The notes beneath the pieces are model-generated. The model was not told where the DNA came from. It worked only from the letters and a program-made list of their open reading frames with translations, and did no database searches. Positions 1 through 64,000 of a stretch of DNA of 64,000 nucleotides are shown one piece after another. The translations under genes and the position numbers were made by a program. Where the stretch lies: positions 62,001 through 126,000 of IMG/VR virus record IMGVR_UViG_3300047157_000197; one strand, written 5' to 3'. Position 1 is the first letter of the stretch. Every line of letters starts with the position of its first letter.

Positions 1-1
1 G

Positions 2-451
2 TTTGGTAAATTTTATCCAGACCAAGGAATTATAATTCTTAATCCATCTGCAGTTGAATCATCAATTGGTTCATCAATAGATAAAGATTCTAGTGATGGT
101 GGTGTATTAGGATATGGAATTTCTGCAGAAGCAAAAAATCATTTCTTATTATACAATGCAATTAAAGGTGGTGGAGATTTTGAAGCAAGAAGAACAGAAA
201 ACGTTTCTACTTCACATTACTTTATAAGAGCAACAAATAGAGAATTTAACTTTTCTAATAATCCATCATTTGTAACTGGTTCAGATAATTCATTTGTTGA
301 ATCATCTTTTGAAAAAGACCCAAAAACATTTATTACAACTATTGGATTATATAGTGATTCTAATGAAATGTTAGCAGTGGCTAAAACATCTCAACCAATT
401 GCTAAATCGTTTGATAAAGAAGTATTAATCAAAGTAAAACTTGATTTTTAA
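2..451 (+). CDS. 3' end of a baseplate/tail structural protein (partial, starts before window)
   Basis: Open frame 2 (FGKFYPDQGIIILNP...FITTIGLYSDSNEMLAVAKTSQPIAKSFDKEVLIKVKLDF*), stop TAA 449-451; C-terminus paralogous to next ORF; resembles tail-collar/baseplate 'IGLYD.DG..IAVAK' module. Confidence 0.6.
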   Translation, partial: FGKFYPDQGIIILNPSAVESSIGSSIDKDSSDGGVLGYGISAEAKNHFLLYNAIKGGGDFEARRTENVSTSHYFIRATNREFNFSNNPSFVTGSDNSFVESSFEKDPKTFITTIGLYSDSNEMLAVAKTSQPIAKSFDKEVLIKVKLDF

Positions 452-526
452 TAAATAACACAGAACGTTTGAGGTTGCAAACTTGAATGTTCACGAAAAA
501 ATTTAAAGAATGATATCATTTTTTAT

Positions 527-552
527 ACCCCACCACAAAGTGGGGTTTTTTG
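527..552 (+). terminator. Rho-independent terminator
   Basis: ACCCCAC-CACAAA-GTGGGGT stem-loop followed by T run. Confidence 0.85.
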
Positions 553-559
553 TTTCCAT

Positions 560-568
560 ATATTTATA
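560..568 (+). promoter_or_regulatory. ATATTTATA putative phage (late) promoter
   Basis: Motif recurs in nearly every intergenic gap; followed by GAGGAG SD and ATG 587. Confidence 0.65.
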
Positions 569-586
569 TAGAGGAGTAACAATATT

Positions 587-1726
587 ATGTTAAAAACAAT
601 TCCAAAATCAAATATAAACCAAAGAACTTTTAAAGTTCACAAAAAGTTTGTACAAACTGAGGCTACTAACCCAATATATGTTGGGGAGTTAGCAAGTGAT
701 GGTGCGTTTGAATCTTCTTCTGCAGCCACTACAAATGGAATATCTAATCATTCTTTATATGCATCAATAAAACATAAGTATTATAGAAATGATGGTAATA
801 TTTTTAATACATTTGGTAAATACAATAATTTAGGTTTAATTTCATTTGAAAGACAACTTGAAAATAAAATAAGAGTTATCTCAATTCCACAATCTAAGAG
901 AGGTTTGGGAATCAAACCAGGTAGTATTGAATTATTAGATACTAATACGGATATAATATATAGAGATACTGCAGATGGTACGATTTCATCAGATACACCA
1001 CAATATACTATAACTGATTTAGATTTTGGTACGGGAGACATAACAATATTAGATTCCGATAACGAAACCTTTACAGGTACTATTACCTCATTGGATTTAG
1101 AATCGGGTATATCAACAATGACATTTGATGGAGATACTAATATAGTAGATATTGTTTTAATAGATTTAGAAAATGGTATTTTAAAAACAGCAGCACCTTT
1201 AGAGTTTGAGGGATTAGAAATTGATGAACCAAGATTCGGTAATATATTTTACTCAGATGGTTTAATCGTTTTAGGAGATTCTACAAACATTGTTTCATAC
1301 AATTTAGAATATCGTTCAACAGAAACTATAACAGAACAAGAAGTTTTAATTACGGCTAAAGCAGGTGAATTCAATTATTCACAAAACCCATCGGCGGTAG
1401 AAGTTCAAGTTAGTGGTTCTTATGATTTTGTAACAACTGCAATACCAAATGTTTCTCCTGCAAGAACAAGAAAAATAACAGAATACAATGATATTAAACG
1501 AAGAGAATTTTATTCTGGTTCGATTAATCACTCAATAAGTGGTAGTTGGAATGACTATCATGAATCATCATCGATTGATAAAATAGGTTCATATTTATCA
1601 ACATACATAAGTACAATAGGATTATATGATACAGATGGTGATATGATTGCAGTAGCAAAATTACCAAAACCAATAAAAAATCTACCTAATTATGATGTAA
1701 ACTTTATAGTTAGATTTGACGTATAA
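587..1726 (+). CDS. Baseplate/tail structural protein
   Basis: 379 aa; C-terminal YISTIGLYDTDGDMIAVAKLPKPIK module shared with upstream ORF; SGS-rich. Confidence 0.5.
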   Translation: MLKTIPKSNINQRTFKVHKKFVQTEATNPIYVGELASDGAFESSSAATTNGISNHSLYASIKHKYYRNDGNIFNTFGKYNNLGLISFERQLENKIRVISIPQSKRGLGIKPGSIELLDTNTDIIYRDTADGTISSDTPQYTITDLDFGTGDITILDSDNETFTGTITSLDLESGISTMTFDGDTNIVDIVLIDLENGILKTAAPLEFEGLEIDEPRFGNIFYSDGLIVLGDSTNIVSYNLEYRSTETITEQEVLITAKAGEFNYSQNPSAVEVQVSGSYDFVTTAIPNVSPARTRKITEYNDIKRREFYSGSINHSISGSWNDYHESSSIDKIGSYLSTYISTIGLYDTDGDMIAVAKLPKPIKNLPNYDVNFIVRFDV

Positions 1727-1738
1727 TTAAAAAAAGTT

Positions 1739-1747
1739 ATATTTATA
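1739..1747 (+). promoter_or_regulatory. ATATTTATA putative promoter
   Basis: Intergenic copy, followed by AGGAG and ATG 1767. Confidence 0.6.
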
Positions 1748-1766
1748 TAAAATAGGAGAAAACATT

Positions 1767-1982
1767 ATGGCATATCAAATTTTAAACATTGATAAAACAG
1801 TACAAGAGGATAATTTAGAATTATCAGAAGAGCAATTACAAGCATACCGCGATTCTGCAGAATTAAATTATTACATTTACGACAGTTATGAAGGAGAGAG
1901 TGACATCTTTTCCGTACTTTTAGAAGAAAAAGGTGAAGAAGGTTGTGCAGATATACGAATCATTAAATTAATAGAAGAATAA
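1767..1982 (+). CDS. Small acidic hypothetical protein
   Basis: 71 aa, about 19 D/E vs 5 K/R; SD AGGAG. Confidence 0.65.
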   Translation: MAYQILNIDKTVQEDNLELSEEQLQAYRDSAELNYYIYDSYEGESDIFSVLLEEKGEEGCADIRIIKLIEE

Positions 1983-1986
1983 AATT

Positions 1987-2193
1987 ATGGCAGCAATATA
2001 CAACATTAAAGACATAGACGGAAACATCATATCAGAGAATGTTTCAATAGAAGATATCAACGCTATTTTTGAAGGAGACCAAATAAATCTTTTTTGGGAT
2101 GACGAAGGTTTAGCTGAAAGATTAAAAGATTCAGAAGATGATACTTCAAACGTACAATTAATTTCAACAATTGTTGAAGAAGACGAAGAATAA
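1987..2193 (+). CDS. Small acidic hypothetical protein
   Basis: 68 aa, about 20 D/E vs 3 K/R; N-terminus resembles previous ORF. Confidence 0.65.
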   Translation: MAAIYNIKDIDGNIISENVSIEDINAIFEGDQINLFWDDEGLAERLKDSEDDTSNVQLISTIVEEDEE

Positions 2194-2198
2194 TCTAA

Positions 2199-2378
2199 AT
2201 GGCATCAATCGAAGATTTATACAAAGGTTCTGATTTTTCTAAACTACCAAACAAAAATGGAGATAAAACTCCTGTTGAATTGGATGGTGGTAAAGACCTA
2301 AGACAAGAATCAAAGTTAGAAAAAGCCAGAGGTGGTAAATTAAACCTTAAAAAATATTCAGATTCAATAGAACGATAA
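2199..2378 (+). CDS. Small hypothetical protein (not in ORF track)
   Basis: MASIEDLYKGSDFSKLPNKNGDKTPVELDGGKDLRQESKLEKARGGKLNLKKYSDSIER*, 59 aa, fills the gap with + strand codon bias. Confidence 0.65.
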   Translation: MASIEDLYKGSDFSKLPNKNGDKTPVELDGGKDLRQESKLEKARGGKLNLKKYSDSIER

Positions 2379-2388
2379 ATTTCTAAAT

Positions 2389-2970
2389 TTGAGTTTATTA
2401 ATAAATCACCAATTAAAATGGGCATTCGTGCACATTCCAAAAACAGGTGGAACTTCAATTACAAGTATTTTATTAAAGGATGAAAACACCGAACAAATTT
2501 CGGTGCATGATTCCTTGCGATTGTTGGATTGTGATAATTCTTATTATATTTTTTCAATGGTAAGAAATCCGTTTACACGAATTTGTAGTGCGTTTGAAGA
2601 TGAATATAGAAAAGGAAACACTAAACATGATTTTGGTTATTACTTAAAAAATGTAGACCCAACCAATGTTTGGTTGTTACCACAAAGTTATTTTATCACT
2701 GCGGGAGAAACACAACATAAAAAAGTTTCATTTATAGGTAGATATGAGAACTATGTAAACGATTGCAACAAAATTTTTAACAAACTAAATTATATAAATA
2801 AACTTCCGCATCTTAACCGAAATCCCATATACGATAGACATTCAAATTTAAATCAAGAACAGTATTATAGTAAAATATATTACACAGAAGATTGGATGAA
2901 GGAATGGGTAATAGAAAGGTATCAAGATGATTTCAAAATATTTAACTATGACATGGACTTACCAAGGTAG
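2389..2970 (+). CDS. Sulfotransferase (Sulfotransfer_2-like)
   Basis: 5'-PSB motif FVHIPKTGGTSI and 3'-PB motif FSMVRNPFTRICSAF. Confidence 0.8.
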   Translation: MSLLINHQLKWAFVHIPKTGGTSITSILLKDENTEQISVHDSLRLLDCDNSYYIFSMVRNPFTRICSAFEDEYRKGNTKHDFGYYLKNVDPTNVWLLPQSYFITAGETQHKKVSFIGRYENYVNDCNKIFNKLNYINKLPHLNRNPIYDRHSNLNQEQYYSKIYYTEDWMKEWVIERYQDDFKIFNYDMDLPR

Positions 2971-3409
2971 AGTAATAAATGAACTACATGATATGCCAGA
3001 AGGTACACATGGGTTTATATACAAAATAACAAATGGATTAACTGGTGAATATTACATCGGTAAAAAACAAGTAACATCTACTCGTAAGAGAAAGTTTGGT
3101 AAAAAAGAGATTGCTAAATTAACTGATAAGAGAATGAAGCGATATGAAATGGTTACCAAAGAATCTAAATGGCAAGATTATCGTTCTTCAAATAAAACTG
3201 TTAGTGGTTGGTTTGATAAAGATGGAAGACCGAATCCAACTTCTAATGATAAACTTGAATTAAAAATACTTAAATTTTGTGGAAATAAGAAATCTTTAAC
3301 TTATTATGAGTTACAAGAACAGTTTTCACATAATGTATTGGGGGATGAACTATCTCTGAACGATAATCTTTTAGGTAAATTTTTTAGAAAAGATTTGGAT
3401 ATTACATAA
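2948..3409 (+). CDS. GIY-YIG family nuclease
   Basis: GFIYKITNGLTGEYYIGKK motif; probable start ATG 2948 (MTWTYQG) within track ORF 2927-3409. Confidence 0.7.
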   Translation: MTWTYQGRVINELHDMPEGTHGFIYKITNGLTGEYYIGKKQVTSTRKRKFGKKEIAKLTDKRMKRYEMVTKESKWQDYRSSNKTVSGWFDKDGRPNPTSNDKLELKILKFCGNKKSLTYYELQEQFSHNVLGDELSLNDNLLGKFFRKDLDIT

Positions 3410-3425
3410 ATTTTTCGTATATTTA
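3394..3425 (+). promoter_or_regulatory. Bacteroidota-type sigma70 (early) promoter upstream of primase
   Basis: TTTG (3394-97), 20-nt spacer, TATATTTA (3418-25), close to Bacteroidota -33 TTTG / -7 TAnnTTTG; near-identical copy at 18825-18856. Confidence 0.6.
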
Positions 3426-3445
3426 CAATGTTTTATAGGTAAATT

Positions 3446-4390
3446 ATGCTTTCACATCACGAGAAACAACAAGTTATAACAATATTAGATGAGGTATTAG
3501 GACCAGGTACATCTATGAAAAATGATGAACAGGCACACTTCTGTCCATTTTGTCATCATCATAAGAAAAAGTTACAAGTTAATATTAAAACACAATATTG
3601 GCATTGTTGGGTATGTGATGCAAAAGGTAGAAAGATACAGAGATTATTAAAAAGACTTCATGTAGATTCTCGTAAACAGAAAAAGTTATTTGAAATCTAT
3701 GGTGATGATTATATAGTTTACAATAAAGATACTGTTGATGAAAGAGTAGAGTTACGATTACCGAGTGAATTTAAATCACTTTTAAAAGTACCAACAGGTA
3801 AAGTAAAACCTGTTTATAGAAAGGCTCTCAAGTATGTTGAAGAAAGGGGTATTACTAAAGAAGATATTACGAGATATAATATCGGTTATTGTGATACTGG
3901 TATGTATTCCAATCGTATTATTATTCCTTCCTATGATTTGGATAATAGACTTAATTACTTCATTGCACGTTCTATACACGCTGAAGAAAAGTTTAAATAC
4001 AAGAATCCACCAGTTTCAAAAAATGTTATTATGTTTGAAAATCAAATAAATTGGAATGAACCAATAACCTTAGTAGAGGGTGCATTTGATGCAATTGCAG
4101 TAAAACGAAACGTAATACCAATATTAGGTAAATTTATTCCTAACAAATTAAATAATGCTATATTTAAAAATGAAGTAAAAAGTATCAATATCTTACTAGA
4201 TGAAGATGCTCAACAACAAGCGTTACGTTATACTATGCAATTTAGTAATCAAGGTATTTCTACAAAAAATATAATTCCAACAGATAAAGATGCATCTGAA
4301 ATGGGTTTCTCTAAAATTAATTCAAAATTAAAAAAAACAGAGGAAACTGATTTTGGTGACATCATATCACAAAAATTAAAAGGCATATGA
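3446..4390 (+). CDS. DNA primase (DnaG/T4 gp61-like)
   Basis: Zn finger CPFC...HCWVC, TOPRIM LVEGAFD and LLDEDA. Confidence 0.9.
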   Translation: MLSHHEKQQVITILDEVLGPGTSMKNDEQAHFCPFCHHHKKKLQVNIKTQYWHCWVCDAKGRKIQRLLKRLHVDSRKQKKLFEIYGDDYIVYNKDTVDERVELRLPSEFKSLLKVPTGKVKPVYRKALKYVEERGITKEDITRYNIGYCDTGMYSNRIIIPSYDLDNRLNYFIARSIHAEEKFKYKNPPVSKNVIMFENQINWNEPITLVEGAFDAIAVKRNVIPILGKFIPNKLNNAIFKNEVKSINILLDEDAQQQALRYTMQFSNQGISTKNIIPTDKDASEMGFSKINSKLKKTEETDFGDIISQKLKGI

Positions 4391-5529
4391 TTCATGTAAT
4401 ACCACATCATATTGGAAAGGGTTCATACGCTGCTTGGTATGATATTATTGATTTTCAATCATCAACTCAAGAAGTTACTTTTCATAAGTTTGATACTAAA
4501 AATTTAATTGAAGATAAAAATATTATAGATGAACAACCACCTAATGATAATTATTTTAAATTATTACAATCTCATATAGAAGAAATAAAACCAAATATAA
4601 ACGATTGGATTGTATGTGATTTTCAGTATTTAAATTATGAAAACTTTCCAGATGCAGAGGTAACTGAGTTAGCAAAAAAATATCAAGTTAAGTTAGTGTT
4701 TATAGATGATGATAATTATCAGTCGTATAAAGATACTGAATATTTTACATATCATTCTAATAAATTTTATTTATTAGATGAAACTAAGGTTTTTAATTAT
4801 TACAGATATAGAATTTCTCATACTGAATTTTATAAAAATTTAGATAACATATTAACACCTTATGTAGAAAATATAAGAGAAAAAAAATTAAATATGTTTA
4901 TAGGAGTTGACAAACCAGAACGATTTGAGGTATTTAAACATACATATAATATTGGATTAGATAAAGATTCATATTTGGCATATAGTGGGTTTTCAAGTAC
5001 ATATTCTGATAATGATATATCGAGTGATTTGTTAAAATGGAAAAAACAACATATACCAAAAATATTAGATACACCATTTGAAGTAAGTTGTCATGGTGGA
5101 GTAAATCCAGATATACCACCATTACCATATTGTATGAATAGTTATGTTTCTTGTGTATTGGAAACACAACTCTTAATTGATATAGATGAAACAGAAATTC
5201 ATTTAAGTGAAAAAAGTTGGAATCCTTTTGCTTCTTTTAATATTCCTCTTTTATTATGTGCATATGGAACTCGAAAATATTTAAAAAGAAGAGGATTTTG
5301 GCTTGCAGATGATTTATTTGATGTAAGTGAAAAAACAACACAAAGAGGCATAATTGAACAATTTAAATCCAATTTAGATATTGTAAATAATATGTCTAAC
5401 TTAGAATTAAGAGAATACTATATGAAGCACATAACTCATTTAGATAGAAATTATAATAAATTAATGAATCAATCTTTTACATTTAATAAATTAAATTACA
5501 TTCAACCTAAATTTAAAAGTAATATTTAA
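4387..5529 (+). CDS. Putative glycosyltransferase-like protein (ET...SEK..P family, paralog 1 of 4)
   Basis: VLETQ...LSEKSWNPFASFNIPL...LKRRGF motif shared with 27461, 31031, 34725. Confidence 0.45.
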   Translation: MIHVIPHHIGKGSYAAWYDIIDFQSSTQEVTFHKFDTKNLIEDKNIIDEQPPNDNYFKLLQSHIEEIKPNINDWIVCDFQYLNYENFPDAEVTELAKKYQVKLVFIDDDNYQSYKDTEYFTYHSNKFYLLDETKVFNYYRYRISHTEFYKNLDNILTPYVENIREKKLNMFIGVDKPERFEVFKHTYNIGLDKDSYLAYSGFSSTYSDNDISSDLLKWKKQHIPKILDTPFEVSCHGGVNPDIPPLPYCMNSYVSCVLETQLLIDIDETEIHLSEKSWNPFASFNIPLLLCAYGTRKYLKRRGFWLADDLFDVSEKTTQRGIIEQFKSNLDIVNNMSNLELREYYMKHITHLDRNYNKLMNQSFTFNKLNYIQPKFKSNI

Positions 5530-5538
5530 AATCATTTT

Positions 5539-8500
5539 ATGGTTATAAACAAAGTTTACCACCTTGCAGATTTACACATTAGAAATCTACAAAGACATAA
5601 AGAATACAAATTGGTATTCAAAAAATTCCTAAAAAAAGTTAAAGAAGATAAAATTGAGGATTCCCTCATTTATATTGCTGGTGATATTGCTCATGCTAAA
5701 ACTGAGATGTCACCCGAACTTGTACACGAAATAAGTTGGTTTCTCACCGAGTGTGCAAAGTTAAGAGAAACTGTGTTAATCACAGGTAACCACGATTGTA
5801 ATTTAAATAATTCCCACAGACTCGATGTTCTTACACCTATTATCGAAAATCTTGGAAATGATAGAATTCATTATCTTCGTGATACTGGTATTTACAATAT
5901 CCATAATCTTACTTTCTGTGTCTATTCTATATTGGATGATAAAGAAAATTGGCCTAAAGGAAATACCGTTGATGGAGAAAATACAATCTGTCTTTTTCAT
6001 GGACCAGTAAACAAAGCTCAAACAGATATTGGCTATACCGTTTCTTCAAATTCATTTCAAGTAAATATGTTTGATGGATTCGATATGGCCATGTTGGGTG
6101 ATATTCACAAACGACAAACGTTTGGAGATGGGTACGAACAAGTTGCTTATGCGGGTTCTATGATTCAACAAAATCATGGAGAGTTGTTAGAAAATCATGG
6201 TTATTTACTTTGGGATATACCAACACGAACTTTTACAGAACATCATATTCATAACGATTATGGATTCCTAACAGTTGATGTTGTTGATGGTAAAATACCT
6301 CAATGGGTTTATGATGAAGTTGGTGTAAAACTTCCAAAACACCCAAGATTAAGATTACGATTTACAAGGACTGAAGCTTCTGACATGAAAAGAAGAATAA
6401 CTGAACTAAAGAAGTTATTCAAAGTTGCTGAAGTTACTGTAACTAGAACTGATACAATTGGACAATTAAAAACAAATCAAAAGGTAAACAAAAACATTGT
6501 TGGTAACGTTAAAGATGAAACGTTTCAAAACCAATTAATCAGAGATTACTTAGAAAGACAATATCTTTTAGAAGATGAGGAATTAGATAAGATAGCAGAA
6601 ATAAATAAAGAACTTAACGGACATATTGATGATTCCGATTCAATGGGTAATATTTTATGGACACCAAAAGAATTTAAGTTTTCTAATATGTTTTCATATG
6701 GTGAAGATAATTTGATTAGATTCGATAAAGCACAAGGTGTTATGGGTATCTTTGCTCCAAACGCAAGTGGTAAATCATCTTTATTTGATGCATTATCTTT
6801 TTGTATATACGATAAAACTTCTCGTACCAATTCTTCAAAAAACATATTAAACAATAGAAAAGAAAACTTTTATTGTAAGTTTCATTTTGAAATAGATGGG
6901 GTTTCATATTTCATCGAGAGAACTGCTAAATGGACAAGAAAGAAATCTAACCTCAAAGTAGATGTAAACTTCTGGAAAGAGGATGCTGGCGTGATACAAT
7001 CACTTAATGGTGAACAACGTAGAGAAACTAATAAAAACGTTGAAAAATACTTAGGTAAATTTGAAGATTTTGTTTTAACTACTCTTTCTTTACAAGGAAA
7101 CAATGCACTCTTTATAGATAAATCACAATCTGAACGAAAGGAAATCTTATCTCAATTTATTGGAGTAGATATCTTTGATAAATTATATCAGAAGGCAGCA
7201 GATGAAAATAGAGATAATGCAACACTCATCAGAAAATTCAAGTCCGATGATTTTACTCAAAAACTAGCGGACATCGACGTTGATTTAAAAGAAAATAAAA
7301 ACCTCTACAAATTAACGGATTTAAATCAAAAAACATTAAAAGATGAAGAAGAAGTTTTTAATAAAAAGATTATATCCCTAAATGAAAAGATTGTAAAGTT
7401 AAATGCAGATAGTGGAGTATCTATCGAAGAACTTGAAAAACGATTAAAATTACTCGAAACGAAACGAGATACAATTCAATCGGATAAAAAATCTACACAA
7501 GATAGAATTACCCATAGAGAAGAATTACAAATCACTTTAGATGAAATCGTTGATAAATTTGATGAAGAAGAATTAGAAGATGGTATTGGTAAATTAAAAG
7601 ATTCGAAGGATAAACTAAGAGATATTGAATCTACAATTGATAAAATCAATATCAAAAAAGAATCTTTATATGAAAGAAAAGACCACTTAGATAAACACAA
7701 ATATAATGAAGAGTGTGATATTTGTATGGAAAATTCAGAAACGATTCTACAACAAAAAGAAAAGGTAGAAGCTGATATATCTCAATATCAAGAATTATTT
7801 TCAGATAATGATAAGACAAGATTACAATTGATGTTGGTGATTGATTCTTTAAAAGGATATGAAGATGAATGGAAAAATTACTTAGATGCAAAAGATAAAG
7901 AAGATAAGATTGATAGAGAGATATCACAACTTATTAACAAGTTATCAACAATTGAAACTGAGGAATTACGAAATAAACAACAAATTGCCCAACAAGACCA
8001 ACTTATAAAGGAATATTATAAGAATGAAAAACAAATTATAAAGAATAAAGAGATACGAACCGAAATACAATCGGTTAGAGAAAACTTGAATGTTACTAAA
8101 GATGATTTAAGAAAAGTAAATACTGATGTTCTTAAATTAAACGGTAAAGTATCAGCATTACAGAACCAAAAGGAAACTATTGAAGATAGAATTCACGAAG
8201 TAAAAGGGTTAGAAGAACAATCTAAATTATTTGATTTCTATCTAAACGCATTATCTAAAGATGGTGTATCATATGAGTTGATTGAAAAATCTCTACCAAT
8301 GATTGAAGGTGAGGTAAACAATATCCTTGCACAAATCGTTGAATTTGGAATGCAGTTAGAAATGGAAGGTAAAAACATTAACGCTTATTTAGTGTATGGA
8401 GACCAGAGATGGAGTTTAGAAATGTGTAGTGGAATGGAAAGATTCATTAGTGGATTGGCAATTCGAGTTGCACTTATAAATGTATGTAACCTACCAAGAC

Positions 8501-8697
8501 CCAATTTCCTTGTGATAGATGAAGGATTTGGTACTTTAGATAGTGAGAACTTACAATCCCTTTTTATGTTGTTCACATACCTTAAAACTCAATTTGATTT
8601 CGTAATGGTGATATCACACATTGACTCGATGAGAGATGTTTCAGATGGATTGATTGAGATTAAAAAAGAAAATGGATTCTCAAATGTTAAGTTTTAG
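5539..8697 (+). CDS. Mre11/SbcD nuclease - Rad50/SbcC ATPase fusion (gp47-gp46-like)
   Basis: DLHI, GD, GNHD, HG, GDIH phosphoesterase motifs; Walker A APNASGKSS, zinc hook CDIC, signature CSGME, Walker B LVIDEG, H-loop ISH. Confidence 0.92.
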   Translation: MVINKVYHLADLHIRNLQRHKEYKLVFKKFLKKVKEDKIEDSLIYIAGDIAHAKTEMSPELVHEISWFLTECAKLRETVLITGNHDCNLNNSHRLDVLTPIIENLGNDRIHYLRDTGIYNIHNLTFCVYSILDDKENWPKGNTVDGENTICLFHGPVNKAQTDIGYTVSSNSFQVNMFDGFDMAMLGDIHKRQTFGDGYEQVAYAGSMIQQNHGELLENHGYLLWDIPTRTFTEHHIHNDYGFLTVDVVDGKIPQWVYDEVGVKLPKHPRLRLRFTRTEASDMKRRITELKKLFKVAEVTVTRTDTIGQLKTNQKVNKNIVGNVKDETFQNQLIRDYLERQYLLEDEELDKIAEINKELNGHIDDSDSMGNILWTPKEFKFSNMFSYGEDNLIRFDKAQGVMGIFAPNASGKSSLFDALSFCIYDKTSRTNSSKNILNNRKENFYCKFHFEIDGVSYFIERTAKWTRKKSNLKVDVNFWKEDAGVIQSLNGEQRRETNKNVEKYLGKFEDFVLTTLSLQGNNALFIDKSQSERKEILSQFIGVDIFDKLYQKAADENRDNATLIRKFKSDDFTQKLADIDVDLKENKNLYKLTDLNQKTLKDEEEVFNKKIISLNEKIVKLNADSGVSIEELEKRLKLLETKRDTIQSDKKSTQDRITHREELQITLDEIVDKFDEEELEDGIGKLKDSKDKLRDIESTIDKINIKKESLYERKDHLDKHKYNEECDICMENSETILQQKEKVEADISQYQELFSDNDKTRLQLMLVIDSLKGYEDEWKNYLDAKDKEDKIDREISQLINKLSTIETEELRNKQQIAQQDQLIKEYYKNEKQIIKNKEIRTEIQSVRENLNVTKDDLRKVNTDVLKLNGKVSALQNQKETIEDRIHEVKGLEEQSKLFDFYLNALSKDGVSYELIEKSLPMIEGEVNNILAQIVEFGMQLEMEGKNINAYLVYGDQRWSLEMCSGMERFISGLAIRVALINVCNLPRPNFLVIDEGFGTLDSENLQSLFMLFTYLKTQFDFVMVISHIDSMRDVSDGLIEIKKENGFSNVKF

Positions 8698-8851
8698 AAA
8701 CTCTTAAAACATTTTTAGGTTTAGGTTGATTAATTCTTTGTTTTATCAATCGTTCAATTAATCCTGCTTTAGAATACCCATTCTCACAACAGTAATCGTG
8801 TAATTCCTTATATAACTCTCGTTTAACTTGTATTGTAGTGTATTTTCCCAT
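8687..8851 (-). CDS. Ribbon-helix-helix DNA-binding protein (not in ORF track)
   Basis: MGKYTTIQVKRELYKELHDYCCENGYSKAGLIERLIKQRINQPKPKNVLRVSKT*, 54 aa; alternating TTIQV strand, helix, G-x-S, helix pattern. Confidence 0.7.
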   Translation of the reverse strand: MGKYTTIQVKRELYKELHDYCCENGYSKAGLIERLIKQRINQPKPKNVLRVSKT

Positions 8852-8874
8852 AATCTATATAATTCTATATAATA

Positions 8875-8907
8875 TATATTTATAAATATATTTAGATAAT
8901 ATTTATA
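8875..8907. promoter_or_regulatory. Bidirectional ATATTTATA promoter region
   Basis: Perfect palindrome TATATTTATAAATATA (8875-8890) holds the motif on both strands; further + copy at 8899-8907. Confidence 0.6.
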
Positions 8908-8928
8908 TAAGAAAACAAGGAATCTTAT

Positions 8929-11900
8929 ATGGCTATTATTAAAAAATTCGCACCCTTTCAGAACCTATCAAACTTTGAAGTATTTGAAAATGATACTTTA
9001 CCAAATTCTGAATACTTCAAAATCACAGAATTAAAAGAAACATTTACAGGTGGTAAAAATGGGTTTTTAATCGAAGGGTCTGAATATCTAAAAGAAACAT
9101 CAGAAGTAAAAATAGAAATTCTTGATGTTGATGGAAATCCAATATATTTTGAACCAGGTAAAGGTGCACCTGAATATTATGAAGGAAACTCTACTTTAGT
9201 TTCTATTCATGTATATGATGATACTCCAATTGGTATTGGTAAAATTACTATATTAGGAGAATTAAAAAACTTTATTGGCCAAGATGAGGTTTCAACACCA
9301 ATTCCTTTAGATTGGGATGGTATTTACAATGTTAAGTGGGAAAGAGAGATACAGGTAAATAAAAATATTGCAAACGAAACAATTGTAAGATTTTATAAAA
9401 GACCAACTGTAACCATATCAGAAATTGTAAAACCAATATTTAGTAAAACAATAAATGATACAACAGATACTGGTAATGTAAATGGATTCCCACTACAACC
9501 ACCATTGGGTCAAAATTTATCACAATGGAGAGCAGGAACAAATTATTTATTACAAAGAACTTCTGGTACATGGGATGCTGATGTTGATGAAAATGTTATA
9601 TCTATTCCATCACTAAATTATAATTCAACAATTATTGAAGTTTTAAACGATACGGATGTAATAGTTGATATACCCCACACCGATACAAATGGTAATGTTG
9701 CAAAGTTTTCATCAGAAGCATTTTCAGTATCATATCAAGATATAGAAAACGAAACAATAGGAGAAACTTCAATAACAGGTTCTTTTGCTAAGATAGATAT
9801 TAAACAATTAAAAACTTTTGTTGGTGATGTTGCCAGAGTTAAAATATTTAGAAAATCTAGAAATGCTGTTGGTGATTTTTCATTTGTTCAAGAAGCTAAA
9901 TTAGAATCACAAGAATTATTAAGAGATGTAACTACAACAACAGATACAGAAGTTTTTTATGGAAAACTAACAAATGATAATATTTCAAACTATTGGATTA
10001 CTTCAAATAATGACCATCCAATATCAGTAGATTCATCTGTATTATTTAAAGCAGTACATATTGATTATAATAACGATAGTGGAAGTGTTCAACAATTTAT
10101 AACATCTCGTTCACTAGAAATATCAAATGATGTAGAATATACATTAAATTTTAAAACTCTATTAAGTGGTTCAATAGATGATACAAATAAATCTGTAAGA
10201 GCATTTTTCAGCTCATCAGATTTTACACAAGATTTCCTAACAGTAAGTGGTTCGGCAATATATCAATCAAAACAAGATATATCTCAAAACATAATATCAA
10301 CAAATACTGGTAGTGCTAAATTGGTGTTTGAAGTTCAAGGTGATGATTGGTATATTTCAAATATATCTTTAAGAAACGCACAAGATACATCATTCTCACC
10401 AGATGAGTTTACTATTATACAAGATATACCAAGAAAAACAGCAACAGAAACATTTGATTTCAGATTTGAATTTTATGATGTAAATAATAATTTTATACCC
10501 GTCAATGTAGTTGCTACAAAAGAATTTGATGGTGGTAATGATTTTCCAACGAGTGGTAAATTATTCACCTTTGAATCAGATAGAAATGCATTTAGATTTT
10601 CAAGTGGTTCTATTGGAAATCCACCATTCCAACAAATACAATTTAAAACATCACAACAAAACTTAACAGGTTCAGTAACATTCGCATCTTCCGCATTTGA
10701 TGAAGATGGTAATTATATAGACCCAAGTTCTTATGGTGGTGATTATCCTGGTGGTTTAACGAGTATTACTCCCGCAGGTTCTATAATTACAATAGCAAAC
10801 TTTAGTGGTAGTGAAGATGATGTTGTAGTTGGTTCTATTATTTATACTGCATCTTTGGGTTCACTAGAAGAATTTGAAACAGTATATAGATTAGAAGATG
10901 GTGATAATGCACCTCAACTTATAGTAACTTCTAATGCAAATCAATTTATATACGAACCAACAACTCTTTCACCAAAACCAAGTGGACAAAGTATAACCGT
11001 AAGAGCACAGAGAAAAAACTTGGCTTCATTGATAACACCAATTGAAGTAAATAGTGGAAGTAATAGACCACCACTTAATTTTGTAGAAACTGTAAATGGT
11101 ATAGATACCTATACAATATCTGCAACAGATTTTTCAGAATCATTTTCAGCTAATTCTTTTGATGATGTAACTTATTCATTTACTGGTTCAGATGTTTTTG
11201 GAAATGAACAATCAGATGAAATAACTTTATCTAAAGTAATTAACTTTGATGCAGTTTCACTTGTACTTTCAAATGAATCAACATCTTTTCCAGCAAAATC
11301 AACTGGTGAAGTTTTAGGAAATTTAGTACCATCAAGTGGTTCGGTACAAATGTTCATTGGTTCTAATCAAATTACACACGATGATGAGTTGGGTGGTAGA
11401 ACTAAAAATACATTTAATATAACTTCATCTATTGGAGATAATGTAACACCAACAGATACAACACCAAATACCTCAAATTATTCTATATCAGCTTTTGAAA
11501 CAAGTAAAGATAGTGGTTCATTAACACTTACAATAGATTATTTAGCAGGAGATAATTCTACAACACAATCATTTGAAAAGATTGTATCTTATACAAAATC
11601 TAAAAAGGCAGTACCAACTGTTTTAACTAAAATATCTCCATCAACACAAACAATTAATTCAAGTTCAATAGGATATGATGCTCCACAAACAATGGAGGTG
11701 ATAGTACAAGAAGGTGGAGATGAATATACATTTGATACACAATCATTAAGTGGTGGTGGTGATGCACTTGCACAAAAATTTAACATTAATGGTTTATTTG
11801 TAGATTCTGGTTCAATCAGTAATTCAAATACAAAGACATTAACATTTGGTTCACTAACCTCATCTTTCAATAGTATAATAGGTTCTGCATCACTAGATTA

Positions 11901-14313
11901 TGTAGATTCAGAAGGAACATATGTAACTGGTAAAAAAGTAAGATTTGATTTAGCAGTATCTAAAATTGGTGTTGATGGTATAAATGGTGCAAGTGGTTCT
12001 AATGCAAGAGCAGTATCTTTATCTTCAACAAAATATGCAGTAGTATATGATGGTGATGGGGTTTTATTTCCAACATCACAACCATTTACATTAAGTGGTT
12101 CTGCACAAAACTTTTCAAATCCACAATTTCAATTTTTACAAAATGGAAGTGATATATCAGATGGATTTGGTTCAGTATCAGAATTGATAATACCAACTGA
12201 TACAGGTTCATTACCAACTGCAGGTGGAACAAATTTATATGAAGTAAGAGTTAGAGAAACAGGAGGAAGTTGGGATGATTTTAATGTACTTGATAATATC
12301 GATGTATTCGGAGTACAATCGGGTTCAGATGCATTTACAGTATTCTTAACAAATGAAGCTCATGTATTCTCTGCAACATCTGAATCAGTAGTAACAAGTG
12401 ATTTAGAAGATGGAGCATTTGAAGTAAGATTCTTTAGAGGAGCTGAACAATACAACTTTGGTACAACAGGTAAAACATATAGTATATCTGCAACTTCATC
12501 AAATATAGTATTAACACAATCTACAAACAGTAATCAAAGATTATTTACCCCATCATCAATAACTGCAGATAGTGGTAGTGCAACAATTGTAGTAACAGAT
12601 AACAATACAAGTCAAACATTTGATAAAAAATATTCATTTACATTATCCAAAGAAGGATTAGTTGGTGAAAGAGGTGCTGATGGGGCAAATGGAGCAACTG
12701 GTGTTGATGCTAAAGTGGTATCACTATCATCAACGAAATATGCAGTAGTATATGATGGAGATGGAACATTGTTCCCAACAGACCAAGATTTTAATTTATC
12801 TGGTTCTGCACAGAACTTTACAAACCCAGAATTTCAATTCTTAAGTGCGAGTGCAGTATTACACGATTTCGCATCAACATCAGAAGTTACTATTTCAAGT
12901 TCTGGTTATCCTGAAGCAGGAAATGCTACTTTATACGAAGTACGAGTTAGAGAAAATGGTGAATCGTATGATGGTGTATTTGATAACATTGATGTATTTG
13001 GTGTTCAATCAGGTTCAGATTCATTCACAACGTTTTTAACAAATGAAGCTCATGTATTTTCAGCAAACTCAGATGGAGTAGTAACATCTACATTATCAGA
13101 TGGTTCATTTGAAGTAAGATTCTTTAGAGGAGCAGACCAATATGATTTCGGTACAAGTGGTAAAACATATAGTGTTTCGGCTACATCATCAAGTATTGAA
13201 TTAATACAATCAACAAATAGTAATCAACGAAAATTCACACCAAGTTCTGTATCTGCAGATAGTGGAACTGCATCTATTATATTAACTGATAACAATACAG
13301 GACAAACTTTTCCAAAAACTTATACATTTACCAAATCTAAAAAAGGTGCACCTGTAACAACGATTGCAGCATCACCACAATCACAAACAATTACAAGTGG
13401 TAGTGGAGGTATAGGAACACCAACAGATATAACAATAACAGTAAATGAGGGTGGAAGTGATTATGGATATGATACTGGAGGAGCAATACCTGCAAATAAA
13501 TTTAGAATTACTGGTGTAACAAATGCTACAAATAATAATGATGGAACAATTTCACCAGATACTCCAACAAGTTCAACTCCAGTTGTTGGTGATGCTACTA
13601 TTAGTTACACCAATTCAGAGGGAACTGCATTTACAAGTAAAACAATTCCATTTGATGTAGGTGTTGCAGGATTAGGAGATACAGGTGCAGCAGGTTCAGC
13701 GGGTTCTGATTCTTTATCTATAAAATTAACTGCATCTCAATATGCTGTTTTATATAATGGAGAAGGAACTAAAACTGCAGTAGCAATTGTATTAACTGGT
13801 ACTCATCAAAACTTTAGTTCACCCCAATATAGATTTTTAGAAAATGGTACAGAAAGACAAGCATGGAGTACAACAAGTACATATACAATACCAAATTCAC
13901 AAGAAGCAGCTGCAAATACAACTGACCTTTGGAGAGTAGAAGTAAGAGAAGGTGGTAGTGGTACTTATGATGCATTTGATGAAGTAAATATTTATGGATT
14001 AAAACAAGGAACTGATGGTGACCAAGGAGACCCTGGTACTAATGGTGCAGATTCATATACTGTAATTTTAACAAATGAATCACATACACTTCCAACTACA
14101 AACACAGGTACAGTAACTTATACAGGTTCAGGTACATCAATTATTGTTTATAAAGGTTCGACTGAACTTAATAGTGTAACAAGTACACCATCTACAAATG
14201 AATTTAAAGTTACAGTTACATCAGATACTAATATAACAGTAGGTGCACAAACTGTAACTGGTAATCCAGCCGTATTTGCAGTTGCAAGTGCGTGTAATGC
14301 AAATGCTGGCTAA
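8929..14313 (+). CDS. Large tail fibre/baseplate-associated protein, N-terminal part
   Basis: 1794 aa, S/T-rich beta repeats, duplicated ~225-aa units, short collagen G-X-Y linkers; last repeat continues in +1 frame into 14276-16291. Confidence 0.75.
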   Translation: MAIIKKFAPFQNLSNFEVFENDTLPNSEYFKITELKETFTGGKNGFLIEGSEYLKETSEVKIEILDVDGNPIYFEPGKGAPEYYEGNSTLVSIHVYDDTPIGIGKITILGELKNFIGQDEVSTPIPLDWDGIYNVKWEREIQVNKNIANETIVRFYKRPTVTISEIVKPIFSKTINDTTDTGNVNGFPLQPPLGQNLSQWRAGTNYLLQRTSGTWDADVDENVISIPSLNYNSTIIEVLNDTDVIVDIPHTDTNGNVAKFSSEAFSVSYQDIENETIGETSITGSFAKIDIKQLKTFVGDVARVKIFRKSRNAVGDFSFVQEAKLESQELLRDVTTTTDTEVFYGKLTNDNISNYWITSNNDHPISVDSSVLFKAVHIDYNNDSGSVQQFITSRSLEISNDVEYTLNFKTLLSGSIDDTNKSVRAFFSSSDFTQDFLTVSGSAIYQSKQDISQNIISTNTGSAKLVFEVQGDDWYISNISLRNAQDTSFSPDEFTIIQDIPRKTATETFDFRFEFYDVNNNFIPVNVVATKEFDGGNDFPTSGKLFTFESDRNAFRFSSGSIGNPPFQQIQFKTSQQNLTGSVTFASSAFDEDGNYIDPSSYGGDYPGGLTSITPAGSIITIANFSGSEDDVVVGSIIYTASLGSLEEFETVYRLEDGDNAPQLIVTSNANQFIYEPTTLSPKPSGQSITVRAQRKNLASLITPIEVNSGSNRPPLNFVETVNGIDTYTISATDFSESFSANSFDDVTYSFTGSDVFGNEQSDEITLSKVINFDAVSLVLSNESTSFPAKSTGEVLGNLVPSSGSVQMFIGSNQITHDDELGGRTKNTFNITSSIGDNVTPTDTTPNTSNYSISAFETSKDSGSLTLTIDYLAGDNSTTQSFEKIVSYTKSKKAVPTVLTKISPSTQTINSSSIGYDAPQTMEVIVQEGGDEYTFDTQSLSGGGDALAQKFNINGLFVDSGSISNSNTKTLTFGSLTSSFNSIIGSASLDYVDSEGTYVTGKKVRFDLAVSKIGVDGINGASGSNARAVSLSSTKYAVVYDGDGVLFPTSQPFTLSGSAQNFSNPQFQFLQNGSDISDGFGSVSELIIPTDTGSLPTAGGTNLYEVRVRETGGSWDDFNVLDNIDVFGVQSGSDAFTVFLTNEAHVFSATSESVVTSDLEDGAFEVRFFRGAEQYNFGTTGKTYSISATSSNIVLTQSTNSNQRLFTPSSITADSGSATIVVTDNNTSQTFDKKYSFTLSKEGLVGERGADGANGATGVDAKVVSLSSTKYAVVYDGDGTLFPTDQDFNLSGSAQNFTNPEFQFLSASAVLHDFASTSEVTISSSGYPEAGNATLYEVRVRENGESYDGVFDNIDVFGVQSGSDSFTTFLTNEAHVFSANSDGVVTSTLSDGSFEVRFFRGADQYDFGTSGKTYSVSATSSSIELIQSTNSNQRKFTPSSVSADSGTASIILTDNNTGQTFPKTYTFTKSKKGAPVTTIAASPQSQTITSGSGGIGTPTDITITVNEGGSDYGYDTGGAIPANKFRITGVTNATNNNDGTISPDTPTSSTPVVGDATISYTNSEGTAFTSKTIPFDVGVAGLGDTGAAGSAGSDSLSIKLTASQYAVLYNGEGTKTAVAIVLTGTHQNFSSPQYRFLENGTERQAWSTTSTYTIPNSQEAAANTTDLWRVEVREGGSGTYDAFDEVNIYGLKQGTDGDQGDPGTNGADSYTVILTNESHTLPTTNTGTVTYTGSGTSIIVYKGSTELNSVTSTPSTNEFKVTVTSDTNITVGAQTVTGNPAVFAVASACNANAG

Positions 14314-16291
14314 TATTGTATTTAGTGTTAATATCGAAAATGAAGTAACTATTCCTAAAATACAAAGTTTTAGTAAATCAATAGAAGGTGCTGATGGAGA
14401 CCCAGGAGACCCAGGAGACCCAGGAGATAATGGAAGAAGAACTGCAACTGGTATGGTTCATTACAATGCTGCATCCTCTACTGCTCCAACTGGTCCTGAT
14501 GATGGTTCAACTACCTTTACATTTAGTACTGGTGTAATGAGTGGTATGAGAAATGGTTGGCAAATGGGAGCACCAACTTATGCATCTGGTAATAGTAACA
14601 AATATTGGTACGCAACTTTTAGTTCCTTAGAAGAAACAAGTTTAAATGGTACTGCACTTAATAGTAATAATGATTTTGGTTCAGTAACCCAAGCAATTGG
14701 ATTTAGTGGTTTGGTAACATTTACTGGAGGAAATTCTGAATCAATTGATAATGGTTCAGATTACTTAACATTTGGTACTGCAGGTACAACTAAAATTCAT
14801 GGAGATAATATTGCAACAGGTAAAATTATTTCAACAAATTATGTAACTGGTTCTGGTGATGGATTTACTGCAACTGGTTCATTATTTGATTTAGATGAAA
14901 GTACATTGGCAGCTCCAAAATTTAAGATAACAAAGAGTGGTGATGCAGTTTTTCAAGGAACAATTGATGGTGGAAATATAACAATAGGAACTGGAAGTTT
15001 TACAGTAAGTCCCGATGGAGCTGTGAATGCAACCAACGCAACCATACAAGGTAACGTTACTGCTACTGTTGGAACAATTGGTGGATTTGTAATAGGTACT
15101 AATTCATTAACAAATACAGCTGAAACAATACAACTTGTAAGTTCGGCTAATCCAGTTATTAAATTACAAAATAGTTCTAATGAAGATAAATTGGTTCTAA
15201 GTACCGCATCGGGTCTAACTCCTATTGGTACAACATTTACCACTCCTGCAATTGCAAATAATACAACTACTATAAATTCACAAACAACTCTAGCAACTGT
15301 TTCTGGAACAACTGGTGGTGCAACAAATACTAATACAAATCTTAGTAGTGGAACTGCTACAAGATTTCCAAACACTGGTACTTTGGATGCAGCTGCAGAT
15401 GGCCTTTCTGCATCAGGTACAATTACAGTAAATAACTGGACAGGTACCAATCAAGAAATTGCTAGAGTCACTATAACCATGGGGGCTGGTAATTATTTAA
15501 ATTATGCAGCTTTAACATATAGATATGGTATTCAAATATTTAAAAATGGTAGTACATTAATTCAAACAAAATCTACTCCAATAGAAACTGTAACATTTGG
15601 ACCTGGTTCGACTGAATTACAAACAGTACTAAAACATCCTGCTGGTGCTGAAGCCTTTGCATATTCATTTACAGCTGAAGGTGGTGCATATTATGAATTT
15701 AAAACATTTGTTGATTATTTAAATGTTTATGCTGACTTTAATCCAGACCTACTTTTGAATCGTAGTAATACCATTAAAATGAGACTTAATACTCCTAAAA
15801 TAACTGGTCAGGCTACTGCTAATTTAGCATCTGGTGGTAGTGTATCATTTGCAGAGATAAATCAAGGAGGACTTCAAGTAGTAACAACAGCTACTAAACT
15901 TGTAAGAAGTGATTTTAATAGTCTCGATGCATTTTCAGTAACAGGTTCACTTTCAGCAACTGGTAATATTACTGCATTCGCTTCTTCAGATAAAAGGTTA
16001 AAAGATAATATAGAACTTATACAAAATCCTCTTACTAAGGTAAATAAATTAAATGGTGTTACTTTTGATTGGAAAGATGGGTTTGATGATGTTCATGGTT
16101 TCAAAGGAAATGATATTGGGGTAATTGCACAAGATGTAGTACCTATAATACCAGAGATTACAAAATTAAATGAAATTAATGGTTACTATGGGGTAAAATA
16201 CGAAAAACTAACTCCTTTATTAATTGAAGCAGTAAAAGAACTTGCAAATAAAATTGAAAAATTAGAAAACAAATTAAAAGATAAAGAATAA
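14276..16291 (+). CDS. Tail fibre C-terminal part with peptidase S74 intramolecular chaperone
   Basis: GDPGDPGDP linker, SSDKRLKDNI autocleavage motif (~15986) and terminal coiled coil; probably continuous with 8929-14313. Confidence 0.8.
   Translation: MQLQVRVMQMLANIVFSVNIENEVTIPKIQSFSKSIEGADGDPGDPGDPGDNGRRTATGMVHYNAASSTAPTGPDDGSTTFTFSTGVMSGMRNGWQMGAPTYASGNSNKYWYATFSSLEETSLNGTALNSNNDFGSVTQAIGFSGLVTFTGGNSESIDNGSDYLTFGTAGTTKIHGDNIATGKIISTNYVTGSGDGFTATGSLFDLDESTLAAPKFKITKSGDAVFQGTIDGGNITIGTGSFTVSPDGAVNATNATIQGNVTATVGTIGGFVIGTNSLTNTAETIQLVSSANPVIKLQNSSNEDKLVLSTASGLTPIGTTFTTPAIANNTTTINSQTTLATVSGTTGGATNTNTNLSSGTATRFPNTGTLDAAADGLSASGTITVNNWTGTNQEIARVTITMGAGNYLNYAALTYRYGIQIFKNGSTLIQTKSTPIETVTFGPGSTELQTVLKHPAGAEAFAYSFTAEGGAYYEFKTFVDYLNVYADFNPDLLLNRSNTIKMRLNTPKITGQATANLASGGSVSFAEINQGGLQVVTTATKLVRSDFNSLDAFSVTGSLSATGNITAFASSDKRLKDNIELIQNPLTKVNKLNGVTFDWKDGFDDVHGFKGNDIGVIAQDVVPIIPEITKLNEINGYYGVKYEKLTPLLIEAVKELANKIEKLENKLKDKE
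14396..14428 (+). repeat. 9-bp tandem repeat (GGAGACCCA x3 + partial) encoding collagen-like GDP
   Basis: Seen directly. Confidence 0.85.
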
Positions 16292-18804
16292 TGGCATTAC
16301 CAGCATCAGGAGAAATATCAATGTCAATGATTAACCTAGAAATAGGGAATAGTGCAATTACTCAGATAGATTTTGAAGCAATTGCTCTTGAATATAATTT
16401 AGAAGGACCCAATTATAGTGATGGTGTAGCTGGTCTTTCATTGGGCGAATTATATGGATTAAATCCTGCAGCTGGAGATTTTATTTTTTCTGATGCATAT
16501 GGAATACCAAGTAACACAGGTTGGACTATCTATAATTATGGAGCTATTGATTTAAGCCCAACACCAGATGAAGGTACCAATAATACTATTGATGGTCTTA
16601 ATCCATTCACTTGGCGTAGCACAACATATACAAAAGTATTTAGTCCTATTACACGAACGGCAACTGTTGTTGTTGATATTCCCCAATATGATACTTTAAA
16701 TCAAGGATATAATAACTATCCAGGAACAGTAAGTGGTACAATTTCCACAATACAACCAGCGTATAATTTAACAACTGCTGATGTATCTACACAACTTACT
16801 AGTGTACGTTCTCAAACGGGAGAGGTTATTTGGTATGCAGGTAATGATTCAAATGGACCAGGTTCAGTAACTCAAAATTTTACGAAATCAAGTCCAAATA
16901 TAACAACAAATTTACCCGCGGGACAGGTAGGAATATCCGCAACAAATTATGGCATATTATCAACAACAGATAGTGTCCAATCAAGAACAGTAAATTTTTC
17001 AATAGGAGTTCCATCAGGTGCACCAGATGGTGTGAGTGGAAATGAATATGGAAACGTAGGAAGTACTCTTACAAAACCATCTGCTACGGTATCTCAATAT
17101 TCATCTGCTTCAATAGAAGTTGGACTTCAATCAAATGGTAATGTAATCGAGACTGCAGCTGGATTAGGTTCTATGACTTTTGAGTACAATGAATTTGGTT
17201 GGAGTAATAAAAAAAAATTAGATGTAGATATTCTTACCGGCTATAGTCCAAGTACTATGACTTGGGGGATTGCAATATCTGAAGGTAATGTTTCCAACGA
17301 TGGTACGGGTGGAGGTGGACCAGGACCTGGTACGTTTAAAGTTGCTACAGCAGACGCAAACCCTCAGTCGATGTTTTTGTCAGGAACTGGTCCAGTTGCT
17401 TACTACAATTCTAATATTTATGCACACCCAACTACGGAAAATACAACTAGTGCTCAAATTCAACATTACCTTATGTGTACAACAAATAATAATGGTGATT
17501 CACCTGGTGGAATATTTTACATCAATGTAAATCAAAATCCTAATATCACATTTAATACATCTCCCGTATCTAATACTACTATTACACTTGCTAATACGGC
17601 TGATAATTCTAATGTAATACTTGAAACTCCATTAGGATATCAAGCAGAAATTACAGGTAGTGGATTTAGTGTATATGATGGTGATAATGTTCAATCAGCT
17701 ACACCTGGTAATGAAATTACAGGAAATGTATCAGCTCCATCTAATACATTTACAGTTAATGCAACTGCAAATACAGGACCTGCAAGAAGTGGAACATTTA
17801 ATTTATGGGCAACATCATATGATTATCTTATTAAAACATTTATTATTCAACAAGCAGCAGGTCCTCTTAATGAAAAATTATATACGAATATTGGTGGTAG
17901 TTGGTCTCCACTTTTGTTTAGTACGTTCCCATACACAATTCAACAATCAGCAACTAGTCCATTTGCATTCCCAATAACCTCTTTTGGATTTGCACTCAAA
18001 ACAGATTATGTAGAATCATATTCTGTTAGTATAGATAGTGATGATTATTTAGATATTGGATTAACTAGTACAGGTGGTAGTACATCTCTTAGCAACATTG
18101 ATTCACAAACAACTACTCCAAGTTCAGAACAATTTTTTGTAAGTATTGGTGATAGTGGTGGACAATATTCTAATACTGTATTTAGAGAAACAGTAATAAG
18201 TGTTACCTTTGGGTTTGAAACCCATGTAGCATTCTCTCCTCTTACAATAAGATTACAAGGAAGTGGAACAAGTACACCACCTTCACCACCAGGTCCTGGT
18301 GACCCTGGAGTTCCAGATGGGCCATGTTTAATCTATGGAACTCAAGTTTCAATGATAGATGGAACTACAAAAGAAATACAAAACTTAGTAATCGGTGATA
18401 TTGTTAAAAGTATAAACATCGATACAATGCCTGATGGTGAAAGTGAATCACTAAATTGGAGTTCAGATACATTATCATATACATCAGCACAATCTGAGGT
18501 AGTAGGTACTACTGAATATAGTGTTGATACGATATATTCTTTCAACGCAGGATTAATAGAAGCATCAACGGAACATAATCACTTTATAAAAAGAAACAAT
18601 ACACATATGTTCTTGAGTTCTAATAATATTCAAGTAGGAGATTACTTCTTAAATGATGAAAATGTATTTGTAGAAATAACTTCAATAGAACAAAATTCTG
18701 ATTCAAATAACTTTGTTTATAAGATAGATGTTGAATCAAAAGATTTATTCTTTGCAAATGGAATAGTTACTCACAATGCTAAAGGAGGTGCACCTCCAGG
18801 ATAA
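16291..18804 (+). CDS. Tail-fibre-associated/adhesin-like protein with C-terminal Hint domain
   Basis: N-terminal MALPASGEIS...LYG module typical of genes after S74 fibres; Pro-rich linker; Hint 18325-18777 (CLIYGTQV.MIDG...STEH...VYKIDVE...FFANGIVTHN). Confidence 0.75.
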   Translation: MALPASGEISMSMINLEIGNSAITQIDFEAIALEYNLEGPNYSDGVAGLSLGELYGLNPAAGDFIFSDAYGIPSNTGWTIYNYGAIDLSPTPDEGTNNTIDGLNPFTWRSTTYTKVFSPITRTATVVVDIPQYDTLNQGYNNYPGTVSGTISTIQPAYNLTTADVSTQLTSVRSQTGEVIWYAGNDSNGPGSVTQNFTKSSPNITTNLPAGQVGISATNYGILSTTDSVQSRTVNFSIGVPSGAPDGVSGNEYGNVGSTLTKPSATVSQYSSASIEVGLQSNGNVIETAAGLGSMTFEYNEFGWSNKKKLDVDILTGYSPSTMTWGIAISEGNVSNDGTGGGGPGPGTFKVATADANPQSMFLSGTGPVAYYNSNIYAHPTTENTTSAQIQHYLMCTTNNNGDSPGGIFYINVNQNPNITFNTSPVSNTTITLANTADNSNVILETPLGYQAEITGSGFSVYDGDNVQSATPGNEITGNVSAPSNTFTVNATANTGPARSGTFNLWATSYDYLIKTFIIQQAAGPLNEKLYTNIGGSWSPLLFSTFPYTIQQSATSPFAFPITSFGFALKTDYVESYSVSIDSDDYLDIGLTSTGGSTSLSNIDSQTTTPSSEQFFVSIGDSGGQYSNTVFRETVISVTFGFETHVAFSPLTIRLQGSGTSTPPSPPGPGDPGVPDGPCLIYGTQVSMIDGTTKEIQNLVIGDIVKSINIDTMPDGESESLNWSSDTLSYTSAQSEVVGTTEYSVDTIYSFNAGLIEASTEHNHFIKRNNTHMFLSSNNIQVGDYFLNDENVFVEITSIEQNSDSNNFVYKIDVESKDLFFANGIVTHNAKGGAPPG

Positions 18805-18824
18805 CCCATAAAAATACAAATAAA

Positions 18825-18856
18825 TTAGGATATATGAAATAATTTTCGTATATTTA
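18825..18856 (+). promoter_or_regulatory. Bacteroidota-type sigma70 promoter, second copy
   Basis: TTAGGATAT...ATTTTCGTATATTTACA matches 3394-3426, same 20-nt spacer. Confidence 0.6.
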
Positions 18857-18876
18857 CACAAGTAAAGTTATAAAAA

Positions 18877-20067
18877 ATGGCTATATTAAAAAATAAAGAT
18901 AAAGATGATATCAAAAGTGGTATTGTCAATTATTTGTTACATTGTAATGAAACCGTAGATACTAATATTTTAGTAAATAAAATAAATAGTTATTTACCTT
19001 TCGAAGAACGATTAAAAGACCCTAGTATGTTTGAAACTAGTTTAAATATTTTAGTTACTACTGGTGCAGGTAATACAATTCAAGGTGGGGCTGATATATG
19101 GACAAATCATTTTTTAAAATTAATCTGGCCAGAATTGCCAAAAAGAAAAAACTGGAAATTATTAATAGATTCTAAACGACCAACGAACTTTGATACAAAA
19201 TCTTTACCAGAGGGATTAGACTTCCATTTTCATGGAGATGACCCAAGCAAAACAGAAAAGTGGTTATCGGAGTGTATGGGGATTTATTATCTACACTCTC
19301 ATTATCATAAAAGAGAATATATATGGAAATGGGAACGTAAATTTAAAACTATTTTTGTTCATGCATACCCAACAGAAATGGAAGAAGTTATAAATAAAGT
19401 ACCTGAATTAAAAAGATTACAATTTAATACAAAGGTTGATAGTGCATTTTACAATGAGTTTGTACAAAGTTTTAATAAAAGAATTTGGATAGGTAATAAT
19501 CCAAGTAAACTATTAGATGATTTTCCAAACTACACATATACTATACCAAATTTTTATAAATTTAAACATAATATAAGACCAAACGATGAAATTAATAATA
19601 AAATTGGATTTGCATCAAGAGCAGAATCAAGAAAATGTTTGCATTGGGTTCATGGTCATTCAGGCTTTGTTTTAACAGGTAAATATGATTTTGAAAACTT
19701 AAAAGAGAGTACCGGCTACTCATTCCCAGGTGTTAAATTTTATCAATGGAATCCCTCTATTCATGATAAGTTTATGAGAAAAGATTTTGATATATTTCAT
19801 GGAGCTTATTTTAAAGAACCATTTGGTTATTCTATATTTCAAGCAGTTGATTATGGAAAAATTCCAATTATTCATACTGATTGGGCAAAAGAAATAGATT
19901 ACAAATATAGAGCAAGTTCTAAAAATGAATTTGATAAGATGGTTAAAAAAATAATTGGTGATGATAAAAATACACGATTTCAAGAATTTTTTAAGCTAAA
20001 AACTTATATGATGACTTTTGATAATGTAGAAAATTGGTCTACAAAAATATTAGAAAAATTTATTTAA
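18877..20067 (+). CDS. GT-B (GT4-like) glycosyltransferase
   Basis: N-terminal TTGAG...GGA loop; C-terminal EPFGYSIFQAVDYGKIPI motif. Confidence 0.65.
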   Translation: MAILKNKDKDDIKSGIVNYLLHCNETVDTNILVNKINSYLPFEERLKDPSMFETSLNILVTTGAGNTIQGGADIWTNHFLKLIWPELPKRKNWKLLIDSKRPTNFDTKSLPEGLDFHFHGDDPSKTEKWLSECMGIYYLHSHYHKREYIWKWERKFKTIFVHAYPTEMEEVINKVPELKRLQFNTKVDSAFYNEFVQSFNKRIWIGNNPSKLLDDFPNYTYTIPNFYKFKHNIRPNDEINNKIGFASRAESRKCLHWVHGHSGFVLTGKYDFENLKESTGYSFPGVKFYQWNPSIHDKFMRKDFDIFHGAYFKEPFGYSIFQAVDYGKIPIIHTDWAKEIDYKYRASSKNEFDKMVKKIIGDDKNTRFQEFFKLKTYMMTFDNVENWSTKILEKFI

Positions 20068-20068
20068 T

Positions 20069-20077
20069 ATATTTATA
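20069..20077 (+). promoter_or_regulatory. ATATTTATA putative promoter
   Basis: Intergenic copy. Confidence 0.55.
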
Positions 20078-20094
20078 TATACACAAAAGATACT

Positions 20095-20871
20095 ATGTCT
20101 ATTATTAACTATGTCTTAGTTAAAGAGTTTTTTACAAATAACTTCAAAATAAAAAAAGACACAAACGAAAAAGAGTTCAAAGAATTATCACCTGTTAAAT
20201 ACAGATGGACACATGGTGCAACTGATTTGCATCTTGGAGATGGTTTATTGATATATTCTGCTATCCAATACATGAGAGCAAAAATTTGTGTATGTTTAGG
20301 AAGTGGTGGTGGATTTATTCCAAGAATAATGTCACAAGCAAGAATGGATTTACATGACCAAAAAATATTTGACGGAGAAAAGTTAATGGAATGGGGTAAT
20401 GTAGGAACAACTATTTTAGTAGATGCATCAAATGGAGTTGGGGGATATACTGATTGGATAGAAAAAGATTCATTTTATAGAACACATTTTCCAAGTAGAG
20501 TAATATTAGATACAACAGAAAATGCATATTACAACTTTTTTGTTAAAGAAGATATAAAAATAGATTATCTTCATATAGATGCAGGACATTCATATGATGA
20601 TGTAAAGAAAGATTTTGAATTATACAGTAAAATACTAAACCCTAATGGTATTATATCTATTCATGATACTGATGAATCATTTGAAAAAGAACATATCATT
20701 ACAGATGATATATTAGATGATTTTCATCAAGAATATGCAAATGGACCAGCAAGGTTTGTTAAAGAGTTAAAAGAAAACAAAGAATGGGAAGTTTTTAATT
20801 TTTTTAATAATGGTATATTAAGAGATAAACCTTCTTCTACTGGTTTAACATTTATAAGAAGAAATGCATAA
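20095..20871 (+). CDS. Class I SAM-dependent methyltransferase (Methyltransf_24-like)
   Basis: VCLGSGGGF and IDYLHIDAGHSYDDVKKDF...GIISIHD. Confidence 0.85.
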   Translation: MSIINYVLVKEFFTNNFKIKKDTNEKEFKELSPVKYRWTHGATDLHLGDGLLIYSAIQYMRAKICVCLGSGGGFIPRIMSQARMDLHDQKIFDGEKLMEWGNVGTTILVDASNGVGGYTDWIEKDSFYRTHFPSRVILDTTENAYYNFFVKEDIKIDYLHIDAGHSYDDVKKDFELYSKILNPNGIISIHDTDESFEKEHIITDDILDDFHQEYANGPARFVKELKENKEWEVFNFFNNGILRDKPSSTGLTFIRRNA

Positions 20872-21712
20872 AATAAATTTAGTTACAGTTGTTGGACACA
20901 ACACTACACTTCTACCACATATGATAAATCACTACAAAGATATTGTAGATGAGATTTATGTAGTAGTTTACAGACAACATACCTTAGATGGTATTTTAGA
21001 AGATGTAATTAATCTTGGTATCAAACCTTATAAGATAGTAACTGAAGAAAAATTTAATTGGGAAAGAGTAACTCAATTATATAATGAAGTCAAACAAACC
21101 AAACCAAACGAATGGTGGGTGGTTTCAGATGATGATGAATTTCATATATATCCAAAACCTTTACAAGAAATGATAAATGATTGTGAGGATAATGGGTGGG
21201 AATTTATCACAGGAGGATTCCTCGATAGGATAGGAGAGGAAGGAGAGTTTCCTTTGGTAACAAAAGAAACAAATATTTGGAAATCGTTTCCACTTGCAGG
21301 ATTTTTTAGATATCCGATGAGTGGGGCGATGCCAAACAAATGTTGTGTAATGAAAGGTTCGGTGGATGTAACACCTGGTCAACATTTCGCAGTAATTGGT
21401 GATACTGATACTTGGAGAGAACGAGGGTGGAATCACCCTAAAAGATACCCAATGGGTAGAGGTGAGGGATTTATACAAGTTCATCATTTCAAATGGGATT
21501 CAACCGTTCTTGAAAGATTAAAAGAAGTATCAGAAACAAAAAAAGATTATTCTTATTGGAAAGAATATAAAAAAATGTATAAAGCTATAGAAATAAATGA
21601 TTGGAAAATTGACATTAATAATCCTGAATTTATGTTTGAAAAAATGATTGATAATAATCATTGGGATTATATAAAATGGAATAGATTATTTAAGAAAATA
21701 ATTTCCGTTTAA
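20864..21712 (+). CDS. GT-A glycosyltransferase (GT2/GT92-like)
   Basis: LLPHMINHY, WWVVSDDDEFH (DxD), IQVHHFKW. Confidence 0.7.
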   Translation: MHKINLVTVVGHNTTLLPHMINHYKDIVDEIYVVVYRQHTLDGILEDVINLGIKPYKIVTEEKFNWERVTQLYNEVKQTKPNEWWVVSDDDEFHIYPKPLQEMINDCEDNGWEFITGGFLDRIGEEGEFPLVTKETNIWKSFPLAGFFRYPMSGAMPNKCCVMKGSVDVTPGQHFAVIGDTDTWRERGWNHPKRYPMGRGEGFIQVHHFKWDSTVLERLKEVSETKKDYSYWKEYKKMYKAIEINDWKIDINNPEFMFEKMIDNNHWDYIKWNRLFKKIISV

Positions 21713-21723
21713 TCAATTTCTAT

Positions 21724-21732
21724 ATATTTATA
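21724..21732 (+). promoter_or_regulatory. ATATTTATA putative promoter
   Basis: Intergenic copy. Confidence 0.55.
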
Positions 21733-21766
21733 TATATTAACATTAATAATTAAAAATACAAACGTT

Positions 21767-21949
21767 ATGCCTGCAAAAAAAGATGAAACTGCACAACTTC
21801 TTGAAGAAAGAAAAGTTAAAGCTCTTGAAAAAATAGGGAATTCAATAGATGCACTTACTTTATGGTTTGAAGAAATTGATAAAGAGGAATGGGGACCAAG
21901 AATGGAATGGTACCTATCAGAGTGGTACGAAAACAAAATCAAAAAATAG
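21767..21949 (+). CDS. Small hypothetical protein
   Basis: 60-aa helical ORF after promoter motif. Confidence 0.6.
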   Translation: MPAKKDETAQLLEERKVKALEKIGNSIDALTLWFEEIDKEEWGPRMEWYLSEWYENKIKK

Positions 21950-21952
21950 TAT

Positions 21953-23374
21953 ATGCCTAAACTCGGTATCATTGTTCCATATAGAAACCGAAGAACTCAT
22001 TTAAATCATTTTACTACTGCAATTAAAAACTATTTCAATAATTCAAATATTGATTATGAATTAGTAATAGTTGAACAAGCAGATAAAAAATCATTTAATC
22101 GTGGTGCATTATTAAACATTGGTGTAAAAAAAGCACAAGAATTAGAATGTACTTATGTTGCTTTACATGATGTTGATATGTTACCCGAAGATGTTGATTA
22201 TTCTGATGTAAGAGTTCCAACACACTTAGCAACAAATTTCATTTCAGAAAACAAAGAAATGAAACGAATTGTATTTGATGAGTATTTTGGTGGAGTAACC
22301 CTATTTCCAATAAATGATTACTTTCATGTAAATGGGTATTCTAATAAATATTGGGGATGGGGGTACGAGGATGATGATTTACTTTGGAGATGTAAAGAAA
22401 ATTTTATTGATTTTAACACAAAACAATTACCATCAAAAGCACATAGTAGTACAGCACTAAAATTCAATGGTCATACGAGTCAAGTAACAATTCCAAAACC
22501 ATTTAAATTAAAAAACTATACATTATTTTGCTCATTTAATCCAGCAGAGATTGAGTGTAATGAAGGATATATGTTTGATGAATACAATATTCTTGCTATA
22601 CCAGGTATGGATACTGGATTTACGTTTAATTCATATAAAAGATACAAATTTGAAACTTGGACAGCAGATAAAAGATGTATAAGTTTAAAATCAAATATTT
22701 CATCTCCAAAGCAAACTATATTATGTGCATCAATAAATCAAGATGAAGGTAAAGTAAAATTTTACCAAGATGGTGAACTTGTTGATGAGGCTGAATATGA
22801 GGGAAGAATATTACATTATAATAATGAAAAAAAAATATATTTAGGAAATTCACCATCTCTTGAACATAATAAAAGGAGACCGTTTAAAGGAACAATTGAC
22901 TATTTTGCATTATTTAATCATTCACTAGAACCCACACAGATAAAAGAAATATCTACTAACACAGGTCTTGGATTGACAGAATCATTTGGAGCTTATGTTG
23001 CACCACATACTTTAGAAATGTGTTATGATATGAGAAATTCTAGTCTTTCAACAATCATAGATACCTCACATAGAAAAAAGATAGCAGAAGTGAAAGATTG
23101 TGATAGGGTTTTTGTAAATCAAGTAGCTGATTTTGTTGAAATACCAATACCATATCGTAGAGAAAGTACTTTTAAACTTTTATATCATAAAGAAAATGGA
23201 TTTTATGAAAATAAATGGACATGGACCGAAACAAGAAAAAATCAGCTTTATTTTTATAACAAAGTTTTAAAAGGAAAATCTGATTACAAAAGAGATGGAG
23301 TTGATAATGTAAGATTTGAATTATTATCAGATACAAAAATGGATAATTATTATTTTATATCAGTTGAATTATGA
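21953..23374 (+). CDS. GT7 galactosyltransferase-like enzyme with inserted LamG/ConA domain
   Basis: IIVPYRNR, FNRGALLN, HDVD, YFGGV, YWGWGYEDDDL; LamG insert (FYQDG, IYLG, GTIDYFALFNHSL); GT7 C-tail (YHKENG...YKRDG). Confidence 0.85.
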   Translation: MPKLGIIVPYRNRRTHLNHFTTAIKNYFNNSNIDYELVIVEQADKKSFNRGALLNIGVKKAQELECTYVALHDVDMLPEDVDYSDVRVPTHLATNFISENKEMKRIVFDEYFGGVTLFPINDYFHVNGYSNKYWGWGYEDDDLLWRCKENFIDFNTKQLPSKAHSSTALKFNGHTSQVTIPKPFKLKNYTLFCSFNPAEIECNEGYMFDEYNILAIPGMDTGFTFNSYKRYKFETWTADKRCISLKSNISSPKQTILCASINQDEGKVKFYQDGELVDEAEYEGRILHYNNEKKIYLGNSPSLEHNKRRPFKGTIDYFALFNHSLEPTQIKEISTNTGLGLTESFGAYVAPHTLEMCYDMRNSSLSTIIDTSHRKKIAEVKDCDRVFVNQVADFVEIPIPYRRESTFKLLYHKENGFYENKWTWTETRKNQLYFYNKVLKGKSDYKRDGVDNVRFELLSDTKMDNYYFISVEL

Positions 23375-23784
23375 TAGCAGAAAAATATGATGTAGGTATA
23401 ATTGCTGGAAACTTTGATGTAATACATCCAGGTTATATAAAAATGTTTAAAGAATGTAAATCATATTGTAAACAATTTATAGTTTTATTACATACAGACC
23501 CATCAATAGAAAGACCACATAAACTAAAACCAATTCTCACTAAAGAAGAACGAACTGAAATTTTAACTTCAATAAAGTATATAGATGGAATTGCATATTA
23601 TACTTATGAAAAAGAATTGGTAGATTTGATAGAAAGGTTATCACCCGATATCAGATTTTTAGGAGATGATTATCGTGGTAAAACATATACAGGGTTTGAA
23701 TTAGATGTACCAGTTCATTATTTAAACAGAGACCATGGTTGGAGTACAACTAAATTTAAAAAGTTAATAGCAGATACAATATGA
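23371..23784 (+). CDS. Cytidylyltransferase (TagD/HldE-like HIGH family)
   Basis: GNFDVIHPGY, GDDY, WSTT motifs. Confidence 0.85.
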   Translation: MIAEKYDVGIIAGNFDVIHPGYIKMFKECKSYCKQFIVLLHTDPSIERPHKLKPILTKEERTEILTSIKYIDGIAYYTYEKELVDLIERLSPDIRFLGDDYRGKTYTGFELDVPVHYLNRDHGWSTTKFKKLIADTI

Positions 23785-25250
23785 AGTTAGGAGTTTGTGT
23801 TCCGTATAGAAATAGAGAAGCTCACTTAAAAGAGTTTATACCAAAAGTTGGAAAATATTTAGATGCACAAGGCATTGATTACTGTATTTATTTTGCACAC
23901 CAAGTTGATGATAAATTATTCAACAGAGGGGCAACAAAAAATGTTGCAGCAAAACACGCATTTGAAGATGGATGTGATTATATAGTTTGGCATGATATAG
24001 ATATGATACCAGAAGAAGGGTGTGATTATTCATTTCCTAAAAAAACACCAATACATATTGCAACTTCAATATCACAAATGGATTACAAATTAAAGTATGA
24101 AGAATACTTTGGTGGTGCGGTTTTATTTTCAAAAGAACAGGTAGAAAAAACCAATGGATATTCAAATGATTATTGGGATTGGGGAATGGAAGATGATGAT
24201 TTATTTTGGAGATGTGTATTAGAAGGATATGCAGATGATACCTATATGGATTATCCAACTGATGACCAAACCTATTTAAATTTTAATGGTTTAAATTCTT
24301 TTATTAAAATAGATAAAGATGCTAAATTAAGAAACGTAACATCTCGTTCTCACACAGTTTCAATATTAGTTCGAGCATATCAACAAGAAGATAAAGTTAA
24401 TATTTGGTTGGTAGGTGATGATGAACGAAGATTTTGTGAATATCCAATAATTCGTAGACCAGGATATGATTGGGGATTGAGTTATAATAATTCAAGAGCA
24501 TATACTGCACAACTTTGGGATAATGAAAAAAATCATTTATATCAATGGATAAAAAGATATGAAGGCCAATGGACTTGGATAACTTTAAAAGTAGATTCTG
24601 CAACTCAAAAAATACATTTTTATTTAAATGGAAAAGAATCAGATGCAAGACATGGTCATGGTACACAATCTCCATTGTCATATGAGAATAGATTAAAATC
24701 TTATGGAATGGGTGATTGGTATATTGGAACTACTACATCTGCAAGAAAGAATGATATCAATCGTTGGTTAAAGGGAGATATTGGAAAAGTTTATGTATGG
24801 AATCGTAATTTAAGTGATGAGGAAATAAAAGATATTCATAAAAATGTACCTGAAAATAAATTGGTACTTCATTATGATTTTAATTCAGAACAACAAAAAA
24901 ACTCACCCTATACTGCAGTTGATTTAACTGGCAATGGATTACATGGTAGTATAAGAAATGCAGAATTAAAAAAAGGAAAAATTAAAATTCCTTATACAAT
25001 AATCCCACATAGAATACCTGGAAAACTAAAATGTTTACCTCACAAAGATGAGGGGTTGGTAAAAAACAAAGATGGAAAAGAAGTTTGGGCAAAAGGAGAA
25101 ACAACTGCAAGAAACGAAAGACGATATGTTCTTCAAATGCAACAAGGTACTTGGGATTATAAATCTGATGGTATTAAACAATTAAAATATGAATTAGTTG
25201 GAATTGAGGAAATAACTCCAAAAGCAAAACTAATAAATGTTAAATTCTAA
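23781..25250 (+). CDS. GT7 galactosyltransferase-like enzyme with inserted LamG domain (paralog)
   Basis: VPYRNRE, FNRG, WHDID, YFGG, YWDWGMEDDDL; LamG insert. Confidence 0.85.
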   Translation: MKLGVCVPYRNREAHLKEFIPKVGKYLDAQGIDYCIYFAHQVDDKLFNRGATKNVAAKHAFEDGCDYIVWHDIDMIPEEGCDYSFPKKTPIHIATSISQMDYKLKYEEYFGGAVLFSKEQVEKTNGYSNDYWDWGMEDDDLFWRCVLEGYADDTYMDYPTDDQTYLNFNGLNSFIKIDKDAKLRNVTSRSHTVSILVRAYQQEDKVNIWLVGDDERRFCEYPIIRRPGYDWGLSYNNSRAYTAQLWDNEKNHLYQWIKRYEGQWTWITLKVDSATQKIHFYLNGKESDARHGHGTQSPLSYENRLKSYGMGDWYIGTTTSARKNDINRWLKGDIGKVYVWNRNLSDEEIKDIHKNVPENKLVLHYDFNSEQQKNSPYTAVDLTGNGLHGSIRNAELKKGKIKIPYTIIPHRIPGKLKCLPHKDEGLVKNKDGKEVWAKGETTARNERRYVLQMQQGTWDYKSDGIKQLKYELVGIEEITPKAKLINVKF

Positions 25251-25275
25251 TATATATTAATATACAAGAAATTCA

Positions 25276-26724
25276 ATGGCAGAATTAATAGCAAAACAAG
25301 AAGAAAAAAAGAGAAAAATTAACATAGATGACGATAGTCCATTTTACGTTGATATACGAACTTCACTAAACGATACAGGATCTGGTTTTTGTTTAGCTAA
25401 ATGGACACAAGTTACAATGCATTTGCAACTTGGACATACGCATTCTTGTCATCACCCAAAAACACACCAAATTCCATTAAGGGAATTAAAAAGAAATCCA
25501 ACTGCTCTTCACAATACAATGTATAAAAAGAGAAGAAGAAAAGAAATGTTGGAAGGACAACGACCTGAAGAATGTGATTATTGTTGGAATGTAGAAGATA
25601 GTTCTAATAGATTTTCAGATAGAACTTTTAAATCTGCTGAGAATTGGTCTTATCCGTATATGGATGAAATAAAACAATTAGGTTGGAGAGATGATTATAA
25701 TCCAAAATACGTTGAAGTTTCTTTTTCAAATGCATGTAATTTCAAATGTTCATATTGTGGACCTGCATTTTCAACTCAATGGATGGTAGAGGCTGAAAAA
25801 TATGGTGCATATCCAACAACAGATGGATTTAATGATATAGAGTATCTCAAGCTAGAAGGAAAAATGCCAATGCCAGTTACACAAGCAAATCCTTATGTAG
25901 ATGCTTTTTGGAATTGGTGGCCAAACCTTTACACCGATTTACATACTTTTAGAATTACAGGTGGAGAACCTTTAATGTCACAAGATACTTGGAAAGTTTT
26001 AGATTATATCTTAGAACACCCAAATCCAAATAAAAATTTAAATTTAGCAATTAACTCTAACTTAGGAGTACCTGATAAATTAGTTGATAGATTTATAGAA
26101 AAAGTACAAAAAATATGTGAGGAGGATAGAGTTAAAGAATTCGTAATCTTCACATCAGTAGATAGTTGGGGAGCACAAGCAGAATATATTAGAAATGGTT
26201 TAGAATTTAATAGATTTTGGGATAACTGTCATAAAGTTTTAGAAAAGTGTCCAAAGGTTATTTTAACTTATATGGTTACTTATAATGCATTATCAGTTCC
26301 AAACTATGACAAACTTATTAGAGGTGTTTATGATTTAAAAACACAATATGGTTCTGATGATAGATATTGGAATTCTGCTACATTTTTAGATACATCTTAT
26401 TTAAGACATCCAAAACATCAAACAGTTCAAGTATTAGAACCACATTGGGCAGATAAAATTTATGCAGATGCTCAGTTAGTAGATTTCTTAGGTGTTCCTT
26501 TATTTGAAAAAGAATATATCGGTTATTCTGATGTAGAGATTCAAAAATTAAAAAGAACATTTGATTGGATGAAATCACCAATACCGGAAAAACAACTTGA
26601 AACACAGAGAAGAAATTTTGGATATTATTTTAGAGCACACGATGAACGAAGAGGAACTGATTTTTGTGCAACATTCCCAGAATTAGAAGAATTTTATAGA
26701 AAATGCTTAGAAATTAAGATATGA
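25276..26724 (+). CDS. Radical SAM protein with N-terminal Twitch/SPASM-like domain
   Basis: CLAKW...HSCHH...CDYCW then CNFKCSYC, ITGGEP, INSN. Confidence 0.85.
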   Translation: MAELIAKQEEKKRKINIDDDSPFYVDIRTSLNDTGSGFCLAKWTQVTMHLQLGHTHSCHHPKTHQIPLRELKRNPTALHNTMYKKRRRKEMLEGQRPEECDYCWNVEDSSNRFSDRTFKSAENWSYPYMDEIKQLGWRDDYNPKYVEVSFSNACNFKCSYCGPAFSTQWMVEAEKYGAYPTTDGFNDIEYLKLEGKMPMPVTQANPYVDAFWNWWPNLYTDLHTFRITGGEPLMSQDTWKVLDYILEHPNPNKNLNLAINSNLGVPDKLVDRFIEKVQKICEEDRVKEFVIFTSVDSWGAQAEYIRNGLEFNRFWDNCHKVLEKCPKVILTYMVTYNALSVPNYDKLIRGVYDLKTQYGSDDRYWNSATFLDTSYLRHPKHQTVQVLEPHWADKIYADAQLVDFLGVPLFEKEYIGYSDVEIQKLKRTFDWMKSPIPEKQLETQRRNFGYYFRAHDERRGTDFCATFPELEEFYRKCLEIKI

Positions 26725-27455
26725 TAGAACTTACAGGAGACAACGCATTCTTTGTCCCACCAAAAAATAGATACGGATTATCTAAAAAAGAAACATTTGA
26801 TTTAACGGAAAAAGATTTTACATTTACTGTTAAAGTAAAAATTAATTGGAAATCAATGATACCTGGAACTGCAACTCACGAAGGTGGTATTGTTGCAAAA
26901 AACGGTAGACATTGTGGATTAAGTGCAATTAAAACTGGTGATAATCAATGTTACATAAAAGCACAATTTTGGACATGGGTGAGTAGAGAAGTGGGAGTTG
27001 AATTTCACGATACATGGATTGATGTAAAGGAAAATGAAGATTGGATGTCCATTGCAATGATTCATGATAAAAGTAAAAAAATAGTAACTTGTTATGTTGA
27101 TGGTCAAGAATCAAAAATTTCATATTCAGGTGAAATAATTGATTATAGAGATTCTTGGATTTGGATTGGGTGTAATAATTCACTTGATAGTTGTTCACCA
27201 GAACATAGAGGATTTCTTTCAGGCTCCATTAAACACCTATCTATTTTTGATAGTGCATTAAATATATCCGATATTGAAGAAACTTTTAAAATCGAAGAAT
27301 TTTCAGATATAGATTTTAGTAAATCTCCTTGTGGTATTTATTCTTTTAATCCAAAATGGCAAACACCTTATAAAGTTATGGATATTACAAATAATGGTAA
27401 TTCTATGATATTATTTGATAAAAAGTGGATGGCAACAGAAACACAATTATTATAA
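26721..27455 (+). CDS. Stand-alone LamG/ConA-like lectin-domain protein
   Basis: DFTFTVKVK, CYVDG, IWIG, GSIKHLSIFDSAL pattern. Confidence 0.7.
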   Translation: MIELTGDNAFFVPPKNRYGLSKKETFDLTEKDFTFTVKVKINWKSMIPGTATHEGGIVAKNGRHCGLSAIKTGDNQCYIKAQFWTWVSREVGVEFHDTWIDVKENEDWMSIAMIHDKSKKIVTCYVDGQESKISYSGEIIDYRDSWIWIGCNNSLDSCSPEHRGFLSGSIKHLSIFDSALNISDIEETFKIEEFSDIDFSKSPCGIYSFNPKWQTPYKVMDITNNGNSMILFDKKWMATETQLL

Positions 27456-27460
27456 CTCAA

Positions 27461-28888
27461 ATGAAAAAGTATATTCATTTTGTATATGATTTTAAATTTC
27501 CAAATGGTTACTTACAATTTGGATACACTAAAAGTACGATAAAAGATAATTTTTTTTATCAAACAGAAAATACTCAAGAAGATGTTGTTCTTTTAGCAAG
27601 TCCACATGCTCCCTCTAATTTACGACCACAAGTTGGTATGTTTGCTGATGAGTATGTTAGTACAAACAAAAATTGGAACAAATTGGGTGTAAATCAAATT
27701 CAAGATATTATCGATAGAAAACATTACGATTCTAAGAAAACTTATTTTTTTATCACTTTAGAAGCAACAACAATATCAAATTTTTTTGAATATTATTTAA
27801 ATCCTAATTTGAATTTTGATGATATAATATCTCCAAAACTTTTAAATTATTTTAAAACAAGAGATGAGTTTAAAATAATTTTAATGGATAATAGAGAAGG
27901 TAGTTATCCCCATGATGTAAAGTTATTTACTAAATTTAGTAAATGGTTGGATAAACATAATGTAAATGCTAATAATAAAATTATTATTTCAACTTGTAAT
28001 GAAAAAATAAATAATATCAAATTAAATGACAAAAGAATAGTTGTTTACAATAATGATTATTATGTTTATTATGCAGGTAAATTCATACAAGAATGTGAAG
28101 AACAAAATAATATAATTAGAGAACATGGTAAAGAGTATCAGTATTCATTACAAGAAAATTTAAAATTTAATAAAAAAGAAAAATATTTTTTAAATTATAA
28201 TAGAAATTCTGCAAGGTGGCATAGACCCTTTTTAGTAAATGAATTATATAAACATAATATTTTAGAGAAAGGTATAGTTTCATTATTAAAAACAGATGAT
28301 TTTGACAAGAATCTTGGTGAAATTAAAAATGATTTTGAAAACTATGATTTAAAAAATGGTTTAAAATTAAATAATACTGATTATAAAGAATTATATTCCA
28401 ATCATAAAAAATGGTATCCTTTAGTTATTGAAAATGCAAACGAAGAAGAAGTTGCGTGGTATCATAATTTTTTAAGTAGAAAGGATGAATATGAAAAAAC
28501 ATATTTTTCAATAGTTTCTGAAACAAATGCAACTAGTTGGTATCTATTTATAACAGAAAAAACATTAAAACCAATAATGAATTTACATCCATTTTTAATA
28601 AATGGAAATCCATATACAATAAAACATCTAAAAAAATTAGGATTTCAAACTTTTGATAAATGGTGGGATGAAAGTTATGATAATGAAACAAATTATAAAA
28701 AAAGAACAGAGTTGTTAGTAAAACAAATTGAAATTCTTTGTAATAAAACACATGAAGAATGGATAGTAATGTTACAAGAAATGCAACCAATTTTACATTA
28801 TAATAAAAATCTTTTAAAAGAAAAATATACTAGTAAATCTTATGAAAAAAATTTACTAAATCAATTTAATAAAAATACAATGCTATGA
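27461..28888 (+). CDS. Putative glycosyltransferase-like protein (ET...TEK..KP family, paralog 2)
   Basis: IVSET...FITEKTLKPIMNLHPF...GFQTFDKWWDESYD; likely start 27461 (track 27425). Confidence 0.5.
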   Translation: MKKYIHFVYDFKFPNGYLQFGYTKSTIKDNFFYQTENTQEDVVLLASPHAPSNLRPQVGMFADEYVSTNKNWNKLGVNQIQDIIDRKHYDSKKTYFFITLEATTISNFFEYYLNPNLNFDDIISPKLLNYFKTRDEFKIILMDNREGSYPHDVKLFTKFSKWLDKHNVNANNKIIISTCNEKINNIKLNDKRIVVYNNDYYVYYAGKFIQECEEQNNIIREHGKEYQYSLQENLKFNKKEKYFLNYNRNSARWHRPFLVNELYKHNILEKGIVSLLKTDDFDKNLGEIKNDFENYDLKNGLKLNNTDYKELYSNHKKWYPLVIENANEEEVAWYHNFLSRKDEYEKTYFSIVSETNATSWYLFITEKTLKPIMNLHPFLINGNPYTIKHLKKLGFQTFDKWWDESYDNETNYKKRTELLVKQIEILCNKTHEEWIVMLQEMQPILHYNKNLLKEKYTSKSYEKNLLNQFNKNTML

Positions 28889-29850
28889 AAATTCTAATCA
28901 CAGGTGGTTCAGGTTATTTAGGTTCAGTTATTACAGAGAAGTTATTAAATAAAAACTATGAAGTTACAATCTTAGATAACTTAATGTATAATCAAACATC
29001 ATCAATTACATTTACACATAACCCCAATTTTAATTTTATTTATGGAGATGTTAGAGATAAATCATTACTAAAATCATTAGTAAATACTTTTGATGTAATT
29101 ATACCACTTGCAGCGATTGTAGGATTTCCCGCATGTGATAGAGATAAAGATTTAGCAACTGCAATTAATTACGAGCACGTAAGATATATTTGTGAGTTAG
29201 TAAATGGAACAAAAATAAGGGTGGTTTATCCGAACACGAATAGTGGATATGGGATAGGAGAGAGTGGTGAGTGTACTGAAGAAAGTCCACTTAACCCAAT
29301 ATCACATTATGGTGTAACGAAAGTAAAAGCTGAAGGAGAGGTTCTTGGGATAGGAGGGATTTCTGTTAGATTAGCAACTGTATTTGGTACATCACCAAGA
29401 ATGAGAATGGATTTATTAGTAAACGAATTTGTTTACAAAGCCCTAACAGATAAATACATTACAATATTCGAAAAAGATTTTGTAAGAAATTACATTCATA
29501 TTAGAGATGTTGCAAATGTATTTTTATTTATGATTGAAAACTATGAAAAACATAGTGGAGAAGTTTTCAATGTAGGATTATCAGATGCCAATTTATCAAA
29601 AGAACAATTGGTAGAAAAAATAAAAGGATATGTACCTGATTTTGCAATAACATATTCAGATTATTATTCAGACCCTGATAAAAGAGATTATATAGTATCT
29701 AATGAAAAAATCGAATCAGTAGGTTGGGTTGCAGAGCATTCATTGGATAATGGAATAGAAGAATTAATTAAAACATATACCATTCTTATACAAGATTTAA
29801 GCTCTAAGTATAGAAATGGTTTCCCATTAGGTTATGGCAAAAGGACGTAG
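28885..29850 (+). CDS. NAD-dependent NDP-sugar epimerase/dehydratase (SDR)
   Basis: TGGSGYLG, YGVTK (YxxxK), RLATVFG, RNYIHIRD. Confidence 0.9.
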   Translation: MKILITGGSGYLGSVITEKLLNKNYEVTILDNLMYNQTSSITFTHNPNFNFIYGDVRDKSLLKSLVNTFDVIIPLAAIVGFPACDRDKDLATAINYEHVRYICELVNGTKIRVVYPNTNSGYGIGESGECTEESPLNPISHYGVTKVKAEGEVLGIGGISVRLATVFGTSPRMRMDLLVNEFVYKALTDKYITIFEKDFVRNYIHIRDVANVFLFMIENYEKHSGEVFNVGLSDANLSKEQLVEKIKGYVPDFAITYSDYYSDPDKRDYIVSNEKIESVGWVAEHSLDNGIEELIKTYTILIQDLSSKYRNGFPLGYGKRT

Positions 29851-30418
29851 TATATTTTATAAACAAAGAGATTGGGATGATTTTCATTTTTATCATGGGT
29901 CAACTTTAAATGAAGTTAAAGTAGTACAACCATCGATATATTATGAACAACGAGGTTCAATATCTACAACATATCATTCGGATTATTATGATAGAATCTT
30001 ACCAGCAAACGATAGAAATAATGGTTTAAAATTTAAACACGATAGATTTTCAAAATCAAAAAAGAATGTGTTGAGAGGATTACATTATGATGATAAAACT
30101 TGGAAACTTGTTAATTGCTTACATGGTAAGATTTATTTAGTTGTATTAGATTTAAGACCTAAACAAGATAACTATGGTAAATGGGAATCATTTATCCTCT
30201 CACCAGAAACAGCAACACAAGTTTTAATTCCACCAATGTTTGCAAACGGTCATTATGTATTTGAAGATGATTCTATCTTTAGTTATAAATTGGCATACCA
30301 AGGGGAATTTAACGATGTAGATAAACAACAAACAATAAAATGGAATAGTACAAAGTTCAACATCGATTGGCCGTGTACAACTCCTATAATATCAAAAAGA
30401 GATGCAAATGGAAATTAA
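29834..30418 (+). CDS. rmlC: dTDP-4-dehydrorhamnose 3,5-epimerase-like cupin
   Basis: EQRG, SKSKKNVLRGLHY, KLV.C..G.IY.V..DLR, IPPMFANG, ISKRD. Confidence 0.85.
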   Translation: MAKGRSIFYKQRDWDDFHFYHGSTLNEVKVVQPSIYYEQRGSISTTYHSDYYDRILPANDRNNGLKFKHDRFSKSKKNVLRGLHYDDKTWKLVNCLHGKIYLVVLDLRPKQDNYGKWESFILSPETATQVLIPPMFANGHYVFEDDSIFSYKLAYQGEFNDVDKQQTIKWNSTKFNIDWPCTTPIISKRDANGN

Positions 30419-31046
30419 AAATTTAGATTATCACAAAGATAGATGGGTAGATGGCAACTGGTCAAAACAAGATTTAATTGATTTTGAGGATGATATTATT
30501 TCTCATTGGGAAAATGGAGAAATCACAGGCCCTATACATTTATCAAATGGTAATGAAGAACAACTTATAAAAATATTTAACAAAATTGGTATTAATGATT
30601 GGGTATTTTCAACTTGGAGGTCTCATTATCATGCACTACTACATGGTGTAGAACCACAAGTGTTAAAACAAAAAATATTAGAAGGAAAATCTATTACAAT
30701 AATTGATAAGGAATCTAATTTCTACTCATCAGCAATTGTAACAGGTATTTTACCTATTGCATTAGGTGTTGCAAAAGGAATAAAAGAAAAAGGTAGTGAT
30801 GAAAAGGTATGGTGTTTTATTGGAGATATGACATTTGAAACTGGTATATTCTATGAAGTACACAAGTACGCTAGAAATTTTAATTTACCACTTTATTTTG
30901 TAGTAGAAGATAATGAAGTTTCTACCAATACACCAACTTCACATACTTGGAATGAAATTCAAAGAGAAATTCCAGAAGATGTAATTTATTACAAATATAA
31001 ATCTAAATATCCTCACTATGGGACAGGAAAATGGGTAGTATTTTAA
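30402..31046 (+). CDS. TPP-dependent E1-alpha-like subunit (short)
   Basis: GPIHLSNGNE, STWRSHYH, GDMTFETG...VEDN TPP motif. Confidence 0.85.
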   Translation: MQMEIKNLDYHKDRWVDGNWSKQDLIDFEDDIISHWENGEITGPIHLSNGNEEQLIKIFNKIGINDWVFSTWRSHYHALLHGVEPQVLKQKILEGKSITIIDKESNFYSSAIVTGILPIALGVAKGIKEKGSDEKVWCFIGDMTFETGIFYEVHKYARNFNLPLYFVVEDNEVSTNTPTSHTWNEIQREIPEDVIYYKYKSKYPHYGTGKWVVF

Positions 31047-32233
31047 ATTTTGTTTTTTTGTTTGATGAAGTCTCTCAACCTAGTTGGTATATGAATGGGC
31101 CATTTTCTGATTATATTTCAATAAACTATAATTACACAGTTGGTATTGAGTTTGATAGTAATCTTAATAACATTATTGTATTAGAAACACACGAACATTT
31201 CAAAGGAACTCATCAAAATTTAGAAACACAAATTTTTGGAACAACAATACTTGAAATATTGAAAAACAATGACGTAAAAATAATATTTGCTTCAATCGCA
31301 GACCCACCTGATGATAGAGAAACTGTTAAATTAAAAAATAAAATTGAAAAAGCAGGATTAACTAATAAAGTTTATTATATAGAAAGTTCTATAAACAATC
31401 GAAATAAAAAGAATACATTTTGTTATCACCATTTCTTAGAAGAACCAGTTGTTCATAAATTAAAGAATGGAGAATGGAACTTTTTTAATAATTATACCAA
31501 TGAATTGGGATATAAAAGTACAGATATTCAAGAAACTGAAATAAATGAATATAGAGAAAAGAAATTTTTATCCTTTAATAGAACAATAGATAAGTTTAAT
31601 AGATGGAGTTTATTACACACTTACTTAGAAAATGATTTTTCGGATTCATATTTTAGTTTTTTAAACTTTTCAAATGATTACTCATCAAAAATAACTCATG
31701 AAAATGCACCAATATATTGTAAAACTCCTAGATTAGCATTTGAAGAATATACTAGTAGAATACCAATAGAACTTGATACACAAAATATAAAATCAAATAC
31801 TGATTTATCAAGATTTAAAACAAGTGATACTTTTAAAAAGAATTTGTTTTTAAACTCATGTATCAATATTGTAACTGAAACAACATTTAGAGAAAATGAA
31901 GTGTTCCTATCAGAAAAAATTATAAAGCCTCTTATAGGATATCAACCATTTATTGTTCTAGGCCCATATCAATATCTTAAAGAATTAAAAAATTTAGGAT
32001 ATAAAACTTTTTCTGAATTTTGGGATGAAAGTTATGATGAAATAGAAAACGCAGAAGAACGATATTTTGCAGTAGAAAAAATAATATTAGAATTAAATAA
32101 AAAAAATATTGATGAAATAAACGAAATTTATCAAAAAATTAAAAATATATGTATATATAATAGAAAGGTATTTGATAATTACGATATAGATTCGATTCCA
32201 AATATAATAAAACAAATAGAAAATGAAAAATAA
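31031..32233 (+). CDS. Putative glycosyltransferase-like protein (paralog 3)
   Basis: FLSFNR...IVTETTF...FLSEKIIKPLIGYQPF...GYKTFSEFWDESYD. Confidence 0.5.
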   Translation: MGSILNFVFLFDEVSQPSWYMNGPFSDYISINYNYTVGIEFDSNLNNIIVLETHEHFKGTHQNLETQIFGTTILEILKNNDVKIIFASIADPPDDRETVKLKNKIEKAGLTNKVYYIESSINNRNKKNTFCYHHFLEEPVVHKLKNGEWNFFNNYTNELGYKSTDIQETEINEYREKKFLSFNRTIDKFNRWSLLHTYLENDFSDSYFSFLNFSNDYSSKITHENAPIYCKTPRLAFEEYTSRIPIELDTQNIKSNTDLSRFKTSDTFKKNLFLNSCINIVTETTFRENEVFLSEKIIKPLIGYQPFIVLGPYQYLKELKNLGYKTFSEFWDESYDEIENAEERYFAVEKIILELNKKNIDEINEIYQKIKNICIYNRKVFDNYDIDSIPNIIKQIENEK

Positions 32234-33188
32234 AAAGGTTTTGATAACAGGTGCCAACGGATTGGTTGGTAATTACATGGTTCAAAAATGTATCGATAGA
32301 GGTGCATTTGTAACGGCGGTTGATATAAGACAACCAGACAATCAACTAGAAAAATATAAAGATGAAAATTACCAATTCATTAATGCAGATTTAAGAGAGT
32401 TCTCCTCGTGTAAAAGAGTTGTAGAGGGTCAAGATATCATATTTCATATTGCAGGTGTTAAGGGTTCTCCTAAGAGGGCAATGGAACAACCTGCTGATTA
32501 CTTTGTACCTATGTTACAATTTAATACCAATATGATGGAAGCAGCAAGATTAGAAGATGTAGAATGGTATGTGTACACTTCAACTGTTGGAGTATATCAA
32601 CCAGCTGAGGTATTTTATGAAGATGATGTATGGAAAACATTCCCATCAGAAAAAGATAAGTATGCTGGATGGGCAAAGAGATTAGGTGAATTACAAGCTG
32701 AAGTTTATTCTGTATCATTTGATTGGAATAAGGCATCGGTTGTAAGACCAGCAAACATTTATGGTAGACATGATAACTTCGGACCAGAATCAACAGTAAT
32801 TGCATCACTTATTAAAAGATTATTTGGTGAAAAGGAACATCCACTAATTTGTTGGGGAGATGGTTCACCAATCAGAGATTTTATTTATGCTGGTGATGTT
32901 GCTGATGGTATCATAAAATCATACGAACAAAAATTAACACAACCAATCAACTTAGGTAGTGGTACTGGTGTTACCATTAGAGAACTTGCTGAAACTCTTG
33001 TAGATATTTACGAAGAAATGTATGGAGTTAAGGTTGGTATCGAATGGGATAGTACAAAACCAAATGGAGATGCTAAAAGATTGATGAGTACAGAAAGAGC
33101 AGAATCTTTCGGAGTTATTCAACAAGTATCTTTAAGAGAAGGATTAAAAGAAACAATAGATTATTATTTAAACGAATTTACAAAATAA
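32223..33188 (+). CDS. NAD-dependent NDP-sugar epimerase/reductase (GDP-fucose-synthase-like SDR)
   Basis: TGANGLVG, RPANIYG, WGDGSPIRDFIY, NLGSG. Confidence 0.85.
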   Translation: MKNKKVLITGANGLVGNYMVQKCIDRGAFVTAVDIRQPDNQLEKYKDENYQFINADLREFSSCKRVVEGQDIIFHIAGVKGSPKRAMEQPADYFVPMLQFNTNMMEAARLEDVEWYVYTSTVGVYQPAEVFYEDDVWKTFPSEKDKYAGWAKRLGELQAEVYSVSFDWNKASVVRPANIYGRHDNFGPESTVIASLIKRLFGEKEHPLICWGDGSPIRDFIYAGDVADGIIKSYEQKLTQPINLGSGTGVTIRELAETLVDIYEEMYGVKVGIEWDSTKPNGDAKRLMSTERAESFGVIQQVSLREGLKETIDYYLNEFTK

Positions 33189-33194
33189 AAAGTT

Positions 33195-34187
33195 ATGAAA
33201 AAAACAGACAAAATATTAGTTACAGGAGCAAGTGGATTTATAGGTTCACGATTAGTTAAATCACTTTATGAAGGTGGATTTACAGATATAAGAGCAACAT
33301 CTTGGAGTAGAGATTTAAGAAATGATTTCGAAGGATGTGAAAATGTAGAATTTTTAAAAGGAAATTTACAAGATGCAGATTTTTGTGAAATCGTATCAAA
33401 AGATATTGATGTAATTTTTCATTGTGCAGCTAACACTTCAAATGCTTTGGATACAAAATTTAATCCATTACTTCATGTTACACCAAATATTGAAATGAAT
33501 GTAAATCTTATGGAACAAAGTTGGAGAAACAAAGTTCGTAAGTTTATGTTTATATCATCTAATACAACATATCCTGATATGGGAGATGTTCCTTGTACTG
33601 AAGATATAGAAGTTCAAACACCAGATATTGTACCTGTATATAAAGCAGTGGGTAATATGAAAAGATATTGTGAAACACTTTGTGATTTCTTTTCAAATCA
33701 GATTCACGACCCAATGCAGTGTATTATTATCAGACCTTCTAATGCATTTGGACCAAATGATAAATTTGATTTTGAAAAATGTCATGTTACACCAGCAAAC
33801 ATTAGAAAAGTAGCAGATAATTTAAATCCTATTCCTGTATGGGGAGATGGAACTGAAGTAAGAGATGTTATTCATGTTGATGATATGGTAGGTGGGTTTA
33901 TTACAGTTGCAGAAAAAGTTGATACATACGATATTTACAATGTATCCTATGGTTCAGGTTATACTGTAATGGAAGTACTTGATAAAATTAAAGAAATAGA
34001 AGGAAACACAAATCCGGTAGAATTTGTTAATAACAAAGCACCGATGATACCTGTAAGACTTCTTGGTAACGATAAACTTGTTGCACTTGGATGGAAACCT
34101 AAATATGATTTAGATAGTGGATTGAGAGATGCACTTAAGTGGTATAAAGCAAACAAAGACCAGTTTAATCCAAATTCAAGACCATAA
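33195..34187 (+). CDS. NAD-dependent NDP-sugar epimerase/reductase (SDR)
   Basis: TGASGFIG, RPSNAFG, WGDGTEVRDVIHVDD. Confidence 0.85.
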   Translation: MKKTDKILVTGASGFIGSRLVKSLYEGGFTDIRATSWSRDLRNDFEGCENVEFLKGNLQDADFCEIVSKDIDVIFHCAANTSNALDTKFNPLLHVTPNIEMNVNLMEQSWRNKVRKFMFISSNTTYPDMGDVPCTEDIEVQTPDIVPVYKAVGNMKRYCETLCDFFSNQIHDPMQCIIIRPSNAFGPNDKFDFEKCHVTPANIRKVADNLNPIPVWGDGTEVRDVIHVDDMVGGFITVAEKVDTYDIYNVSYGSGYTVMEVLDKIKEIEGNTNPVEFVNNKAPMIPVRLLGNDKLVALGWKPKYDLDSGLRDALKWYKANKDQFNPNSRP

Positions 34188-34738
34188 TGGCAGAACCAAA
34201 ATTTACACCATATTTAGATGCTTTAACAGAAGCAATGAAATTAAGTATGGAAAATGATAACACAATATTCATCGGACAGCAGATAGTTTATTATGGCAAC
34301 CCAATGAGTAAAACCATTGAAGGATTGCCAAAAGAACGAATGATTGAAACTCCTGTAATGGAAGAAGTTCAAATGGGAATGACTTTAGGGTTAGCAATGT
34401 ATGGTCATTCAGTAATTAGTTTTTATCCAAGATGGGATTTTGTTATATGTGCTGCAAATCAATTAGTAAATCATTTAGATAAAATAAATGTAATGTCTGA
34501 TGGTGCATGGAATCCAAATATAATTATTCGAGTTGGTAAGGGAAGTGATACACCACTTGACCCTGGTCATCAACACAAAGCAGATTATACAGAAGAATTT
34601 TCATCTATGTTAAAACATACAAATGTAGTAAAACTTGATACTCATGAAAAAATACTTCCAGCTTATAAAGAAGCATTAACAAATGGTGGTATTTGGGTGA
34701 TGGTTGAATATCCTCAATTATACTATGAAGATAAATAG
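34187..34738 (+). CDS. TPP-dependent E1-beta/transketolase pyrimidine-binding subunit (short)
   Basis: ETPVMEE.QMG..LGLA, CAANQLVNH, PGHQH. Confidence 0.85.
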   Translation: MAEPKFTPYLDALTEAMKLSMENDNTIFIGQQIVYYGNPMSKTIEGLPKERMIETPVMEEVQMGMTLGLAMYGHSVISFYPRWDFVICAANQLVNHLDKINVMSDGAWNPNIIIRVGKGSDTPLDPGHQHKADYTEEFSSMLKHTNVVKLDTHEKILPAYKEALTNGGIWVMVEYPQLYYEDK

Positions 34739-36179
34739 AGTATTTGATATTATTGGACCACGAGGACCAGTGCCAAATGGTTTAAATTGGAATTTTACTG
34801 ATACGTTTTGGGATTACGATTTTTATATCTATCATAAACTTATTGATAAATTTAATGAATCATATACACAAATATCTGTTTATGATTGTAATTTAAATTT
34901 ACCACAAGATATTATAAAAAACTATCATATAAGTGATTTACATTTTGATGAAAATGCAAAAGAAATCACAAACAAAAAAGAAAATTATTTTTTTACCATA
35001 CATCCATTTGGTAACATTCACATTTCTACTGGATTAGATACGAGCTATCACGAAGGTAGACATAGTTTTGATTTTATATCAAAGAAAACAAAATCATATT
35101 CTAAAGCTTCAAATTTTTGGTTTATATATGATTATAGTAGTGAAGGTGATATTAACGAATATATATTTGAATCATTACATCTTGCGTGTGAACGAAACAA
35201 TATAAATCCCTCAAAAATTATTGTAATAACTGCATCTGAAAATACTTTTGATATTTACAAAAAATATTTAGATAAAAATCCACAAGATAATTTATTATAT
35301 ACAGCATTTTATCCATGGTCACTTCTTGGAAAAGCAAAAGATACAAATTCCATTTTGTTTGAAAATAAAATAATAAATTTTCATGGGTTTAAAAATAAAA
35401 ATTCTGTAATGTTAGATGAAGAATTTGATAATCTAACTCAACGAGAATCTCATGCACTTTGTTTAAATAGAAGATTGGCACCTCATAGAATAATATTAAT
35501 AAGTTGGTTACTTGAAACTAAACTTTTTGATAAAACAAAAACTTCTTTTGATATAAATCTGTTACACTCACATGATGCCGGATTAGATTTAATATCAGGC
35601 AGTGGACATGATGAAGAGGGCTATATTAAAACACAGCCTATTAAAAATCTAATAATGGGTGGTTATCGAAAAATGATAAAGAAAGAAAAAAGTATTATAG
35701 ATTTTGAAGATATAGAAAATGTTTGGGGATTTGCATTTGAAAACTCAGAAAACTATAAATCAACCTATTTTTCAATTGTAACAGAAACTCTTTTTTATGA
35801 GTTTGGAAATTATTTATCTGAAAAAACTTGGAAACCAATTGCACACTTACATCCATTTATTTTTGTTGGTAGACCTGGTATGTTGAAGTTTTTACATAGT
35901 TTAGGATTTAAAACTTTTAGTGAGTATTGGGATGAAAGTTATGATACTGTCGAATCAAACTCATTAAGAATGGAAAAGATATTTGAAGTTACTACAACAC
36001 TATTATCTAAAAGTAAAGATGAGTGGGATTTATTAAATAAAAAATTAAAACCTATACTTATTTATAACAGAAATTTACTTTTATCATTTCAAGAAGAAAA
36101 GGTAGGTAATGCTTATAAAAATAAATTATTTAATTTAATTAAACATGAACCTAATCAAGAAAATTATTACTTACTTTAA
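34725..36179 (+). CDS. Putative glycosyltransferase-like protein (paralog 4)
   Basis: LCLNRR...IVTETLF...YLSEKTWKPIAHLHPF...GFKTFSEYWDESYD; likely start 34725 (track 34704). Confidence 0.5.
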   Translation: MKINRVFDIIGPRGPVPNGLNWNFTDTFWDYDFYIYHKLIDKFNESYTQISVYDCNLNLPQDIIKNYHISDLHFDENAKEITNKKENYFFTIHPFGNIHISTGLDTSYHEGRHSFDFISKKTKSYSKASNFWFIYDYSSEGDINEYIFESLHLACERNNINPSKIIVITASENTFDIYKKYLDKNPQDNLLYTAFYPWSLLGKAKDTNSILFENKIINFHGFKNKNSVMLDEEFDNLTQRESHALCLNRRLAPHRIILISWLLETKLFDKTKTSFDINLLHSHDAGLDLISGSGHDEEGYIKTQPIKNLIMGGYRKMIKKEKSIIDFEDIENVWGFAFENSENYKSTYFSIVTETLFYEFGNYLSEKTWKPIAHLHPFIFVGRPGMLKFLHSLGFKTFSEYWDESYDTVESNSLRMEKIFEVTTTLLSKSKDEWDLLNKKLKPILIYNRNLLLSFQEEKVGNAYKNKLFNLIKHEPNQENYYLL

Positions 36180-36261
36180 AAATAGAAAAAGAGAAAAAAT
36201 CTATAAAAAAAAGTTAGAAGAACTTAGAAAAAGAGACCCCTTTATCTATAAGAATCATTAA
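36145..36261 (+). CDS. Very small basic protein (not in ORF track)
   Basis: MNLIKKIITYFKNRKREKIYKKKLEELRKRDPFIYKNH*, 38 aa. Confidence 0.5.
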   Translation: MNLIKKIITYFKNRKREKIYKKKLEELRKRDPFIYKNH

Positions 36262-36275
36262 TTATAAATTCTACC

Positions 36276-36284
36276 ATATTTATA
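36276..36284 (+). promoter_or_regulatory. ATATTTATA putative promoter
   Basis: Followed by TAAGGT SD (36291) and ATG 36306. Confidence 0.6.
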
Positions 36285-36305
36285 TACTGATAAGGTGTAC
36301 CGAAT

Positions 36306-39300
36306 ATGAATAAACTTTCCAAATTTCTCGTAGAGAGTATAATGGAGGATGCGAATCCTATTAAAAAAACCGTAGTTGTCTATGTGGGTAGGTTTCAACC
36401 TATGCATAAAGGACATGCTGGTACTTACCAACACCTTGTCAAAAAGTTCGGTAAGGATAATGTTTATGTTGGTACATCTGATAAGGTACAATTACCTAAA
36501 TCACCTTTTAACTTTAAAGAAAAGGTAAAAATTATGACTACTATGTTTGGAATTCCAAAATCCAAAATACATAAAGTCAAGAATCCATACAAACCCACAG
36601 AAATTCTTAAAAAGTTTGATGAAGAAACAACTGCATTCGTAACTGTTGTTGGTGAGAAAGATAAAAACCGATTAGGTGGTAAATACTTTCAACCATATAA
36701 GGGAGAACCATCTGTGGGATATAGAGATGGTGGGTATGTTTATGCAGCTCCAATGACTGGTGGTTCAGTAAGTGGTACAGAAGTACGAAATGGATTATCA
36801 GTTGGTTCTGATGAACAGAAAAAGAATTTCTTTAAGAAACGAGCATATGGAAAGTTTAATGCAACTATTTTTAGTATGATTACTGATAAACTCGATGAGG
36901 GAATTGAAATTTCTAAAGAGATGATTGAGGAGTGGTTGTTAAACGAGGGTTCTAAGATGGGAAGTGGTCAAGCAGATGACGGACCTAACTTTATGTTTCC
37001 AAATTATGATGTTTTCTCTAAGATAAATGTAGATAGAGCAAAAAGAATTGGTTATGAAGTGGTAAATATGATTACTAACAAAGAGTTAGAAGATTACTAT
37101 GACCATCCAACATACCCAAATGGACCTGTTAAAGCAGTAACTCCATTTCCAGCAGGTGTACTTGGTACAACAACTGCAACTAACCAAGTTGATATCTATT
37201 CATCAGATGCTTATTCTAAATGGTTTAAGCACGTAACTCGTAAAGCAGCATTAGTTGGTTACGAATTAGTAAAAGGATTAGATACTAATAAAGATGAAAA
37301 AGAACAATCATTAGATTCTCAAAAAGGTGATAAAAAATCACAAGAAGAATACGAAGCATCTTTAAATGAAAATATAGTACTACCAATTAAAGTTGGCGAT
37401 ACCATTATGACTGGTAGATTTAAGAACAAGAAAACAGTTGTTAAATCAATCGGTAAAGATGAACATGGAATGCCAACAATCAATGGTAGAAAAGTAGTTA
37501 CCTTTAGAATGGTTAAAGAAGGATTCATTTCAGAACTTGCAGGAACAGAAGTAAAGTGTGAAAAATGTAATCACCAATGGGAAATCGAATCTGATGATAG
37601 TGAAAAGTATTTATGTCATTCATGTGGATGGGATTCTCAAAAAGGAGAATACGATTTTGATGCATTTGATTCGTGGCAAGAGAAAATGGGTATATCCGAA
37701 GATGTAGATGTAGAAGAAAGTAAAGGTAGATTAAGACCCGCCGCATTACTTAGAAGAAAAGCAGCGATGGCTGGAAAACGAGCTCAAATTGCAAGAAGGA
37801 GAGCAAGAACAATGAAGAGAAGAAAACCTCTTTCTAAACTTAAAAAGATTGCATACAAAAAAGCATACCTACAAGTTTATGATGAGTTTATGAAAGATTT
37901 GTTTCCTGGTAAAAAGAAAAATGAATTATCTATCGCACAGGCTAAAGTAGTTCATAAGAATGTATTAAGAAAAAAAGGTAGAGTTAGGAAAAGAGCCAAG
38001 TTTAGATTCTTGCCAGCATTAAGAGATGCAGAAGTACAGAAGTTTGGTAAAAAAGATGATACTAATGAATTGATGATTGGATATGCTGGACCTGAAGATA
38101 TGAAAAGGTTCGATAAAAGAAATAAGGAATATAGAAAAGATTCTGATTCTAATAAAGAATATCAATACGATACTATAAAGGAAGTTAATGAATTCTTTTA
38201 TATGGATTTCAAAAAGTATGTTTACAAAAACAGAAAACAAATCAATCAAAAACTAAAAGGATTATCTTATAGAAAAAAGGCAGAGTTCTTAGAGTTACTT
38301 TGGAAAAAACAAGTTGGTAAAGGATTCGGTAAAGATGCTGATGGTAGAGATATACATTACAAACTTAAATCAGATAAAGTAATTAAGGAATCGTTACCAA
38401 CAAAGGTAACAGATAAGTTTAAATCTGTAAAGAGTAGTAAACCTTCATCAGAAGCTGAAAAGGATTTTAATAAACATCATACATATTCATCATATGCAAA
38501 AAGAGGTTCAATAGCTGAACCAGATACAATTGATTTTGATGATGATGATAAAAAAGGTGGACATCAAGAGAAAGAAAAGGATACTAAGAAAAGAGGATAT
38601 GAACCAATTGAAGAAAGTTTAAAAGATTTAGGAATAAAAGATTTTAAATCGTTATTTAAGAAAATGCCTTCTGATTTACAAAAGAGAGTTTACAATCTAA
38701 AAAACTTTGGACAGAGAGTAGATAAACATCCTGAAGGAAATGTTCTTAAACACACAATCGTAGTTGTAAATCGTTCAATCAAAGAAGATGATATTGATAT
38801 TGCAATAGCAGCAATGTTCCATGATATAGGAAAAGATGAAACTGCAGGTATTCATCCAAAGAAAGGACACATTACACACTTTGGACATGAGAAAGTATCG
38901 GCATCTTTAGTAAAGAAGTATAAAAAGTTTATAGAATCAGTTGGTGGTAATCCAGCAAATGTATTTTACATTGTTAAAAACCATATGAGATACAAACAAC
39001 TATCTGTAATGACTCCTAAAAAAGTAAATAAACTAAAATCATTCAGAGCATTTGATAAATTAGGTAAATTCTCAAAACACGATAGAAGTGGATTAGATGA
39101 GAACAAAGCAACAAGAACTAAATTTAGTTTATCTGTACCATCTGATATTAAAAAACTTCAAAAGGCATTTAAAAAGAATAAAAAACAACTTTATGTTGTA
39201 GGTGGAGCAGTTAGAGATGCACTTATGGGTAATTCCCCAAAAGATTTCGATTTAACAACAGATGCAACACCAGAAGAAATGATTAAGATTGCTAAACAAG

Positions 39301-41513
39301 GTAATTTTAAACATTCAACAAATAACGTAAACTCAAATCTTGGATTGGGTAGTATAATCATAAATGGACACGAGGTAACTACATTTAGAGAAGATATTGG
39401 TAAAGGTAGAAGGCCTGATAAAGTAAAGTGGTGTGATATTTCAACTGATTCTAAAAGAAGAGATTTAACTTGTAACTCATTATACTATGATATTGATAAA
39501 AAAGAGATTATTGATTTTCATGGTGGAGTAGAAGATTTAAAAAAGGGTGTTGTTAAAACAGTTGGTAAAGCATCAGAACGATTTGATGAAGACCCATTAA
39601 GAAAATTAAGAGCAGTAAGGTTTGAAACTAGATTAGGTGGTAAACTTGATAAAGAAACATTAACTGCACTTAAAAAAGATAACAACATATCACAACTTTC
39701 AGGTGAAAGAATCATGAGAGAGTTTAGAAGTGCAATCAAACAATCAAAAAACACTAAAGTTTATTTAGAAAGATGTGATGAGATTGGATTTACTAAACAA
39801 ATCCTACCAGGTCTTAAAGTAAGTAAACCATATCCACACGATAATAACTATCTTACATTTATTGCATTTATTTTAAGAGATAATGACCCGAGTAAAGTAG
39901 GAAACGTATTAAATAAAATTAATTATAGTAATAATGATAAAGATGATATTACATTTTTAATATCATTAAAGGATTTCACACCAGAAAAGATTATCCAATT
40001 TAAAAAACAACATGAAAATGTAAAATCAATATCTGATAAAGATATTTTAGAATTTGGTAAACGAATTGGTAAAAAACTTGATAAGTTTGTAAAATTTAAG
40101 TTATCTGTAAAGGGAAGTGATATACCAAAAGATATACCTAATGGACCAGAACGAGGTAATTGGATTAAAAATCAAGAAAAGGAAAAGTTTATGAATGAAA
40201 TAGAACAATTAATAAGTGATATTGATAATAAAATAGTTGAAATGTTTTTACCAAACACTAAAACACCACAACAACTAATCAAAGAAAACATAAACGAAAC
40301 CAAATTACTACAAGAGGGTGGTGCGTATGGACACATGTCTCATCCATTTGATACTGATATCAATTTAACCTTTGGACAACTTAAAGATATCGTAAATCGT
40401 GCTTTAGAAGGTACACTTGAGTTCACACGAGAGAAAACAGATGGTCAAGCACTAGCTATTTCATGGAGAGATGGTAGGTTAGTAGCCGCAAGAAACAAAG
40501 GACACCTTAAAAACAAAGGTGAGAACGCTTTAGATATCAAAGGTGTATCAGATAAGTTCCAAGGTAGAGGTGGATTGAGTGATGCTTACAATTATGCAAT
40601 GAAAGACTTATCGAATGCTATCAAATCCCTTTCAGATAAACAAAGAGATAAGATTTTTAAACAAGGTGCGTGTTTTATGAACCTTGAAGTGATATATCCA
40701 ACATCAGTAAACGTTATTCCTTATGGTCAAGCATTACTTGTGTTCCATGGTACTATGGAATTCAACATGGATGGTGTTGCAATTGGAGAGAATGGTGATG
40801 CGGCTAGAATATTAGCTGGTATGATTAAACAAGTTAACAAAGATGTACAAGATAATTACACTATTCAAGGACCTCCTATTGTAAAATTACCAAAATCACA
40901 AGATTTATCTACTAAACGTAGTAAATACTCATCAATGATATCCAAATTGCAGAGTGAGTTTAGTTTAAAAGATACTGATGGTGTTGCAAACTATCACCAA
41001 TCATGGTGGGAACAATGGGTTGATAAGAATTCTCCATCATCACTTGATAATAAAACCAAAATGGGGTTAGTTAAGAGATGGGCATTCATGGATAAGAAGT
41101 TTAGATTAGATAAAAAGAACATTACTGATGAAAAAACATTAGAATGGGCTAAGAAAATAGATAAAGAAGACCAAAAGAAGATTAGTAAAAAGAACTTAAT
41201 GAAGTTTGAACAAATATTCTTAGGTTTAGGTGCAGAAGTGTTAGAGTTTACCTCATCTGCACTAACAGTTAATGCTGATGGAGCAGTTCGTGATATGAAA
41301 AAACGAATTGATAAGACAATTAAAGATGTTAAGAAATCAGGTGACCCAAAAAAGATAGAAAAACTTAAATTAGAACTTGGTAGATTAAAATCTATCGGTG
41401 GTTCTAAAAAAATTGTACCGAATGAAGGTATTGTGTTCTTATATAAAGGAAATACTTTTAAACTTACAGGTACATTCGCATCCGTAAATCAGATACTAGG
41501 TATTTTCTTTTAA
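36306..41513 (+). CDS. Multi-domain polyprotein: HIGH nucleotidyltransferase + Zn ribbon + basic module + HD domain + CCA-adding enzyme + ligase-like domain
   Basis: GRFQPMHKGH (~36387); CEKC/CHSC; HPEG.V..HT...FHDIGK...FGHE (38620-39100); VGGAVRD, DFD, RRDLT, EDPLR (39110-40190); EKTDG...EGIVF...FKLTG (40320-41510). Confidence 0.88.
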   Translation: MNKLSKFLVESIMEDANPIKKTVVVYVGRFQPMHKGHAGTYQHLVKKFGKDNVYVGTSDKVQLPKSPFNFKEKVKIMTTMFGIPKSKIHKVKNPYKPTEILKKFDEETTAFVTVVGEKDKNRLGGKYFQPYKGEPSVGYRDGGYVYAAPMTGGSVSGTEVRNGLSVGSDEQKKNFFKKRAYGKFNATIFSMITDKLDEGIEISKEMIEEWLLNEGSKMGSGQADDGPNFMFPNYDVFSKINVDRAKRIGYEVVNMITNKELEDYYDHPTYPNGPVKAVTPFPAGVLGTTTATNQVDIYSSDAYSKWFKHVTRKAALVGYELVKGLDTNKDEKEQSLDSQKGDKKSQEEYEASLNENIVLPIKVGDTIMTGRFKNKKTVVKSIGKDEHGMPTINGRKVVTFRMVKEGFISELAGTEVKCEKCNHQWEIESDDSEKYLCHSCGWDSQKGEYDFDAFDSWQEKMGISEDVDVEESKGRLRPAALLRRKAAMAGKRAQIARRRARTMKRRKPLSKLKKIAYKKAYLQVYDEFMKDLFPGKKKNELSIAQAKVVHKNVLRKKGRVRKRAKFRFLPALRDAEVQKFGKKDDTNELMIGYAGPEDMKRFDKRNKEYRKDSDSNKEYQYDTIKEVNEFFYMDFKKYVYKNRKQINQKLKGLSYRKKAEFLELLWKKQVGKGFGKDADGRDIHYKLKSDKVIKESLPTKVTDKFKSVKSSKPSSEAEKDFNKHHTYSSYAKRGSIAEPDTIDFDDDDKKGGHQEKEKDTKKRGYEPIEESLKDLGIKDFKSLFKKMPSDLQKRVYNLKNFGQRVDKHPEGNVLKHTIVVVNRSIKEDDIDIAIAAMFHDIGKDETAGIHPKKGHITHFGHEKVSASLVKKYKKFIESVGGNPANVFYIVKNHMRYKQLSVMTPKKVNKLKSFRAFDKLGKFSKHDRSGLDENKATRTKFSLSVPSDIKKLQKAFKKNKKQLYVVGGAVRDALMGNSPKDFDLTTDATPEEMIKIAKQGNFKHSTNNVNSNLGLGSIIINGHEVTTFREDIGKGRRPDKVKWCDISTDSKRRDLTCNSLYYDIDKKEIIDFHGGVEDLKKGVVKTVGKASERFDEDPLRKLRAVRFETRLGGKLDKETLTALKKDNNISQLSGERIMREFRSAIKQSKNTKVYLERCDEIGFTKQILPGLKVSKPYPHDNNYLTFIAFILRDNDPSKVGNVLNKINYSNNDKDDITFLISLKDFTPEKIIQFKKQHENVKSISDKDILEFGKRIGKKLDKFVKFKLSVKGSDIPKDIPNGPERGNWIKNQEKEKFMNEIEQLISDIDNKIVEMFLPNTKTPQQLIKENINETKLLQEGGAYGHMSHPFDTDINLTFGQLKDIVNRALEGTLEFTREKTDGQALAISWRDGRLVAARNKGHLKNKGENALDIKGVSDKFQGRGGLSDAYNYAMKDLSNAIKSLSDKQRDKIFKQGACFMNLEVIYPTSVNVIPYGQALLVFHGTMEFNMDGVAIGENGDAARILAGMIKQVNKDVQDNYTIQGPPIVKLPKSQDLSTKRSKYSSMISKLQSEFSLKDTDGVANYHQSWWEQWVDKNSPSSLDNKTKMGLVKRWAFMDKKFRLDKKNITDEKTLEWAKKIDKEDQKKISKKNLMKFEQIFLGLGAEVLEFTSSALTVNADGAVRDMKKRIDKTIKDVKKSGDPKKIEKLKLELGRLKSIGGSKKIVPNEGIVFLYKGNTFKLTGTFASVNQILGIFF

Positions 41514-41536
41514 AATTTCGGTTTCTCTATTTTTAT

Positions 41537-41545
41537 ATATTTATA
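41537..41545 (+). promoter_or_regulatory. ATATTTATA putative promoter
   Basis: Intergenic copy. Confidence 0.6.
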
Positions 41546-41574
41546 TATGTAACAATATAACCTAATATGTAAAA

Positions 41575-42234
41575 ATGGGTAAAGAATTCAAGAAGAAGTA
41601 TATGCACCCAACTCGTAGAAAGTTGGTAGATATGGTACAAACTGGTGAGTATGATAAAAATACTACCATTGGGTATGATAAAATAAAAGAAACTCGTAAT
41701 GTTGGTGATGTTTGGGAAGATGAGCATAATAGATACGAGAAAAAAGAAGGATACATCCTAAAGACAGGAAAAAACTCTGAAGCTTTTCAAGAAATTAGAA
41801 ATTACCTTCAAGAAAAAACAAGTTGTAAAAATTCTGAATGTAAAACCATTAAGAAAACCGATAAAGATTTAAAATTTATCCAACGAGGTGGATTTTGTAT
41901 GGAATGTACTATTGATAAAGAACATCAAATACGAACTGCTGGTTTATGGGAAGAATATCAAAATTATAAAGTTTGGACAAAGATGATTGTGTATGGAAAA
42001 GCTAAATTAGATTCATATAAACAATCAATAGATGAACTTAAAGAAGAATATGAAATGATAGGTTCAGATGGTAAGGTTACCGAAACATGGAAGTTACCAA
42101 AACCAATTAGTGAAGTTAAAGCCGAGATACAAGAACTTATTGATTACGGCGAAAACGAAATTAAAGAATTAGAAGTCAAAAGAGAAGAAGCTTTTGATAA
42201 ATTAAGGGAAAAAAATTATGAGCATTATATTTAG
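41575..42234 (+). CDS. Hypothetical protein with Cys pairs, upstream of terminase
   Basis: CKNSEC and CMEC motifs, helical C-terminus. Confidence 0.6.
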   Translation: MGKEFKKKYMHPTRRKLVDMVQTGEYDKNTTIGYDKIKETRNVGDVWEDEHNRYEKKEGYILKTGKNSEAFQEIRNYLQEKTSCKNSECKTIKKTDKDLKFIQRGGFCMECTIDKEHQIRTAGLWEEYQNYKVWTKMIVYGKAKLDSYKQSIDELKEEYEMIGSDGKVTETWKLPKPISEVKAEIQELIDYGENEIKELEVKREEAFDKLREKNYEHYI

Positions 42235-42907
42235 TTTATTGATTAAACGATGGAGGGAAGTAGTAATCCTTCTTTTATTAGGAATTATTTTATTTTTAAG
42301 AGGGTGTGGAGAAGATTATGGAGATAAGACTCTTGTAGAAGTAGATGGAGAACAATATGAGTTATTAGAATCAAAAACTGATACGATATATGTAGAAAAA
42401 GAAGTTAAAGTAACAAAGTATGTACCGAAGTATATTACAAAAGAAGTAATTAAGGAAGTAGAGATACCAGTTGATGTAGATTCACTTGCAATTATTAAAG
42501 ATTACTTTTCAAAGGTAACAGTCAAAGATACATTAAGTTTAGCATATGATTTTCCTGATGTAGTTACTGATTCAGTAGGTAACAAACCAAGTGGAGATTT
42601 AGGATTTGGTATTCTTACTGATGTTATTTCACAAAACAGAATTGAATCAAGAGAAATCGATTGGTATTTCAAGATTCCAACAGTTTATAATACTACAATA
42701 GTAAAAGAATTACCAAAGAATGAATTTTATATTGGATTTGGAACAGGAATAGACCAAACCAATGGATTAAATAATCTTAGTGGTAATGTTTTATTTAAAA
42801 CAAAGAAATTAAACATCTATGGTTTAAATCTTGGTATATCAAATCAACTTGGTGAGTATAAACCATTTGTTGGTGGTTCTATGTATTGGAAACTAGGAAA
42901 AAAATAG
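42218..42907 (+). CDS. Membrane-anchored/lipoprotein-like protein, possible spanin-type lysis protein
   Basis: Basic N-terminus, hydrophobic helix, LRGC lipobox-like site, C-terminal amphipathic beta strands ending YWKL. Confidence 0.4.
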   Translation: MSIIFSLLIKRWREVVILLLLGIILFLRGCGEDYGDKTLVEVDGEQYELLESKTDTIYVEKEVKVTKYVPKYITKEVIKEVEIPVDVDSLAIIKDYFSKVTVKDTLSLAYDFPDVVTDSVGNKPSGDLGFGILTDVISQNRIESREIDWYFKIPTVYNTTIVKELPKNEFYIGFGTGIDQTNGLNNLSGNVLFKTKKLNIYGLNLGISNQLGEYKPFVGGSMYWKLGKK

Positions 42908-42908
42908 A

Positions 42909-44501
42909 ATGGCTAAACAAAGTTTAAAAGAAATAATAAAACTTGAGTATCAGAAATGTGCTCAAGACCCTATATACTTCATGAAGAAGTACTGTATGAT
43001 ACAACATCCAGTTAGGGGGAAAATTCCTTTTCACTTATATCAGTTTCAAGAAAGAACTTTAGACCAATTCGCAGAACACAGATACAACATCATTCTTAAA
43101 TCTCGACAAACGGGTATCTCAACCTTAACTGCGGGATTTTCACTTTGGAAGATGTTATTCAATCAAGATTTTAATGTATTGGTAATTGCAACTAAACAAG
43201 AAGTTGCCAAGAACCTTGTAACGAAGGTTCGTGTAATGAATCAATATTTACCATCATGGTTAAAACAAAATACAGTAGAGGATAACAAACTATCCTTAAG
43301 ATACTCGAATGGTTCTCAGATAAAAGCAACTTCAGCCGCTGGTGATGCTGGTCGTTCTGAAGCATTATCTTTATTAGTATTTGATGAGGCAGCATTTATT
43401 GATAAGATTGAAGATATTTGGGTATCGGCACAATCAACACTATCGACTGGGGGTAATGCAATTATCCTATCTACTCCAAATGGTGTAGGAAACTTTTTTC
43501 ACAAAACTTGGGTAGGTGCAGAAGAAGAAACAAATACTTTTAACACTATTAGATTACATTGGAGTGTACATCCAGAAAGAGACCAAGATTGGAGAGATGA
43601 ACAAGAAGTTTTATTAGGACCAAAAGGAGCAGCACAAGAATGTGATTGTGATTTTGTATCTTCGGGTGATACTGTGATAGACCCACAACTCCTTATGTTC
43701 TATAAAGAATCATTTATCCAAGAACCAGTTGAAAAGACTGGATTCGATGGAAATCTTTGGAAGTGGGAATATCCAAACTATCAGAAATCTTATATGGTAG
43801 TTGCCGATGTTGCTCGTGGTGATGCTGCCGATTTCTCGGCATGTCATGTTATTGATATAGAAGAATCATCTCAAGTTGCAGAATATAAAGGTAAATTAGA
43901 TACAAAAGATTTTGGAAATTTTCTTGTATCTCTTGCAACCGATTATAACAATGCATTACTAGTAGTTGAGAACGCAAATATTGGTTGGGCAGTAATTCAA
44001 CAAGTAATTGATAGAGGATATGGAAACCTTTTCTATATGAGTAAAGATTTAAAGTATGTAGATGTAGAGAATCAATTAACAAACAAATACAGAGCACAAG
44101 ATAGAGGGTTAACTGCAGGTTTTAGTACAACATCTAAAACAAGACCTCTAATCATATCTAAATTAGAACAATACATTAGAGAAAAATCCGTTACAATTCG
44201 TTCACAAAGAACAATAGATGAATTATTTACATTTATATGGAATGGTAATAGAGCAGAAGCAATGAGGGGTTATAATGATGATTTAACGATGTCCCTTGCA
44301 ATATCGTTGTGGGTTAGAGATACTGCTTTGAGATTAAGACAAGAAGGAATTGATTTAACAAAACAGGCATTAGGTGGAATTGGAGCACATCAATTGGATG
44401 TTGCTGGAATGGGATTTGGTGGTAATGCTTCTATGGATGAAAACCCATGGAAAATGCGGGTTGGGGATAGTAATGAAGATTTAACTTGGTTAATTAAATA
44501 A
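42909..44501 (+). CDS. Terminase large subunit (T4 gp17-like)
   Basis: YQFQ Q-motif, KSRQTGIST Walker A, LLVFDEAAFI Walker B, VADVARG and YNDDL nuclease motifs. Confidence 0.95.
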   Translation: MAKQSLKEIIKLEYQKCAQDPIYFMKKYCMIQHPVRGKIPFHLYQFQERTLDQFAEHRYNIILKSRQTGISTLTAGFSLWKMLFNQDFNVLVIATKQEVAKNLVTKVRVMNQYLPSWLKQNTVEDNKLSLRYSNGSQIKATSAAGDAGRSEALSLLVFDEAAFIDKIEDIWVSAQSTLSTGGNAIILSTPNGVGNFFHKTWVGAEEETNTFNTIRLHWSVHPERDQDWRDEQEVLLGPKGAAQECDCDFVSSGDTVIDPQLLMFYKESFIQEPVEKTGFDGNLWKWEYPNYQKSYMVVADVARGDAADFSACHVIDIEESSQVAEYKGKLDTKDFGNFLVSLATDYNNALLVVENANIGWAVIQQVIDRGYGNLFYMSKDLKYVDVENQLTNKYRAQDRGLTAGFSTTSKTRPLIISKLEQYIREKSVTIRSQRTIDELFTFIWNGNRAEAMRGYNDDLTMSLAISLWVRDTALRLRQEGIDLTKQALGGIGAHQLDVAGMGFGGNASMDENPWKMRVGDSNEDLTWLIK

Positions 44502-44505
44502 CTAT

Positions 44506-44514
44506 ATATTTATA
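44506..44514 (+). promoter_or_regulatory. ATATTTATA putative promoter
   Basis: Followed by TAAGGAG SD and ATG 44533. Confidence 0.65.
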
Positions 44515-44532
44515 ATATAAGGAGAAATAACT

Positions 44533-44922
44533 ATGATATCATTAAAAAATTTACTTAACGAAGAAATACACACAGAAGAATATACTGTGGAAAATTATCA
44601 CGATATAAAAGAATTCTGTGAATTCATGAAAGAATACAAATCTGATATGAATGAAGCTGAGTATCAAGGTAGAACAGTTAAACTTGGAAAACCAATGCAA
44701 GGTGATACTAAGAAATTCAAAGTATATGTCAAAAACCCCAAAGGTAATGTAGTAAAAGTAAACTTTGGACATGGAGGAAGTTCAGCAAAGAAATCAGGAG
44801 AAAAAACAATGTCTATTCGAAAGAATAATCCAGATGCAAGAAAAGCATTTAGAGCTAGACACAATTGTGATTCACCAGGTCCAAGACACAAAGCAAGATA
44901 CTGGTCTTGTAGAAAATGGTAA
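44533..44922 (+). CDS. Small basic head-associated protein with acidic leader
   Basis: MISLKNLLNE leader, DMNE/AEYQGRTVKLGKP...FRARHNCD...YWSCRKW. Confidence 0.6.
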   Translation: MISLKNLLNEEIHTEEYTVENYHDIKEFCEFMKEYKSDMNEAEYQGRTVKLGKPMQGDTKKFKVYVKNPKGNVVKVNFGHGGSSAKKSGEKTMSIRKNNPDARKAFRARHNCDSPGPRHKARYWSCRKW

Positions 44923-44963
44923 AACAAAAACAAATAAAGGTTATAATTTAAATTAGGAACAAA

Positions 44964-46700
44964 ATGGCAGATACTTCATTTTTTGGTAGATTAACGAAAC
45001 TCTTTCGTACTCAAGCAGTTGTTACTGTTGATAAAGAGGGTAAGAGAAAAGTAATTGATACCGATGAAAGACAACAAACTAACTTATCTTCTTTAAGAGA
45101 TAGGTACACGAAACTACAAAAAGGTTTCTATGAACAAGCAGGTGGTGCTCAATCAATGGCATACCAACAAGTTCGTAGAGAAGTTTTTAGAGATTTTGAT
45201 GCAATGGATAATGACCCAATATTAGCATCAGCTCTTGATATATACGCAGATGAATCAACACTAAAAAATGAATTTGGTGATACTCTTGGAATTGTATCTG
45301 ATAATCAACAAGTACAAGAAATATTAAGAAACTTATTTTATGATGTTCTTAATATTGAATTCAACTTATGGCCATGGGTAAGAAATATGTGTAAGTATGG
45401 AGATTTCTTCTTAGGTTTAGAAATCGCTGAAGGTAAAGGTATTGTTAACGTTACACCTCATTCAGTTTACAACACAGAAAGATTAGAAAGAACAGACCCA
45501 TCGAATCCAAACTCAGTAAAGTTTAAAATTACTGAAGACCCAAATGGAAAAGAACAATACGAAAACTTTGAAGTTGCTCACTTTAGATTATTAGCAGATA
45601 CAAACTGGTTACCATATGGTAAATCTATGATTGAGAATGGACGAAGATTGTGGAAACAATTATCTTTAATGGAAGATGCAATGTTAATCCATAGAATTAT
45701 GAGAGCACCTGAAAAGAGAGTTTTCAAAGTAGATATAGGAAACATACCTCCAACAGAAGTAGATAACTATATGCAAAGAATTATGAACAAGATGAAGAAA
45801 GTTCCTTTTGTTGATAGAAATACTGGTGATTACAACTTAAAGTACAATATGCAAAACCTAACAGAAGATTTTTATCTACCTGTTCGTGGTGGTGATAGTG
45901 GAACCAATATTGAAAATCTTGCTGGTTTAGAATATGCAAGTATTGAGGATATTGATTATCTAAAAAACAAATTATTTGCAGCTCTAAAGATTCCAAAAGC
46001 TTATTTAGGATATGAAGAAAATGTAGGTGGTAAAGCAACTCTTGCTGCAGAAGATGTTAGATTCGCAAGAACAATAGAAAGAATACAAAGAACCGTAGTA
46101 TCTGAATTAACTAAAATTGCAATAGTACATTTATATGCACAAGGAGTTACTGATTCAGAAATGACAAACTTTGAATTACAATTAGTAAATCCATCTTTTA
46201 TTTACGAACAAGAAAAATTAAATCTTTGGAGTGAAAAAATTAGATTAGCTCAAGATATACAAGGTCTTAATATGTTATCTAAAGATTGGGTATATGATAA
46301 TGTATTTAAATTATCAGATGGAGAATCCGATGAACAAAGAGTTCAGATGTTAGATGATTTAAAAGATAGATATAGATTCCGTTCTATTGAAGATGAGGGT
46401 AATGACCCTGCACAAGAAGATGAAGAGCCAGATGATATTGAGGAATCAATTGAAAAACTAAAACAAGAAATAAAAGATAAAGGTGGTAGACCGAAAGAAG
46501 GTGGAACATATGGAAAAGATAAACACCCATATGGAAGAGACCCTTTAGGAGATAAAGAAAGAAAAGATGCTAAAAGAAACACAACTTCTGAAGAAAAAGC
46601 TATACAATATATTAATGGTATTGCATCAAAAAGAAAATATTTACATGAATTAAAAGGTATGTTAGATGAGGAGAATATCCTCAAAGATACTGAAAATTAA
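44964..46700 (+). CDS. Portal protein (T4 gp20-like)
   Basis: LMEDAMLIHRIMRAPEKRVFKVDIGNIP, EDFYLPVRGG, ALKIPKAYL. Confidence 0.95.
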   Translation: MADTSFFGRLTKLFRTQAVVTVDKEGKRKVIDTDERQQTNLSSLRDRYTKLQKGFYEQAGGAQSMAYQQVRREVFRDFDAMDNDPILASALDIYADESTLKNEFGDTLGIVSDNQQVQEILRNLFYDVLNIEFNLWPWVRNMCKYGDFFLGLEIAEGKGIVNVTPHSVYNTERLERTDPSNPNSVKFKITEDPNGKEQYENFEVAHFRLLADTNWLPYGKSMIENGRRLWKQLSLMEDAMLIHRIMRAPEKRVFKVDIGNIPPTEVDNYMQRIMNKMKKVPFVDRNTGDYNLKYNMQNLTEDFYLPVRGGDSGTNIENLAGLEYASIEDIDYLKNKLFAALKIPKAYLGYEENVGGKATLAAEDVRFARTIERIQRTVVSELTKIAIVHLYAQGVTDSEMTNFELQLVNPSFIYEQEKLNLWSEKIRLAQDIQGLNMLSKDWVYDNVFKLSDGESDEQRVQMLDDLKDRYRFRSIEDEGNDPAQEDEEPDDIEESIEKLKQEIKDKGGRPKEGGTYGKDKHPYGRDPLGDKERKDAKRNTTSEEKAIQYINGIASKRKYLHELKGMLDEENILKDTEN

Positions 46701-46718
46701 TTAATCTTATATAATTTT

Positions 46719-46727
46719 ATATTTATA
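46719..46727 (+). promoter_or_regulatory. ATATTTATA putative promoter
   Basis: Intergenic copy. Confidence 0.6.
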
Positions 46728-46766
46728 TAAGGGAAATTTACTATATCATAATAGGAAAAAATAACG

Positions 46767-47639
46767 ATGAAAAAAATAAAACACTCAAAATTTAAGAATA
46801 CTGGTTTTCTTTTTGAGCTTTTAACTCGACAAATTACCATGGAAATACTAAATGGTAGTGAGGAAAAGGCTAAAGGAATAATTAAAGAATTCTATGGCAG
46901 AGGAACAGAATTATCTAAAGAACTTAGATTATTTAACCTTTTAATAAATGAAAGATATAATACAGAATCAAAGGCTGAAAAGTTTATTGATGCTATTTTA
47001 GAAGCACATACTAAAATAAATTATAAAACAATTCAACGAGAAAAATATAATCTTATTAAATCTATTAAAGAAAATTTTGAAATAAATAATTTTTTATCAT
47101 CTCCCGTAACAAATTATAAAATTTTAGCATCAATTCATAAATTATTTGAAGGTAAAAAGAATAATATTCTTGATGTTAAAGATGTATTTAATTCTAAAAT
47201 AACTATTGTAGAGCACATTTCATCGAATTCCCAAATTACAAAAAATGCTAAACAAGATAAATTAGTTGAAGAATACAAAAAACAAGAAAAAGACCTTAGA
47301 TTGTTGACATATAAGATTCTTGTTGAAACTTTTAACAAAAAATATACTACTTTAGATAAATCACAAAAAGGATTATTAAGAGAGTATATTAATAATGTTA
47401 CTAACACATCAAAGTTTAATGAATATTTTGAATCTCAGTTAATTGAAACAATCACATCTTTACATTCAATGTATAAAGGTATGAAAGATAAGATTACAAA
47501 AATAAAGTTGAGAGAAACAATAAATGTTTTGAAAAAACAGAAAATCGGTAAGAAAATTACAGATGAACAAGTTTCAGCTTTAATGATGTCTTATGAGTTG
47601 ATTAAGGAGATAAAAAATGTCAATGGAACAAAATCTTAA
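46767..47639 (+). CDS. Head-region helical protein (prohead core-like)
   Basis: KHSKFKNTGFLFELL N-terminus; position after portal. Confidence 0.5.
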   Translation: MKKIKHSKFKNTGFLFELLTRQITMEILNGSEEKAKGIIKEFYGRGTELSKELRLFNLLINERYNTESKAEKFIDAILEAHTKINYKTIQREKYNLIKSIKENFEINNFLSSPVTNYKILASIHKLFEGKKNNILDVKDVFNSKITIVEHISSNSQITKNAKQDKLVEEYKKQEKDLRLLTYKILVETFNKKYTTLDKSQKGLLREYINNVTNTSKFNEYFESQLIETITSLHSMYKGMKDKITKIKLRETINVLKKQKIGKKITDEQVSALMMSYELIKEIKNVNGTKS

Positions 47640-49164
47640 TAAATTTTTAGAAGAACTTATCCAAGAAGTTGAAAAAGAATTGGATGAGGCAACTGCAACA
47701 GGCAATGTAGCTGGGTATAATGTACCTGGTGCATTTTCTAATGGTGGTGCTAAAGATAAGAAGCGTAAGAAAAAGATTTCAACTCAATTCGGTATGAAGA
47801 TAGTTGGTAAGGTGGATGAAGATTCAGTAAACGAATCAATAATTACTGAAAAACAATTAAAAGGATTAGATGGAATTGATTCTAAAACTCATCTAAAAAA
47901 AATCTCAGATAAACAAAAATTAAAAATCATACAAGGGAATGGAAATATTATTTCATTTAAAGTTCCAAAGGGAAGTAGTAGAAATTTTTGGCAAGTAATA
48001 GTAAAAGGTAAAATTAAAAAAACAAGAAATCTTCAAGGATATGTAAGGTATATTGTACCTGGTAAAATGATAAATTCTCCTTTTTTTAAATCTGAGAAAG
48101 ATTTAATTAATGGTGTTGATTGGGATTCTGTTGAACAAACTCGTAGATTTAACGAATCAGTAAAAGAAGCAACATTCAGACCAAATTCAGGTACTATGAG
48201 TGGTGGTACATATGGTTTAGATAAAAGAAAGTATGAATTAAAAAGAGATGTTAAAGGTGTACAAATCGGTGATTATACAAATGTAACATTACCTAAAGGA
48301 ACTATTATATATAACTTACCAGGTGGAGTATTTGCACACCATCGTTCATTAAAAAGCTATGAAGCTGGAATGAATAAATATTTTAATAAACCTACATTCA
48401 GAGGAATATCAATTAGAAGAGAAAAAAATGTTATTCTTTCAATAGAAAAAAATTCAAAGATATTAGAATCAGTAAACGAAATATTAGTAATAGTAGATAA
48501 GTTTGATAAAAGGAAACAAGATTACGATAAAGTTTATTACCAAGATGGTGGTAAAAGACCAGGTGATGGAGATATCAACAAAGCACAAAAAGAATTTGCT
48601 AAGTTAAGTAAGAAACATAAAGGTTTAACTCTTATATCTGTTGATAGAAACAGTAAGATGTATGATGTAAATGAATCGGTAAACGAAGCAAAAAAAACTG
48701 ACCAATGGACACTTGATGTAATAGACCACTTAGAATACTTAAAATATCCAAAAAAAGATATAGATTATATAATGGATTTTGAGAAAAAGAAGATTAAAGG
48801 ATGGAAAAGAAAAAAAGTAAATCCAACTTCGGTGGGGCAACAATTAAATATTATTCTTAAAAAACTCAGAAGGAACGAAGCAATAGAATCAGTAAACGAA
48901 GCTAAAGTAAAAAGACCAGTAAATCGTTGGTTAGAATTAAAAAACGATGATTCAATGCATGCTCATAAGAAAATGGCTATGGGATTGAAAGAACTTAAAT
49001 ATCAACTTAGAGAAACAGAAAAATTCTTTAATTGGTATAATAAGATTAAAACAATGAATGAGTTAGATTCTGATAACTATTGGAAAAGAACAAACAAACA
49101 TATTTATAAGATAAAGGAGAGATTGATAAACATCGCTCGAACTATACAGGAGATAGAAAAATGA
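47617..49164 (+). CDS. Modular internal head polyprotein with five ESVNE-type linkers
   Basis: Linkers at 47821, 48154, 48466, 48673, 48886 separate unrelated 60-100 aa basic modules. Confidence 0.7.
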   Translation: MSMEQNLNKFLEELIQEVEKELDEATATGNVAGYNVPGAFSNGGAKDKKRKKKISTQFGMKIVGKVDEDSVNESIITEKQLKGLDGIDSKTHLKKISDKQKLKIIQGNGNIISFKVPKGSSRNFWQVIVKGKIKKTRNLQGYVRYIVPGKMINSPFFKSEKDLINGVDWDSVEQTRRFNESVKEATFRPNSGTMSGGTYGLDKRKYELKRDVKGVQIGDYTNVTLPKGTIIYNLPGGVFAHHRSLKSYEAGMNKYFNKPTFRGISIRREKNVILSIEKNSKILESVNEILVIVDKFDKRKQDYDKVYYQDGGKRPGDGDINKAQKEFAKLSKKHKGLTLISVDRNSKMYDVNESVNEAKKTDQWTLDVIDHLEYLKYPKKDIDYIMDFEKKKIKGWKRKKVNPTSVGQQLNIILKKLRRNEAIESVNEAKVKRPVNRWLELKNDDSMHAHKKMAMGLKELKYQLRETEKFFNWYNKIKTMNELDSDNYWKRTNKHIYKIKERLINIARTIQEIEK

Positions 49165-49442
49165 AAATAACAAGAGAAGCATTAAAAAACATAGTTAAAG
49201 AAACTATGATTGAAGAATCTGAATATCAAGAATTTTTCAAAAGAGCCTTAGAAAAAGCAGGTAAATCTATTCCTTCTATGTCTGATGAAGAAAAGAAGGC
49301 ATTCTTTAACAAGATTGAAAAAACTTGGAAAGGTAGAGGAGCAAAAAAAGAACAAGTTTCTGAATTAACAGATGCTCAGAAAAAACTACCACCAGCACTT
49401 CAAAAGGCAATAGAGAAAAAAGATAGTAAGAAGAAAGACTAA
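49161..49442 (+). CDS. Small prohead core-like protein
   Basis: MKITREALKNIVKE leader; YQEFFKRALEKAGKSIPSMSDEEKKAFF; upstream of protease as T4 gp67/68. Confidence 0.55.
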   Translation: MKITREALKNIVKETMIEESEYQEFFKRALEKAGKSIPSMSDEEKKAFFNKIEKTWKGRGAKKEQVSELTDAQKKLPPALQKAIEKKDSKKKD

Positions 49443-49443
49443 A

Positions 49444-49620
49444 GTGACTAAAAAAGAATTGTATGATATAATCAATGAGGAAATCGTTAACTTCAAAAAA
49501 GGAAAAATTAACGAAGACCTTAATGAGTCTGATAAAGATTTAATAAGAAAAATCATCAGACAAGAGGTATCAGCAATCTTTTTTGATTTATTTAAAAAAC
49601 GTAAAAGTTGGGGAGCATAA
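49444..49620 (+). CDS. Small prohead core-like protein (GTG start, not in ORF track)
   Basis: VTKKELYDIINEEIVNFKKGKINEDLNESDKDLIRKIIRQEVSAIFFDLFKKRKSWGA*, 58 aa; stop overlaps protease ATG. Confidence 0.65.
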   Translation: MTKKELYDIINEEIVNFKKGKINEDLNESDKDLIRKIIRQEVSAIFFDLFKKRKSWGA

Positions 49621-50201
49621 TGGCAAATTTATTAATAGAAACAAACCTATTCGAAGGTAGAGTAAACGAGGACGAGAGTGGAAGAACTATCGTTAAGGGT
49701 ATTTTACAAAGAGCAGGTGCAGAAAATCAAAATGGAAGGATATATCCTAAACCAATTTTGATGAGAGAAGCTAAGAAATACGAAACACTTATTAAAGAAA
49801 GAAGAGCACTTGGTGAATTAGACCATCCAGATTCTTCTGTAATCAATCTAAAGAATGTATCTCATAACGTAAGAGAGATTCATTGGGATAACGATGATTT
49901 AGTAGGAACAGTTGAGATATTACCTACCCCATCTGGTAACATCTTAAAAGAACTACTTAAAGCAGGAATCCTTTTAGGTATATCATCAAGAGGTATGGGT
50001 TCAGTAGAACCTCTATCAGGTGGTAAAGTACAAGTAGGTGAAGATTTTGAATTGATAGGTTGGGATTTTGTTTCTAATCCATCAACACATGGAGCATTTA
50101 TGACTCCGATGAACGAATCTGTTAACAAACAAGGTGAAGTTTGTAACGAGTGGTGTAAATCACAAGATTTAATGAGAGAAATTATAACAGAATTAAACTA
50201 A
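49620..50201 (+). CDS. Prohead protease (T4 gp21-like)
   Basis: NQNGRIYP, ALGELDHP, NVSH, GISSRGMGS, WDFVSNPST; likely start 49620 (track 49608). Confidence 0.95.
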   Translation: MANLLIETNLFEGRVNEDESGRTIVKGILQRAGAENQNGRIYPKPILMREAKKYETLIKERRALGELDHPDSSVINLKNVSHNVREIHWDNDDLVGTVEILPTPSGNILKELLKAGILLGISSRGMGSVEPLSGGKVQVGEDFELIGWDFVSNPSTHGAFMTPMNESVNKQGEVCNEWCKSQDLMREIITELN

Positions 50202-50204
50202 GTT

Positions 50205-50393
50205 ATGGCATTTGATATAAAAAAATATTTAGGTGATAATGATATTAAATTAGGAACAGTAACAAGAAACGTTGCAAGTGTTCCATTTAAAGGTGGTCAC
50301 AACGATATAAGAAAAACTAATTATGATGTTAAGATTACCGAAGATGGTAAACTTGATTTATATACTCTTAAAAAGGAGACAAAGAAATTATGA
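50205..50393 (+). CDS. Small head-region protein
   Basis: 62 aa, MAFDIKKYL N-terminus resembling capsid MANFDLSKL. Confidence 0.55.
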   Translation: MAFDIKKYLGDNDIKLGTVTRNVASVPFKGGHNDIRKTNYDVKITEDGKLDLYTLKKETKKL

Positions 50394-52204
50394 TTAAACT
50401 AACTGATTTATTACAAGAACAAGATTCATTTACTGCAATCAACAAAAGTAGTGGTAACGTAACTGCATTTAAATCAAAAGATGCAAGAGACTCTGCAGTT
50501 AAATCAGGTACTCATGATAAAAATAAAGATTCAGAAGATGATGATGATAAAAAAGATACTCCTAAAGTAAACATCTTTAAAAGGGATAATGATTCCGACT
50601 CAAAGAAAAATCTTCAGAAAATGAAAAAAGATAAAAGTGGAACTCAAAAATCTTTATTTCCTGATGAGAAACCAGATTCAAAACCAACTGGTGATTCTAA
50701 TAAAATAAAAGACCCAAAAGGAATGTCAAAGGTTGTTCCTAAAGATATTGGAACAGACCCTGATAAGATGGAAGCTTGGCTATTTGATGAAGATGGTGCA
50801 ATTGGAGATGGTCAAAGTTTCGGAATGAGTGATAAAAACGCAGATGAACTTTACAATTTACATGGTAAATATGATGATGCAAAAAAAGCTGGTGATAAAA
50901 AAGAAATTGAACGAACTAAGAAAGAGTACATTGAATTTGTTTATAACAATTTAGAAAAAAATCAAAACAAACCAAAAGAACCTGAAACAAACGATTATTG
51001 GAACAAGGATAAAGATGCACCTAAGAGAGATGATAACACCGATACACAGATAGATGATGTTCAAAATAATATTGGTGATTTAGATGGCGATGAAATGAGA
51101 GATTATGCAGAATCAGATATATTCCCATATCTTAAAGGGAAAGATTTAGAAATTGCAAAATCATTAGTAGATGATATTGAAGATTCTGGTTCAGATTTTG
51201 TTAGAAGTGCTGATGTAAGGGCAGATTTAAAAGATTTATTTGATAAGAAAATGACTTTAGATTCTCCAAAAATAAAACCTTTTGCTCCAAAACCATCTAA
51301 AATTGTACTAAAGAACCTTGATACATTAGGTGACATGGCGATTGGTGATAAACCAGCATTAAATCCAAAAGATATGGGTGATGCAGAATATGAAAGAACA
51401 ATGTTACGAATGATACATAATTCATTAGAAGATTCAAACTATCATACGGCTAACAGATTTATCTTTGCAGATTTAGAAGGTAATAAAGAAAAAAGAAAGA
51501 AAGCTGATTTCAGAAATGCTCCAGATTTAGGTTCGCCTGATTATAAAGATTGGACAGAAAAAAACACTATCTATACAAAAGATTTTAATGCAGGATTTAA
51601 TAGAAAAAATGAAAGAGATGATTTATTTGATAAAGTTTCAATTGAAGCTGCTCAAAAATCAGGACATGATGGTGGACAAATTCTTGCTGGTTATCTTGTA
51701 AAACTAAGAAAAGATGGTAAAGAAGATTTAGCAAATAGAATTCAAAAATCATTTGAAGATGCTGAAAAATCTATGGATGAGGGTAAACTTAGTATCACAT
51801 CTCTTGTTAAAGAATCTATATTTATAAAAAATTTAATCAACGAAGGAACTCGTTCTCAAGTTGGTGTGATTGGTAGAAATGGTAAGATTGTTTCTGCATA
51901 CGTTCATTTCGATGGTTATCCATCAAATATGAAACCAGGTTTAAAACATCACATGAAGAACGAAAAAGATGTTCTTAAACTAATCAAGATGGGTGGGGCA
52001 AGAGGAATCTTTGATGATAAAGAAATTGAATATTACAAAAAAAGTGGTCAACCATTAAAAGGTGATTCTAAAGATATTAAATCATATATTAACGATGCTG
52101 GAGTTGAGGCTGGAGCAGAATATGTATATTTATACAATATAAAGGATAAGAAATGGTATTTCGCCGATGTATATGGTAAAAAAGAACTAAAAAAATTATT
52201 TTAA
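50390..52204 (+). CDS. Internal head polyprotein with C-terminal TRS...HFDGYP domain
   Basis: MIKLTDLLQE leader; D/K-rich middle; LINE/GTRSQVG...YVHFDGYP...AEYVYLY C-terminal module. Confidence 0.65.
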   Translation: MIKLTDLLQEQDSFTAINKSSGNVTAFKSKDARDSAVKSGTHDKNKDSEDDDDKKDTPKVNIFKRDNDSDSKKNLQKMKKDKSGTQKSLFPDEKPDSKPTGDSNKIKDPKGMSKVVPKDIGTDPDKMEAWLFDEDGAIGDGQSFGMSDKNADELYNLHGKYDDAKKAGDKKEIERTKKEYIEFVYNNLEKNQNKPKEPETNDYWNKDKDAPKRDDNTDTQIDDVQNNIGDLDGDEMRDYAESDIFPYLKGKDLEIAKSLVDDIEDSGSDFVRSADVRADLKDLFDKKMTLDSPKIKPFAPKPSKIVLKNLDTLGDMAIGDKPALNPKDMGDAEYERTMLRMIHNSLEDSNYHTANRFIFADLEGNKEKRKKADFRNAPDLGSPDYKDWTEKNTIYTKDFNAGFNRKNERDDLFDKVSIEAAQKSGHDGGQILAGYLVKLRKDGKEDLANRIQKSFEDAEKSMDEGKLSITSLVKESIFIKNLINEGTRSQVGVIGRNGKIVSAYVHFDGYPSNMKPGLKHHMKNEKDVLKLIKMGGARGIFDDKEIEYYKKSGQPLKGDSKDIKSYINDAGVEAGAEYVYLYNIKDKKWYFADVYGKKELKKLF

Positions 52205-52214
52205 GGAGAGTACA

Positions 52215-52967
52215 ATGATTAAATTAACCCAACTAATGAACGAATCAGAAGAAAAGAGACCTCTTTCTAATGAAGTTAAAAAACACTTCTTAGAAATCGT
52301 TTCTACTTACAACAAGTACCAAGAATCAATGGATAGAAAATCTGATATTACTCAAGTAGCAGAAACACTTGGTGGTATTACAGAAGCAGCTAGAACATTA
52401 GCAATTCACGAAGGAGATGATTGGTTTGATAAACACACCATTAAAAGAAACATGAGTGAATTGGATAAGTTGGGTAAACAATTCGATAAAGTTGCTCTTG
52501 AAGCTAAGGCACTTGACCAAAGAATGGGTGGATTATATGAAGATATGGGACACATACTTTCAAGGTACTACAAGATTGGTGAGATTTCAGAAGACCAGAT
52601 GAAAGAACGTTTAGGAATGAACGAATCTAAAGAAGATTGTGGTTGTGGATGTAATGGAACAACTCCAGGTGGATGTAATGAATCTTTAAACGAAGAACCT
52701 GTTGCAGTATCAATGAGAAACGATGATGGTTCTATCACTACTACAATAAAAGAAGTAAATGAATTAAATGAACAAGAAACTGCATTATATGAGTTTGGCC
52801 AAAAGGTTGAAACTCTAATGGAGAAAAATTGTCCAACTGATTCAAGTAAATGGAGTTCTTACAAATCACAAGCAAAAAAGAAATTTGATGTTTATCCATC
52901 AGCATATGCTAATGGTTGGGCAGCTAAGAAATATAAAGCAGCAGGTGGAGGATGGAAGAAATGCTAA
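52215..52967 (+). CDS. Internal head protein with C-terminal YPSAYANGW module
   Basis: MIKLTQLMNE leader; helical domain; CGCGC; LME/KNCPTD...YPSAYANGWAAKKYK. Confidence 0.6.
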   Translation: MIKLTQLMNESEEKRPLSNEVKKHFLEIVSTYNKYQESMDRKSDITQVAETLGGITEAARTLAIHEGDDWFDKHTIKRNMSELDKLGKQFDKVALEAKALDQRMGGLYEDMGHILSRYYKIGEISEDQMKERLGMNESKEDCGCGCNGTTPGGCNESLNEEPVAVSMRNDDGSITTTIKEVNELNEQETALYEFGQKVETLMEKNCPTDSSKWSSYKSQAKKKFDVYPSAYANGWAAKKYKAAGGGWKKC

Positions 52968-53983
52968 TCAACGAAAGATTTAAATCTCCAAACAAAGAAT
53001 TTGAAAAAGTATTCAATCTTTTTAGAAAGAAAGATTACTTTGATGAAAAGAGTCAGGTCAAGAAAAAACAAGAAGAGTTTGTACGATTCTTGAAAAAAGG
53101 TGACCCTATGGCAACCAAAGTTTTCAAACAAAATAAAGAGGATATGAAATCTTCATTATCTTTTATTGAAGATATGGTAATGGACTATAATAAGAAAAAT
53201 CATTTTGAAGCTTTTCAAATATTTTCAAAAGCAGTAAATAATATTGAAATGAAAGATTCTAAATCAGCTGAAAAATCTGGTAACTTCATTAAAAGTAAAA
53301 TTCACAACAACTCACAAAAATACTCATTGGCAATTTATAGTGCAATTCGTAAACAAAAATTTAACAACTATAAAGATGTTCATAAAGATGTAGATGAATT
53401 GGTTTCTAAGAACGAATCAGTAAACGAAGGTAAAACAATATCTTCTTCTAAAATATCTATGATGGGTGCAAGAGTTCTTAATAAAATTAGCATCGGTACT
53501 ATATTTAATACAGAAGATGGAAAGTATGAAATTACGGATTATGGCCGACAGGCAAATGCATTTAAAGAATTTGAAGCAGAACATAATGGTAAAAAAGTAA
53601 AGGTAAAATTAACTGCAATGTATGGTGTTGAGTTAGAAGTAACTAACGATGTACGCAGCACTAGATTTAATAAAAAAGTAAAGCTAAATTCTATTATTTT
53701 AGAATCAGTAAACGAAGGTAAGAAAAGATTCAAAAGACAAGATGGTATTGGTAAAGCAAAATACACAATCTCTTTCCATGATGGAAAAAAGAAACATAAA
53801 GATGGTAGTGATTTCTTTGATATCAAAATTTTCAAAAACAAAAAAGATTTAAGTGATTTCGTTGGAACACTTGCAAAACAAGGATACAAACTAACAAGAG
53901 AATCAGTAGTTACTGAAGGTTATCAGTATTTCAAAGGCAAAATGGCTAGAGACCTTAAAGGTGACTCTGGTCGTCAAGTTTAA
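52952..53983 (+). CDS. Modular internal head polyprotein with three ESV(N/VT)E linkers
   Basis: Linkers at 53414, 53702, 53900; likely start 52961 after GGAGG; last module appears to continue in +1 frame. Confidence 0.7.
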   Translation: MEEMLINERFKSPNKEFEKVFNLFRKKDYFDEKSQVKKKQEEFVRFLKKGDPMATKVFKQNKEDMKSSLSFIEDMVMDYNKKNHFEAFQIFSKAVNNIEMKDSKSAEKSGNFIKSKIHNNSQKYSLAIYSAIRKQKFNNYKDVHKDVDELVSKNESVNEGKTISSSKISMMGARVLNKISIGTIFNTEDGKYEITDYGRQANAFKEFEAEHNGKKVKVKLTAMYGVELEVTNDVRSTRFNKKVKLNSIILESVNEGKKRFKRQDGIGKAKYTISFHDGKKKHKDGSDFFDIKIFKNKKDLSDFVGTLAKQGYKLTRESVVTEGYQYFKGKMARDLKGDSGRQV

Positions 53984-54368
53984 AAAAGGAACTAAGGTTA
54001 CTTTAGAAATTCAGCCCAACTATTATATTATTTATGGACCTAATAGAAAACAAATCAGTTTAGATAAACAAGATTTTGATTCAGAGACATTACAACAGTA
54101 TGTTATATATGAATCAGCAAACCAAGAAGTACCACAAGGATATAATCCAGTGGTAGAAGATAAAAAACAAATCAAAGATTTAGTAAAAAAAGTTAAACAC
54201 GAAAAACTATTTTACGATGTACTTGATACCATGGAAAAAAAGTATGGTAAAAACAAATACAGAATTTGGTTAGAAAAATCCCTAAAAGATTTTGGAGTAA
54301 ATCCAAAACATTACGATTACAGAACCAATGCTGGTGCAGAAGAAAAATTATTCCAATTAGGTAAGTAA
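53961..54368 (+). CDS. Probable frameshifted continuation of 52952-53983
   Basis: GTG start without SD; removing one T at ~53980 gives DSGRQVKKGTKVTLEI; contains IYE and VVE linker-like sites. Confidence 0.5.
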   Translation: MTLVVKFKKGTKVTLEIQPNYYIIYGPNRKQISLDKQDFDSETLQQYVIYESANQEVPQGYNPVVEDKKQIKDLVKKVKHEKLFYDVLDTMEKKYGKNKYRIWLEKSLKDFGVNPKHYDYRTNAGAEEKLFQLGK

Positions 54369-54712
54369 TGAGATTACAAAATATCATAGACGAGATATTT
54401 GAAGAAACCACAAATGAAGATTTGAGAAACTGGTTTAAATCCAAGTGGGTTAACATCGGTAAAAAAGATAAAAGTGGTAAACACCCCCCATGTGGTACAA
54501 GTGGTAAGAAAAAAGGATATGCAAAATGTGTTCCTGCCAAGAAAGCCGCATCTATGAGTAAGAAAGAAAAAGAATCTGCAACTCGTAGAAAAAGAGCAGC
54601 ACAAAACAAATCCAATAGAGGTGGTAAATCATCTGCAGGACAGGGTAAAAAACCTATCAATGTTTCTACACATACCAAAGGAAGAAAATCAGGAACTGGT
54701 AAAGGTTCTTAA
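54368..54712 (+). CDS. Small basic head-associated protein
   Basis: MRLQNIIDEIFEETTNE leader then DLRNWFKSKW...CG...KCVP...RRKR. Confidence 0.6.
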   Translation: MRLQNIIDEIFEETTNEDLRNWFKSKWVNIGKKDKSGKHPPCGTSGKKKGYAKCVPAKKAASMSKKEKESATRRKRAAQNKSNRGGKSSAGQGKKPINVSTHTKGRKSGTGKGS

Positions 54713-54763
54713 ATTAAAATTATATATACTTATATAAAATAACGTTACACTAAAATTAGGAGA

Positions 54764-55072
54764 ATGAGTAAAAAGAAATCAATTGTTTCTGTTAAGGTAA
54801 TCAAAGGAGATATCAACAGAGCATTAAAAAAATTAAAAAGAAGAACCATTGACTCTGGTCATCTTCTAGAACTAAGAGAAAGAAAATATTATATAAAACC
54901 CACAACAGTTCGTAGAAGAGAAAAACAATTAGCAGTTAGAGAACAAGAAAAGGAAACTATACTTGGTAAAATAGCAGATGGTGATACTAAATTAAGATTT
55001 TATACTAAAAAACCTAAAAGAAAAGGTAACAAAAACGATAAAAATAAGAATAATGAAAAAAAAGATAAGTAA
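54764..55072 (+). CDS. rpsU: Phage-encoded ribosomal protein bS21 with basic C-terminal extension
   Basis: VSVKVIKGDINRALKKLKRR...G.LLELRERKYYIKPTTVRRREK matches bS21 core. Confidence 0.85.
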   Translation: MSKKKSIVSVKVIKGDINRALKKLKRRTIDSGHLLELRERKYYIKPTTVRRREKQLAVREQEKETILGKIADGDTKLRFYTKKPKRKGNKNDKNKNNEKKDK

Positions 55073-55099
55073 AATTATCTTTTAAAATATATATTCTAT

Positions 55100-55108
55100 A
55101 TTTATATA
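55100..55108 (+). promoter_or_regulatory. ATATTTATA putative promoter of scaffold-capsid operon
   Basis: Intergenic copy ~150 nt upstream of ATG 55256. Confidence 0.65.
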
Positions 55109-55114
55109 CTGAAT

Positions 55115-55227
55115 AACCTACCCAATGTAGGTTCTTACTAAGGTTAATGAATACCCACGATTCTTATGTGAGGTGACTAAAAAACCGTTTTACAATAATC
55201 ATTATTGAAAATCCCTAAATATTTTCA
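55115..55227 (+). promoter_or_regulatory. Structured 5' leader of scaffold/capsid operon
   Basis: Hairpins AACCTAC/GTAGGTT (55115-33), ACCCAC/GTG-GGT (55153-74), CAATAA/TTATTG (55193-207), TGAAAAT/ATTTTCA (55206-27). Confidence 0.45.
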
Positions 55228-55255
55228 CGAACACAAAACGAAAAGGTAAACTATT

Positions 55256-56413
55256 ATGGCAAACTCAAATTTGTTAAAAGAAGCTATCGCTGATGCAAAA
55301 GCTGTTAGAGAAACTGCAATTGCAAATGCTAAAATAGCTTTGGAAGAAGCTTTTACACCTCGTTTACAATCTATTCTATCTCAGAAACTTCAACAAGAAA
55401 TTGAAGAAGGTGAAGAGGAAGAAGAAAAGGTTGAAGAAAACGAAGTAGTAGAAGAAACTGAAACAGTAGTAGAAGCTGAAGTAACTGAAGACGAAGATAA
55501 AGAAGAAGTTGAAGAATCAACTGAAACTGAAACTGTATCTGAAGAAGAAGTAACTGAAGGTGAAGACGCTGAAGAAGAAAAAGAAGTAAAAGAAGAAACT
55601 GAAGTTGTTGCTGAAGAAGAATCAGAAGAAGAATCGAAAGATGAAGTATCTGAGGAAGCTGAAGAAGAAGAACAAGAAGTATCTGAAGAAGAAGATGAAG
55701 ATGAACTTGACTTAGAATCAATCATTAAAGAATTAGAAGCTGAATTAGACGAAGACTCTCACGAGGAAGAAGCTGATGAAGTTGAAGAAGAACTTGATGG
55801 TGAGGAAGAAGAACAAGTATCTGACATCGCATCTGATGAAATCGAATCTCACGAAGATGAACATCACTCTGAAGAAGAAGTATCTGAAGAAGGTGAAGAA
55901 CACTCCGAAGAAGAAGATGACATAGATGAAGAAATCGACTTAGACGAAATCCTAAAAGAAATGGGATACGGAGAAGAAGATGAATCTGATGAAGAAGAAG
56001 TTTCTGAAGAAGTTGTAGAAGAAACTAACGAACTTGAAGAAGTAAAATCAGAGCTTACAGAAGCAATGAGTACAATCAAGGAACTTAAATCTACAATCAA
56101 CGAAGTAAATTTATTGAACGCTAAATTACTTTACACTAACAAACTATTCCGTTCTTATGATTTAAACAATGACCAGAAAATGAAAGTTGTTGAAACATTA
56201 GATAGAACTAAGAATGTTAGAGAAGTAAAATTAGTATTTAGTACATTAGCAGAATCACTAAAAATTGGTGGAACTGCAAAAAAACAAAAACAAGCTAAAA
56301 TCAACGAATCATTCGCATCTAAACCAGTTGCAAGTACTGCTCCTACAAAGGAAGTAATTACTGAATCAACTAACACGATGGCAGAAAGATTTAAGAAATT
56401 AGCAAATATTTAA
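55256..56413 (+). CDS. Prohead core scaffolding protein (T4 gp22-like)
   Basis: LLKEAIADAKAVRE N-terminus, long Glu-rich tract, EVNLLNAKLLY, RFKKLANI end; precedes capsid gene. Confidence 0.85.
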   Translation: MANSNLLKEAIADAKAVRETAIANAKIALEEAFTPRLQSILSQKLQQEIEEGEEEEEKVEENEVVEETETVVEAEVTEDEDKEEVEESTETETVSEEEVTEGEDAEEEKEVKEETEVVAEEESEEESKDEVSEEAEEEEQEVSEEEDEDELDLESIIKELEAELDEDSHEEEADEVEEELDGEEEEQVSDIASDEIESHEDEHHSEEEVSEEGEEHSEEEDDIDEEIDLDEILKEMGYGEEDESDEEEVSEEVVEETNELEEVKSELTEAMSTIKELKSTINEVNLLNAKLLYTNKLFRSYDLNNDQKMKVVETLDRTKNVREVKLVFSTLAESLKIGGTAKKQKQAKINESFASKPVASTAPTKEVITESTNTMAERFKKLANI

Positions 56414-56448
56414 AAATTTAATTAACCCAAAAAAAAGGAAAAATAAAA

Positions 56449-58056
56449 ATGGCAAATTTTGATTTATCTAAATTAATGGAAGGAAAGAACCCACAACAAG
56501 TGATGCTAGCTGAAACTAGAGAACTTAAAGGTAAATGGGAACAAACTGGACTTCTTGAAGGTTTAGGAGAGAGAGAACAATCACAGGTATCTGTATTGTT
56601 AGAAAACCAAGCAAAACAATTGCTTGATGAAGCTACTGCTACCGGTACAGGTGGTGGAAATGAAGAGTGGAGTGGAGTAGCTCTACCATTAGTAAGACGT
56701 ATCTTCGGTGAAATTGCATCGAAAGAATTCGTTAGTGTACAACCAATGAACTTACCATCTGGACTAATCTTTTATCTAGATTTCAAATACGGTTCAGCTC
56801 AACCAGGAAACCCATCATTCAGCGGAAATTCACTTTTCGGTGGTACAGGTGCAGACCTTGGTTCAACTGATTCTGCTGTAAATGGTCTTTATGGTGAAGG
56901 TAGATTTGCATATACTGCAAATGACGTATCTGATTCAGTAGGTAATAGTGATTTAACTATCGCTTCTGCTTCTTGGGCAGATGTAAATTATGATGCATCA
57001 TTATCAGCTTCAGTTGCTGATGGTTCATTAGCTAGTATTAAATTTAACGCATCTGAATTAGTAAGACCTGATTTAGACGGTGTAAGAAGTTTTTACATCT
57101 CATCTTCAGATTTCGCATCTGCAGATTCTTATTACCCAGCACACTCTAGTGTTTCTGGTGTTGTAGGTTCAGAAGTAATTACTACATTCGCAAAAATCTC
57201 ATCTTTAGGTGGTGATTTAGCAGTTAAACATTCACAACAACCAATCGCTGCAAACAGAGGAGACTTCGAAGATGCTTCTCCATCTGAACCTGCAACTGAT
57301 ATAGGTATTCCAGAAGTTGATTTAGAACTTAAGTCTGAAGCAATTGTTGCTAAGACAAGAAAACTAAAGGCTGTATGGACACCTGAATTGGCTCAAGATT
57401 TAAATGCATACCACAGTATTGATGCTGAGGCTGAATTAACTTCAATGTTATCTGAGTACATCTCATTAGAGATTGACCTAGAAATCCTTGATATGTTAAA
57501 GTCTAACGCGTTAACAACTGAATACTGGTCTGTATCTTTAGGTGAAGAGTATGATGCAAACACAAGTGGTTGGGTTGCTGGAAGTAATTCTGCAGCTTAT
57601 ACTAAAAACTCTTGGTTCCAAACTTTAGGAGCTAAGTTGAATAAAGTATCTAACAAGATACACCAATTAACTTTAAGAGGTGGAGCTAACTTCGTTGTTG
57701 CTTCTCCTGACGTATGTACAATTTTAGAATCTATTCCAGGATTTGCAGTTTCAGCTGATAAAGATGCTTCATCTTTCGCTGCAGGTGTAACTACTGTTGG
57801 TTCTTTATCAAACAGATATACAGTTTACAAGAACCCTTATATGACTTCTAACGAAATCTTATTAGGATTCAAAGGAAGTAATTTCCTTGAGACTGGAGCT
57901 GTTTATGCACCATATGTACCGTTAATTATGACTCCACTTGTATATGACCCAACTAACTTTACACCAAGAAGAGGTGTAATGACTAGATACGCTAAGAAAA
58001 TGGTAAGACCAGAATTCTATGGTAAAATCTATGTTAAAGATTTAAACAACTTATAG
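56449..58056 (+). CDS. Major capsid protein (T4 gp23-like)
   Basis: LLENQ, LPLVRR, VQPMNLPSGLIFYL, KTRKLKAVWT.ELAQDL.A.H.IDAEAEL, YAPYVPL, GVMTRYA. Confidence 0.97.
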   Translation: MANFDLSKLMEGKNPQQVMLAETRELKGKWEQTGLLEGLGEREQSQVSVLLENQAKQLLDEATATGTGGGNEEWSGVALPLVRRIFGEIASKEFVSVQPMNLPSGLIFYLDFKYGSAQPGNPSFSGNSLFGGTGADLGSTDSAVNGLYGEGRFAYTANDVSDSVGNSDLTIASASWADVNYDASLSASVADGSLASIKFNASELVRPDLDGVRSFYISSSDFASADSYYPAHSSVSGVVGSEVITTFAKISSLGGDLAVKHSQQPIAANRGDFEDASPSEPATDIGIPEVDLELKSEAIVAKTRKLKAVWTPELAQDLNAYHSIDAEAELTSMLSEYISLEIDLEILDMLKSNALTTEYWSVSLGEEYDANTSGWVAGSNSAAYTKNSWFQTLGAKLNKVSNKIHQLTLRGGANFVVASPDVCTILESIPGFAVSADKDASSFAAGVTTVGSLSNRYTVYKNPYMTSNEILLGFKGSNFLETGAVYAPYVPLIMTPLVYDPTNFTPRRGVMTRYAKKMVRPEFYGKIYVKDLNNL

Positions 58057-58107
58057 TAGTTGATTAAAACTTGTTAAATAGGTCATTACAAATGTGATGA
58101 TAAAACT

Positions 58108-58142
58108 AAGAGAGATTCCGAAAGGTTTCTCTCTTTTTTTTT
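58108..58142 (+). terminator. Rho-independent terminator after capsid gene
   Basis: AAGAGAGA-TTCC-GAAA-GGTT-TCTCTCTT followed by long T run. Confidence 0.9.
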
Positions 58143-58162
58143 ACTTCCTTTTGAATAAATTT

Positions 58163-58171
58163 ATATTTATA
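58163..58171 (+). promoter_or_regulatory. ATATTTATA putative promoter
   Basis: Followed by TAAGGAG SD and ATG 58206. Confidence 0.65.
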
Positions 58172-58205
58172 AGAGTATAATTGTATAATAAGGAGTTAAG
58201 AAAAT

Positions 58206-59357
58206 ATGTCACAAGCAAGAATTTGGACAGGTTCAGCTGATTTTTCATCAGGTTCCTCTACACCATTTGGTACTTATGATTCAGATATAGTATTTCAATC
58301 AGATGCACCTAAGATAGCATCATGGTGTGCTAAAAGATTAGGATATCCAATCATTGATATTGAATTAGAAGGTGAAAACTTTTTCGCAGTATTTGAAGAA
58401 GCAGTAAGTGAATATTCTTCACAAGTAAATCAATTTAATATAAGAAATAATCTTGGTTCGTTAGAAGGTCAACCAACCGGTGCTAATTATCAAGGTAGTT
58501 CGGTACAAGGTTCAGAACTAAATAATACAGTAACTATTGCAGAAACTTATGGTAACTTTGCAAACGTTGGTGGTAGAACTGATATCAAAAAAGGTTCAAT
58601 AGATGTAACTACTGCTTCCCAAACATATGATTTACAGGCTCTTTATGGAGATGTATCTGAAAGTGGTGAAAGAATTGATGTAACTAAAGTATTTTACGAA
58701 ACAACTCCAGCAATTAACAGATTCTTTGACCCATATTCAGTTAGTGGACAAGGAACACTTAACTTAGTTGATGAATTTGGATTTGGTTCATTCTCACCAG
58801 CGGCACAATTTATAATGATGCCAATTTATGAGGATATGTTAAGGATTCAACAGATTGAATTCAATGACCAAATGAGAAAATCTGCACATTCATTCAATAT
58901 AGTAAACAATAAAATAACAATTTTACCAAAACCTGCATCAGATTACAAACTTTGGTTTGAATATCAAGTTGTAAAAGATAGAAGAGAAAACTCTACTATT
59001 ATAGTTCCAAACGTAGTATCAGATTATTCAAATATTGGATATAACTTTGCAGAATATTCTAAAATAAATGATGTTGGTAAACAATGGGTTAGAAAATATA
59101 CTCTTGCACTTGCAAAAGAGATGTTAGGTGCAGTTAGAGAAAAATATAGTACAATTCCAATACCAGGTTCAGAAGTTTCTTTAGATGGTTCTGCATTAAG
59201 AGCTGAGGCACAAACAGAAAAAGATGCTCTTATAGAACAACTAAGAGAAAATCTTAATGAAGTAAGTAAAAAAGTAAGAATAGAGAACGAAGCTTCTATG
59301 GTTGACCAACAACAAACAATCATAAACAAAGTTCCACTAGCAATTTATATAGGATAA
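58206..59357 (+). CDS. Neck protein (T4 gp13-like)
   Basis: RLGYPIIDIEL, WVRKYTLALAKEMLG..R.KY..IP.PG..VSLDG..L..EA. Confidence 0.8.
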   Translation: MSQARIWTGSADFSSGSSTPFGTYDSDIVFQSDAPKIASWCAKRLGYPIIDIELEGENFFAVFEEAVSEYSSQVNQFNIRNNLGSLEGQPTGANYQGSSVQGSELNNTVTIAETYGNFANVGGRTDIKKGSIDVTTASQTYDLQALYGDVSESGERIDVTKVFYETTPAINRFFDPYSVSGQGTLNLVDEFGFGSFSPAAQFIMMPIYEDMLRIQQIEFNDQMRKSAHSFNIVNNKITILPKPASDYKLWFEYQVVKDRRENSTIIVPNVVSDYSNIGYNFAEYSKINDVGKQWVRKYTLALAKEMLGAVREKYSTIPIPGSEVSLDGSALRAEAQTEKDALIEQLRENLNEVSKKVRIENEASMVDQQQTIINKVPLAIYIG

Positions 59358-59361
59358 CGAT

Positions 59362-59925
59362 ATGCCGAAGTTTTTTAATTCACGAGATTTGGATTTCATA
59401 AAAACTATCTCCGAGGAGGTAGTAGATTATGTAGTAGAACAAGCAGTAACCTTGTTCAAGGTATCTGTGGGTGAAACTAAAACTAATTTATATGGTGAAT
59501 CTCTTGGTAAAGTATGGAGAGCACCTTCTACTATTATGGCGATAGTAGATAGAGAACCAATGAATGTAGTTTACGAAGGATTTGGTGCAGATAAACAACA
59601 AGCAGTTGAATTTAGGTTCAATAGAGAACGATTAAGAGAAACTTCACACTCAGTTCCTAAAATTAGAGATGTAAACGGTACATTAATACCAACAGAAGCA
59701 ATACAAAACTTATCAGTTGGTTATCCTGAGATTGGAGATGTTATTTTATTTGATGGTATCTATTATGAAATGGATAACATACGAGAAAACCAAAGAATTG
59801 GTGGACAACCTCAAATTTACGATAAAGAAACAAATACATTCCAAAATTCTAACAATACACTTATTGGTGTTGGATTTATGGTAAGAAGAAGTCAAATTCA
59901 AATAGATGAAAGGATATATCACTAA
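59362..59925 (+). CDS. Head completion/neck protein (T4 gp14-like)
   Basis: NLYGES, PEIGDVI...YYE; position after neck gene. Confidence 0.65.
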   Translation: MPKFFNSRDLDFIKTISEEVVDYVVEQAVTLFKVSVGETKTNLYGESLGKVWRAPSTIMAIVDREPMNVVYEGFGADKQQAVEFRFNRERLRETSHSVPKIRDVNGTLIPTEAIQNLSVGYPEIGDVILFDGIYYEMDNIRENQRIGGQPQIYDKETNTFQNSNNTLIGVGFMVRRSQIQIDERIYH

Positions 59926-61085
59926 TGGCAATCGACCCATTAAAAAATATAAAACAGAATAAAGCTCTTCAATATAAAAAAGAAAGTATTGAACAAGGAA
60001 AGGGTGTAAAATTATATGATGTGGATATGGCAATTGCCGAACACATGATAGATACCGTATTACCTACTGTTGAAATCTTCCAAGAGAAACAAAAGATACC
60101 AGTTGTGTATGGAAATCCTGAAAGATGGAAATCTGTACAAAAAGATGGGTATTTAAGAGATAAAAAAGGAGTATTACAAATTCCATTGGTAATGTTTAAA
60201 AGAAACTCTATTAATAGAGATGATGCGTTATCAAATACAATGAATAGACACGTTTCATACCCTTCAGTATCAAGATATTCAAAAAAACACAGATATGATA
60301 AGTTTTCAGCAATGACTGGAACACAAAAACCAGTTGAATTATATGATATTGTAATACCTGATTATGTAAACATTACATATGAAGTAATCATTTGGACTGA
60401 TTTTACAGAACACATGAATAAAATTGTTGAAGCCTTCCAATATGCAACAGATGAGTATTGGGGAGATAAGGGTGGATTTAAATTTAGAGTAAAAATAGAT
60501 TCATTTGATAATACAACCGAAGTAAGTGAAGGTTCTCAGAGAATAGTTAGAACTAATTTTACAATGGCAGTTTATGCTTATCTTTTACCAGAACAATTCG
60601 ATAATCAATCTACTCATAAAAAATCAATGAGTGCCAAAAAAGTAGTTTGGGGAATGGAAACCGATTTAACTGGTTTAAGTGGTGGTAATGTTACTAATTC
60701 TTCAATTAAACAGAATTTAGTTAATGAATATGCAGATGCAATAGATTTTTTATCAATTAGAGGTTCAAAACAAGGTTCATTTGTAGATGCAGATACTATG
60801 AAACTTACAAACGTAGAACTACCAAAACTTCCACCCGAATTAATTGGTACGTTTGATGAGGATGAGTGGTTTAGAGTTTACATCAATGGAGTATTTATTC
60901 CAAAAACAAAATACAATTTTGTACATGGGGATTCTGTTGATGAAATCGTATTTAATTTCGCAACAGGTTCACTTTCAGTAGGTGGAACATATCCTACTGA
61001 TTTACAATCAACTCAAACTGAGTTAGGATATATTTTAGAAAATACAGATGAATTTGGTATAACTGGTAAATTTATAGAATTATAA
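59925..61085 (+). CDS. Tail completion/terminator-like protein with extra C-terminal beta domain
   Basis: IPVVYGNPERW, IPLVMFKR, PDYVNITYEVIIWT..EHMNKIVE. Confidence 0.6.
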   Translation: MAIDPLKNIKQNKALQYKKESIEQGKGVKLYDVDMAIAEHMIDTVLPTVEIFQEKQKIPVVYGNPERWKSVQKDGYLRDKKGVLQIPLVMFKRNSINRDDALSNTMNRHVSYPSVSRYSKKHRYDKFSAMTGTQKPVELYDIVIPDYVNITYEVIIWTDFTEHMNKIVEAFQYATDEYWGDKGGFKFRVKIDSFDNTTEVSEGSQRIVRTNFTMAVYAYLLPEQFDNQSTHKKSMSAKKVVWGMETDLTGLSGGNVTNSSIKQNLVNEYADAIDFLSIRGSKQGSFVDADTMKLTNVELPKLPPELIGTFDEDEWFRVYINGVFIPKTKYNFVHGDSVDEIVFNFATGSLSVGGTYPTDLQSTQTELGYILENTDEFGITGKFIEL

Positions 61086-61414
61086 TGGCATTAAAAGATT
61101 TACAAAAAATATTACAACAAGTACATGAACCCGATGAATATCAGTTGGTTGCTCACGACCTGACTCACGAGTATTATTGGATATGGAAACTTGAAAATGG
61201 TAAGATGAAAGATTTAGATTTAAATTTAAGACAGTTTAGGCCGGAACATGCAAGATTTGATATATTTATTAATGGTCAATATATTTTAGAAGATGATTAT
61301 ATTCAAGAACATAGTGGAAAAAATCTACTTGTAAAGTTTAAAAAGTCAAATTTTGATTTTATTTTAGAAGAAGATGATGTTATAAAGATAGAAGGAGATA
61401 TACAAGTAGGATGA
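61085..61414 (+). CDS. Small structural protein
   Basis: FDIFINGQYI motif shared with neighbours. Confidence 0.5.
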   Translation: MALKDLQKILQQVHEPDEYQLVAHDLTHEYYWIWKLENGKMKDLDLNLRQFRPEHARFDIFINGQYILEDDYIQEHSGKNLLVKFKKSNFDFILEEDDVIKIEGDIQVG

Positions 61415-61779
61415 GTTCAAGAAAAAAACCAAATATTGTAACCCCATTTGATGATAAACAAAGGTTTAAAAATTTAATACAAGATGTATTTAATGATATG
61501 GAAATCTTCAGTCATGTACCAGATTCTATTAGTTTAAATGGTGTTTTATTTACATTAACTCTTAGTAATAAGAAATTTGTATATGAAGAGGTAAGTGTAG
61601 ACAACTTATCTGACTATATTGATATTTATTTACAAGGAATAAAGAAGATGGCAAGTACATATTCAGTTACAGATAATGGAACAGATATAGTAATTAATTT
61701 TACTGAAAATATAACACTTGTCCCTGCTGATATAGTGAATACAGATTTTTCAGTAAAAGGAAAGATAGTGAGTAGATAA
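61411..61779 (+). CDS. Small structural protein
   Basis: IDIYLQGIK...IVINF motif shared with neighbours. Confidence 0.5.
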   Translation: MSSRKKPNIVTPFDDKQRFKNLIQDVFNDMEIFSHVPDSISLNGVLFTLTLSNKKFVYEEVSVDNLSDYIDIYLQGIKKMASTYSVTDNGTDIVINFTENITLVPADIVNTDFSVKGKIVSR

Positions 61780-61781
61780 GA

Positions 61782-64000
61782 ATGGCAACATTAATTCAAA
61801 GTAAACAGGTACAAGGGGTAGTAACCGCATCGGTAATCGAGGGGGATTTCGCTGTAAACGCAGGTTCGGTTAACTTAGCAGCTGCAAGTGGTGTAACTGG
61901 TTCATTTAGTGGTTCATTCGTTGGTGATGGTAGTGGATTACAAGGAATAGATTATTCTCAAATAATTAATACACCTGTATTTCTACCAGGAAACAATATA
62001 ACAATCACATCTGGTAGTAATATCATTACTATAACTTCAACTGCAAGTGGTGGAGGTGGTTCAAACGAATCTTTAAACTCATTTACTGCATCATACTATA
62101 CAGATTCTTCATCATTTGATTCAAGAATTGTAGGTATTTCTGCAAGTGGTAGTGGTGCTGATTGGAATACTAATTTACAAAATATTCCAAATGGAATTAT
62201 TAGTGGTTCTATTCAAATTCTTGGTGGAACTGATATTATTAGTAGTTCTGCTCAAATATCATCTTTAGGATTTTTAACATCATCACATACAGATATATCA
62301 TCTTTAAATGATTATACTGCATCAAATGATTTAAGATTAACTAATTTAGAATCAACAACTTCTTCATTAGATACACGAATAACTCAATTATCAGATACGA
62401 CTGGTTCTTATGAAACAATAGGTAGAGGGATAATAAGTTCATCAGAACAATTCCCAAGTGGTATTGTTTCAAGTTCGGTTCAAATATTAGGTGGGACAGG
62501 AATCCTTAGTGGTTCACATAGTGATTTATCATCATTAAATACATACACATCATCTACTGATGAAAGATTATCAAATATAGAAGCTGCAACTGGTTCTTAC
62601 TTAACAAGTGATAGTGATTCTCAAACACTTTCTATAAGTGGAGACCAATTAACAATATCAAGTGGTAATGTTGTAACTATACCAACTGGTTCAAGTGCAG
62701 TAGAAGGAACTATTAGTGGTTCACAACAAATAACTGATTTAGGATTCATTTCTTCATCACATACAGATGTAACTCATTTAAATACGTTTACTTCATCAAT
62801 ACAAACCGAAGTAGATGCATTATCTGCAGCAACATCATCGTATTTAACAAGTGAAACTGATTCTCAAACACTTTCTATAAGTGGAGACCAACTTACAATA
62901 TCAAGTGGTAATACAATAACAATACCAAGTGGTAGTAGTGGTACAACAGATTATACTCAACTTACAAATGTTCCAAGTGGATTAGTAAGTGGTTCATCTC
63001 AAGTAGATTATGATGTTCTAACTGGTGGTAAAGGATTACTTAGTGGTTCTCATACAGATATAAGTTCATTAAATGATTATACATCATCAACCGATACACG
63101 ATTAAGTGGTATAGATTCAATAACTTCTTCTTTAGAACAAAGAGTTAGTGAAATTGAATCAAATACAGGTTCATATGATGATTTAACAAATATAACACAC
63201 TTAAATACATTTACATCTTCTTATTATACTGATTCTGCATCATTTGATACTCAGATATCAACTGAAAAGGGTAGAATAGATAATATACTAAGTGGTGCTA
63301 ATGCAGATTACGACCAATTCGTAGAAATTGTTAATTTAGTTAACTCAACTGATACAGAAAACGATACGGCATTTGCAAACCATTATACTTCAAGTAGACA
63401 AAGGTTAACTGCTCTTGAAACATTCACATCATCAATAGATACAAGTATAAAATCTAAATTAGATTCTGATGGTGTATTTAGTGGTTCATTAGTTGCAGGT
63501 GAAAATATAACAATAAATGTAGATGGTAGTAACTATATTATATCATCTTCTGCAAGTGGTGGTAGTTCAAGTGTAACTGTTTCAGATTCTGCACCAAGTT
63601 CTCCATCACAAGGAGATTTATGGTGGAAATCAGATGATGGTAATCTTTATGTTTACTATGATGGGTATTGGGTAATTTCACTTGATACTACATCTACTTT
63701 ACCAAGTGGTGTAATTAGTGGTTCATCTCAATTAACTTCTTCTTATGATACAAGATATTCTTTAAGTGGTTCAAGTGGTGTATCTGATTATACTGATTTA
63801 ACAAATATACCTACTAATATTATTAGTGGTTCACAACAAATTACTGATTTAGGATTTATATCCTCATCACATACTGTAATTGACTCGTTAAATACATTTA
63901 CTTCATCAATACAAACAGAAGTAAATGCTATATCTGCTCAAACATCATCTTACCTAACAGAACTTCCTGATGGATTAGTTTCTGGTTCTGTTCTTAGAAC
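61782..64000 (+). CDS. Ser/Gly/Thr-rich fibre-like structural protein (partial, runs off window)
   Basis: MATLIQSKQVQGVVTAS...; repeats ISGSQQITDLGFISSSH, LNTFTSS, DSQTLSISGDQLTISSG; PSSPSQGDLWWKSDDGNLYVYY module; frame read in part only. Confidence 0.7.
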   Translation, partial: MATLIQSKQVQGVVTASVIEGDFAVNAGSVNLAAASGVTGSFSGSFVGDGSGLQGIDYSQIINTPVFLPGNNITITSGSNIITITSTASGGGGSNESLNSFTASYYTDSSSFDSRIVGISASGSGADWNTNLQNIPNGIISGSIQILGGTDIISSSAQISSLGFLTSSHTDISSLNDYTASNDLRLTNLESTTSSLDTRITQLSDTTGSYETIGRGIISSSEQFPSGIVSSSVQILGGTGILSGSHSDLSSLNTYTSSTDERLSNIEAATGSYLTSDSDSQTLSISGDQLTISSGNVVTIPTGSSAVEGTISGSQQITDLGFISSSHTDVTHLNTFTSSIQTEVDALSAATSSYLTSETDSQTLSISGDQLTISSGNTITIPSGSSGTTDYTQLTNVPSGLVSGSSQVDYDVLTGGKGLLSGSHTDISSLNDYTSSTDTRLSGIDSITSSLEQRVSEIESNTGSYDDLTNITHLNTFTSSYYTDSASFDTQISTEKGRIDNILSGANADYDQFVEIVNLVNSTDTENDTAFANHYTSSRQRLTALETFTSSIDTSIKSKLDSDGVFSGSLVAGENITINVDGSNYIISSSASGGSSSVTVSDSAPSSPSQGDLWWKSDDGNLYVYYDGYWVISLDTTSTLPSGVISGSSQLTSSYDTRYSLSGSSGVSDYTDLTNIPTNIISGSQQITDLGFISSSHTVIDSLNTFTSSIQTEVNAISAQTSSYLTELPDGLVSGSVLR

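Follow-up and report, generated by a model that had tools for sequence, protein, structure and literature searches.

A fusion protein of a T4-like phage with predicted RNA-repair modules behind a capsid-targeting-like leader

In phage T4, tRNA repair by the enzymes Pnkp and Rnl1 counters the anticodon nuclease PrrC. T4 also carries proteins with a capsid-targeting (CTS) leader, and one of them, Alt, shows that an enzyme can be packaged in this way (PMC9026906). Phage RNA repair and T4 capsid targeting are each textbook subjects, and the two have not previously been connected. In T4-like cyanophages, cytidylyltransferases (CTases) have been found by mass spectrometry in purified virions (PMC10665884, PMC9146016), and a cyanophage HxGH nucleotidyltransferase was called an NMNAT homologue by its authors (PMC10665884).

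Here, we describe an open reading frame (ORF) of a T4-like phage, at positions 36306–41513 of the DNA analysed, that encodes a genuine multi-enzyme fusion protein. An RNA-repair enzymology comprising end-healing, CCA repair and sealing is well supported for this protein by its sequence and by structure prediction. Packaging, cleavage and injection of the protein, as suggested by sequence features, are unproven and better supported than expected. We give roughly even chances to the whole proposal, that the fusion protein repairs broken RNA, most likely tRNA, and is packaged in the phage head, cut and injected.

Gene layout and enzyme modules

The window, the whole stretch of DNA that was analysed, spans 64,000 nucleotides (64 kb) of a genome with roughly 30% GC; all coordinates refer to it, and all features described here lie on its plus strand. 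Positions 36306..41513 hold one unbroken ORF of 1,735 amino acids, which agrees with the single-ORF claim of an earlier note on this DNA and corresponds to four genes that stand apart in the related phage L005. The encoded modules are, in order, a leader of 10–14 residues, an NMNAT/PPAT-type adenylyltransferase, a zinc-ribbon, a basic segment, an HD module, a class II CCA-type nucleotidyltransferase (NTase), a linker and an RNA-ligase-like NTase. A promoter-like core, TATTTATA within CCATATTTATATAC, is located at 36277..36284, 22 nt upstream of the ATG, and a Shine-Dalgarno-like AAGGTG, read from the sequence, at 36292..36297, 8 nt before it. Other ORFs of the window have Shine-Dalgarno sites of the AGGAG type. 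The upstream motif, ATATTTATATA, also occurs 18–40 nt upstream of the ORFs at 587, 8929, 20095, 41575, 44533, 46767 and 58206, and 12 of its 18 plus-strand matches are intergenic, where intergenic sequence amounts to 4.9%. The late-type promoter that the earlier note proposed stands as a motif common to structural genes, but what precedes the 36306 ORF is ATATTTATATA and not the T4 consensus TATAAATA. Similarly, the gene does lie upstream of the terminase gene, but not just before it, as two small ORFs intervene.

The earlier note saw only a leader at the N terminus and overlooked the domain that follows. Residues 20–200 (36363..36905) form an HxGH adenylyltransferase domain of the NMNAT/PPAT-like type (Pfam CTP_transf_like), in which GRFQPMHKGH (residues 28–37) and VSGTEVR (residues 155–161) correspond to the (H/T)xGH and ISxTxxR motifs on a Rossmann-like fold. 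The best PDB matches of its profile are the NMNAT MJ0541 and NadM (E 5.9e-7), and the AF2 model (pLDDT 90) has NaMN/NMN adenylyltransferases and PPAT as its top Foldseek matches (probability 1.0); at roughly 30 bits, the domain is far from the NCBIfam NMNAT cut-offs of 127–449. Further downstream are a CxxC...CxxC zinc-ribbon (residues 418–440; 37557..37625), which has weak HypA and MJ0042 zinc-finger matches and is conserved in the L005 orthologue, and a compositionally defined, strongly basic segment (residues 471–600; 37716..38105; 31% K+R), a module that is also found N-terminally in the relative P0019.

On sequence evidence, the HD and CCA-type modules are genuine. The HD phosphoesterase module (residues 775–932; 38628..39101) passes the Pfam HD cutoff of 22 bits with 31 bits at residues 823–898, carries HPEG and FHDIGK, which conform to the H...HD...H...D metal-binding signature, and shares 65% identity with the product of an HD gene that stands alone in L005. 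Searched against the PDB, it matches best, at E 0.0015, the HD part of a class II CC/CCA-type enzyme (3wfo family), which bears out its assignment to the CCA-enzyme type. In that match the HD module comes after the NTase, whereas here it comes before, an inverted order that the earlier note had already recognized. The class II CCA-adding-type NTase (residues 939–1296; 39120..40193) contains a Pfam PolyA_pol head at residues 962–1083 (E 4.6e-27; 95 bits, cutoff 23), matches the PHROG tRNA nucleotidyltransferase at 1.4e-53 and PDB CCA enzymes at 3e-27, and is 47% identical to the CCA gene product of L005. All five class II motifs, A (GGxVRD...DxD), B (RRD), C, D (the expected EDxxR, here EDPLR at residues 1095–1099) and E, were located, and a regular-expression search of the module found no bacterial PAP signature, as had been claimed; whether the specificity is for CCA, CC, A or poly(A) is not readable from sequence. 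The best score against the NCBIfam CCA equivalog, 155.8 bits, misses its cut-off of 290, and the score with the pcnB model is almost equal.

The C-terminal domain (residues 1338–1735; 40317..41510) was recognized as an RNA-ligase-like covalent nucleotidyltransferase from its motifs, its AF2 model and Foldseek. The ligase motifs noticed earlier are present as EKTDG (1376–1380), NLEV (1459–1462), LVFHG (1478–1482), EGIVF (1707–1711) and FKLTG (1718–1722), and Lys1377 (codon at 40434..40436), invariant in the family, is the predicted AMP-accepting lysine. Across 44 diverse homologues, the K, D and G of motif I are invariant, motifs Ia, III, IIIa, IV and V follow in order, and R82, E147, F166/H167, E393-G394 and K405 (domain numbering) are likewise invariant. 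The AF2 model (pLDDT 89.9) places a helical insertion of roughly 200 residues between motifs IIIa and IV. In Foldseek comparisons with the PDB, every one of the top 50 matches is a ligase or capping NTase, T4 Rnl1 leading the list, at marginal E-values (best 2.8e-3, none ≤1e-3); the closest structural neighbours are the RNA ligases Rnl1, Rnl3, Rnl5 and Rnl2, and not LigA. BFVD yielded 27 matches with E ≤1e-3, among them proteins annotated as RNA ligases (E 1e-4 to 1e-3), and an hhalign alignment with T4 Rnl1 (E 0.087) puts Lys1377 on K99 and the motif III glutamate on E159. Overall, the domain has the invariant residues and, by prediction, the fold of an ATP-dependent RNA ligase, an assignment that is well supported at the level of modelling.

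Established families do not accommodate this domain. No family model of Pfam, NCBIfam or PHROG, ligase models included, is matched by the ligase-like domain of the window protein. Motif V is 17 residues from the C terminus and the protein stops 13 residues past FKLTG, so there is no OB domain; membership of the DNA ligases or mRNA capping enzymes was rejected for want of this OB-fold after motif V. The T4 Rnl1 family (Pfam RNA_lig_T4_1) was rejected as well, there being neither a model match nor a C-terminal all-helical domain after motif V. Judged by its sequence, the domain would work like an Rnl, yet is outside the Rnl1 family. Packaging aside, it defines a very large, previously unrecognized RNA-ligase-like family of more than 1,700 clusters at 50% identity, whose members are labelled in public databases only as 'cytidyltransferase-like' or 'hypothetical' and have no Pfam model.

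Leader, protease-type sites and delivery

The protein begins with a CTS-like leader, MNKLSKFLVE-SIME (residues 1–14; 36306..36347; hyphens after glutamate mark cut positions, here after Glu10). The leader, which the earlier note had described as capsid-targeting-like, shares the 10-residue form M-x-x-L-x-x-[LF]-[LM]-x-E with three head-module ORFs, MISLKNLLNE at 44533..44922, MIKLTDLLQE at 50390..52204 and MIKLTQLMNE at 52215..52967, and this is also the form of the T4 gp24, IPII/IPIII and Alt propeptides. Searched over the 452 Met starts of the window, the pattern M..L..[LFIM][LMI].E turns up four times where 0.03 would be expected, and each of the four is a true ORF start. Positions 4, 7, 8 and 10, which matter in the T4 CTS (PMC9026906), are those conserved here. 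In the relative L003, lineage-specific shared leaders also occur. The head genes of the window include a T4 gp21-type prohead protease (49608..50201; PHROG head maturation protease, 5e-49; 33% identical to T4 gp21, E 1e-21), whose L004 orthologue carries Peptidase_S77, and a gp23-type major capsid protein (56449..58056; Pfam Gp23, 7e-76), in which a conserved LLDE-A site (QLLDE-A) aligns with the T4 gp23 maturation site FLTE65-A.

Within the chain, the leader and the hydrophobic-x-E sites listed in the earlier note were all found where it had placed them. Its further claim, that such sites mark the domain boundaries, stands in part. Their overall density is at chance (34 observed against 28.7 ± 4.5), but they occur at five of five independently defined module junctions (P ~0.0004), as judged by whole-protein shuffles with boundaries taken from BLAST alignment ends, a test that Glu-rich linkers could inflate. 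The adenylyltransferase module ends in LLNE-G (residues 211–214; 36936..36947), where the L005 orthologue has LISE-G at the aligned position. A site scan placed the tandem sites FMNE, LIKE, NINE and LLQE, each cut after Glu, in the linker before the ligase-like domain (residues 1297–1337; 40194..40316), which is predicted to be disordered up to GGAY (pLDDT <50). In front of the ligase-like domain, L-[LI]-x-E before GG is found in roughly 90% of 202 diverse relatives (P3 is L or I in 199/202 and P1 is E in 183/202), whatever lies upstream, and relatives without a leader begin precisely at M-GGAYGH; [LI][LIVM]xE-G shows no enrichment upstream in relatives.

These features could also be read without packaging. 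The same enzymology might belong to an ordinary late cytoplasmic enzyme, untargeted and uncut, in which the leader simply opens the adenylyltransferase fold as its first helix and L-L-x-E belongs to a linker or fold element; we regard this as possible, though doubtful. The leader is predicted to be an amphipathic helix that is modelled with fair confidence (pLDDT ~80) and could therefore belong to the fold, and the chance-level density of hydrophobic-x-E sites fits such a protein as well. Among T4-like relatives, L009 and L010 have ligase-like proteins that lack a leader, and in L005 no convincing leader is seen on the CCA, kinase and HD genes, which are separate there. T4 Pnkp and Rnl1 themselves are, to our knowledge, not virion proteins. 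In the cyanophage S-SZBM1, the ligase-like gene 141 is missing from the reported virion table, and the authors of PMC10665884 caution that co-purification is possible. Against a purely cytoplasmic enzyme stand the recurrence of the leader on three otherwise unrelated head-module ORFs, the L-[LI]-x-E site that is conserved independently of the upstream module in a segment predicted to be disordered, the occupation of all the junctions, and a gene that has the promoter class of structural genes and adjoins the head module.

The CTS-type tag and the protease sites suggest that the fusion protein may deliver an RNA-repair kit with the injected DNA. The gp21-type protease with its conserved capsid-protein site and the promoter motif of structural genes point the same way, as does, indirectly, the detection of distant cyanophage CTases in virions. 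In such a scheme, the fusion gene would be expressed together with the structural genes, and the leader would act like a T4 CTS and bring the protein into the prohead core. The gp21-type protease would then remove the leader and cut at L/I-x-E linker sites, at minimum before GGAYGHM, and the pieces would enter the host alongside the DNA, so that repair activity would be present before phage transcription. A broader version, which we advance tentatively and with some scepticism, is that widespread T4-like aquatic phages load a CTS-led, protease-processed repair polyprotein whose injected pieces mend tRNA or other RNA before phage expression, and that the pairing of adenylyltransferase and ligase represents a new, cofactor-coupled ligation. 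If packaged and processed, the protein would be the first pre-made RNA-repair toolkit delivered with a genome and would offer a new view of how phages counter anticodon-nuclease or other tRNA-targeting defences that act before phage gene expression. The conserved L-[LI]-x-E-GGAYGH junction and the shared leader make this delivery hypothesis directly testable.

Relatives and proposed function

Comparison of domain content across related phages, a check suggested in the earlier note, showed that these modules are encoded there by individual neighbouring genes that precede the terminase. The cassette of L005 and L006 reads CTase, CCA, AAA_33 kinase (Pnk-like), HD and ligase-like, with TerL further downstream, and the window ORF aligns module for module with the separate L005 genes. 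That of L010 reads CTase, CCA fused to a 2H phosphoesterase, and ligase-like, again with TerL further downstream, so that a 2H cyclic phosphodiesterase occupies the HD slot. Such cassettes, with a Pnk-like kinase or 2H enzyme in relatives, support a function in healing RNA ends, repairing CCA and sealing.

For the window protein, we envisage that the HD module would take off 2′,3′-cyclic or 3′-phosphates, the CCA enzyme module would rebuild 3′ ends, and the ligase-like domain would seal 5′-P/3′-OH ends via lysyl-AMP on Lys1377. The adenylyltransferase may have a supporting role, possibly in the supply or regeneration of a nucleotide cofactor. The earlier note held that healing, CCA re-addition and sealing were all covered; the HD, CCA-type and ligase-like modules are genuine, but the claim to every step was too strong. 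A 5′-kinase, whose absence the note missed, was found neither in the 36306–41513 ORF nor elsewhere in the 64-kb window, and 5′-phosphorylation would have to come from a kinase encoded elsewhere.

The partners of the ligase-like domain also admit a function other than tRNA repair. Its most conserved partner is the adenylyltransferase (CTase), present in 26 of 32 relatives, against fused CCA in four, HD in three and kinase in four, and distant phages keep the CTase as sole partner. The NMNAT-like and ligase-like core could accordingly be imagined to synthesize or regenerate NAD+ for an NAD+-using ligase, to counter NAD+-depleting defences, to seal nicks or ends of phage DNA on entry, or to adenylylate or cap RNA 5′ ends, the CCA and HD modules being opportunistic add-ons. 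The closeness of the N-terminal domain to NMN/NaMN adenylyltransferases fits this, as do weak matches of several family members to the adenylation domain of NAD-dependent DNA ligase, and phage NAD+ reconstitution pathways are known, at least as cited in PMC12801897. We nevertheless consider it unlikely: structurally the domain is nearest to RNA ligases rather than LigA, it lacks an OB or other DNA-ligase accessory domain, and it associates repeatedly and independently with enzymes of RNA ends, namely Pnk-like kinase, HD, 2H and CCA.

That an error of assembly or sequencing joined neighbouring genes into this long ORF is barely credible: in L004, a contig roughly 95% identical, the region is broken up among several gene calls and the CCA module is missing, but the portal gene of L004 is broken too, which places the errors in L004, an unbroken 5.2-kb ORF at 30% GC is unexpected by chance, many independent metagenomic proteins (for example, P0121, P0122, P0004 and P0009) span the same junctions at 85–95% identity, and fusion proteins ending in the ligase-like domain, of up to 1,930 residues, are the rule in this family.

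Comparison with known repair and packaging systems

The predicted repair of RNA by this fusion protein follows the phage-encoded heal-and-seal logic of T4 Pnkp and Rnl1, the latter being the closest structural neighbour of the ligase-like domain. The T4 pair includes a kinase, whereas here there is none and relatives of this phage add a Pnk-like P-loop kinase; 3′ healing in T4 Pnkp is by a DxDxT phosphatase, in contrast to the HD module here and the 2H enzyme in L010. T4 Rnl1 has its own C-terminal domain, whereas the window protein has the helical insertion of roughly 200 residues inside the NTase fold and no Rnl Pfam match. Neither T4 enzyme is fused or leader-tagged, unlike the protein described here.

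Bacterial CCA enzymes (E. coli Cca and the Aquifex/Thermotoga-type enzymes of PDB 3wfo–3wfs) share motifs A–E, including EDxxR, and the type of HD module, but have the NTase followed by the HD module; here the HD module precedes the NTase, and in L005 the two are separate genes. Healing and sealing in one chain, as proposed here, is known from bacterial Pnkp (kinase–phosphatase–ligase, with Hen1) and from fungal and plant Trl1 (ligase–kinase–CPD), as described in PMC3675462 and PMC10946426. Compared with those enzymes, the present protein uses other module families (HD, class II CCA NTase and NMNAT-like), another ligase family, no kinase and no Hen1. The RNA repair sets of jumbo phages (Rnl1/Rnl2/RtcB, PNK, HAD and 2H phosphoesterases, CCA enzyme and RlaP) have the same inferred purpose and have the CCA enzyme, kinase and cyclic phosphodiesterase as shared components (PMC7824862). 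The ligase-like family, an NMNAT-type partner, one-chain fusion and virion packaging are all absent from that survey, in which 'NMNAT' appears 0 times.

The T4 CTS proteins (IPI–III, Alt and gp24) have, as here, a 10-residue leader ending in hydrophobic-x-Glu: MAKINELLRE-S in gp24 and MKTYQEFIAE-A in IPIII, compared with MNKLSKFLVE-S. In T4 the leader is found on several proteins of one phage that also encodes gp21, and both features recur here with the gp21 homologue. Here the cargo would be a polyprotein-like multi-enzyme chain of 200 kDa that has sites within its linkers, a kind of cargo not described for T4.

The cyanophage CTases detected in virions are S-CREM2 ORF154 and S-SZBM1 gene 140, and a 591-residue CTase-like protein of S-PM2 is listed with them. 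S-SZBM1 gene 140 has a CTS-like leader, MRFRQFIIE-A, and adjoins the distant ligase-like gene, and the ligase-like model has a structural match in the S-PM2 protein. The link is very distant (hhalign E 0.047) and was not recovered by tblastn; unlike the protein here, the cyanophage CTases lack HD and CCA modules, and the papers in question do not settle their function. Members of the ligase-like family almost always come with an NMNAT-type adenylyltransferase, and this pairing offers a rationale for the puzzling 'cytidylyltransferase' that recurs in cyanophage virion proteomes.

Modules of the fusion protein and their separate counterparts

The multi-enzyme protein encoded at 36306–41513 on the plus strand is best understood through a related 189-kb contig, L005, which is the most informative relative. 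There, as in the similar contig L006, the modules are separate adjoining genes located directly upstream of the terminase, in the order CTase plus DUF5661, CCA enzyme, AAA_33/KTI12 P-loop kinase, HD and a 414-aa ligase-like protein. The window ORF matches the L005 genes module by module (53%, 47%, 65% and 74% identity) and is therefore a fusion of this cassette in which the order has been shuffled and the kinase is absent. The stand-alone L005 HD protein additionally has a C-terminal extension that is missing from the fusion.

The fusion begins with a 14-residue leader. The earlier note had seen this leader but overlooked the HxGH nucleotidyltransferase directly behind it (residues 20–200; GRFQPMHKGH at aa 28–37 and VSGTEVR at aa 155–161), which is CTP_transf_like in Pfam. 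The family profile of this adenylyltransferase finds its best matches in archaeal and NadM-type NMN adenylyltransferases (E 5.9e-7), and its AF2 model (pLDDT 90) matches NaMN/NMN adenylyltransferases and PPAT with a probability of 1.0. Residues 216–770 match no family and include a CxxC...CxxC zinc ribbon (aa 418–440) and a segment with 31% Lys/Arg (aa 471–600). The HD phosphoesterase module (residues 775–932) is closest, among solved structures, to the HD module located behind the NTase in an enzyme of class II CC/CCA type (E 0.0015); an expected resemblance to the polynucleotide kinase of phage RM378 gave no tblastn match. The class II nucleotidyltransferase (residues 939–1296) has complete motifs A–E, including EDPLR, and no bacterial poly(A)-polymerase signature was found in it. 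On this module the curated models for CCA enzymes and for pcnB give equal scores, both under cut-off, and so do not discriminate between the two activities.

Leader, predicted cleavage sites and head-gene setting

The window is low in GC (about 30%) and has almost every gene on the plus strand. Its T4-type head module comprises a large terminase (42909–44501), a Portal_T4-type portal (44964–46700), a gp21/S77-type prohead protease (49608–50201) and a gp23-type major capsid protein (56449–58056). By the capsid protein, the closest cultured relatives are Microcystis phage Mel-JY01 (53%) and Flavobacterium phage ‘immuto’ (51%), with Rhodothermus phage RM378 further off; a nucleotide search with the target ORF matched no cultured phage. 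No tRNA genes were found in the window. Immediately upstream of the target, 21953–36179 holds a long series of sugar-nucleotide/glycosyl-type genes, including epimerases, a dTDP-sugar isomerase and an E1/transketolase-like pair (in the orthologues on contig L004), together with a second small HxGH cytidylyltransferase (23371–23784); the series may serve to modify DNA or the surface.

The late-type promoter and Shine–Dalgarno sequence previously ascribed to the gene hold in modified form. The window shows no enrichment of the T4 late-promoter consensus TATAAATA, which is essentially absent from the coding strand and is not used here. Instead, the coding-strand motif ATATTTATATA lies 22 nt upstream of the target ATG and also ahead of many structural genes (12 of 18 occurrences are intergenic, compared with 4.9% of the sequence), and a Shine–Dalgarno-like AAGGTG precedes the ATG. 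Another promoter-like motif, TTTTCGTATATTTACA (3400–3445 and 18830–18876), is distinct from the structural-gene motif; it lies ahead of ORFs 3446 and 18877 and could belong to genes of a different temporal class.

The leader follows the pattern M-x-x-L-x-x-[LFIM]-[LMI]-x-E. Of 452 candidate Met starts in the window, 4 fit this pattern where about 0.03 would be expected. Each of the four opens a genuine ORF: the target and three ORFs within the head module, at 44533–44922 (129 aa), 50390–52204 (604 aa, with a C-terminal PHROG_1987 match) and 52215–52967 (250 aa, with a weak DUF5872 match), which may be internal or ejected head proteins. Towards its C terminus (52518–52964) the last has weak similarity to the C-terminal extension of the stand-alone HD protein of L005 (L005 9138–10004; E 0.01, 21% identity). 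The pattern is retained in the L004 orthologues, stand-alone ligase-like proteins begin MIRLxK[IL]LNE-VLLKE-GGAYGH, and a distant locus, L003, has a different leader (MKFLKSYEEFLNE...) that is likewise common to neighbouring ORFs. In T4, the propeptides processed by gp21, as given in the T4 record, have the length and form of the window leader (gp24, MAKINELLRE/S; IPII and IPIII, MKTYQEFIAE/A; Alt, MELITELFDE). Targeting by the T4 capsid-targeting sequence is set by positions 4 and 7 and processing by positions 8 and 10, and loading of enzymes such as Alt by this route is classical (PMC9026906). The conserved leader positions in the window are the same four.

The window prohead protease is 33% identical to T4 gp21, and the window capsid protein has QLLDE/A aligned with the T4 gp23 maturation site FLTE65/A. 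The main rival to capsid targeting and processing is that the target is an ordinary cytoplasmic late enzyme. Across the whole protein, hydrophobic-x-E density is at chance (34 compared with 28.7 ± 4.5), and strict [LI][LIVM]xE-G sites are not enriched upstream in relatives. By contrast, when module boundaries were set independently, from where homology to the individual L005 genes stops, sites fell within −8 to +4 residues at 5/5 junctions where about one was expected (P about 0.0004, or 0.002 with a wider window, from whole-protein shuffling that ignores local linker composition). Because the global and upstream tests were negative and the junctions positive, sites everywhere are rejected and sites at junctions favoured; the earlier note had placed protease-type sites at nearly every domain boundary.

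The junction before the ligase-like domain gives a further view. Among 202 members, Leu occupies P4 in 143, Leu or Ile occupies P3 in 199 and Glu occupies P1 in 183, with P2 variable; this conservation persists despite very different upstream sequences. All residues up to GGAY are disordered in the AF2 model. Family members that lack a leader have M-GGAYGH as their very start, preceded by an in-frame stop, and would thus share the mature N terminus that cleavage would create. About 9% of relatives have Met (ELLLM/GG) or Cys (LLxC/GG) in place of this Glu, directly before GGAYGH (P0176, P0177, P0183, P0196 and others, and P0129, P0131, P0155, P0179 and others); the Met variant could be an internal start yielding a leaderless ligase.

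Six independent lines of circumstantial evidence and an indirect precedent from experiment speak for capsid targeting and processing. Leader removal and a cut before GGAYGH are rated slightly more probable than not, and cleavage at the other junctions is less certain. Packaging, if confirmed, would add substantially to the significance of the protein.

Proposed RNA repair and the ligase-like family

Sequence searches of Pfam, NCBIfam, PHROGs and PDB with the C-terminal domain (residues 1338–1735) yielded nothing significant; eS6 matches in a profile-versus-PDB search were spurious, falling in a K-rich insertion. Across 44 aligned homologues, with identity as low as 39%, the K-x-D-G and the following Arg, the Glu of NLEV, the F/H of VFHG, the E-G of EGIVF and the Lys of FKLTG are invariant. 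Ligases and capping enzymes make up the whole of the top 50 PDB neighbours of the AF2 model (pLDDT 89.9, pTM 0.83); T4 Rnl1, archaeal Rnl3, Naegleria Rnl5 and T4 Rnl2 rank first, and the best E, 2.8e-3, is marginal. Among predicted viral structures there are 27 matches at E ≤ 1e-3, annotated Rnl1-type RNA ligases among them. The family profile matches T4 Rnl1 weakly (E 0.087), yet the family Lys and Glu fall on K99 and E159. Motif V lies 17 residues from the C terminus and no OB domain follows it, a feature that speaks against both DNA ligases and capping enzymes. Between motifs IIIa and IV the AF2 model shows an inserted helical module of about 200 residues, an arrangement unlike that of every Rnl family described, to our knowledge. 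On its motifs, modelled fold, missing OB domain and insertion, we treat residues 1338–1735 as a putative new RNA-ligase-like family rather than as a member of Rnl1.

The family has 1763 representatives at 50% clustering (553 below E 1e-30), and the domain lies nearly always at the extreme C terminus of proteins reaching 1930 residues. A Pfam census of 32 large members found the adenylyltransferase in 26, DUF5661 in 7, PolyA_pol and AAA_33 (Pnk-like kinase) in 4 each, HD in 3 and an intein (Intein_splicing/Hint) in 1; another member has a SprT-like domain. In the more distant Mel-JY01, LR756508, LR756500 and L009, the adenylyltransferase is the sole partner kept, fused (as in Mel-JY01) or adjacent, and the pair is the evolutionary core. 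A second rival is that this core serves an NAD-linked or DNA-end function, the former recalling the NMN adenylyltransferase matches of its first member and the latter facing the missing OB domain of its second.

RNA repair draws on the wider cassette. A 605-aa protein of the T4-like contig L010 (4540–6357) carries a class II CCA-type NTase fused with a phosphoesterase of 2H type (2_5_RNA_ligase2/LigT-type), in place of the accompanying HD; the architecture is analogous to that of bacterial NTase–HD CCA enzymes, with a different healing domain. In the same slot, HD has given way to the non-homologous 2H as the predicted module for healing cyclic phosphates, and among the contextual arguments for RNA end healing and sealing by the cassette this is the strongest. 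Of the repair steps earlier claimed for the ORF, 3′-end healing, CCA addition and sealing have candidate modules; 5′-end healing is not covered by the ORF alone, as no kinase homologue was found in the window. A putative function in 3′-end healing, CCA restoration and sealing of RNA, probably tRNA, has good support from the identity of the domains, their conserved catalytic residues and the logic of the gene neighbourhood. Gene sets for RNA repair in jumbo phages include CCA enzymes, kinases and cyclic phosphodiesterases (PMC7824862).

That the ORF is an assembly artefact is very unlikely; it runs through all 1735 residues without interruption. At L004 (ENA ERZ10646527 contig_28214, 7854–11887), about 95% identical to the window, the orthologue is split into several gene calls and the portal gene is also broken, so this contig probably contains assembly errors. 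Its CCA module is genuinely missing between HD and the ligase-like domain (P0050), showing that even near-identical phages gain and lose modules.

Only three of about 50,000 cultured or deposited phage genome records contain the ligase-like family, and UniProt labels its members only ‘Cytidyltransferase-like domain-containing’ or ‘Uncharacterized’. A genome-collection scan found it on MAG contigs only, in 18 matches (L013–L030), all short, from bins of widely differing taxa, including Pelagibacteraceae, Flavobacteriales, Pacearchaeota and Nitrosopelagicus; the closest match, at 68% identity, comes from a Pelagibacteraceae bin of Lake Baikal. Phage DNA wrongly assigned to low-GC MAGs is the most likely source of all 18. 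The target gene goes unmentioned in the pelagimyophage literature, and we found no published description of the ligase-like family or its near-obligate pairing with an NMNAT-type enzyme, of a one-chain cassette fusion with protease-type linkers, or of a link between RNA repair and virion delivery.

Comparison with cyanophage virion proteins

A ‘cytidylyltransferase’, described as an NMNAT homologue, is reported from CsCl-purified virions of T4-like cyanophages (PMC10665884; PMC9146016), and one of these reports notes its ‘frequent detection’ in cyanophage virion proteomes, with a caution about co-purification. A tblastn search gave no link between the target N-terminal domain and the cyanophage cytidylyltransferases, and S-SZBM1 proteins have a weak sequence link to the window protein. 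In Synechococcus phage S-SZBM1 the virion cytidylyltransferase is gene 140, whose N terminus is MRFRQFIIE/A. Virion-detected gene 139 was tested as a ligase-like homologue and rejected. Gene 141 (L012, OL473597, 5478–6671, minus strand), which adjoins gene 140 and is annotated as hypothetical, has no leader and is absent from the listed virion proteins. It carries an H-x-x-H (THLEHLED), KWDG, EGFVAIK and MKLV, hallmarks of the ligase-like family; the motifs fit and the statistics do not. A 591-aa CTase-like protein of S-PM2 structurally matches the ligase-like model (E 2.6e-6). From these motifs, T4-like cyanophages may carry a very divergent version of the adenylyltransferase–ligase-like pair.

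What the first reader, a model, noticed from the sequence alone, without database searches (positions are those of the whole stretch)
44533..56500. Shared capsid-targeting leader on about ten head-region genes
MISLKNLLNE (44533), MEQNLNKFLEELIQE (47623), MKITREALKNIVKE (49161), VTKKELYDIINE (49444), MANLLIE (49620), MIKLTDLLQE (50390), MIKLTQLMNE (52215), MLINE (52961), MRLQNIIDEIFEE (54368), MANFDLSKLME (capsid) and MNKLSKFLVE (36306) all have a ~10-aa amphipathic leader ending in hydrophobic-x-E, like the T4 internal-protein targeting sequence removed by gp21. This outlines an unusually large internal-protein set between portal and scaffold.
Basis: partly seen in the sequence, partly recalled or inferred. 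Interest (0 to 1): 0.6.

Follow-up and report, generated by a model that had tools for sequence, protein, structure and literature searches.

The report
T4-style capsid leaders plus cleavable cargo polyproteins
A 276-kb T4-related jumbo phage tags most genes between its portal and capsid genes with a short N-terminal leader ending in hydrophobic-x-Glu, as T4 does for proteins loaded into the head and trimmed by its protease. Several of these genes are strings of swappable small modules joined by one repeated 15-base linker that also looks like a protease site.

Summary
The window lies in a 275,970-bp low-GC "Far-T4" jumbo phage. Its head module encodes a T4-type portal, a gp21-like S77 prohead protease with the catalytic His and Ser, an acidic scaffold and a Gp23 capsid protein. 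A hydrophobic-hydrophobic-x-Glu motif ending at residue 5-18 occurs in 11 of 16 genes of the block against 34 of 364 elsewhere (p=5.5e-8).

- The tagged proteins are unrelated beyond the leader.
- In 80 related contigs the leader's hydrophobic positions and the Glu are fixed, and an indel-prone linker starts right after the Glu.
- The 10-residue leaders share spacing (positions 4, 7, 8, 10) with the T4 IPII/IPIII targeting sequence.

- The capsid protein's conserved maturation site is Glu61, not Glu11.
- Several tagged genes are core, scaffold or protease genes, not cargo.

New findings:
- Three genes are carrier polyproteins.
- Their modules are bounded by ESVNE, encoded by one near-invariant 15-mer, and are shuffled among relatives.
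- One domain is always preceded by hydrophobic-x-Glu, whether internal or behind its own leader.
- About eight more tagged genes lie elsewhere, including a 1735-residue nucleotidyltransferase/HD/CCA-adding-like enzyme.

No cleavage or packaging has been measured.

The parts
36306..41513 (+). 1735-aa multidomain enzyme: cytidylyltransferase-like domain (aa 25-107), HD domain (823-898) and PolyA_pol/tRNA-nucleotidyltransferase head (960-1240). It carries the leader MNKLSKFLVE followed by a second site, IME. Candidate packaged enzyme.
   Evidence: Pfam and PHROGs. The leader is conserved in more than 60 IMG/VR orthologues, and homologues at 35-47% identity also carry a short leader-like N-terminus ending in hydrophobic-x-Glu. 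Mel-JY01 and immuto genes at the same place begin MGKLINILLSE and MKKLIRIVE. Leave-one-out p about 0.02.
44533..44922 (+). 129-aa protein with leader MISLKNLLNE. The predicted mature part is basic (pI 9.7).
   Evidence: 41 distinct orthologue N-termini keep L4, L7, L8 and E10, and an indel zone starts right after E10. pI.
44964..46700 (+). T4-type portal protein (gp20). No leader; included as context.
   Evidence: Pfam Portal_T4, E=2.5e-69.
47617..49164 (+). 515-aa carrier polyprotein. It has a leader with tandem sites (FLEE, LIQE) and then ELDE|ATATG, which copies the capsid protein's maturation site. Four or five internal modules are bounded by ESVNE-type junctions at nt 47821, 48154, 48466, 48673 and 48886. 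The C-terminal helical part is conserved.
   Evidence: Relatives at this slot are 157-887 aa with 0 to at least 6 inserted modules between the same N and C ends. Local match to the capsid protein's site. Fragments have pI 9.2-10.1.
49161..49442 (+). 93-aa small core-like protein, in the position of T4 gp67. Leader MKITREALKNIVKE followed by MIEE. In relatives this gene also carries appended ESVNE-bounded modules.
   Evidence: Weak PHROG match to a scaffolding protein.
49444..49620 (+). 58-aa small core-like protein, in the position of T4 gp68. GTG start here, ATG in relatives; leader (V/M)TKKELYDIINE.
49620..50201 (+). gp21-like S77 prohead serine protease. Its N-terminus MANLLIE matches T4 gp21 MNEPQLLIE, and there are phi-phi-x-E sites at residues 187 and 191 of 193.
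   Evidence: Pfam Peptidase_S77, E=8e-26. Matches PDB 5JBL, T4 gp21, E=1.8e-15. The window protein has His in GELDHPD and Ser in GISSRG; native T4 gp21 also has His in its GELNHPP motif, where the PDB chain carries Ala. The Ser assignment rests on the PDB chain having Ala there and on prior knowledge..
50390..52204 (+). 604-aa protein. Leader MIKLTDLLQE, an acidic low-complexity middle, and an internal site NLINE|G (nt 51830-51844) directly before a 119-aa basic C-terminal domain.
   Evidence: In 24 distinct homologues the domain is always preceded by phi-x-E, whether internal (position 251-486) or behind its own leader, for example MIKLKSLIQE|G and MIKLTELLKE..INE|G. The fold is confident (pLDDT 94) but has no known relative.
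52215..52967 (+). 250-aa protein with leader MIKLTQLMNE and many phi-x-E sites (6.8 per 100 aa), including ESLNE|E at residue 161. C-terminal DUF5872-like motif.
   Evidence: The site at residue 161 varies as SVNE, TITE, TVTE and SINE in 27 relatives, always phi-x-E.
52961..54368 (+). Second carrier polyprotein. Short leader MLINE and junctions at nt 53414 and 53702 (ESVNE) and at aa 319 (ESVVTE). In this genome it is split by a frame change near 53975-53990, so its conserved C-terminal domain lies in the ORF 53961-54368.
   Evidence: Relatives encode one ORF of 452-680 aa with the same N and C ends. The 66-aa module at aa 254-319 occurs in 20 distinct relatives, in at least 3 carrier types, bounded by ..E|G on the left in nearly all (the L059 copy follows a start Met) and usually by an ESVNE-type junction on the right. 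In the fold the junction is disordered.
54368..54712 (+). 114-aa protein with a two-site leader, MRLQNIIDE then IFEE. The mature part is very basic (pI 10.8) and DUF5872-like.
55256..56413 (+). Acidic scaffold-like protein (pI 4.1, 37% Asp+Glu). It begins MANSNLLKE|A and has 9.4 phi-x-E sites per 100 aa. Probable gp22 analogue that is degraded.
   Evidence: It lies directly upstream of the capsid gene as in T4. T4 gp22 begins MLKEQLIAE|A.
56449..58056 (+). Gp23-type major capsid protein. The probable maturation cleavage is after Glu61 (KQLLDE|ATATG, codon 56629-56631), and the propeptide holds further phi-x-E sites at residues 11, 22, 37 and 52.
   Evidence: Pfam Gp23, E=6.9e-76. PDB gp23 alignment. 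The site is conserved in immuto, Mel-JY01 and LR756508, whereas Glu11 is not. T4 gp23 has FLTE|AEIGG.
48466..48480 (+). Reference copy of the 15-nt junction GAATCAGTAAACGAA, which encodes ESVNE. Exact copies in the window are at 48466, 48886, 53414 and 53702. One-mismatch copies are at 47821, 48154 and 48673.
   Evidence: the DNA search found 7 matches against 0 expected. Seven of 8 ESVNE sites in the genome and 111 of 140 in relatives use exactly these codons, against 4-7% expected from codon usage. Codon identity is 0.91 at junctions against 0.58-0.69 in the flanks.

Best explanation
The phage uses the T4 head-maturation logic. Its gp21-family serine protease, built into the prohead core, cuts after Glu in hydrophobic-x-Glu motifs; here the preferred form is phi-phi-x-E or phi-N-E, followed by Ala, Gly or Ser.

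Proteins destined for the prohead interior carry a short amphipathic N-terminal leader, M-x-x-L-x-x-phi-phi-x-E, sometimes with two or three tandem sites. By analogy with the T4 capsid targeting sequence, the leader docks them to the acidic scaffolding core during assembly and is then cut off.

The tagged set has two parts:
- Morphogenetic proteins that are trimmed or destroyed: the protease itself, the acidic scaffold, two small gp67/68-like core proteins, and the capsid protein, which is cut at Glu61.
- Cargo that probably stays with the DNA and enters the host: small basic proteins, a 604-aa protein and, likely, a 197-kDa nucleotidyltransferase/HD/CCA-adding-like enzyme.

Three carriers (the 47617, 52961 and 49161 types) are polyproteins. 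Variable small basic modules are inserted in frame between conserved ends, and each is bounded by ESVNE. The protease would release them inside the head. The junction is also fixed at the DNA level as one 15-mer, which most likely serves as micro-homology for in-frame cassette exchange between co-infecting relatives.

Shown here: the motifs, their enrichment, modularity and conservation, the shuffling, and the protease homology. Inferred: cleavage, targeting, retention in the virion, injection, and the recombination role.
For: - **Protease and head module.** S77/gp21 homologue with the catalytic residues, plus T4-type portal, terminase and Gp23.
- **Enrichment in the head block**.
- **Same pattern in T4.** gp21, gp22, gp24, gp67, gp68, Alt and IPII/III start the same way and gp23 is cut at LTE|A. 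The published rule is L/I-X-E, with CTS residues 4 and 7 for targeting and 8 and 10 for processing (PMC9026906; PMC3012670). The window's 10-aa leaders have L4, phi7, phi8 and E10.
- **Modular and selected at the protein level.** No similarity beyond the leader among 18 tagged proteins, and different codons in each leader.
- **Conservation in relatives.** In 80 relatives the hydrophobic positions and the Glu are invariant, the x positions are free, and indels begin right after the Glu.
- **Capsid site.** LLDE|A at residue 61 is conserved in four distant relatives and is copied in the 47617 protein.
- **Domain-boundary evidence.** The 119-aa C-terminal domain of the 50390 protein is preceded by phi-x-E in 24 of 24 homologues, whether internal or directly behind a canonical leader. 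A 66-aa module is flanked by ..E|G on the left in nearly all of 20 contexts, and usually by an ESVNE-type junction on the right.
- **ESVNE.** It occurs only in four genes: three with a phi-phi-x-E leader or short MLINE start, and one (g234511) with only a weaker phi-x-E N-terminus, with 9 copies of SVNE against about 1.7 expected. It is followed by Ala or Gly in 107 of 164 cases, and the junction is disordered in the fold.
- **Properties of the products.** Predicted products are 5-18 kDa with pI 9.2-10.8, like T4 internal proteins, and the scaffold has pI 4.1.
- **DNA-level junction.**
- **Same leader in a distant relative.** The 484-kb phage LR756508 has it on 38 of 140 ORFs around its head module.
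Against: - There are no protein-level data of any kind: no virion proteome and no N-termini.
- Individual leaders are only moderately significant on their own (leave-one-out p from <0.001 to 0.019).
- Some orthologues lack the leader or the Glu:
  - 52961-type proteins that start MAFKSND... exactly at the predicted mature end, and one ORF that starts directly with a module.
  - The protease N-terminus is LLIN in immuto and LLID in Mel-JY01, and the scaffold has LLKQ and LLKN there.
  - A few 1735-aa orthologues have LVD or LVQ at the first site.
- The nucleotide-level fixation of ESVNE shows that part of its conservation is not explained by protease specificity.
- Which products are retained and injected, rather than expelled, cannot be read from sequence.
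- The protease-leader complex prediction gave no verdict.
Confidence: 0.7

Rival explanations
1. The tagged proteins are all assembly-core or scaffold components. They are cut to pieces and expelled before DNA packaging, so there is no delivered cargo, and the polyproteins are only bulk filler that sets head size.
For: The scaffold and the 52215 protein are dense in phi-x-E sites, at 9.4 and 6.8 per 100 aa. The 49161 and 49444 genes sit where T4 gp67 and gp68 sit. In T4 most core fragments leave the head (PMC9026906).
Against: Filler would not need dozens of distinct, well-folded, rapidly exchanged modules (at least 44 sequence families in 80 loci; confident folds). It would not need a 197-kDa multi-enzyme either. 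The predicted products are basic like the retained T4 internal proteins, whereas expelled core proteins such as the scaffold are acidic.
Confidence: 0.2
2. The ESVNE 15-mer is purely a nucleic-acid element, such as a recombination linker, a nuclease or recombinase target, or an RNA signal. Its translation happens to end in Glu, and the polyproteins are not cut there.
For: Codon-level invariance far above expectation. The element is absent from more distant relatives that still have leaders. Repeated-motif shuffling is known in T4-type genomes, in the PeSLs (PMC2839356) and the gp38 glycine-rich motifs (PMC3157838).
Against: Where the junction is not ESVNE the boundary still ends in Glu with a hydrophobic P3, for example VDE|G, MRE|G, VKE|G, IDE|G, IKE|G, INE|G and ITE. 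The same boundary is served by an ordinary N-terminal leader in standalone genes. P1' is Ala or Gly as at the capsid site. All copies lie in frame 0 of genes whose N-termini end in hydrophobic-x-Glu.
Confidence: 0.12
3. The N-terminal pattern is a by-product of composition or expression. An AT-rich genome gives Lys, Asn, Ile, Leu and Glu-rich starts, and amphipathic first helices are common, so the pattern has no targeting or cleavage role.
For: The loose motif phi-x-E occurs in 25% of internal 18-aa windows and 27% of N-termini outside the block. One high scorer, thymidylate-synthase-like by its N-terminal sequence (not scanned here), is an evident false positive.
Against: The enrichment is specific to the head block, not to other late or structural genes. 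The register is fixed with a peak at residue 10. The specific positions are invariant across relatives and are followed by an indel zone. The register is identical to that of T4 substrates.
Confidence: 0.06

Closest known systems
Bacteriophage T4 capsid targeting sequence and gp21 (S77) processing of IPI, IPII, IPIII, Alt, gp24, gp22, gp67, gp68, gp21 and gp23
   Same: - Homologous protease, portal and capsid protein.
- Cleavage motif hydrophobic-x-Glu.
- Propeptides of 7-19 residues on unrelated proteins, with hydrophobic residues at positions 4, 7 and 8 and Glu at 10.
- A propeptide of about 60-65 residues on the capsid protein, ending ..phi-x-E|A.
- An LLIE site at the protease's own N-terminus.
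- Small basic cargo and an acidic core.
- T4 IPII and IPIII share their leader even at the DNA level (PMC9026906; PMC3012670).
   Different: - The cargo proteins have no sequence relation to the T4 internal proteins or Alt.
- Most tagged genes sit inside the head module, between portal and scaffold.
- There is a strong preference for Asn at P2.
- Tandem sites occur within leaders.
- Cargo is also delivered as in-frame polyproteins with internal junctions, which T4 is not known to do.
- A 1735-aa enzyme is among the candidates.
Giant-phage head proteolysis (phiKZ, 201phi2-1, SPN3US)
   Same: A diverged gp21-type protease cuts after Glu. Many head and ejection proteins are processed, some at several sites, and propeptides contain redundant sites (PMC5694885, PMC9026906).
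   Different: The motif there is A/S/G-x-E and propeptides often exceed 100 residues. Here P3 is Leu, Ile or Val and leaders are 5-17 residues. No virion RNA polymerase or inner-body homologues were seen.
PeSL mobile regulatory cassettes and the gp38 glycine-rich motifs of T4-type phages
   Same: Short conserved sequence motifs flank hypervariable segments and appear to mediate modular shuffling between related phages (PMC2839356, PMC4122927, PMC3157838).
   Different: PeSLs are intergenic promoter and terminator units. Here the repeat is a 15-nt coding linker inside one ORF, it keeps the reading frame, and it doubles as a predicted protease site. The gp38 motifs are structural parts of one adhesin domain, not boundaries of separable proteins.
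Phage P1 Dar system, and packaged enzymes such as T4 Alt
   Same: Large enzymes and anti-defence proteins are built into the head and injected with the DNA (PMC9024508 and PMC12810830, by title and abstract only).
   Different: No homology. P1 incorporation follows an ordered protein-protein hierarchy rather than a short cleavable leader (from my own knowledge, not tested here).

Membership tests
T4-type CTS / gp21 propeptide system | A gp21-family (MEROPS S77) prohead protease with catalytic His and Ser is encoded in the head module | tested here: met
   Pfam PF03420, E=8e-26. PDB 5JBL, E=1.8e-15. His in GELDHPD and Ser in GISSRG are both present; native T4 gp21 has His at the first position, and the PDB chain has Ala at both.
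T4-type CTS / gp21 propeptide system | Substrates carry L/I-x-E followed by the mature chain, 7-19 residues from the N-terminus | tested here: met
   9 or 10 genes of the block plus 36306, and about 8 more elsewhere. T4 reference sequences were read from NC_000866. This is a sequence-level test only.
T4-type CTS / gp21 propeptide system | Hydrophobic residues at leader positions 4 and 7 (targeting) and at 8, with Glu at 10 (processing), as mapped for IPIII | tested here: met
   MIKLTDLLQE, MIKLTQLMNE, MISLKNLLNE and MNKLSKFLVE compared with T4 MKTYQEFIAE. The mapping of positions comes from PMC9026906.
T4-type CTS / gp21 propeptide system | The leader is shared by otherwise unrelated proteins (a portable tag) | tested here: met
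   All-against-all BLASTP of 18 leader-trimmed proteins gave no mutual hit. The same domain is found behind different leaders and junctions.
T4-type CTS / gp21 propeptide system | The major capsid protein loses an N-terminal propeptide of about 65 residues at phi-x-E|A | tested here: met
   KQLLDE|ATATG at residue 61 is conserved in immuto, Mel-JY01 and LR756508, and lies just upstream of the segment that aligns with T4 gp23 residue 84 onward, as T4's LTE|A (residue 65) does. Cleavage itself was not observed.
T4-type CTS / gp21 propeptide system | The leader is removed in virions, and it suffices to load a foreign protein into the head | not testable with these tools
   This needs virion N-terminomics and reporter fusions. 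The protease-leader complex prediction gave no verdict.
phiKZ/SPN3US-type giant-phage head processing | Cleavage motif A/S/G-x-E and long propeptides (often over 100 aa) | tested here: not met
   P3 is Leu, Ile, Val, Met or Phe at all predicted sites, and leaders are 5-17 residues. The motif definition comes from PMC5694885.
PeSL-type mobile cassettes | The repeated unit is an intergenic promoter plus a terminator stem-loop flanking whole genes | tested here: not met
   All copies of the 15-mer lie in frame 0 inside ORFs, with no conserved flanks. Only the principle is shared, a repeated motif at shuffling breakpoints.

The most novel reading that the evidence does not exclude
This abundant uncultured Far-T4 jumbo-phage clade may run a "capsid cargo cassette" system. 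One 15-nt sequence, GAATCAGTAAACGAA (ESVNE), would be both the prohead-protease cleavage site and the recombination linker. With it, dozens of small basic effector modules could be swapped in frame into a few carrier polyproteins, loaded into the head through the carrier's leader and core-binding ends, cut free by the protease, and injected. A packaged 197-kDa nucleotidyltransferase/HD/CCA-adding-type enzyme would travel the same way. The arrangement would work like an integron for injected proteins.
Probability: 0.35. Interest if true: 0.8.

Novelty: new variant of a known kind. Interest (0 to 1): 0.62.

Why it matters
**Predicting virion cargo.** If the leader rule holds, a simple sequence rule predicts which proteins of a widespread, uncultured group of aquatic jumbo phages are packed into the head and delivered to the host. 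More than 550 related contigs were found in IMG/VR. The same rule flags dozens of candidates in a 484-kb huge phage.

**Fast diversification of injected proteins.** The polyprotein cassettes would be a previously undescribed way for a phage to vary its injected proteins quickly. The hypervariability points to an arms race with host defences.

**A possible packaged RNA or nucleotide enzyme.** A packaged tRNA-nucleotidyltransferase/HD enzyme would suggest that the phage brings RNA-repair or nucleotide-modifying activity with its DNA.

**Practical use.** Short leaders and junctions of this kind are natural parts for loading foreign proteins into large capsids, as is already done with the T4 leader.

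Tried and rejected
- **Nucleotide search.** Megablast of the block against GenBank phages found nothing. Relatives were found only at the protein level.
- **Vertex-protein idea for 47617.** I asked whether the 47617 protein is a gp24-like capsid paralogue. BLASTP shows only the 20-residue match around the cleavage site and Pfam and PHROGs find nothing, so I rejected the idea.
- **Paralogy.** I tested whether paralogy explains the shared N-termini and rejected it. Recent DNA duplication of the leaders was also rejected.
- **Protease-leader complex.** The prediction for the protease with residues 1-40 of the 50390 protein gave no verdict. It counts neither for nor against binding.
- **Function of cargo modules.**
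  - Atlas look-alikes of the 119-aa domain are unnamed viral clusters.
  - AlphaFold models of that domain (pLDDT 94) and of the 66-aa module (pLDDT 82.5) gave no significant PDB match. Foldseek E was 0.13 or worse and the best VIA Z was 4.6.
  - Pfam finds nothing in ten leader-bearing LR756508 proteins, nor in the small proteins of the second cluster, except a zeta-toxin/AAA_33 kinase-like domain in one of them.
- **ESVNE in distant relatives.** Absent from immuto, Mel-JY01, LR756508 and T4.
- **Literature.**
  - No relevant paper holds ESVNE.
  - The Far-T4 paper does not mention internal proteins, the prohead, gp21 or capsid targeting.
  - The term searches turned up nothing on these phages.
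- **Module clustering.** Single-linkage clustering over-merged because not every junction variant was split. Treat the count of 44 families as rough.

Full report
**Setting**

The window is bases 62,001-126,000 of a single 275,970-bp contig with about 30% G+C. Nearly all genes are on the + strand. The finding lies in a T4-type head module:
- large terminase, 42909-44501
- gp20 portal, 44964-46700
- gp21-like S77 prohead protease, 49620-50201
- a ribosomal protein S21 gene, 54764-55072
- an acidic scaffold-like gene, 55256-56413
- Gp23 major capsid protein, 56449-58056

By capsid protein the nearest named relatives are:
- an uncultured 484-kb phage, LR756508, at 57% identity
- Microcystis phage Mel-JY01, 53%
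- Flavobacterium phage immuto, 51%
- Rhodothermus phage RM378, 39%

This places it in the "Far-T4" lineage (PMC4360716). The three closest share the same gene order around the protease. IMG/VR holds more than 550 contigs that encode a relative of the protease. I fetched the 80 best, at 82-100% protease identity, with flanks.

Yes. All quoted N-termini are there, and most starts have an AGGAG-type ribosome-binding site at the right distance. With a crude call of 380 genes, hydrophobic-hydrophobic-x-Glu ending at residue 5-18 occurs in 11 of the 16 genes between 44533 and 56449, against 34 of 364 elsewhere (Fisher p=5.5e-8). Genome-wide, the end position of the motif peaks at residue 10, with 8 observed against 2 expected. 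In leave-one-out scoring each of eight leaders falls in the top 0-1.9% of 3223 internal control windows.

**Is it ancestry, DNA repetition or a portable protein tag?**

- Leader-trimmed proteins show no mutual similarity.
- Each leader uses different codons.
- In the 80 relatives the hydrophobic positions and the Glu are invariant or nearly so, the x positions vary freely, and an indel-prone stretch begins immediately after the Glu.

That is the signature of a short functional N-terminal element followed by a flexible linker. It is selected at the protein level and attached to unrelated proteins.

**Comparison with T4, read from the T4 record rather than from memory**

T4 proteins start as follows:

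| T4 protein | N-terminus or site |
|---|---|
| gp21 | MNEPQLLIE |
| gp22 | MLKEQLIAE |
| gp24 | MAKINELLRE |
| gp67 | MEGLIE |
| gp68 | MLLIPE |
| Alt | MELITELFDE |
| IPII, IPIII | MKTYQEFIAE |
| gp23 | cut at ..FLTE\|AEIGG |

The review PMC9026906 states the following:
- gp21 cuts after L/I-X-E.
- Propeptides run from 7 to 65 residues.
- The internal-protein propeptides (10-19 residues) are capsid targeting sequences.
- In IPIII, residues 4 and 7 matter for targeting and residues 8 and 10 for processing.
- Asp at position 10 blocks cutting but not targeting.
- gp21 itself has a conforming LIE-9 site.

PMC3012670 describes the T-even internal proteins as a diverse set that shares only the targeting sequence.

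The window's ten-residue leaders have Leu4, a hydrophobic residue at 7 and 8, and Glu10, which is the same register. The window protease matches T4 gp21 in the PDB (5JBL, E=1.8e-15). It has His and Ser at two motif positions where the crystallised protein carries Ala; native T4 gp21 also has His at the first. Its own N-terminus, MANLLIE, mirrors T4's.

1. *Capsid protein.* Its propeptide aligns with the T4 gp23 propeptide. The site conserved in all four distant relatives is KQL(L/I/V)xE|A at residue 61. Glu11 is kept only in close relatives. Glu11, 22, 37 and 52 may be extra cuts that chop up the propeptide.
2. *Not all internal proteins.* The scaffold (pI 4.1, 9.4 phi-x-E sites per 100 residues), the two small proteins in the gp67/gp68 position and the protease are morphogenetic substrates.
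3. *A false leader.* The 46767 protein scores only through an invariant internal FLFE motif.
4. *The set extends beyond the block.*
   - The 1735-aa protein at 36306 has a leader conserved in more than 60 orthologues, and homologues at 35-47% identity also carry a short leader-like N-terminus ending in hydrophobic-x-Glu, always ahead of the nucleotidyltransferase fold.
   - A second cluster at genome positions 230.5-236.3 kb and 244.8 kb holds about seven more tagged small proteins.
   - One of these is zeta-toxin/AAA_33 kinase-like.
   - Another ends in Asp instead of Glu.

The pentapeptide ESVNE occurs eight times in the genome, or nine counting DSVNE, against about 1.7 expected for SVNE. 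It occurs only in four genes: three with a phi-phi-x-E leader or short MLINE start, and g234511, whose N-terminus has only a weaker phi-x-E. These are 47617, 52961 and two genes of the second cluster.

Three lines of comparison show that these are domain boundaries equivalent to leader ends:

- *The 47617 slot.* In relatives this slot holds proteins of 157 to 887 residues. They have the same N-terminal part (leader, then ELDE|ATATG, which copies the capsid protein's cleavage site) and the same C-terminal helical part. Between these lie from zero to at least six unrelated modules (six strict ESVNE-type junctions in the longest, plus looser variants), each bounded by ESVNE.
- *A shuffled 66-residue module.* The module from the 52961 protein appears in 20 distinct relatives, in at least three carrier types, at positions 12 to 407 and with different neighbours. 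The left boundary ends in Glu followed by Gly in nearly all (the L059 copy instead follows a start Met), and the right boundary is usually an ESVNE-type junction. The boundary ends in Glu even where the junction is VDE, MRE, VKE, IDE or IKE rather than VNE.
- *The 119-residue C-terminal domain of the 50390 protein.* In 24 of 24 distinct homologues it is preceded by hydrophobic-x-Glu. This holds whether the domain is internal (NLINE|G here) or a separate gene directly behind a canonical leader such as MIKLKSLIQE|G.

Further observations:
- Across the 80 loci the junction occurs 164 times in 81 distinct proteins.
- It is followed by Ala or Gly in 107 of the 164 cases.
- In an AlphaFold model of the 66-residue module the fold is confident and the junction is disordered.
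- Predicted products are 5-18 kDa with pI 9.2-10.8, like the small basic T4 internal proteins.
- The 49161 gene also carries such modules in relatives.
- The 52961-type carrier likewise has conserved N- and C-terminal parts.
- In this genome that carrier is split by a frame change near 53975-53990, so its C-terminal domain sits in ORF 53961-54368.

**The junction is fixed at the DNA level**

- Seven of the eight ESVNE sites in the genome, and 111 of 140 in relatives, are encoded by exactly GAATCAGTAAACGAA.
- Codon usage predicts 4-7%.
- The window holds seven copies with at most one mismatch, against none expected.
- Codon identity between junctions is 0.91, whether or not the flanks are related.
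- At identical residues in the flanks it is 0.58-0.69.

The leaders show no such fixation, and the 15-mer is absent from the more distant relatives. Protease specificity therefore cannot explain all of the conservation.

My preferred reading is a dual role: a cleavage site that also serves as micro-homology for in-frame cassette exchange. In principle this resembles the PeSL cassettes and the gp38 glycine-rich motifs of T4-type phages (PMC2839356, PMC4122927, PMC3157838). T4's IPII and IPIII leaders are also identical over 30 nucleotides. I did not test the recombination role directly.

**Generality**

In LR756508, 38 of 140 ORFs in the 137 kb around the head module carry a leader of the form M(K/R)LxExKLRxI(I/V)KEEI, often with two sites. 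None has a Pfam family. Immuto and Mel-JY01 have fewer. The tag is therefore a feature of the whole lineage. The LR756508 region sampled holds many more tagged ORFs than the window's genome; no relation to genome size was tested.

**Mechanism and confidence**

| Step | My estimate |
|---|---|
| The leaders are protease-removed propeptides | about 0.8 |
| They also target proteins to the prohead core | about 0.65 |
| The ESVNE-type junctions are cut | about 0.65-0.7 |
| The 15-mer drives cassette exchange | about 0.5 |
| The 1735-aa enzyme is packaged | about 0.5 |

Evidence against:
- There are no proteomic data at all.
- Some orthologues start exactly at the predicted mature end, or lack the Glu.
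- Each leader alone is only modestly significant.

The functions of the modules remain unknown. Two confident folds have no significant relatives in the PDB.

**Novelty**

T4-type targeting leaders and Glu-specific head proteases are textbook knowledge. Finding them in a Far-T4 jumbo phage is a new member of a known kind. I found no description in the literature I could search of the following:
- the in-frame cassette polyproteins
- their DNA-fixed junction
- their shuffling between carriers
- the very large enzyme among the candidates

I rate the whole as a new variant of a known kind.

Noticed in passing
window 53950-54000 (ORFs 52961-53983 and 53961-54368): The 52961-type polyprotein is one ORF of 452-680 aa in relatives but is split here by a +1 frame change. 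The change falls at ...CAA GTT TAA AAA AGG..., a stop codon followed by an A-run. A +1 slip of the GTT codon onto TTT before the stop would rejoin the frames, in the manner of prfB. It could be an assembly error, a real mutation or programmed frameshifting.
   Followed up: partly
window 54764-55072: A ribosomal protein S21 gene (Pfam E=6e-12) sits inside the head module between the cargo genes and the scaffold. Mel-JY01 has an annotated S21 at the equivalent place.
   Followed up: no
L166+L003+L167 (LR756508 104,000-241,500): In the 484-kb uncultured phage, 38 of 140 ORFs around the head module start with the leader M(K/R)LxExKLRxI(I/V)KEEI. Most are 80-290 aa and have no Pfam family. This is a very large expansion of the tagged set.
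   Followed up: partly
genome 230,528-236,300 and 244,764-245,582 (L085:2528-8300 and 16764-17582), outside the window: A second cluster of leader-bearing small proteins, with N-termini MKLSEFKEAVKNVLRE, MIKLKNILSE, MTEKEVQKIINE, MIKLKDMIS.., MIKLTSILNE and MSLKSLITE. Two of them contain the ESVNE 15-mer. One (272 aa) is zeta-toxin/AAA_33 kinase-like. One ends in Asp (MITLKSILED), which in T4 would allow targeting without cleavage. An amidase_2 lysin lies next to them.
   Followed up: partly
window 47680-47700 and 56620-56645: The 47617 protein carries ELDE|ATATG at residue 24. This is almost identical to the capsid protein's predicted maturation site, LLDE|ATATG at residue 61, although the two proteins are otherwise unrelated.
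   Followed up: partly
window 50100-50201: The C-terminal tail of the protease contains NESVNK, a near-junction with Lys in place of Glu, and phi-phi-x-E sites at residues 187 and 191 of 193. This may relate to the C-terminal self-processing known for T4 gp21.
   Followed up: no
window 5539-8697: One 1052-aa ORF joins a calcineurin-like phosphoesterase (Mre11/SbcD-like) to an AAA_23/SMC_N ATPase (Rad50/SbcC-like). In T4 these are the two genes 47 and 46.
   Followed up: no
window 20000-36200: A long run of sugar-modifying genes. Pfam supports glycosyltransferase family 7 with a lectin-like domain and a radical SAM protein; the NAD-dependent epimerase-like and further cytidylyltransferase-like genes are judged only from their N-terminal sequences and were not scanned. 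The run lies directly upstream of the 1735-aa enzyme.
   Followed up: no
L087 (T4 65,416-66,415): The ten-codon leaders of T4 ipII and ipIII are identical at all 30 nucleotides, while the sequences diverge immediately afterwards. This is a small-scale parallel to the DNA-fixed junction found here.
   Followed up: no

Follow-up and report, generated by a model that had tools for sequence, protein, structure and literature searches.

The window, by which we mean the whole stretch of viral DNA analysed (64,000 nucleotides of a 276-kb genome), comes from a clade without a cultured member. It contains a head module in which a portal gene (Portal_T4, 44964-46700) and a gp23-like major capsid gene (56449-58056) bracket a prohead protease gene (49608-50201). 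Between the same two genes lie two arrays, A and B, which an earlier note, made from the letters alone, had read as chains of unrelated modules separated by the pentapeptide ESVNE. That reading holds: nine modules were assigned in the window, and they belong to nine different, mutually unrelated sequence families. The codons for ESVNE occur as one exact 15-mer, GAATCAGTAAACGAA, at 48466, 48886, 53414 and 53702, four copies in two ORFs; the repetition of this DNA across both genes, also claimed in the earlier note, was confirmed position by position and extends to in-frame variants at 52680, 53900 and 54111. All exact and one-mismatch copies are on the + strand and in frame. The features are as follows.

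47617..49164, + strand: array A, a 515-aa ORF with leader, four cargo modules and tail
47617-47835, + strand: acidic leader module of array A
47821..47835, + strand: junction 1 (DSVNE, one mismatch), the leader end; similarity to the relatives L005, L017, L004 and L019 stops at 47835
47836-48168, 48169-48480, 48481-48687 and 48688-48900, + strand: cargo modules of array A
48154..48168, + strand: junction 2 (ESVKE, one mismatch)
48466..48480, + strand: junction 3 (ESVNE, exact 15-mer)
48673..48687, + strand: junction 4 (ESVNE, TCG variant), which travels with cassette A4
48886..48900, + strand: junction 5 (ESVNE, exact), directly before the conserved tail module
48901-49161, + strand: conserved helical tail module of array A
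49161..49442, + strand: 93-aa head-module protein, cargo-free in the window; in relatives, homologues form ESVNE cassette arrays that reach ~450 aa
49608..50201, + strand: prohead protease of the T4 gp21 family (Peptidase S77) by profile matches, the presumed junction-cutting enzyme
52215..52967, + strand: 250-aa head-module protein whose N-terminus resembles a targeting leader; it contains one ESLNE junction (52680-52694)
52952..53983, + strand: 5' ORF of array B, comprising first module, B2, B3 and the 5' part of a singleton cargo module
52952-53428, 53429-53716 and 53717-53917, + strand: first module, cargo B2 and cargo B3 of array B
53414..53428, + strand: array B junction (ESVNE, exact)
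53702..53716, + strand: array B junction (ESVNE, exact)
53900..53917, + strand: second-type 18-nt junction ESVVTE, GAATCAGTA followed by GTTACTGAA
53961..54368, + strand: 3' ORF of array B in another frame, which completes the singleton cargo module and continues through a decayed junction into the conserved last module
54111-54125, + strand: decayed junction ESANQ, just before the conserved last module

Array A bears out the prediction of conserved first and last modules around a variable middle: in 57 unique relatives leader and tail are kept, and zero to five variable cargo modules lie in between. The bare leader-plus-tail chassis (149-159 aa) is common among relatives and is also found, cargo-free, in Microcystis phage Mel-JY01; its junction is predicted to be disordered (pLDDT <50 at residues 59-78), with helical parts on either side. 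Array B is a single ORF in all relatives, and in the window a +1 frame change splits it, so frame is not preserved by every event; the relatives' similarity to it restarts at 54128-54156, near the conserved last module. Its ESVVTE junction has its first 9 nt in common with the 15-mer. The arrays gave zero matches among 50,697 cultured phage records.

The system is wider than these two genes, because at least five head-module genes, including that of the 250-aa protein, have cassette-bearing homologues in relatives. Another variable head-module gene, a 604-aa ORF, has its breakpoints elsewhere. L/I-x-Glu sites are present in the helical leaders at the N-termini of several head-module ORFs (MIKLTDLLQE, MIKLTQLMNE, and FLEE and LDE in array A); the likeness to a targeting propeptide is one of pattern, not homology. 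The window also encodes a gp46/SbcC-like recombination nuclease.

The presumed processing enzyme is encoded about 0.4 kb downstream of array A. Its ORF matches Pfam PF03420 (91.2 bits, cut-off 27), PHROG 207 (E=5e-49) and the T4 gp21 structure PDB 5JBL (E=1.8e-15), and in the last alignment its His (ELDHP) and Ser (ISSRG) stand opposite Ala of the crystallised chain, at what are presumably the mutated catalytic positions. All 111 junction types have Glu at P1, almost all have V, I or L at P3, and 65 of 95 ESVNE sites have A or G at P1'. For T4 gp21 the cleavage motif is L/I-x-E, and a Glu-Ala bond was the earliest site to be identified (PMC9026906); the junction sequence is compatible with a hydrophobic-x-Glu site for the neighbouring gp21-type (S77) protease. 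Every cargo instance lies inside a long ORF, immediately following a Glu. The cargo modules (52-190 aa) have a pI of 9.2-10.1, compared with a median of 5.5 for other window proteins, and judged by a dN/dS of 0.2-0.4 they are under purifying selection. No family or fold was recognisable in them: against family profiles, 66 module representatives matched just four domains, all of unknown function, and one PHROG annotated as cytidyltransferase matched three representatives. We infer that the cargo is cleaved free, packaged and injected, with a putative role in counter-defence.

Why should a presumed cleavage site be conserved as DNA? With up to two mismatches the 15-mer is matched 11 times in the window, where shuffles predict 0.21 matches; given ESVNE, the window's own codon usage predicts this spelling with a probability of 0.042, and Asn is AAC at 7/7 junctions, compared with 27% genome-wide. 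Among relatives the exact 15-mer stands at 77 of 95 ESVNE sites and in 57 of 66 ESVNE junction types, where 4% is expected, figures beyond the codon bias that the earlier note had allowed for. The loci are metagenome assemblies and phylogenetically non-independent, and those that a 15-mer scan brought in are ascertained by that 15-mer. The 15-mer persists in phages with ~50% identity in portal and capsid proteins, in which 27 of 48 ESVNE sites are exact once each locus' ascertaining site is removed. The junction shows 0.03 synonymous codon differences per codon, compared with 0.23 for the conserved module beside it, and the dS of modules is 0.25-1.1. Unrelated spellings occur at some junctions, mostly those following the leader. 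Nucleotide conservation is confined to 15-16 nt, and the flanks are not conserved; 15-16 bp is short for efficient homologous recombination. Promoter-like sites are about as numerous as chance predicts (62 against 65.7), and the only terminator-like site lies away from the joints.

The gain, loss and exchange of modules break where the earlier note had placed them, at the 15-mer. The relative L002, with a backbone 99.6% identical to the window, diverges exactly after 48480; for L005, L017, L004 and L019 the similarity is interrupted from 47835 to 48882, and sixty similarity segments of relatives begin at 48882-48898, at junction 5. Of 986 internal similarity endpoints, 63% fall no more than 6 nt from a junction; random placement gives 6%. 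The 86 unique arrays resolve into 68 module families, eight of them found in both arrays, with module order permuted. Array B of L083 (backbone 84-89% identical) contains cassette 48465-48688 at 99.1% identity. Cassette 53702-53908 is 100% identical in L098 (backbone 82%), the identity ending at 53908, right behind the 9-mer shared by both junction types, and 99.5% identical in L013 (backbone 87%), there within array A. Cassette B2 lies with both its junctions (53411-53717) within array A of L002, at 98.7% identity. These alignments indicate that single cassettes move between arrays and between lineages, and they show recombination at the junction; that the 15-nt identity is what enables it, we infer.

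The explanation that we consider likely combines acceptor genes for in-frame cargo, protease-released modules and exchange at a shared junction. The genes between portal and capsid of this distant T4-like phage would encode proteins of the prohead interior, and several head genes would have been turned into acceptors of in-frame cargo cassettes, each cassette pairing a small basic domain of about 50-190 aa with an ESVNE junction at its end. The conserved leader, perhaps together with the tail module, may bring the whole chain into the prohead core, where the gp21-type protease would cut behind the Glu of each hydrophobic-x-Glu junction, so that every domain becomes a free internal protein of the head, associated with the DNA and able to exit with it. 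Crossover or template switching could join junctions of one array, of different arrays or of co-infecting phages. Because the junction is an identical 15-16-nt block in the same frame everywhere, such crossovers would add, delete or swap whole cassettes with the frame intact, and recurrent exchange would hold the junction base-identical across the clade and give rise to a common cargo pool. Exchange driven by short homology is most likely.

Might the arrays instead be uncut multi-domain head or internal proteins, in which ESVNE is a favoured flexible linker, recombination is rare and illegitimate, and selection spares breaks in linkers? The predicted disorder around the junction would suit a linker, and selection against breaks within domains would likewise cluster breakpoints there. 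However, this account, which we regard as unlikely, predicts neither the invariant Glu, hydrophobic P3 and small P1' that match the specificity of the adjacent protease's family (PMC9026906) nor base-perfect synonymous conservation across deep divergence, and permuted module order speaks against a fixed multi-domain architecture. Still less likely, in our judgement, is that selection on mRNA or translation, for example for accurate decoding of the cleavage site, keeps the identity and that recombination is incidental. AAC is reported to be the more accurately read Asn codon, and the window's five AAC GAA TCA (Asn-Glu-Ser) tricodons all lie in junctions or cleavage-site-like contexts. Yet presumably cleaved sites that are no cassette joints are spelled otherwise: in EELNE, DNINE and DDINE, as at the cargo-less chassis junctions, Asn is AAT; the protease's own NESVNK uses TCT and GTT; and LDEATATG, present in the array A leader and in the capsid protein, differs in codons between the two genes. 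Accuracy gives no rationale for TCA over TCT or GTA over GTT, and the breakpoints fall within the junction block itself.

We would give about as little weight as to the translational account to a true site-specific system, in which a dedicated nuclease or recombinase encoded elsewhere in the genome recognises the 16-mer. The sharp bounds of the 15-16-nt block, its retention across deep divergence and its shortness for general homologous recombination all favour such an enzyme, but profile scans of the head module and a comparison of ten further large window ORFs with PHROGs yielded no candidate, the block has no dyad symmetry by inspection, and one crossover apparently fell inside the 9 nt common to a different junction type, as homology-driven exchange gives. 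That the mosaic arrays are chimeric assemblies joined at the repeat is very improbable: all relatives are metagenome contigs, but a 15-16-nt repeat should be shorter than usual assembly k-mers, the arrays all stay in frame with conserved ends, and the same architectures recur in independent samples (L010, L011 and L012; also L004, L017, L019, L020 and L022).

The preferred reading, in-frame cassettes exchanged at a shared junction, has a more ambitious version that is possible but that we hold with some doubt, namely that a clade of marine-type T4-like phages draws on one in-frame domain pool, that exchangeability is itself selected and thereby keeps the joint constant to the base, and that the cargo is packaged in the head, injected and rapidly replaced in an arms race with host defences. 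Such a pool would contain dozens to hundreds of domains and reach across core proteins down to ~50% identity, and the joint would be protease site, frame-keeping recombination joint and cassette address in one. If the preferred reading is true, the packaged set is diversified by plugging domains into an existing polyprotein, without a new gene that would have to bring promoter, start site and targeting leader along, and a joint identical in every cassette suffices; this would account for the rapid turnover of packaged internal proteins. It would also supply a simple mining rule, a cassette between two ESVNE junctions, leading to hundreds of candidate packaged proteins in metagenomes, and a natural blueprint for filling T4-type heads with more than one foreign protein. 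More generally, it would offer a clear case of synonymous-site identity across deep divergence, apparently for a DNA-level reason.

The earlier note called the arrays integron-like, and this stands as an analogy only. Like integrons, they would line up promoterless exchangeable units behind one upstream expression signal and share a cassette pool; integrons, however, have an integrase and structured attC sites, whereas the units of the arrays are in-frame protein segments. Profiles detected no recombinase or integrase in 12 of the ORFs from 44964 to 56413 and in 10 other large window ORFs of the 276-kb genome, and no structured attC-type inverted repeats were found at the joints, where the conserved block is only 15-16 nt without conserved flanks.

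Other phage systems share individual features with the arrays. The PeSLs of T4-type genomes are also short conserved repeats that flank novel, function-unassigned genes, and in both cases close relatives differ by insertions, deletions and replacements whose breakpoints are at the repeats; but PeSLs are intergenic, with a promoter and a terminator hairpin, and their cassettes are genes, whereas the array joint is 15 nt of hairpin-free coding sequence and its cassettes are protein domains. In the gp38 adhesin of T-even tail fibre genes, in-frame Gly-rich motifs likewise part hypervariable segments, with exchange in or near the motifs; those segments are loops of a single folded domain whose core is formed by the motifs (PMC3157838), unlike the independent, unrelated domains and presumed cleavage site of the arrays. 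Polyvalent proteins, too, combine many unrelated domains in one polypeptide encoded beside head genes and are proposed to be packaged, injected and sometimes proteolytically released, but they carry recognisable enzymatic domains (MPTase, ART, ParB-like, primase and others), often with their own metallopeptidase (PMC5512222). The arrays consist of small orphan domains, each delimited by a conserved DNA joint and presumably released by the prohead protease. phiKZ, 201phi2-1 and SPN3US use a gp21-related protease to process many proteins of the head interior behind the Glu of short motifs, with no cassette structure, nucleotide-conserved joint or module exchange reported (PMC9026906, PMC10052503).

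A further parallel is offered by the T4 internal proteins. IPI, IPII, IPIII and Alt are Lys-rich, are carried by a leader into the prohead core and are released by gp21-type cleavage after hydrophobic-x-Glu; the cargo set is highly diverse among related phages, the targeting part is conserved, and fusions to the leader are packaged (PMC9026906, PMC3012670). The arrays resemble them in their small basic proteins and, by analogy, in a putative targeting leader, packaging and cleavage. They have no sequence similarity to these proteins (no Pfam or PHROG match to IPI, IPII, IPIII or Alt, and no tblastn match in cultured phages), and whereas the T4 proteins are separate genes with a leader each, the arrays place many unrelated cargos in one ORF behind one leader, with internal sites. 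We found no earlier description of such cassette arrays in the literature; what is new in them is a variant that combines two known themes, the leader-targeted internal proteins of T4 and modular shuffling at short repeats.

Two coding loci in the head module of this phage, array A (47617-49164) and array B (52952-54368), are chains of protein modules separated by a 15-mer, GAATCAGTAAACGAA, that codes ESVNE. Exact copies of this junction stand at 48466, 48886, 53414 and 53702 and one-mismatch copies at 47821, 48154 and 48673, as the earlier note had listed them; all seven are in frame, and with up to two mismatches allowed the window holds 11 matches against 0.21 in shuffles. There are also in-frame variants: an ESLNE at 52680, in a 250-aa ORF between the arrays, an 18-nt junction coding ESVVTE at 53900-53917, and a decayed ESANQ at 54111. 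The modules are indeed mutually unrelated, the nine assigned in the window falling into nine different families.

The window (G+C 30%, 48 of 49 long ORFs on the same strand) is drawn from a 276-kb contig in IMG/VR, and profile and ORF analysis identifies 42.9-58 kb as the head module of a distant T4-like phage. The nearest cultured relatives of the capsid protein are in Microcystis phage Mel-JY01 and Flavobacterium phage immuto (51-53% amino acid identity), with which the window has its gene order in common. The genes most relevant here are:

5539-8697, gp46/SbcC-like recombination nuclease subunit
within 42.9-58 kb, large terminase
within 42.9-58 kb, T4-type portal (PF07230)
47617-49164, array A: leader, four cargo modules, conserved helical tail
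49608-50201, S77/gp21 prohead protease, 0.4 kb downstream of array A
52952-54368, array B
55256-56413, very acidic scaffold-like protein
within 42.9-58 kb, gp23-like capsid protein

Other features of the region deserve mention. The scaffold-like protein is full of internal repeats and extremely rich in Glu; relatives conserve only its two ends, and the repetition produces many off-diagonal DNA matches between them. The motif LDEATATG, followed by a Gly-rich stretch, is common to the array A leader (47680-47720) and the N-terminal region of the capsid protein (56620-56660), and could mark a protease site or core-binding motif that the two proteins share. In relatives, a 604-aa ORF (50390-52204) and a 93-aa ORF (49161-49442) have conserved ends and a variable middle or tail; the breakpoints of the former (~50420-50640, 51005 and 51834) are not ESVNE joints and fall within a Lys/Asp/Glu-rich region of low complexity. 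ORFs 52215-52967 and 54368-54712 have sub-threshold matches to DUF5872, as does one cargo module of a relative. A radical SAM domain protein lies at 25276-26724 amid structural-looking genes, and a 1735-aa ORF (36306-41513), immediately upstream of the terminase region, has a cytidyltransferase-like N-terminal part and a tRNA nucleotidyltransferase domain at residues 960-1240. A scan for tRNAs gave no hits.

Relatives in IMG/VR, at least 107 for array A and 28 for array B, reveal how the arrays vary. Array A ranges from 149 to 690 aa: its acidic leader (window residues 1-73) is constant, its 87-aa helical tail (residues 429-515) is present in nearly all relatives, and between them stand zero to five cargo modules, the most frequent form being leader plus tail alone, which we call the chassis. 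Conserved ends with variable middles had been predicted, and relatives of both arrays follow this pattern. This chassis looks like the ancestral form, cargo having entered it at an internal site of the cleavage type, because Mel-JY01 has it without cargo and immuto has a cargo-less 74-aa leader-like gene at the same position. AlphaFold models the chassis with low confidence overall (mean pLDDT 58); in the model, the cleavage-type site falls at residues 59-78, a low-confidence stretch that links a helix at the N-terminus to a helical hairpin at the C-terminus. A tblastn search of both arrays against cultured phages gave no match.

Segmenting 86 unique arrays by a broad hydrophobic-x-Glu pattern, since strict ES[VIL]NE-type splits merged modules and over-linked families, yielded 267 modules in 68 families, 42 of them singletons; eight families are common to the two arrays, and module order is permuted. 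At least five head-module genes have homologues in the clade with cargo delimited by ES[VIL]NE: array A, the 93-aa and 250-aa ORFs, array B and a 129-aa ORF. Homologues of the 93-aa ORF also contain back-to-back ESVNE-ESINE junctions (30 nt; L066:11341-11370, and likewise L071, L073 and L074), which look like an empty cassette slot. Array B of relatives is one ORF, equivalent to window ORFs 52952-53983 and 53961-54368; the window has a +1 frame change at 53913-53983, inside a singleton cargo module (53918-54110). Mutation, assembly error or a programmed shift may be responsible; an IMG/VR search returned the frame-broken module from the window's own contig only, and inspection revealed no convincing slippery site for a programmed frameshift.

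Why should a protein junction be so uniform as DNA? Codon bias is the obvious candidate, and the earlier note had allowed that it might explain part of the identity. Given window codon usage, however, this spelling of ESVNE is expected with a probability of 0.042, and it is found at 77 of 95 distinct-context ESVNE sites in relatives identified by protein similarity; AAC accounts for 27% of Asn codons, yet occupies all seven junction Asn positions. The comparative data are all metagenome contigs, whose sequences are related by descent. Counting each junction type (left family/right family) once leaves the exact 15-mer in 57 of 66 ESVNE types, with 20 more types one base away (ESINE, ESLNE, ESVKE and DSVNE, for example). 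Synonymous differences per codon are 0.03 at the junction against 0.23 in the conserved tail module next to it, so that codon bias alone can be rejected; the module families themselves have dS of 0.25-1.1 and dN/dS of 0.2-0.4, and information content is limited to the 15 nt and the next G. A purely translational explanation is disfavored by internal controls: the cargo-less chassis junctions EELNE, DNINE and DDINE use AAT for Asn, NESVNK in the protease itself uses TCT and GTT, and the LDEATATG codons differ between the leader and capsid genes. Among the IMG/VR matches listed for the exact 15-mer, almost all are in frame within long ORFs, the number per contig is often two to six, and 79 of 118 new loci, ascertained by the 15-mer, have head genes, including phages at 47-55% portal and 52-57% capsid identity. 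In these distant loci, 27 of 48 additional ESVNE sites are exact once the ascertaining copy is discarded.

The junction is also where arrays break, as had been proposed for the gain, loss and swapping of modules. Locus L002, which over 6.5 kb matches the window backbone at 99.6% identity, diverges directly after 48480, the final base of a 15-mer, and its array A contains window cassette B2 (a cargo module with its junction) together with both flanking junctions (53411-53717) at 98.7% identity. In four other loci (L005, with a backbone 99.4% identical, L017, L004 and L019), similarity to the window stops at 47835 and resumes at 48882, one different cassette taking the place of four window cassettes. 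Over all loci, 60 similarity segments begin at 48882-48898 and 29 finish at 47820-47843; across all pairs of arrays, segments of at least 85% identity have 986 internal endpoints, of which 63% are no more than 6 nt from a junction (random positions, 6%), BLAST endpoints being approximate to a few bases. Assembly chimerism was considered and rejected as the main explanation of the mosaic arrays.

Identity levels indicate that single cassettes have moved laterally, and recently: window 53702-53908 is 100% identical in L098 (flanks 82%) and 99.5% identical in array A of L013 (flanks 87%), and array B of L083 (flanks 84-89%) has window 48465-48688 at 99.1% identity. Homologues of window cassettes A3 and B2 adjoin in L100, and B2 recurs at 92% protein identity outside a head context in another lineage, whose contigs are 160-178 kb long. 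In that lineage (L088:4893-9799), a cluster away from head genes holds a 1072-aa ORF containing several [LV]-N-E sites beside the cassette-bearing ORF, and smaller ORFs starting with a leader-like ...F..[IL]NE. The C-terminal part of the window's 1735-aa ORF has a 39%-identical homologue adjoining the cassette-bearing ORF of this lineage. A cassette is most aptly defined as a domain together with the junction at its C-terminal end, because variant junctions tend to accompany the left-hand module: ESLNE closes family 14 in two contexts, and the TCG variant of cassette A4 is retained in L083. Another junction type, ES[VLA][VI]TE, to which window 53900-53917 belongs, is used in another lineage and has GAATCAGTA in common with the 15-mer; the L098 match stops directly after the 9-mer common to both types, as expected for a crossover inside it.

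The most economical mechanism would be short-homology recombination or template switching between joints, carried out by the phage itself with its T4-type machinery for recombination and replication. The gp46/SbcC-like nuclease at 5539-8697, preceded by an ORF (4387-5529) that may be its gp47/SbcD partner, bears on the presence of such machinery. Joint-to-joint exchange would explain frame preservation, exact breakpoints and the movement of cassettes between arrays and genomes, and repeated crossovers, together with the wider spread of cassettes carrying canonical joints, could have made the joints homogeneous to the base. The label "integron-like" in the earlier note holds only as an analogy, because profile scans of 12 of the ORFs from 44964 to 56413 and of 10 other large window ORFs matched no integrase and the arrays have no attC-type site; a dedicated enzyme for the exchange is an unlikely alternative. 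A promoter and terminator scan gave hits at chance level.

What might the arrays do as proteins? T4 gp21 cleaves after L/I-x-Glu (PMC9026906), and a short N-terminal leader, which gp21 removes, takes T4 internal proteins into the core; foreign proteins fused to it become packaged (PMC9026906, PMC3012670). Here, P1 is Glu without exception and P3 nearly always V, I or L across junction types, P1' is mainly A or G at ESVNE sites, and several neighboring ORFs begin with leader-like helices ending in such hydrophobic-x-Glu sites. The cargo modules have pI values of 9.2-10.1, whereas the median of the other window proteins is 5.5; in being basic they resemble the T4 internal proteins, which are Lys-rich and contact DNA (PMC3012670). 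Given these parallels and the adjacent protease, we propose that each array would be targeted as one chain and, once inside the prohead, cleaved into its modules; these may then be injected and may act against host defences. Both whole arrays and 66 module representatives, scanned against Pfam and PHROG, returned almost nothing; the commonest cargo family is modeled by AlphaFold as three strands then a helix (64 aa, pLDDT 84), and a PDB fold search with this model gave no significant match (best E-value 0.2).

We found no description of nucleotide-conserved cassette arrays delimited by cleavage sites in the literature covered, which was incomplete and does not prove novelty. Polyvalent proteins (PMC5512222) and the multi-site processing of phiKZ-like phages (PMC9026906, PMC10052503) offer further comparisons. 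The nearest systems are T4 internal proteins with their capsid targeting sequence, gp38, with in-frame exchange at conserved motifs (PMC3157838), and gene shuffling by PeSLs, promoter and terminator hairpin elements of T4-type genomes (PMC2839356, PMC4122927); the arrays differ from PeSLs in that their joints have no promoter or hairpin and are not intergenic.
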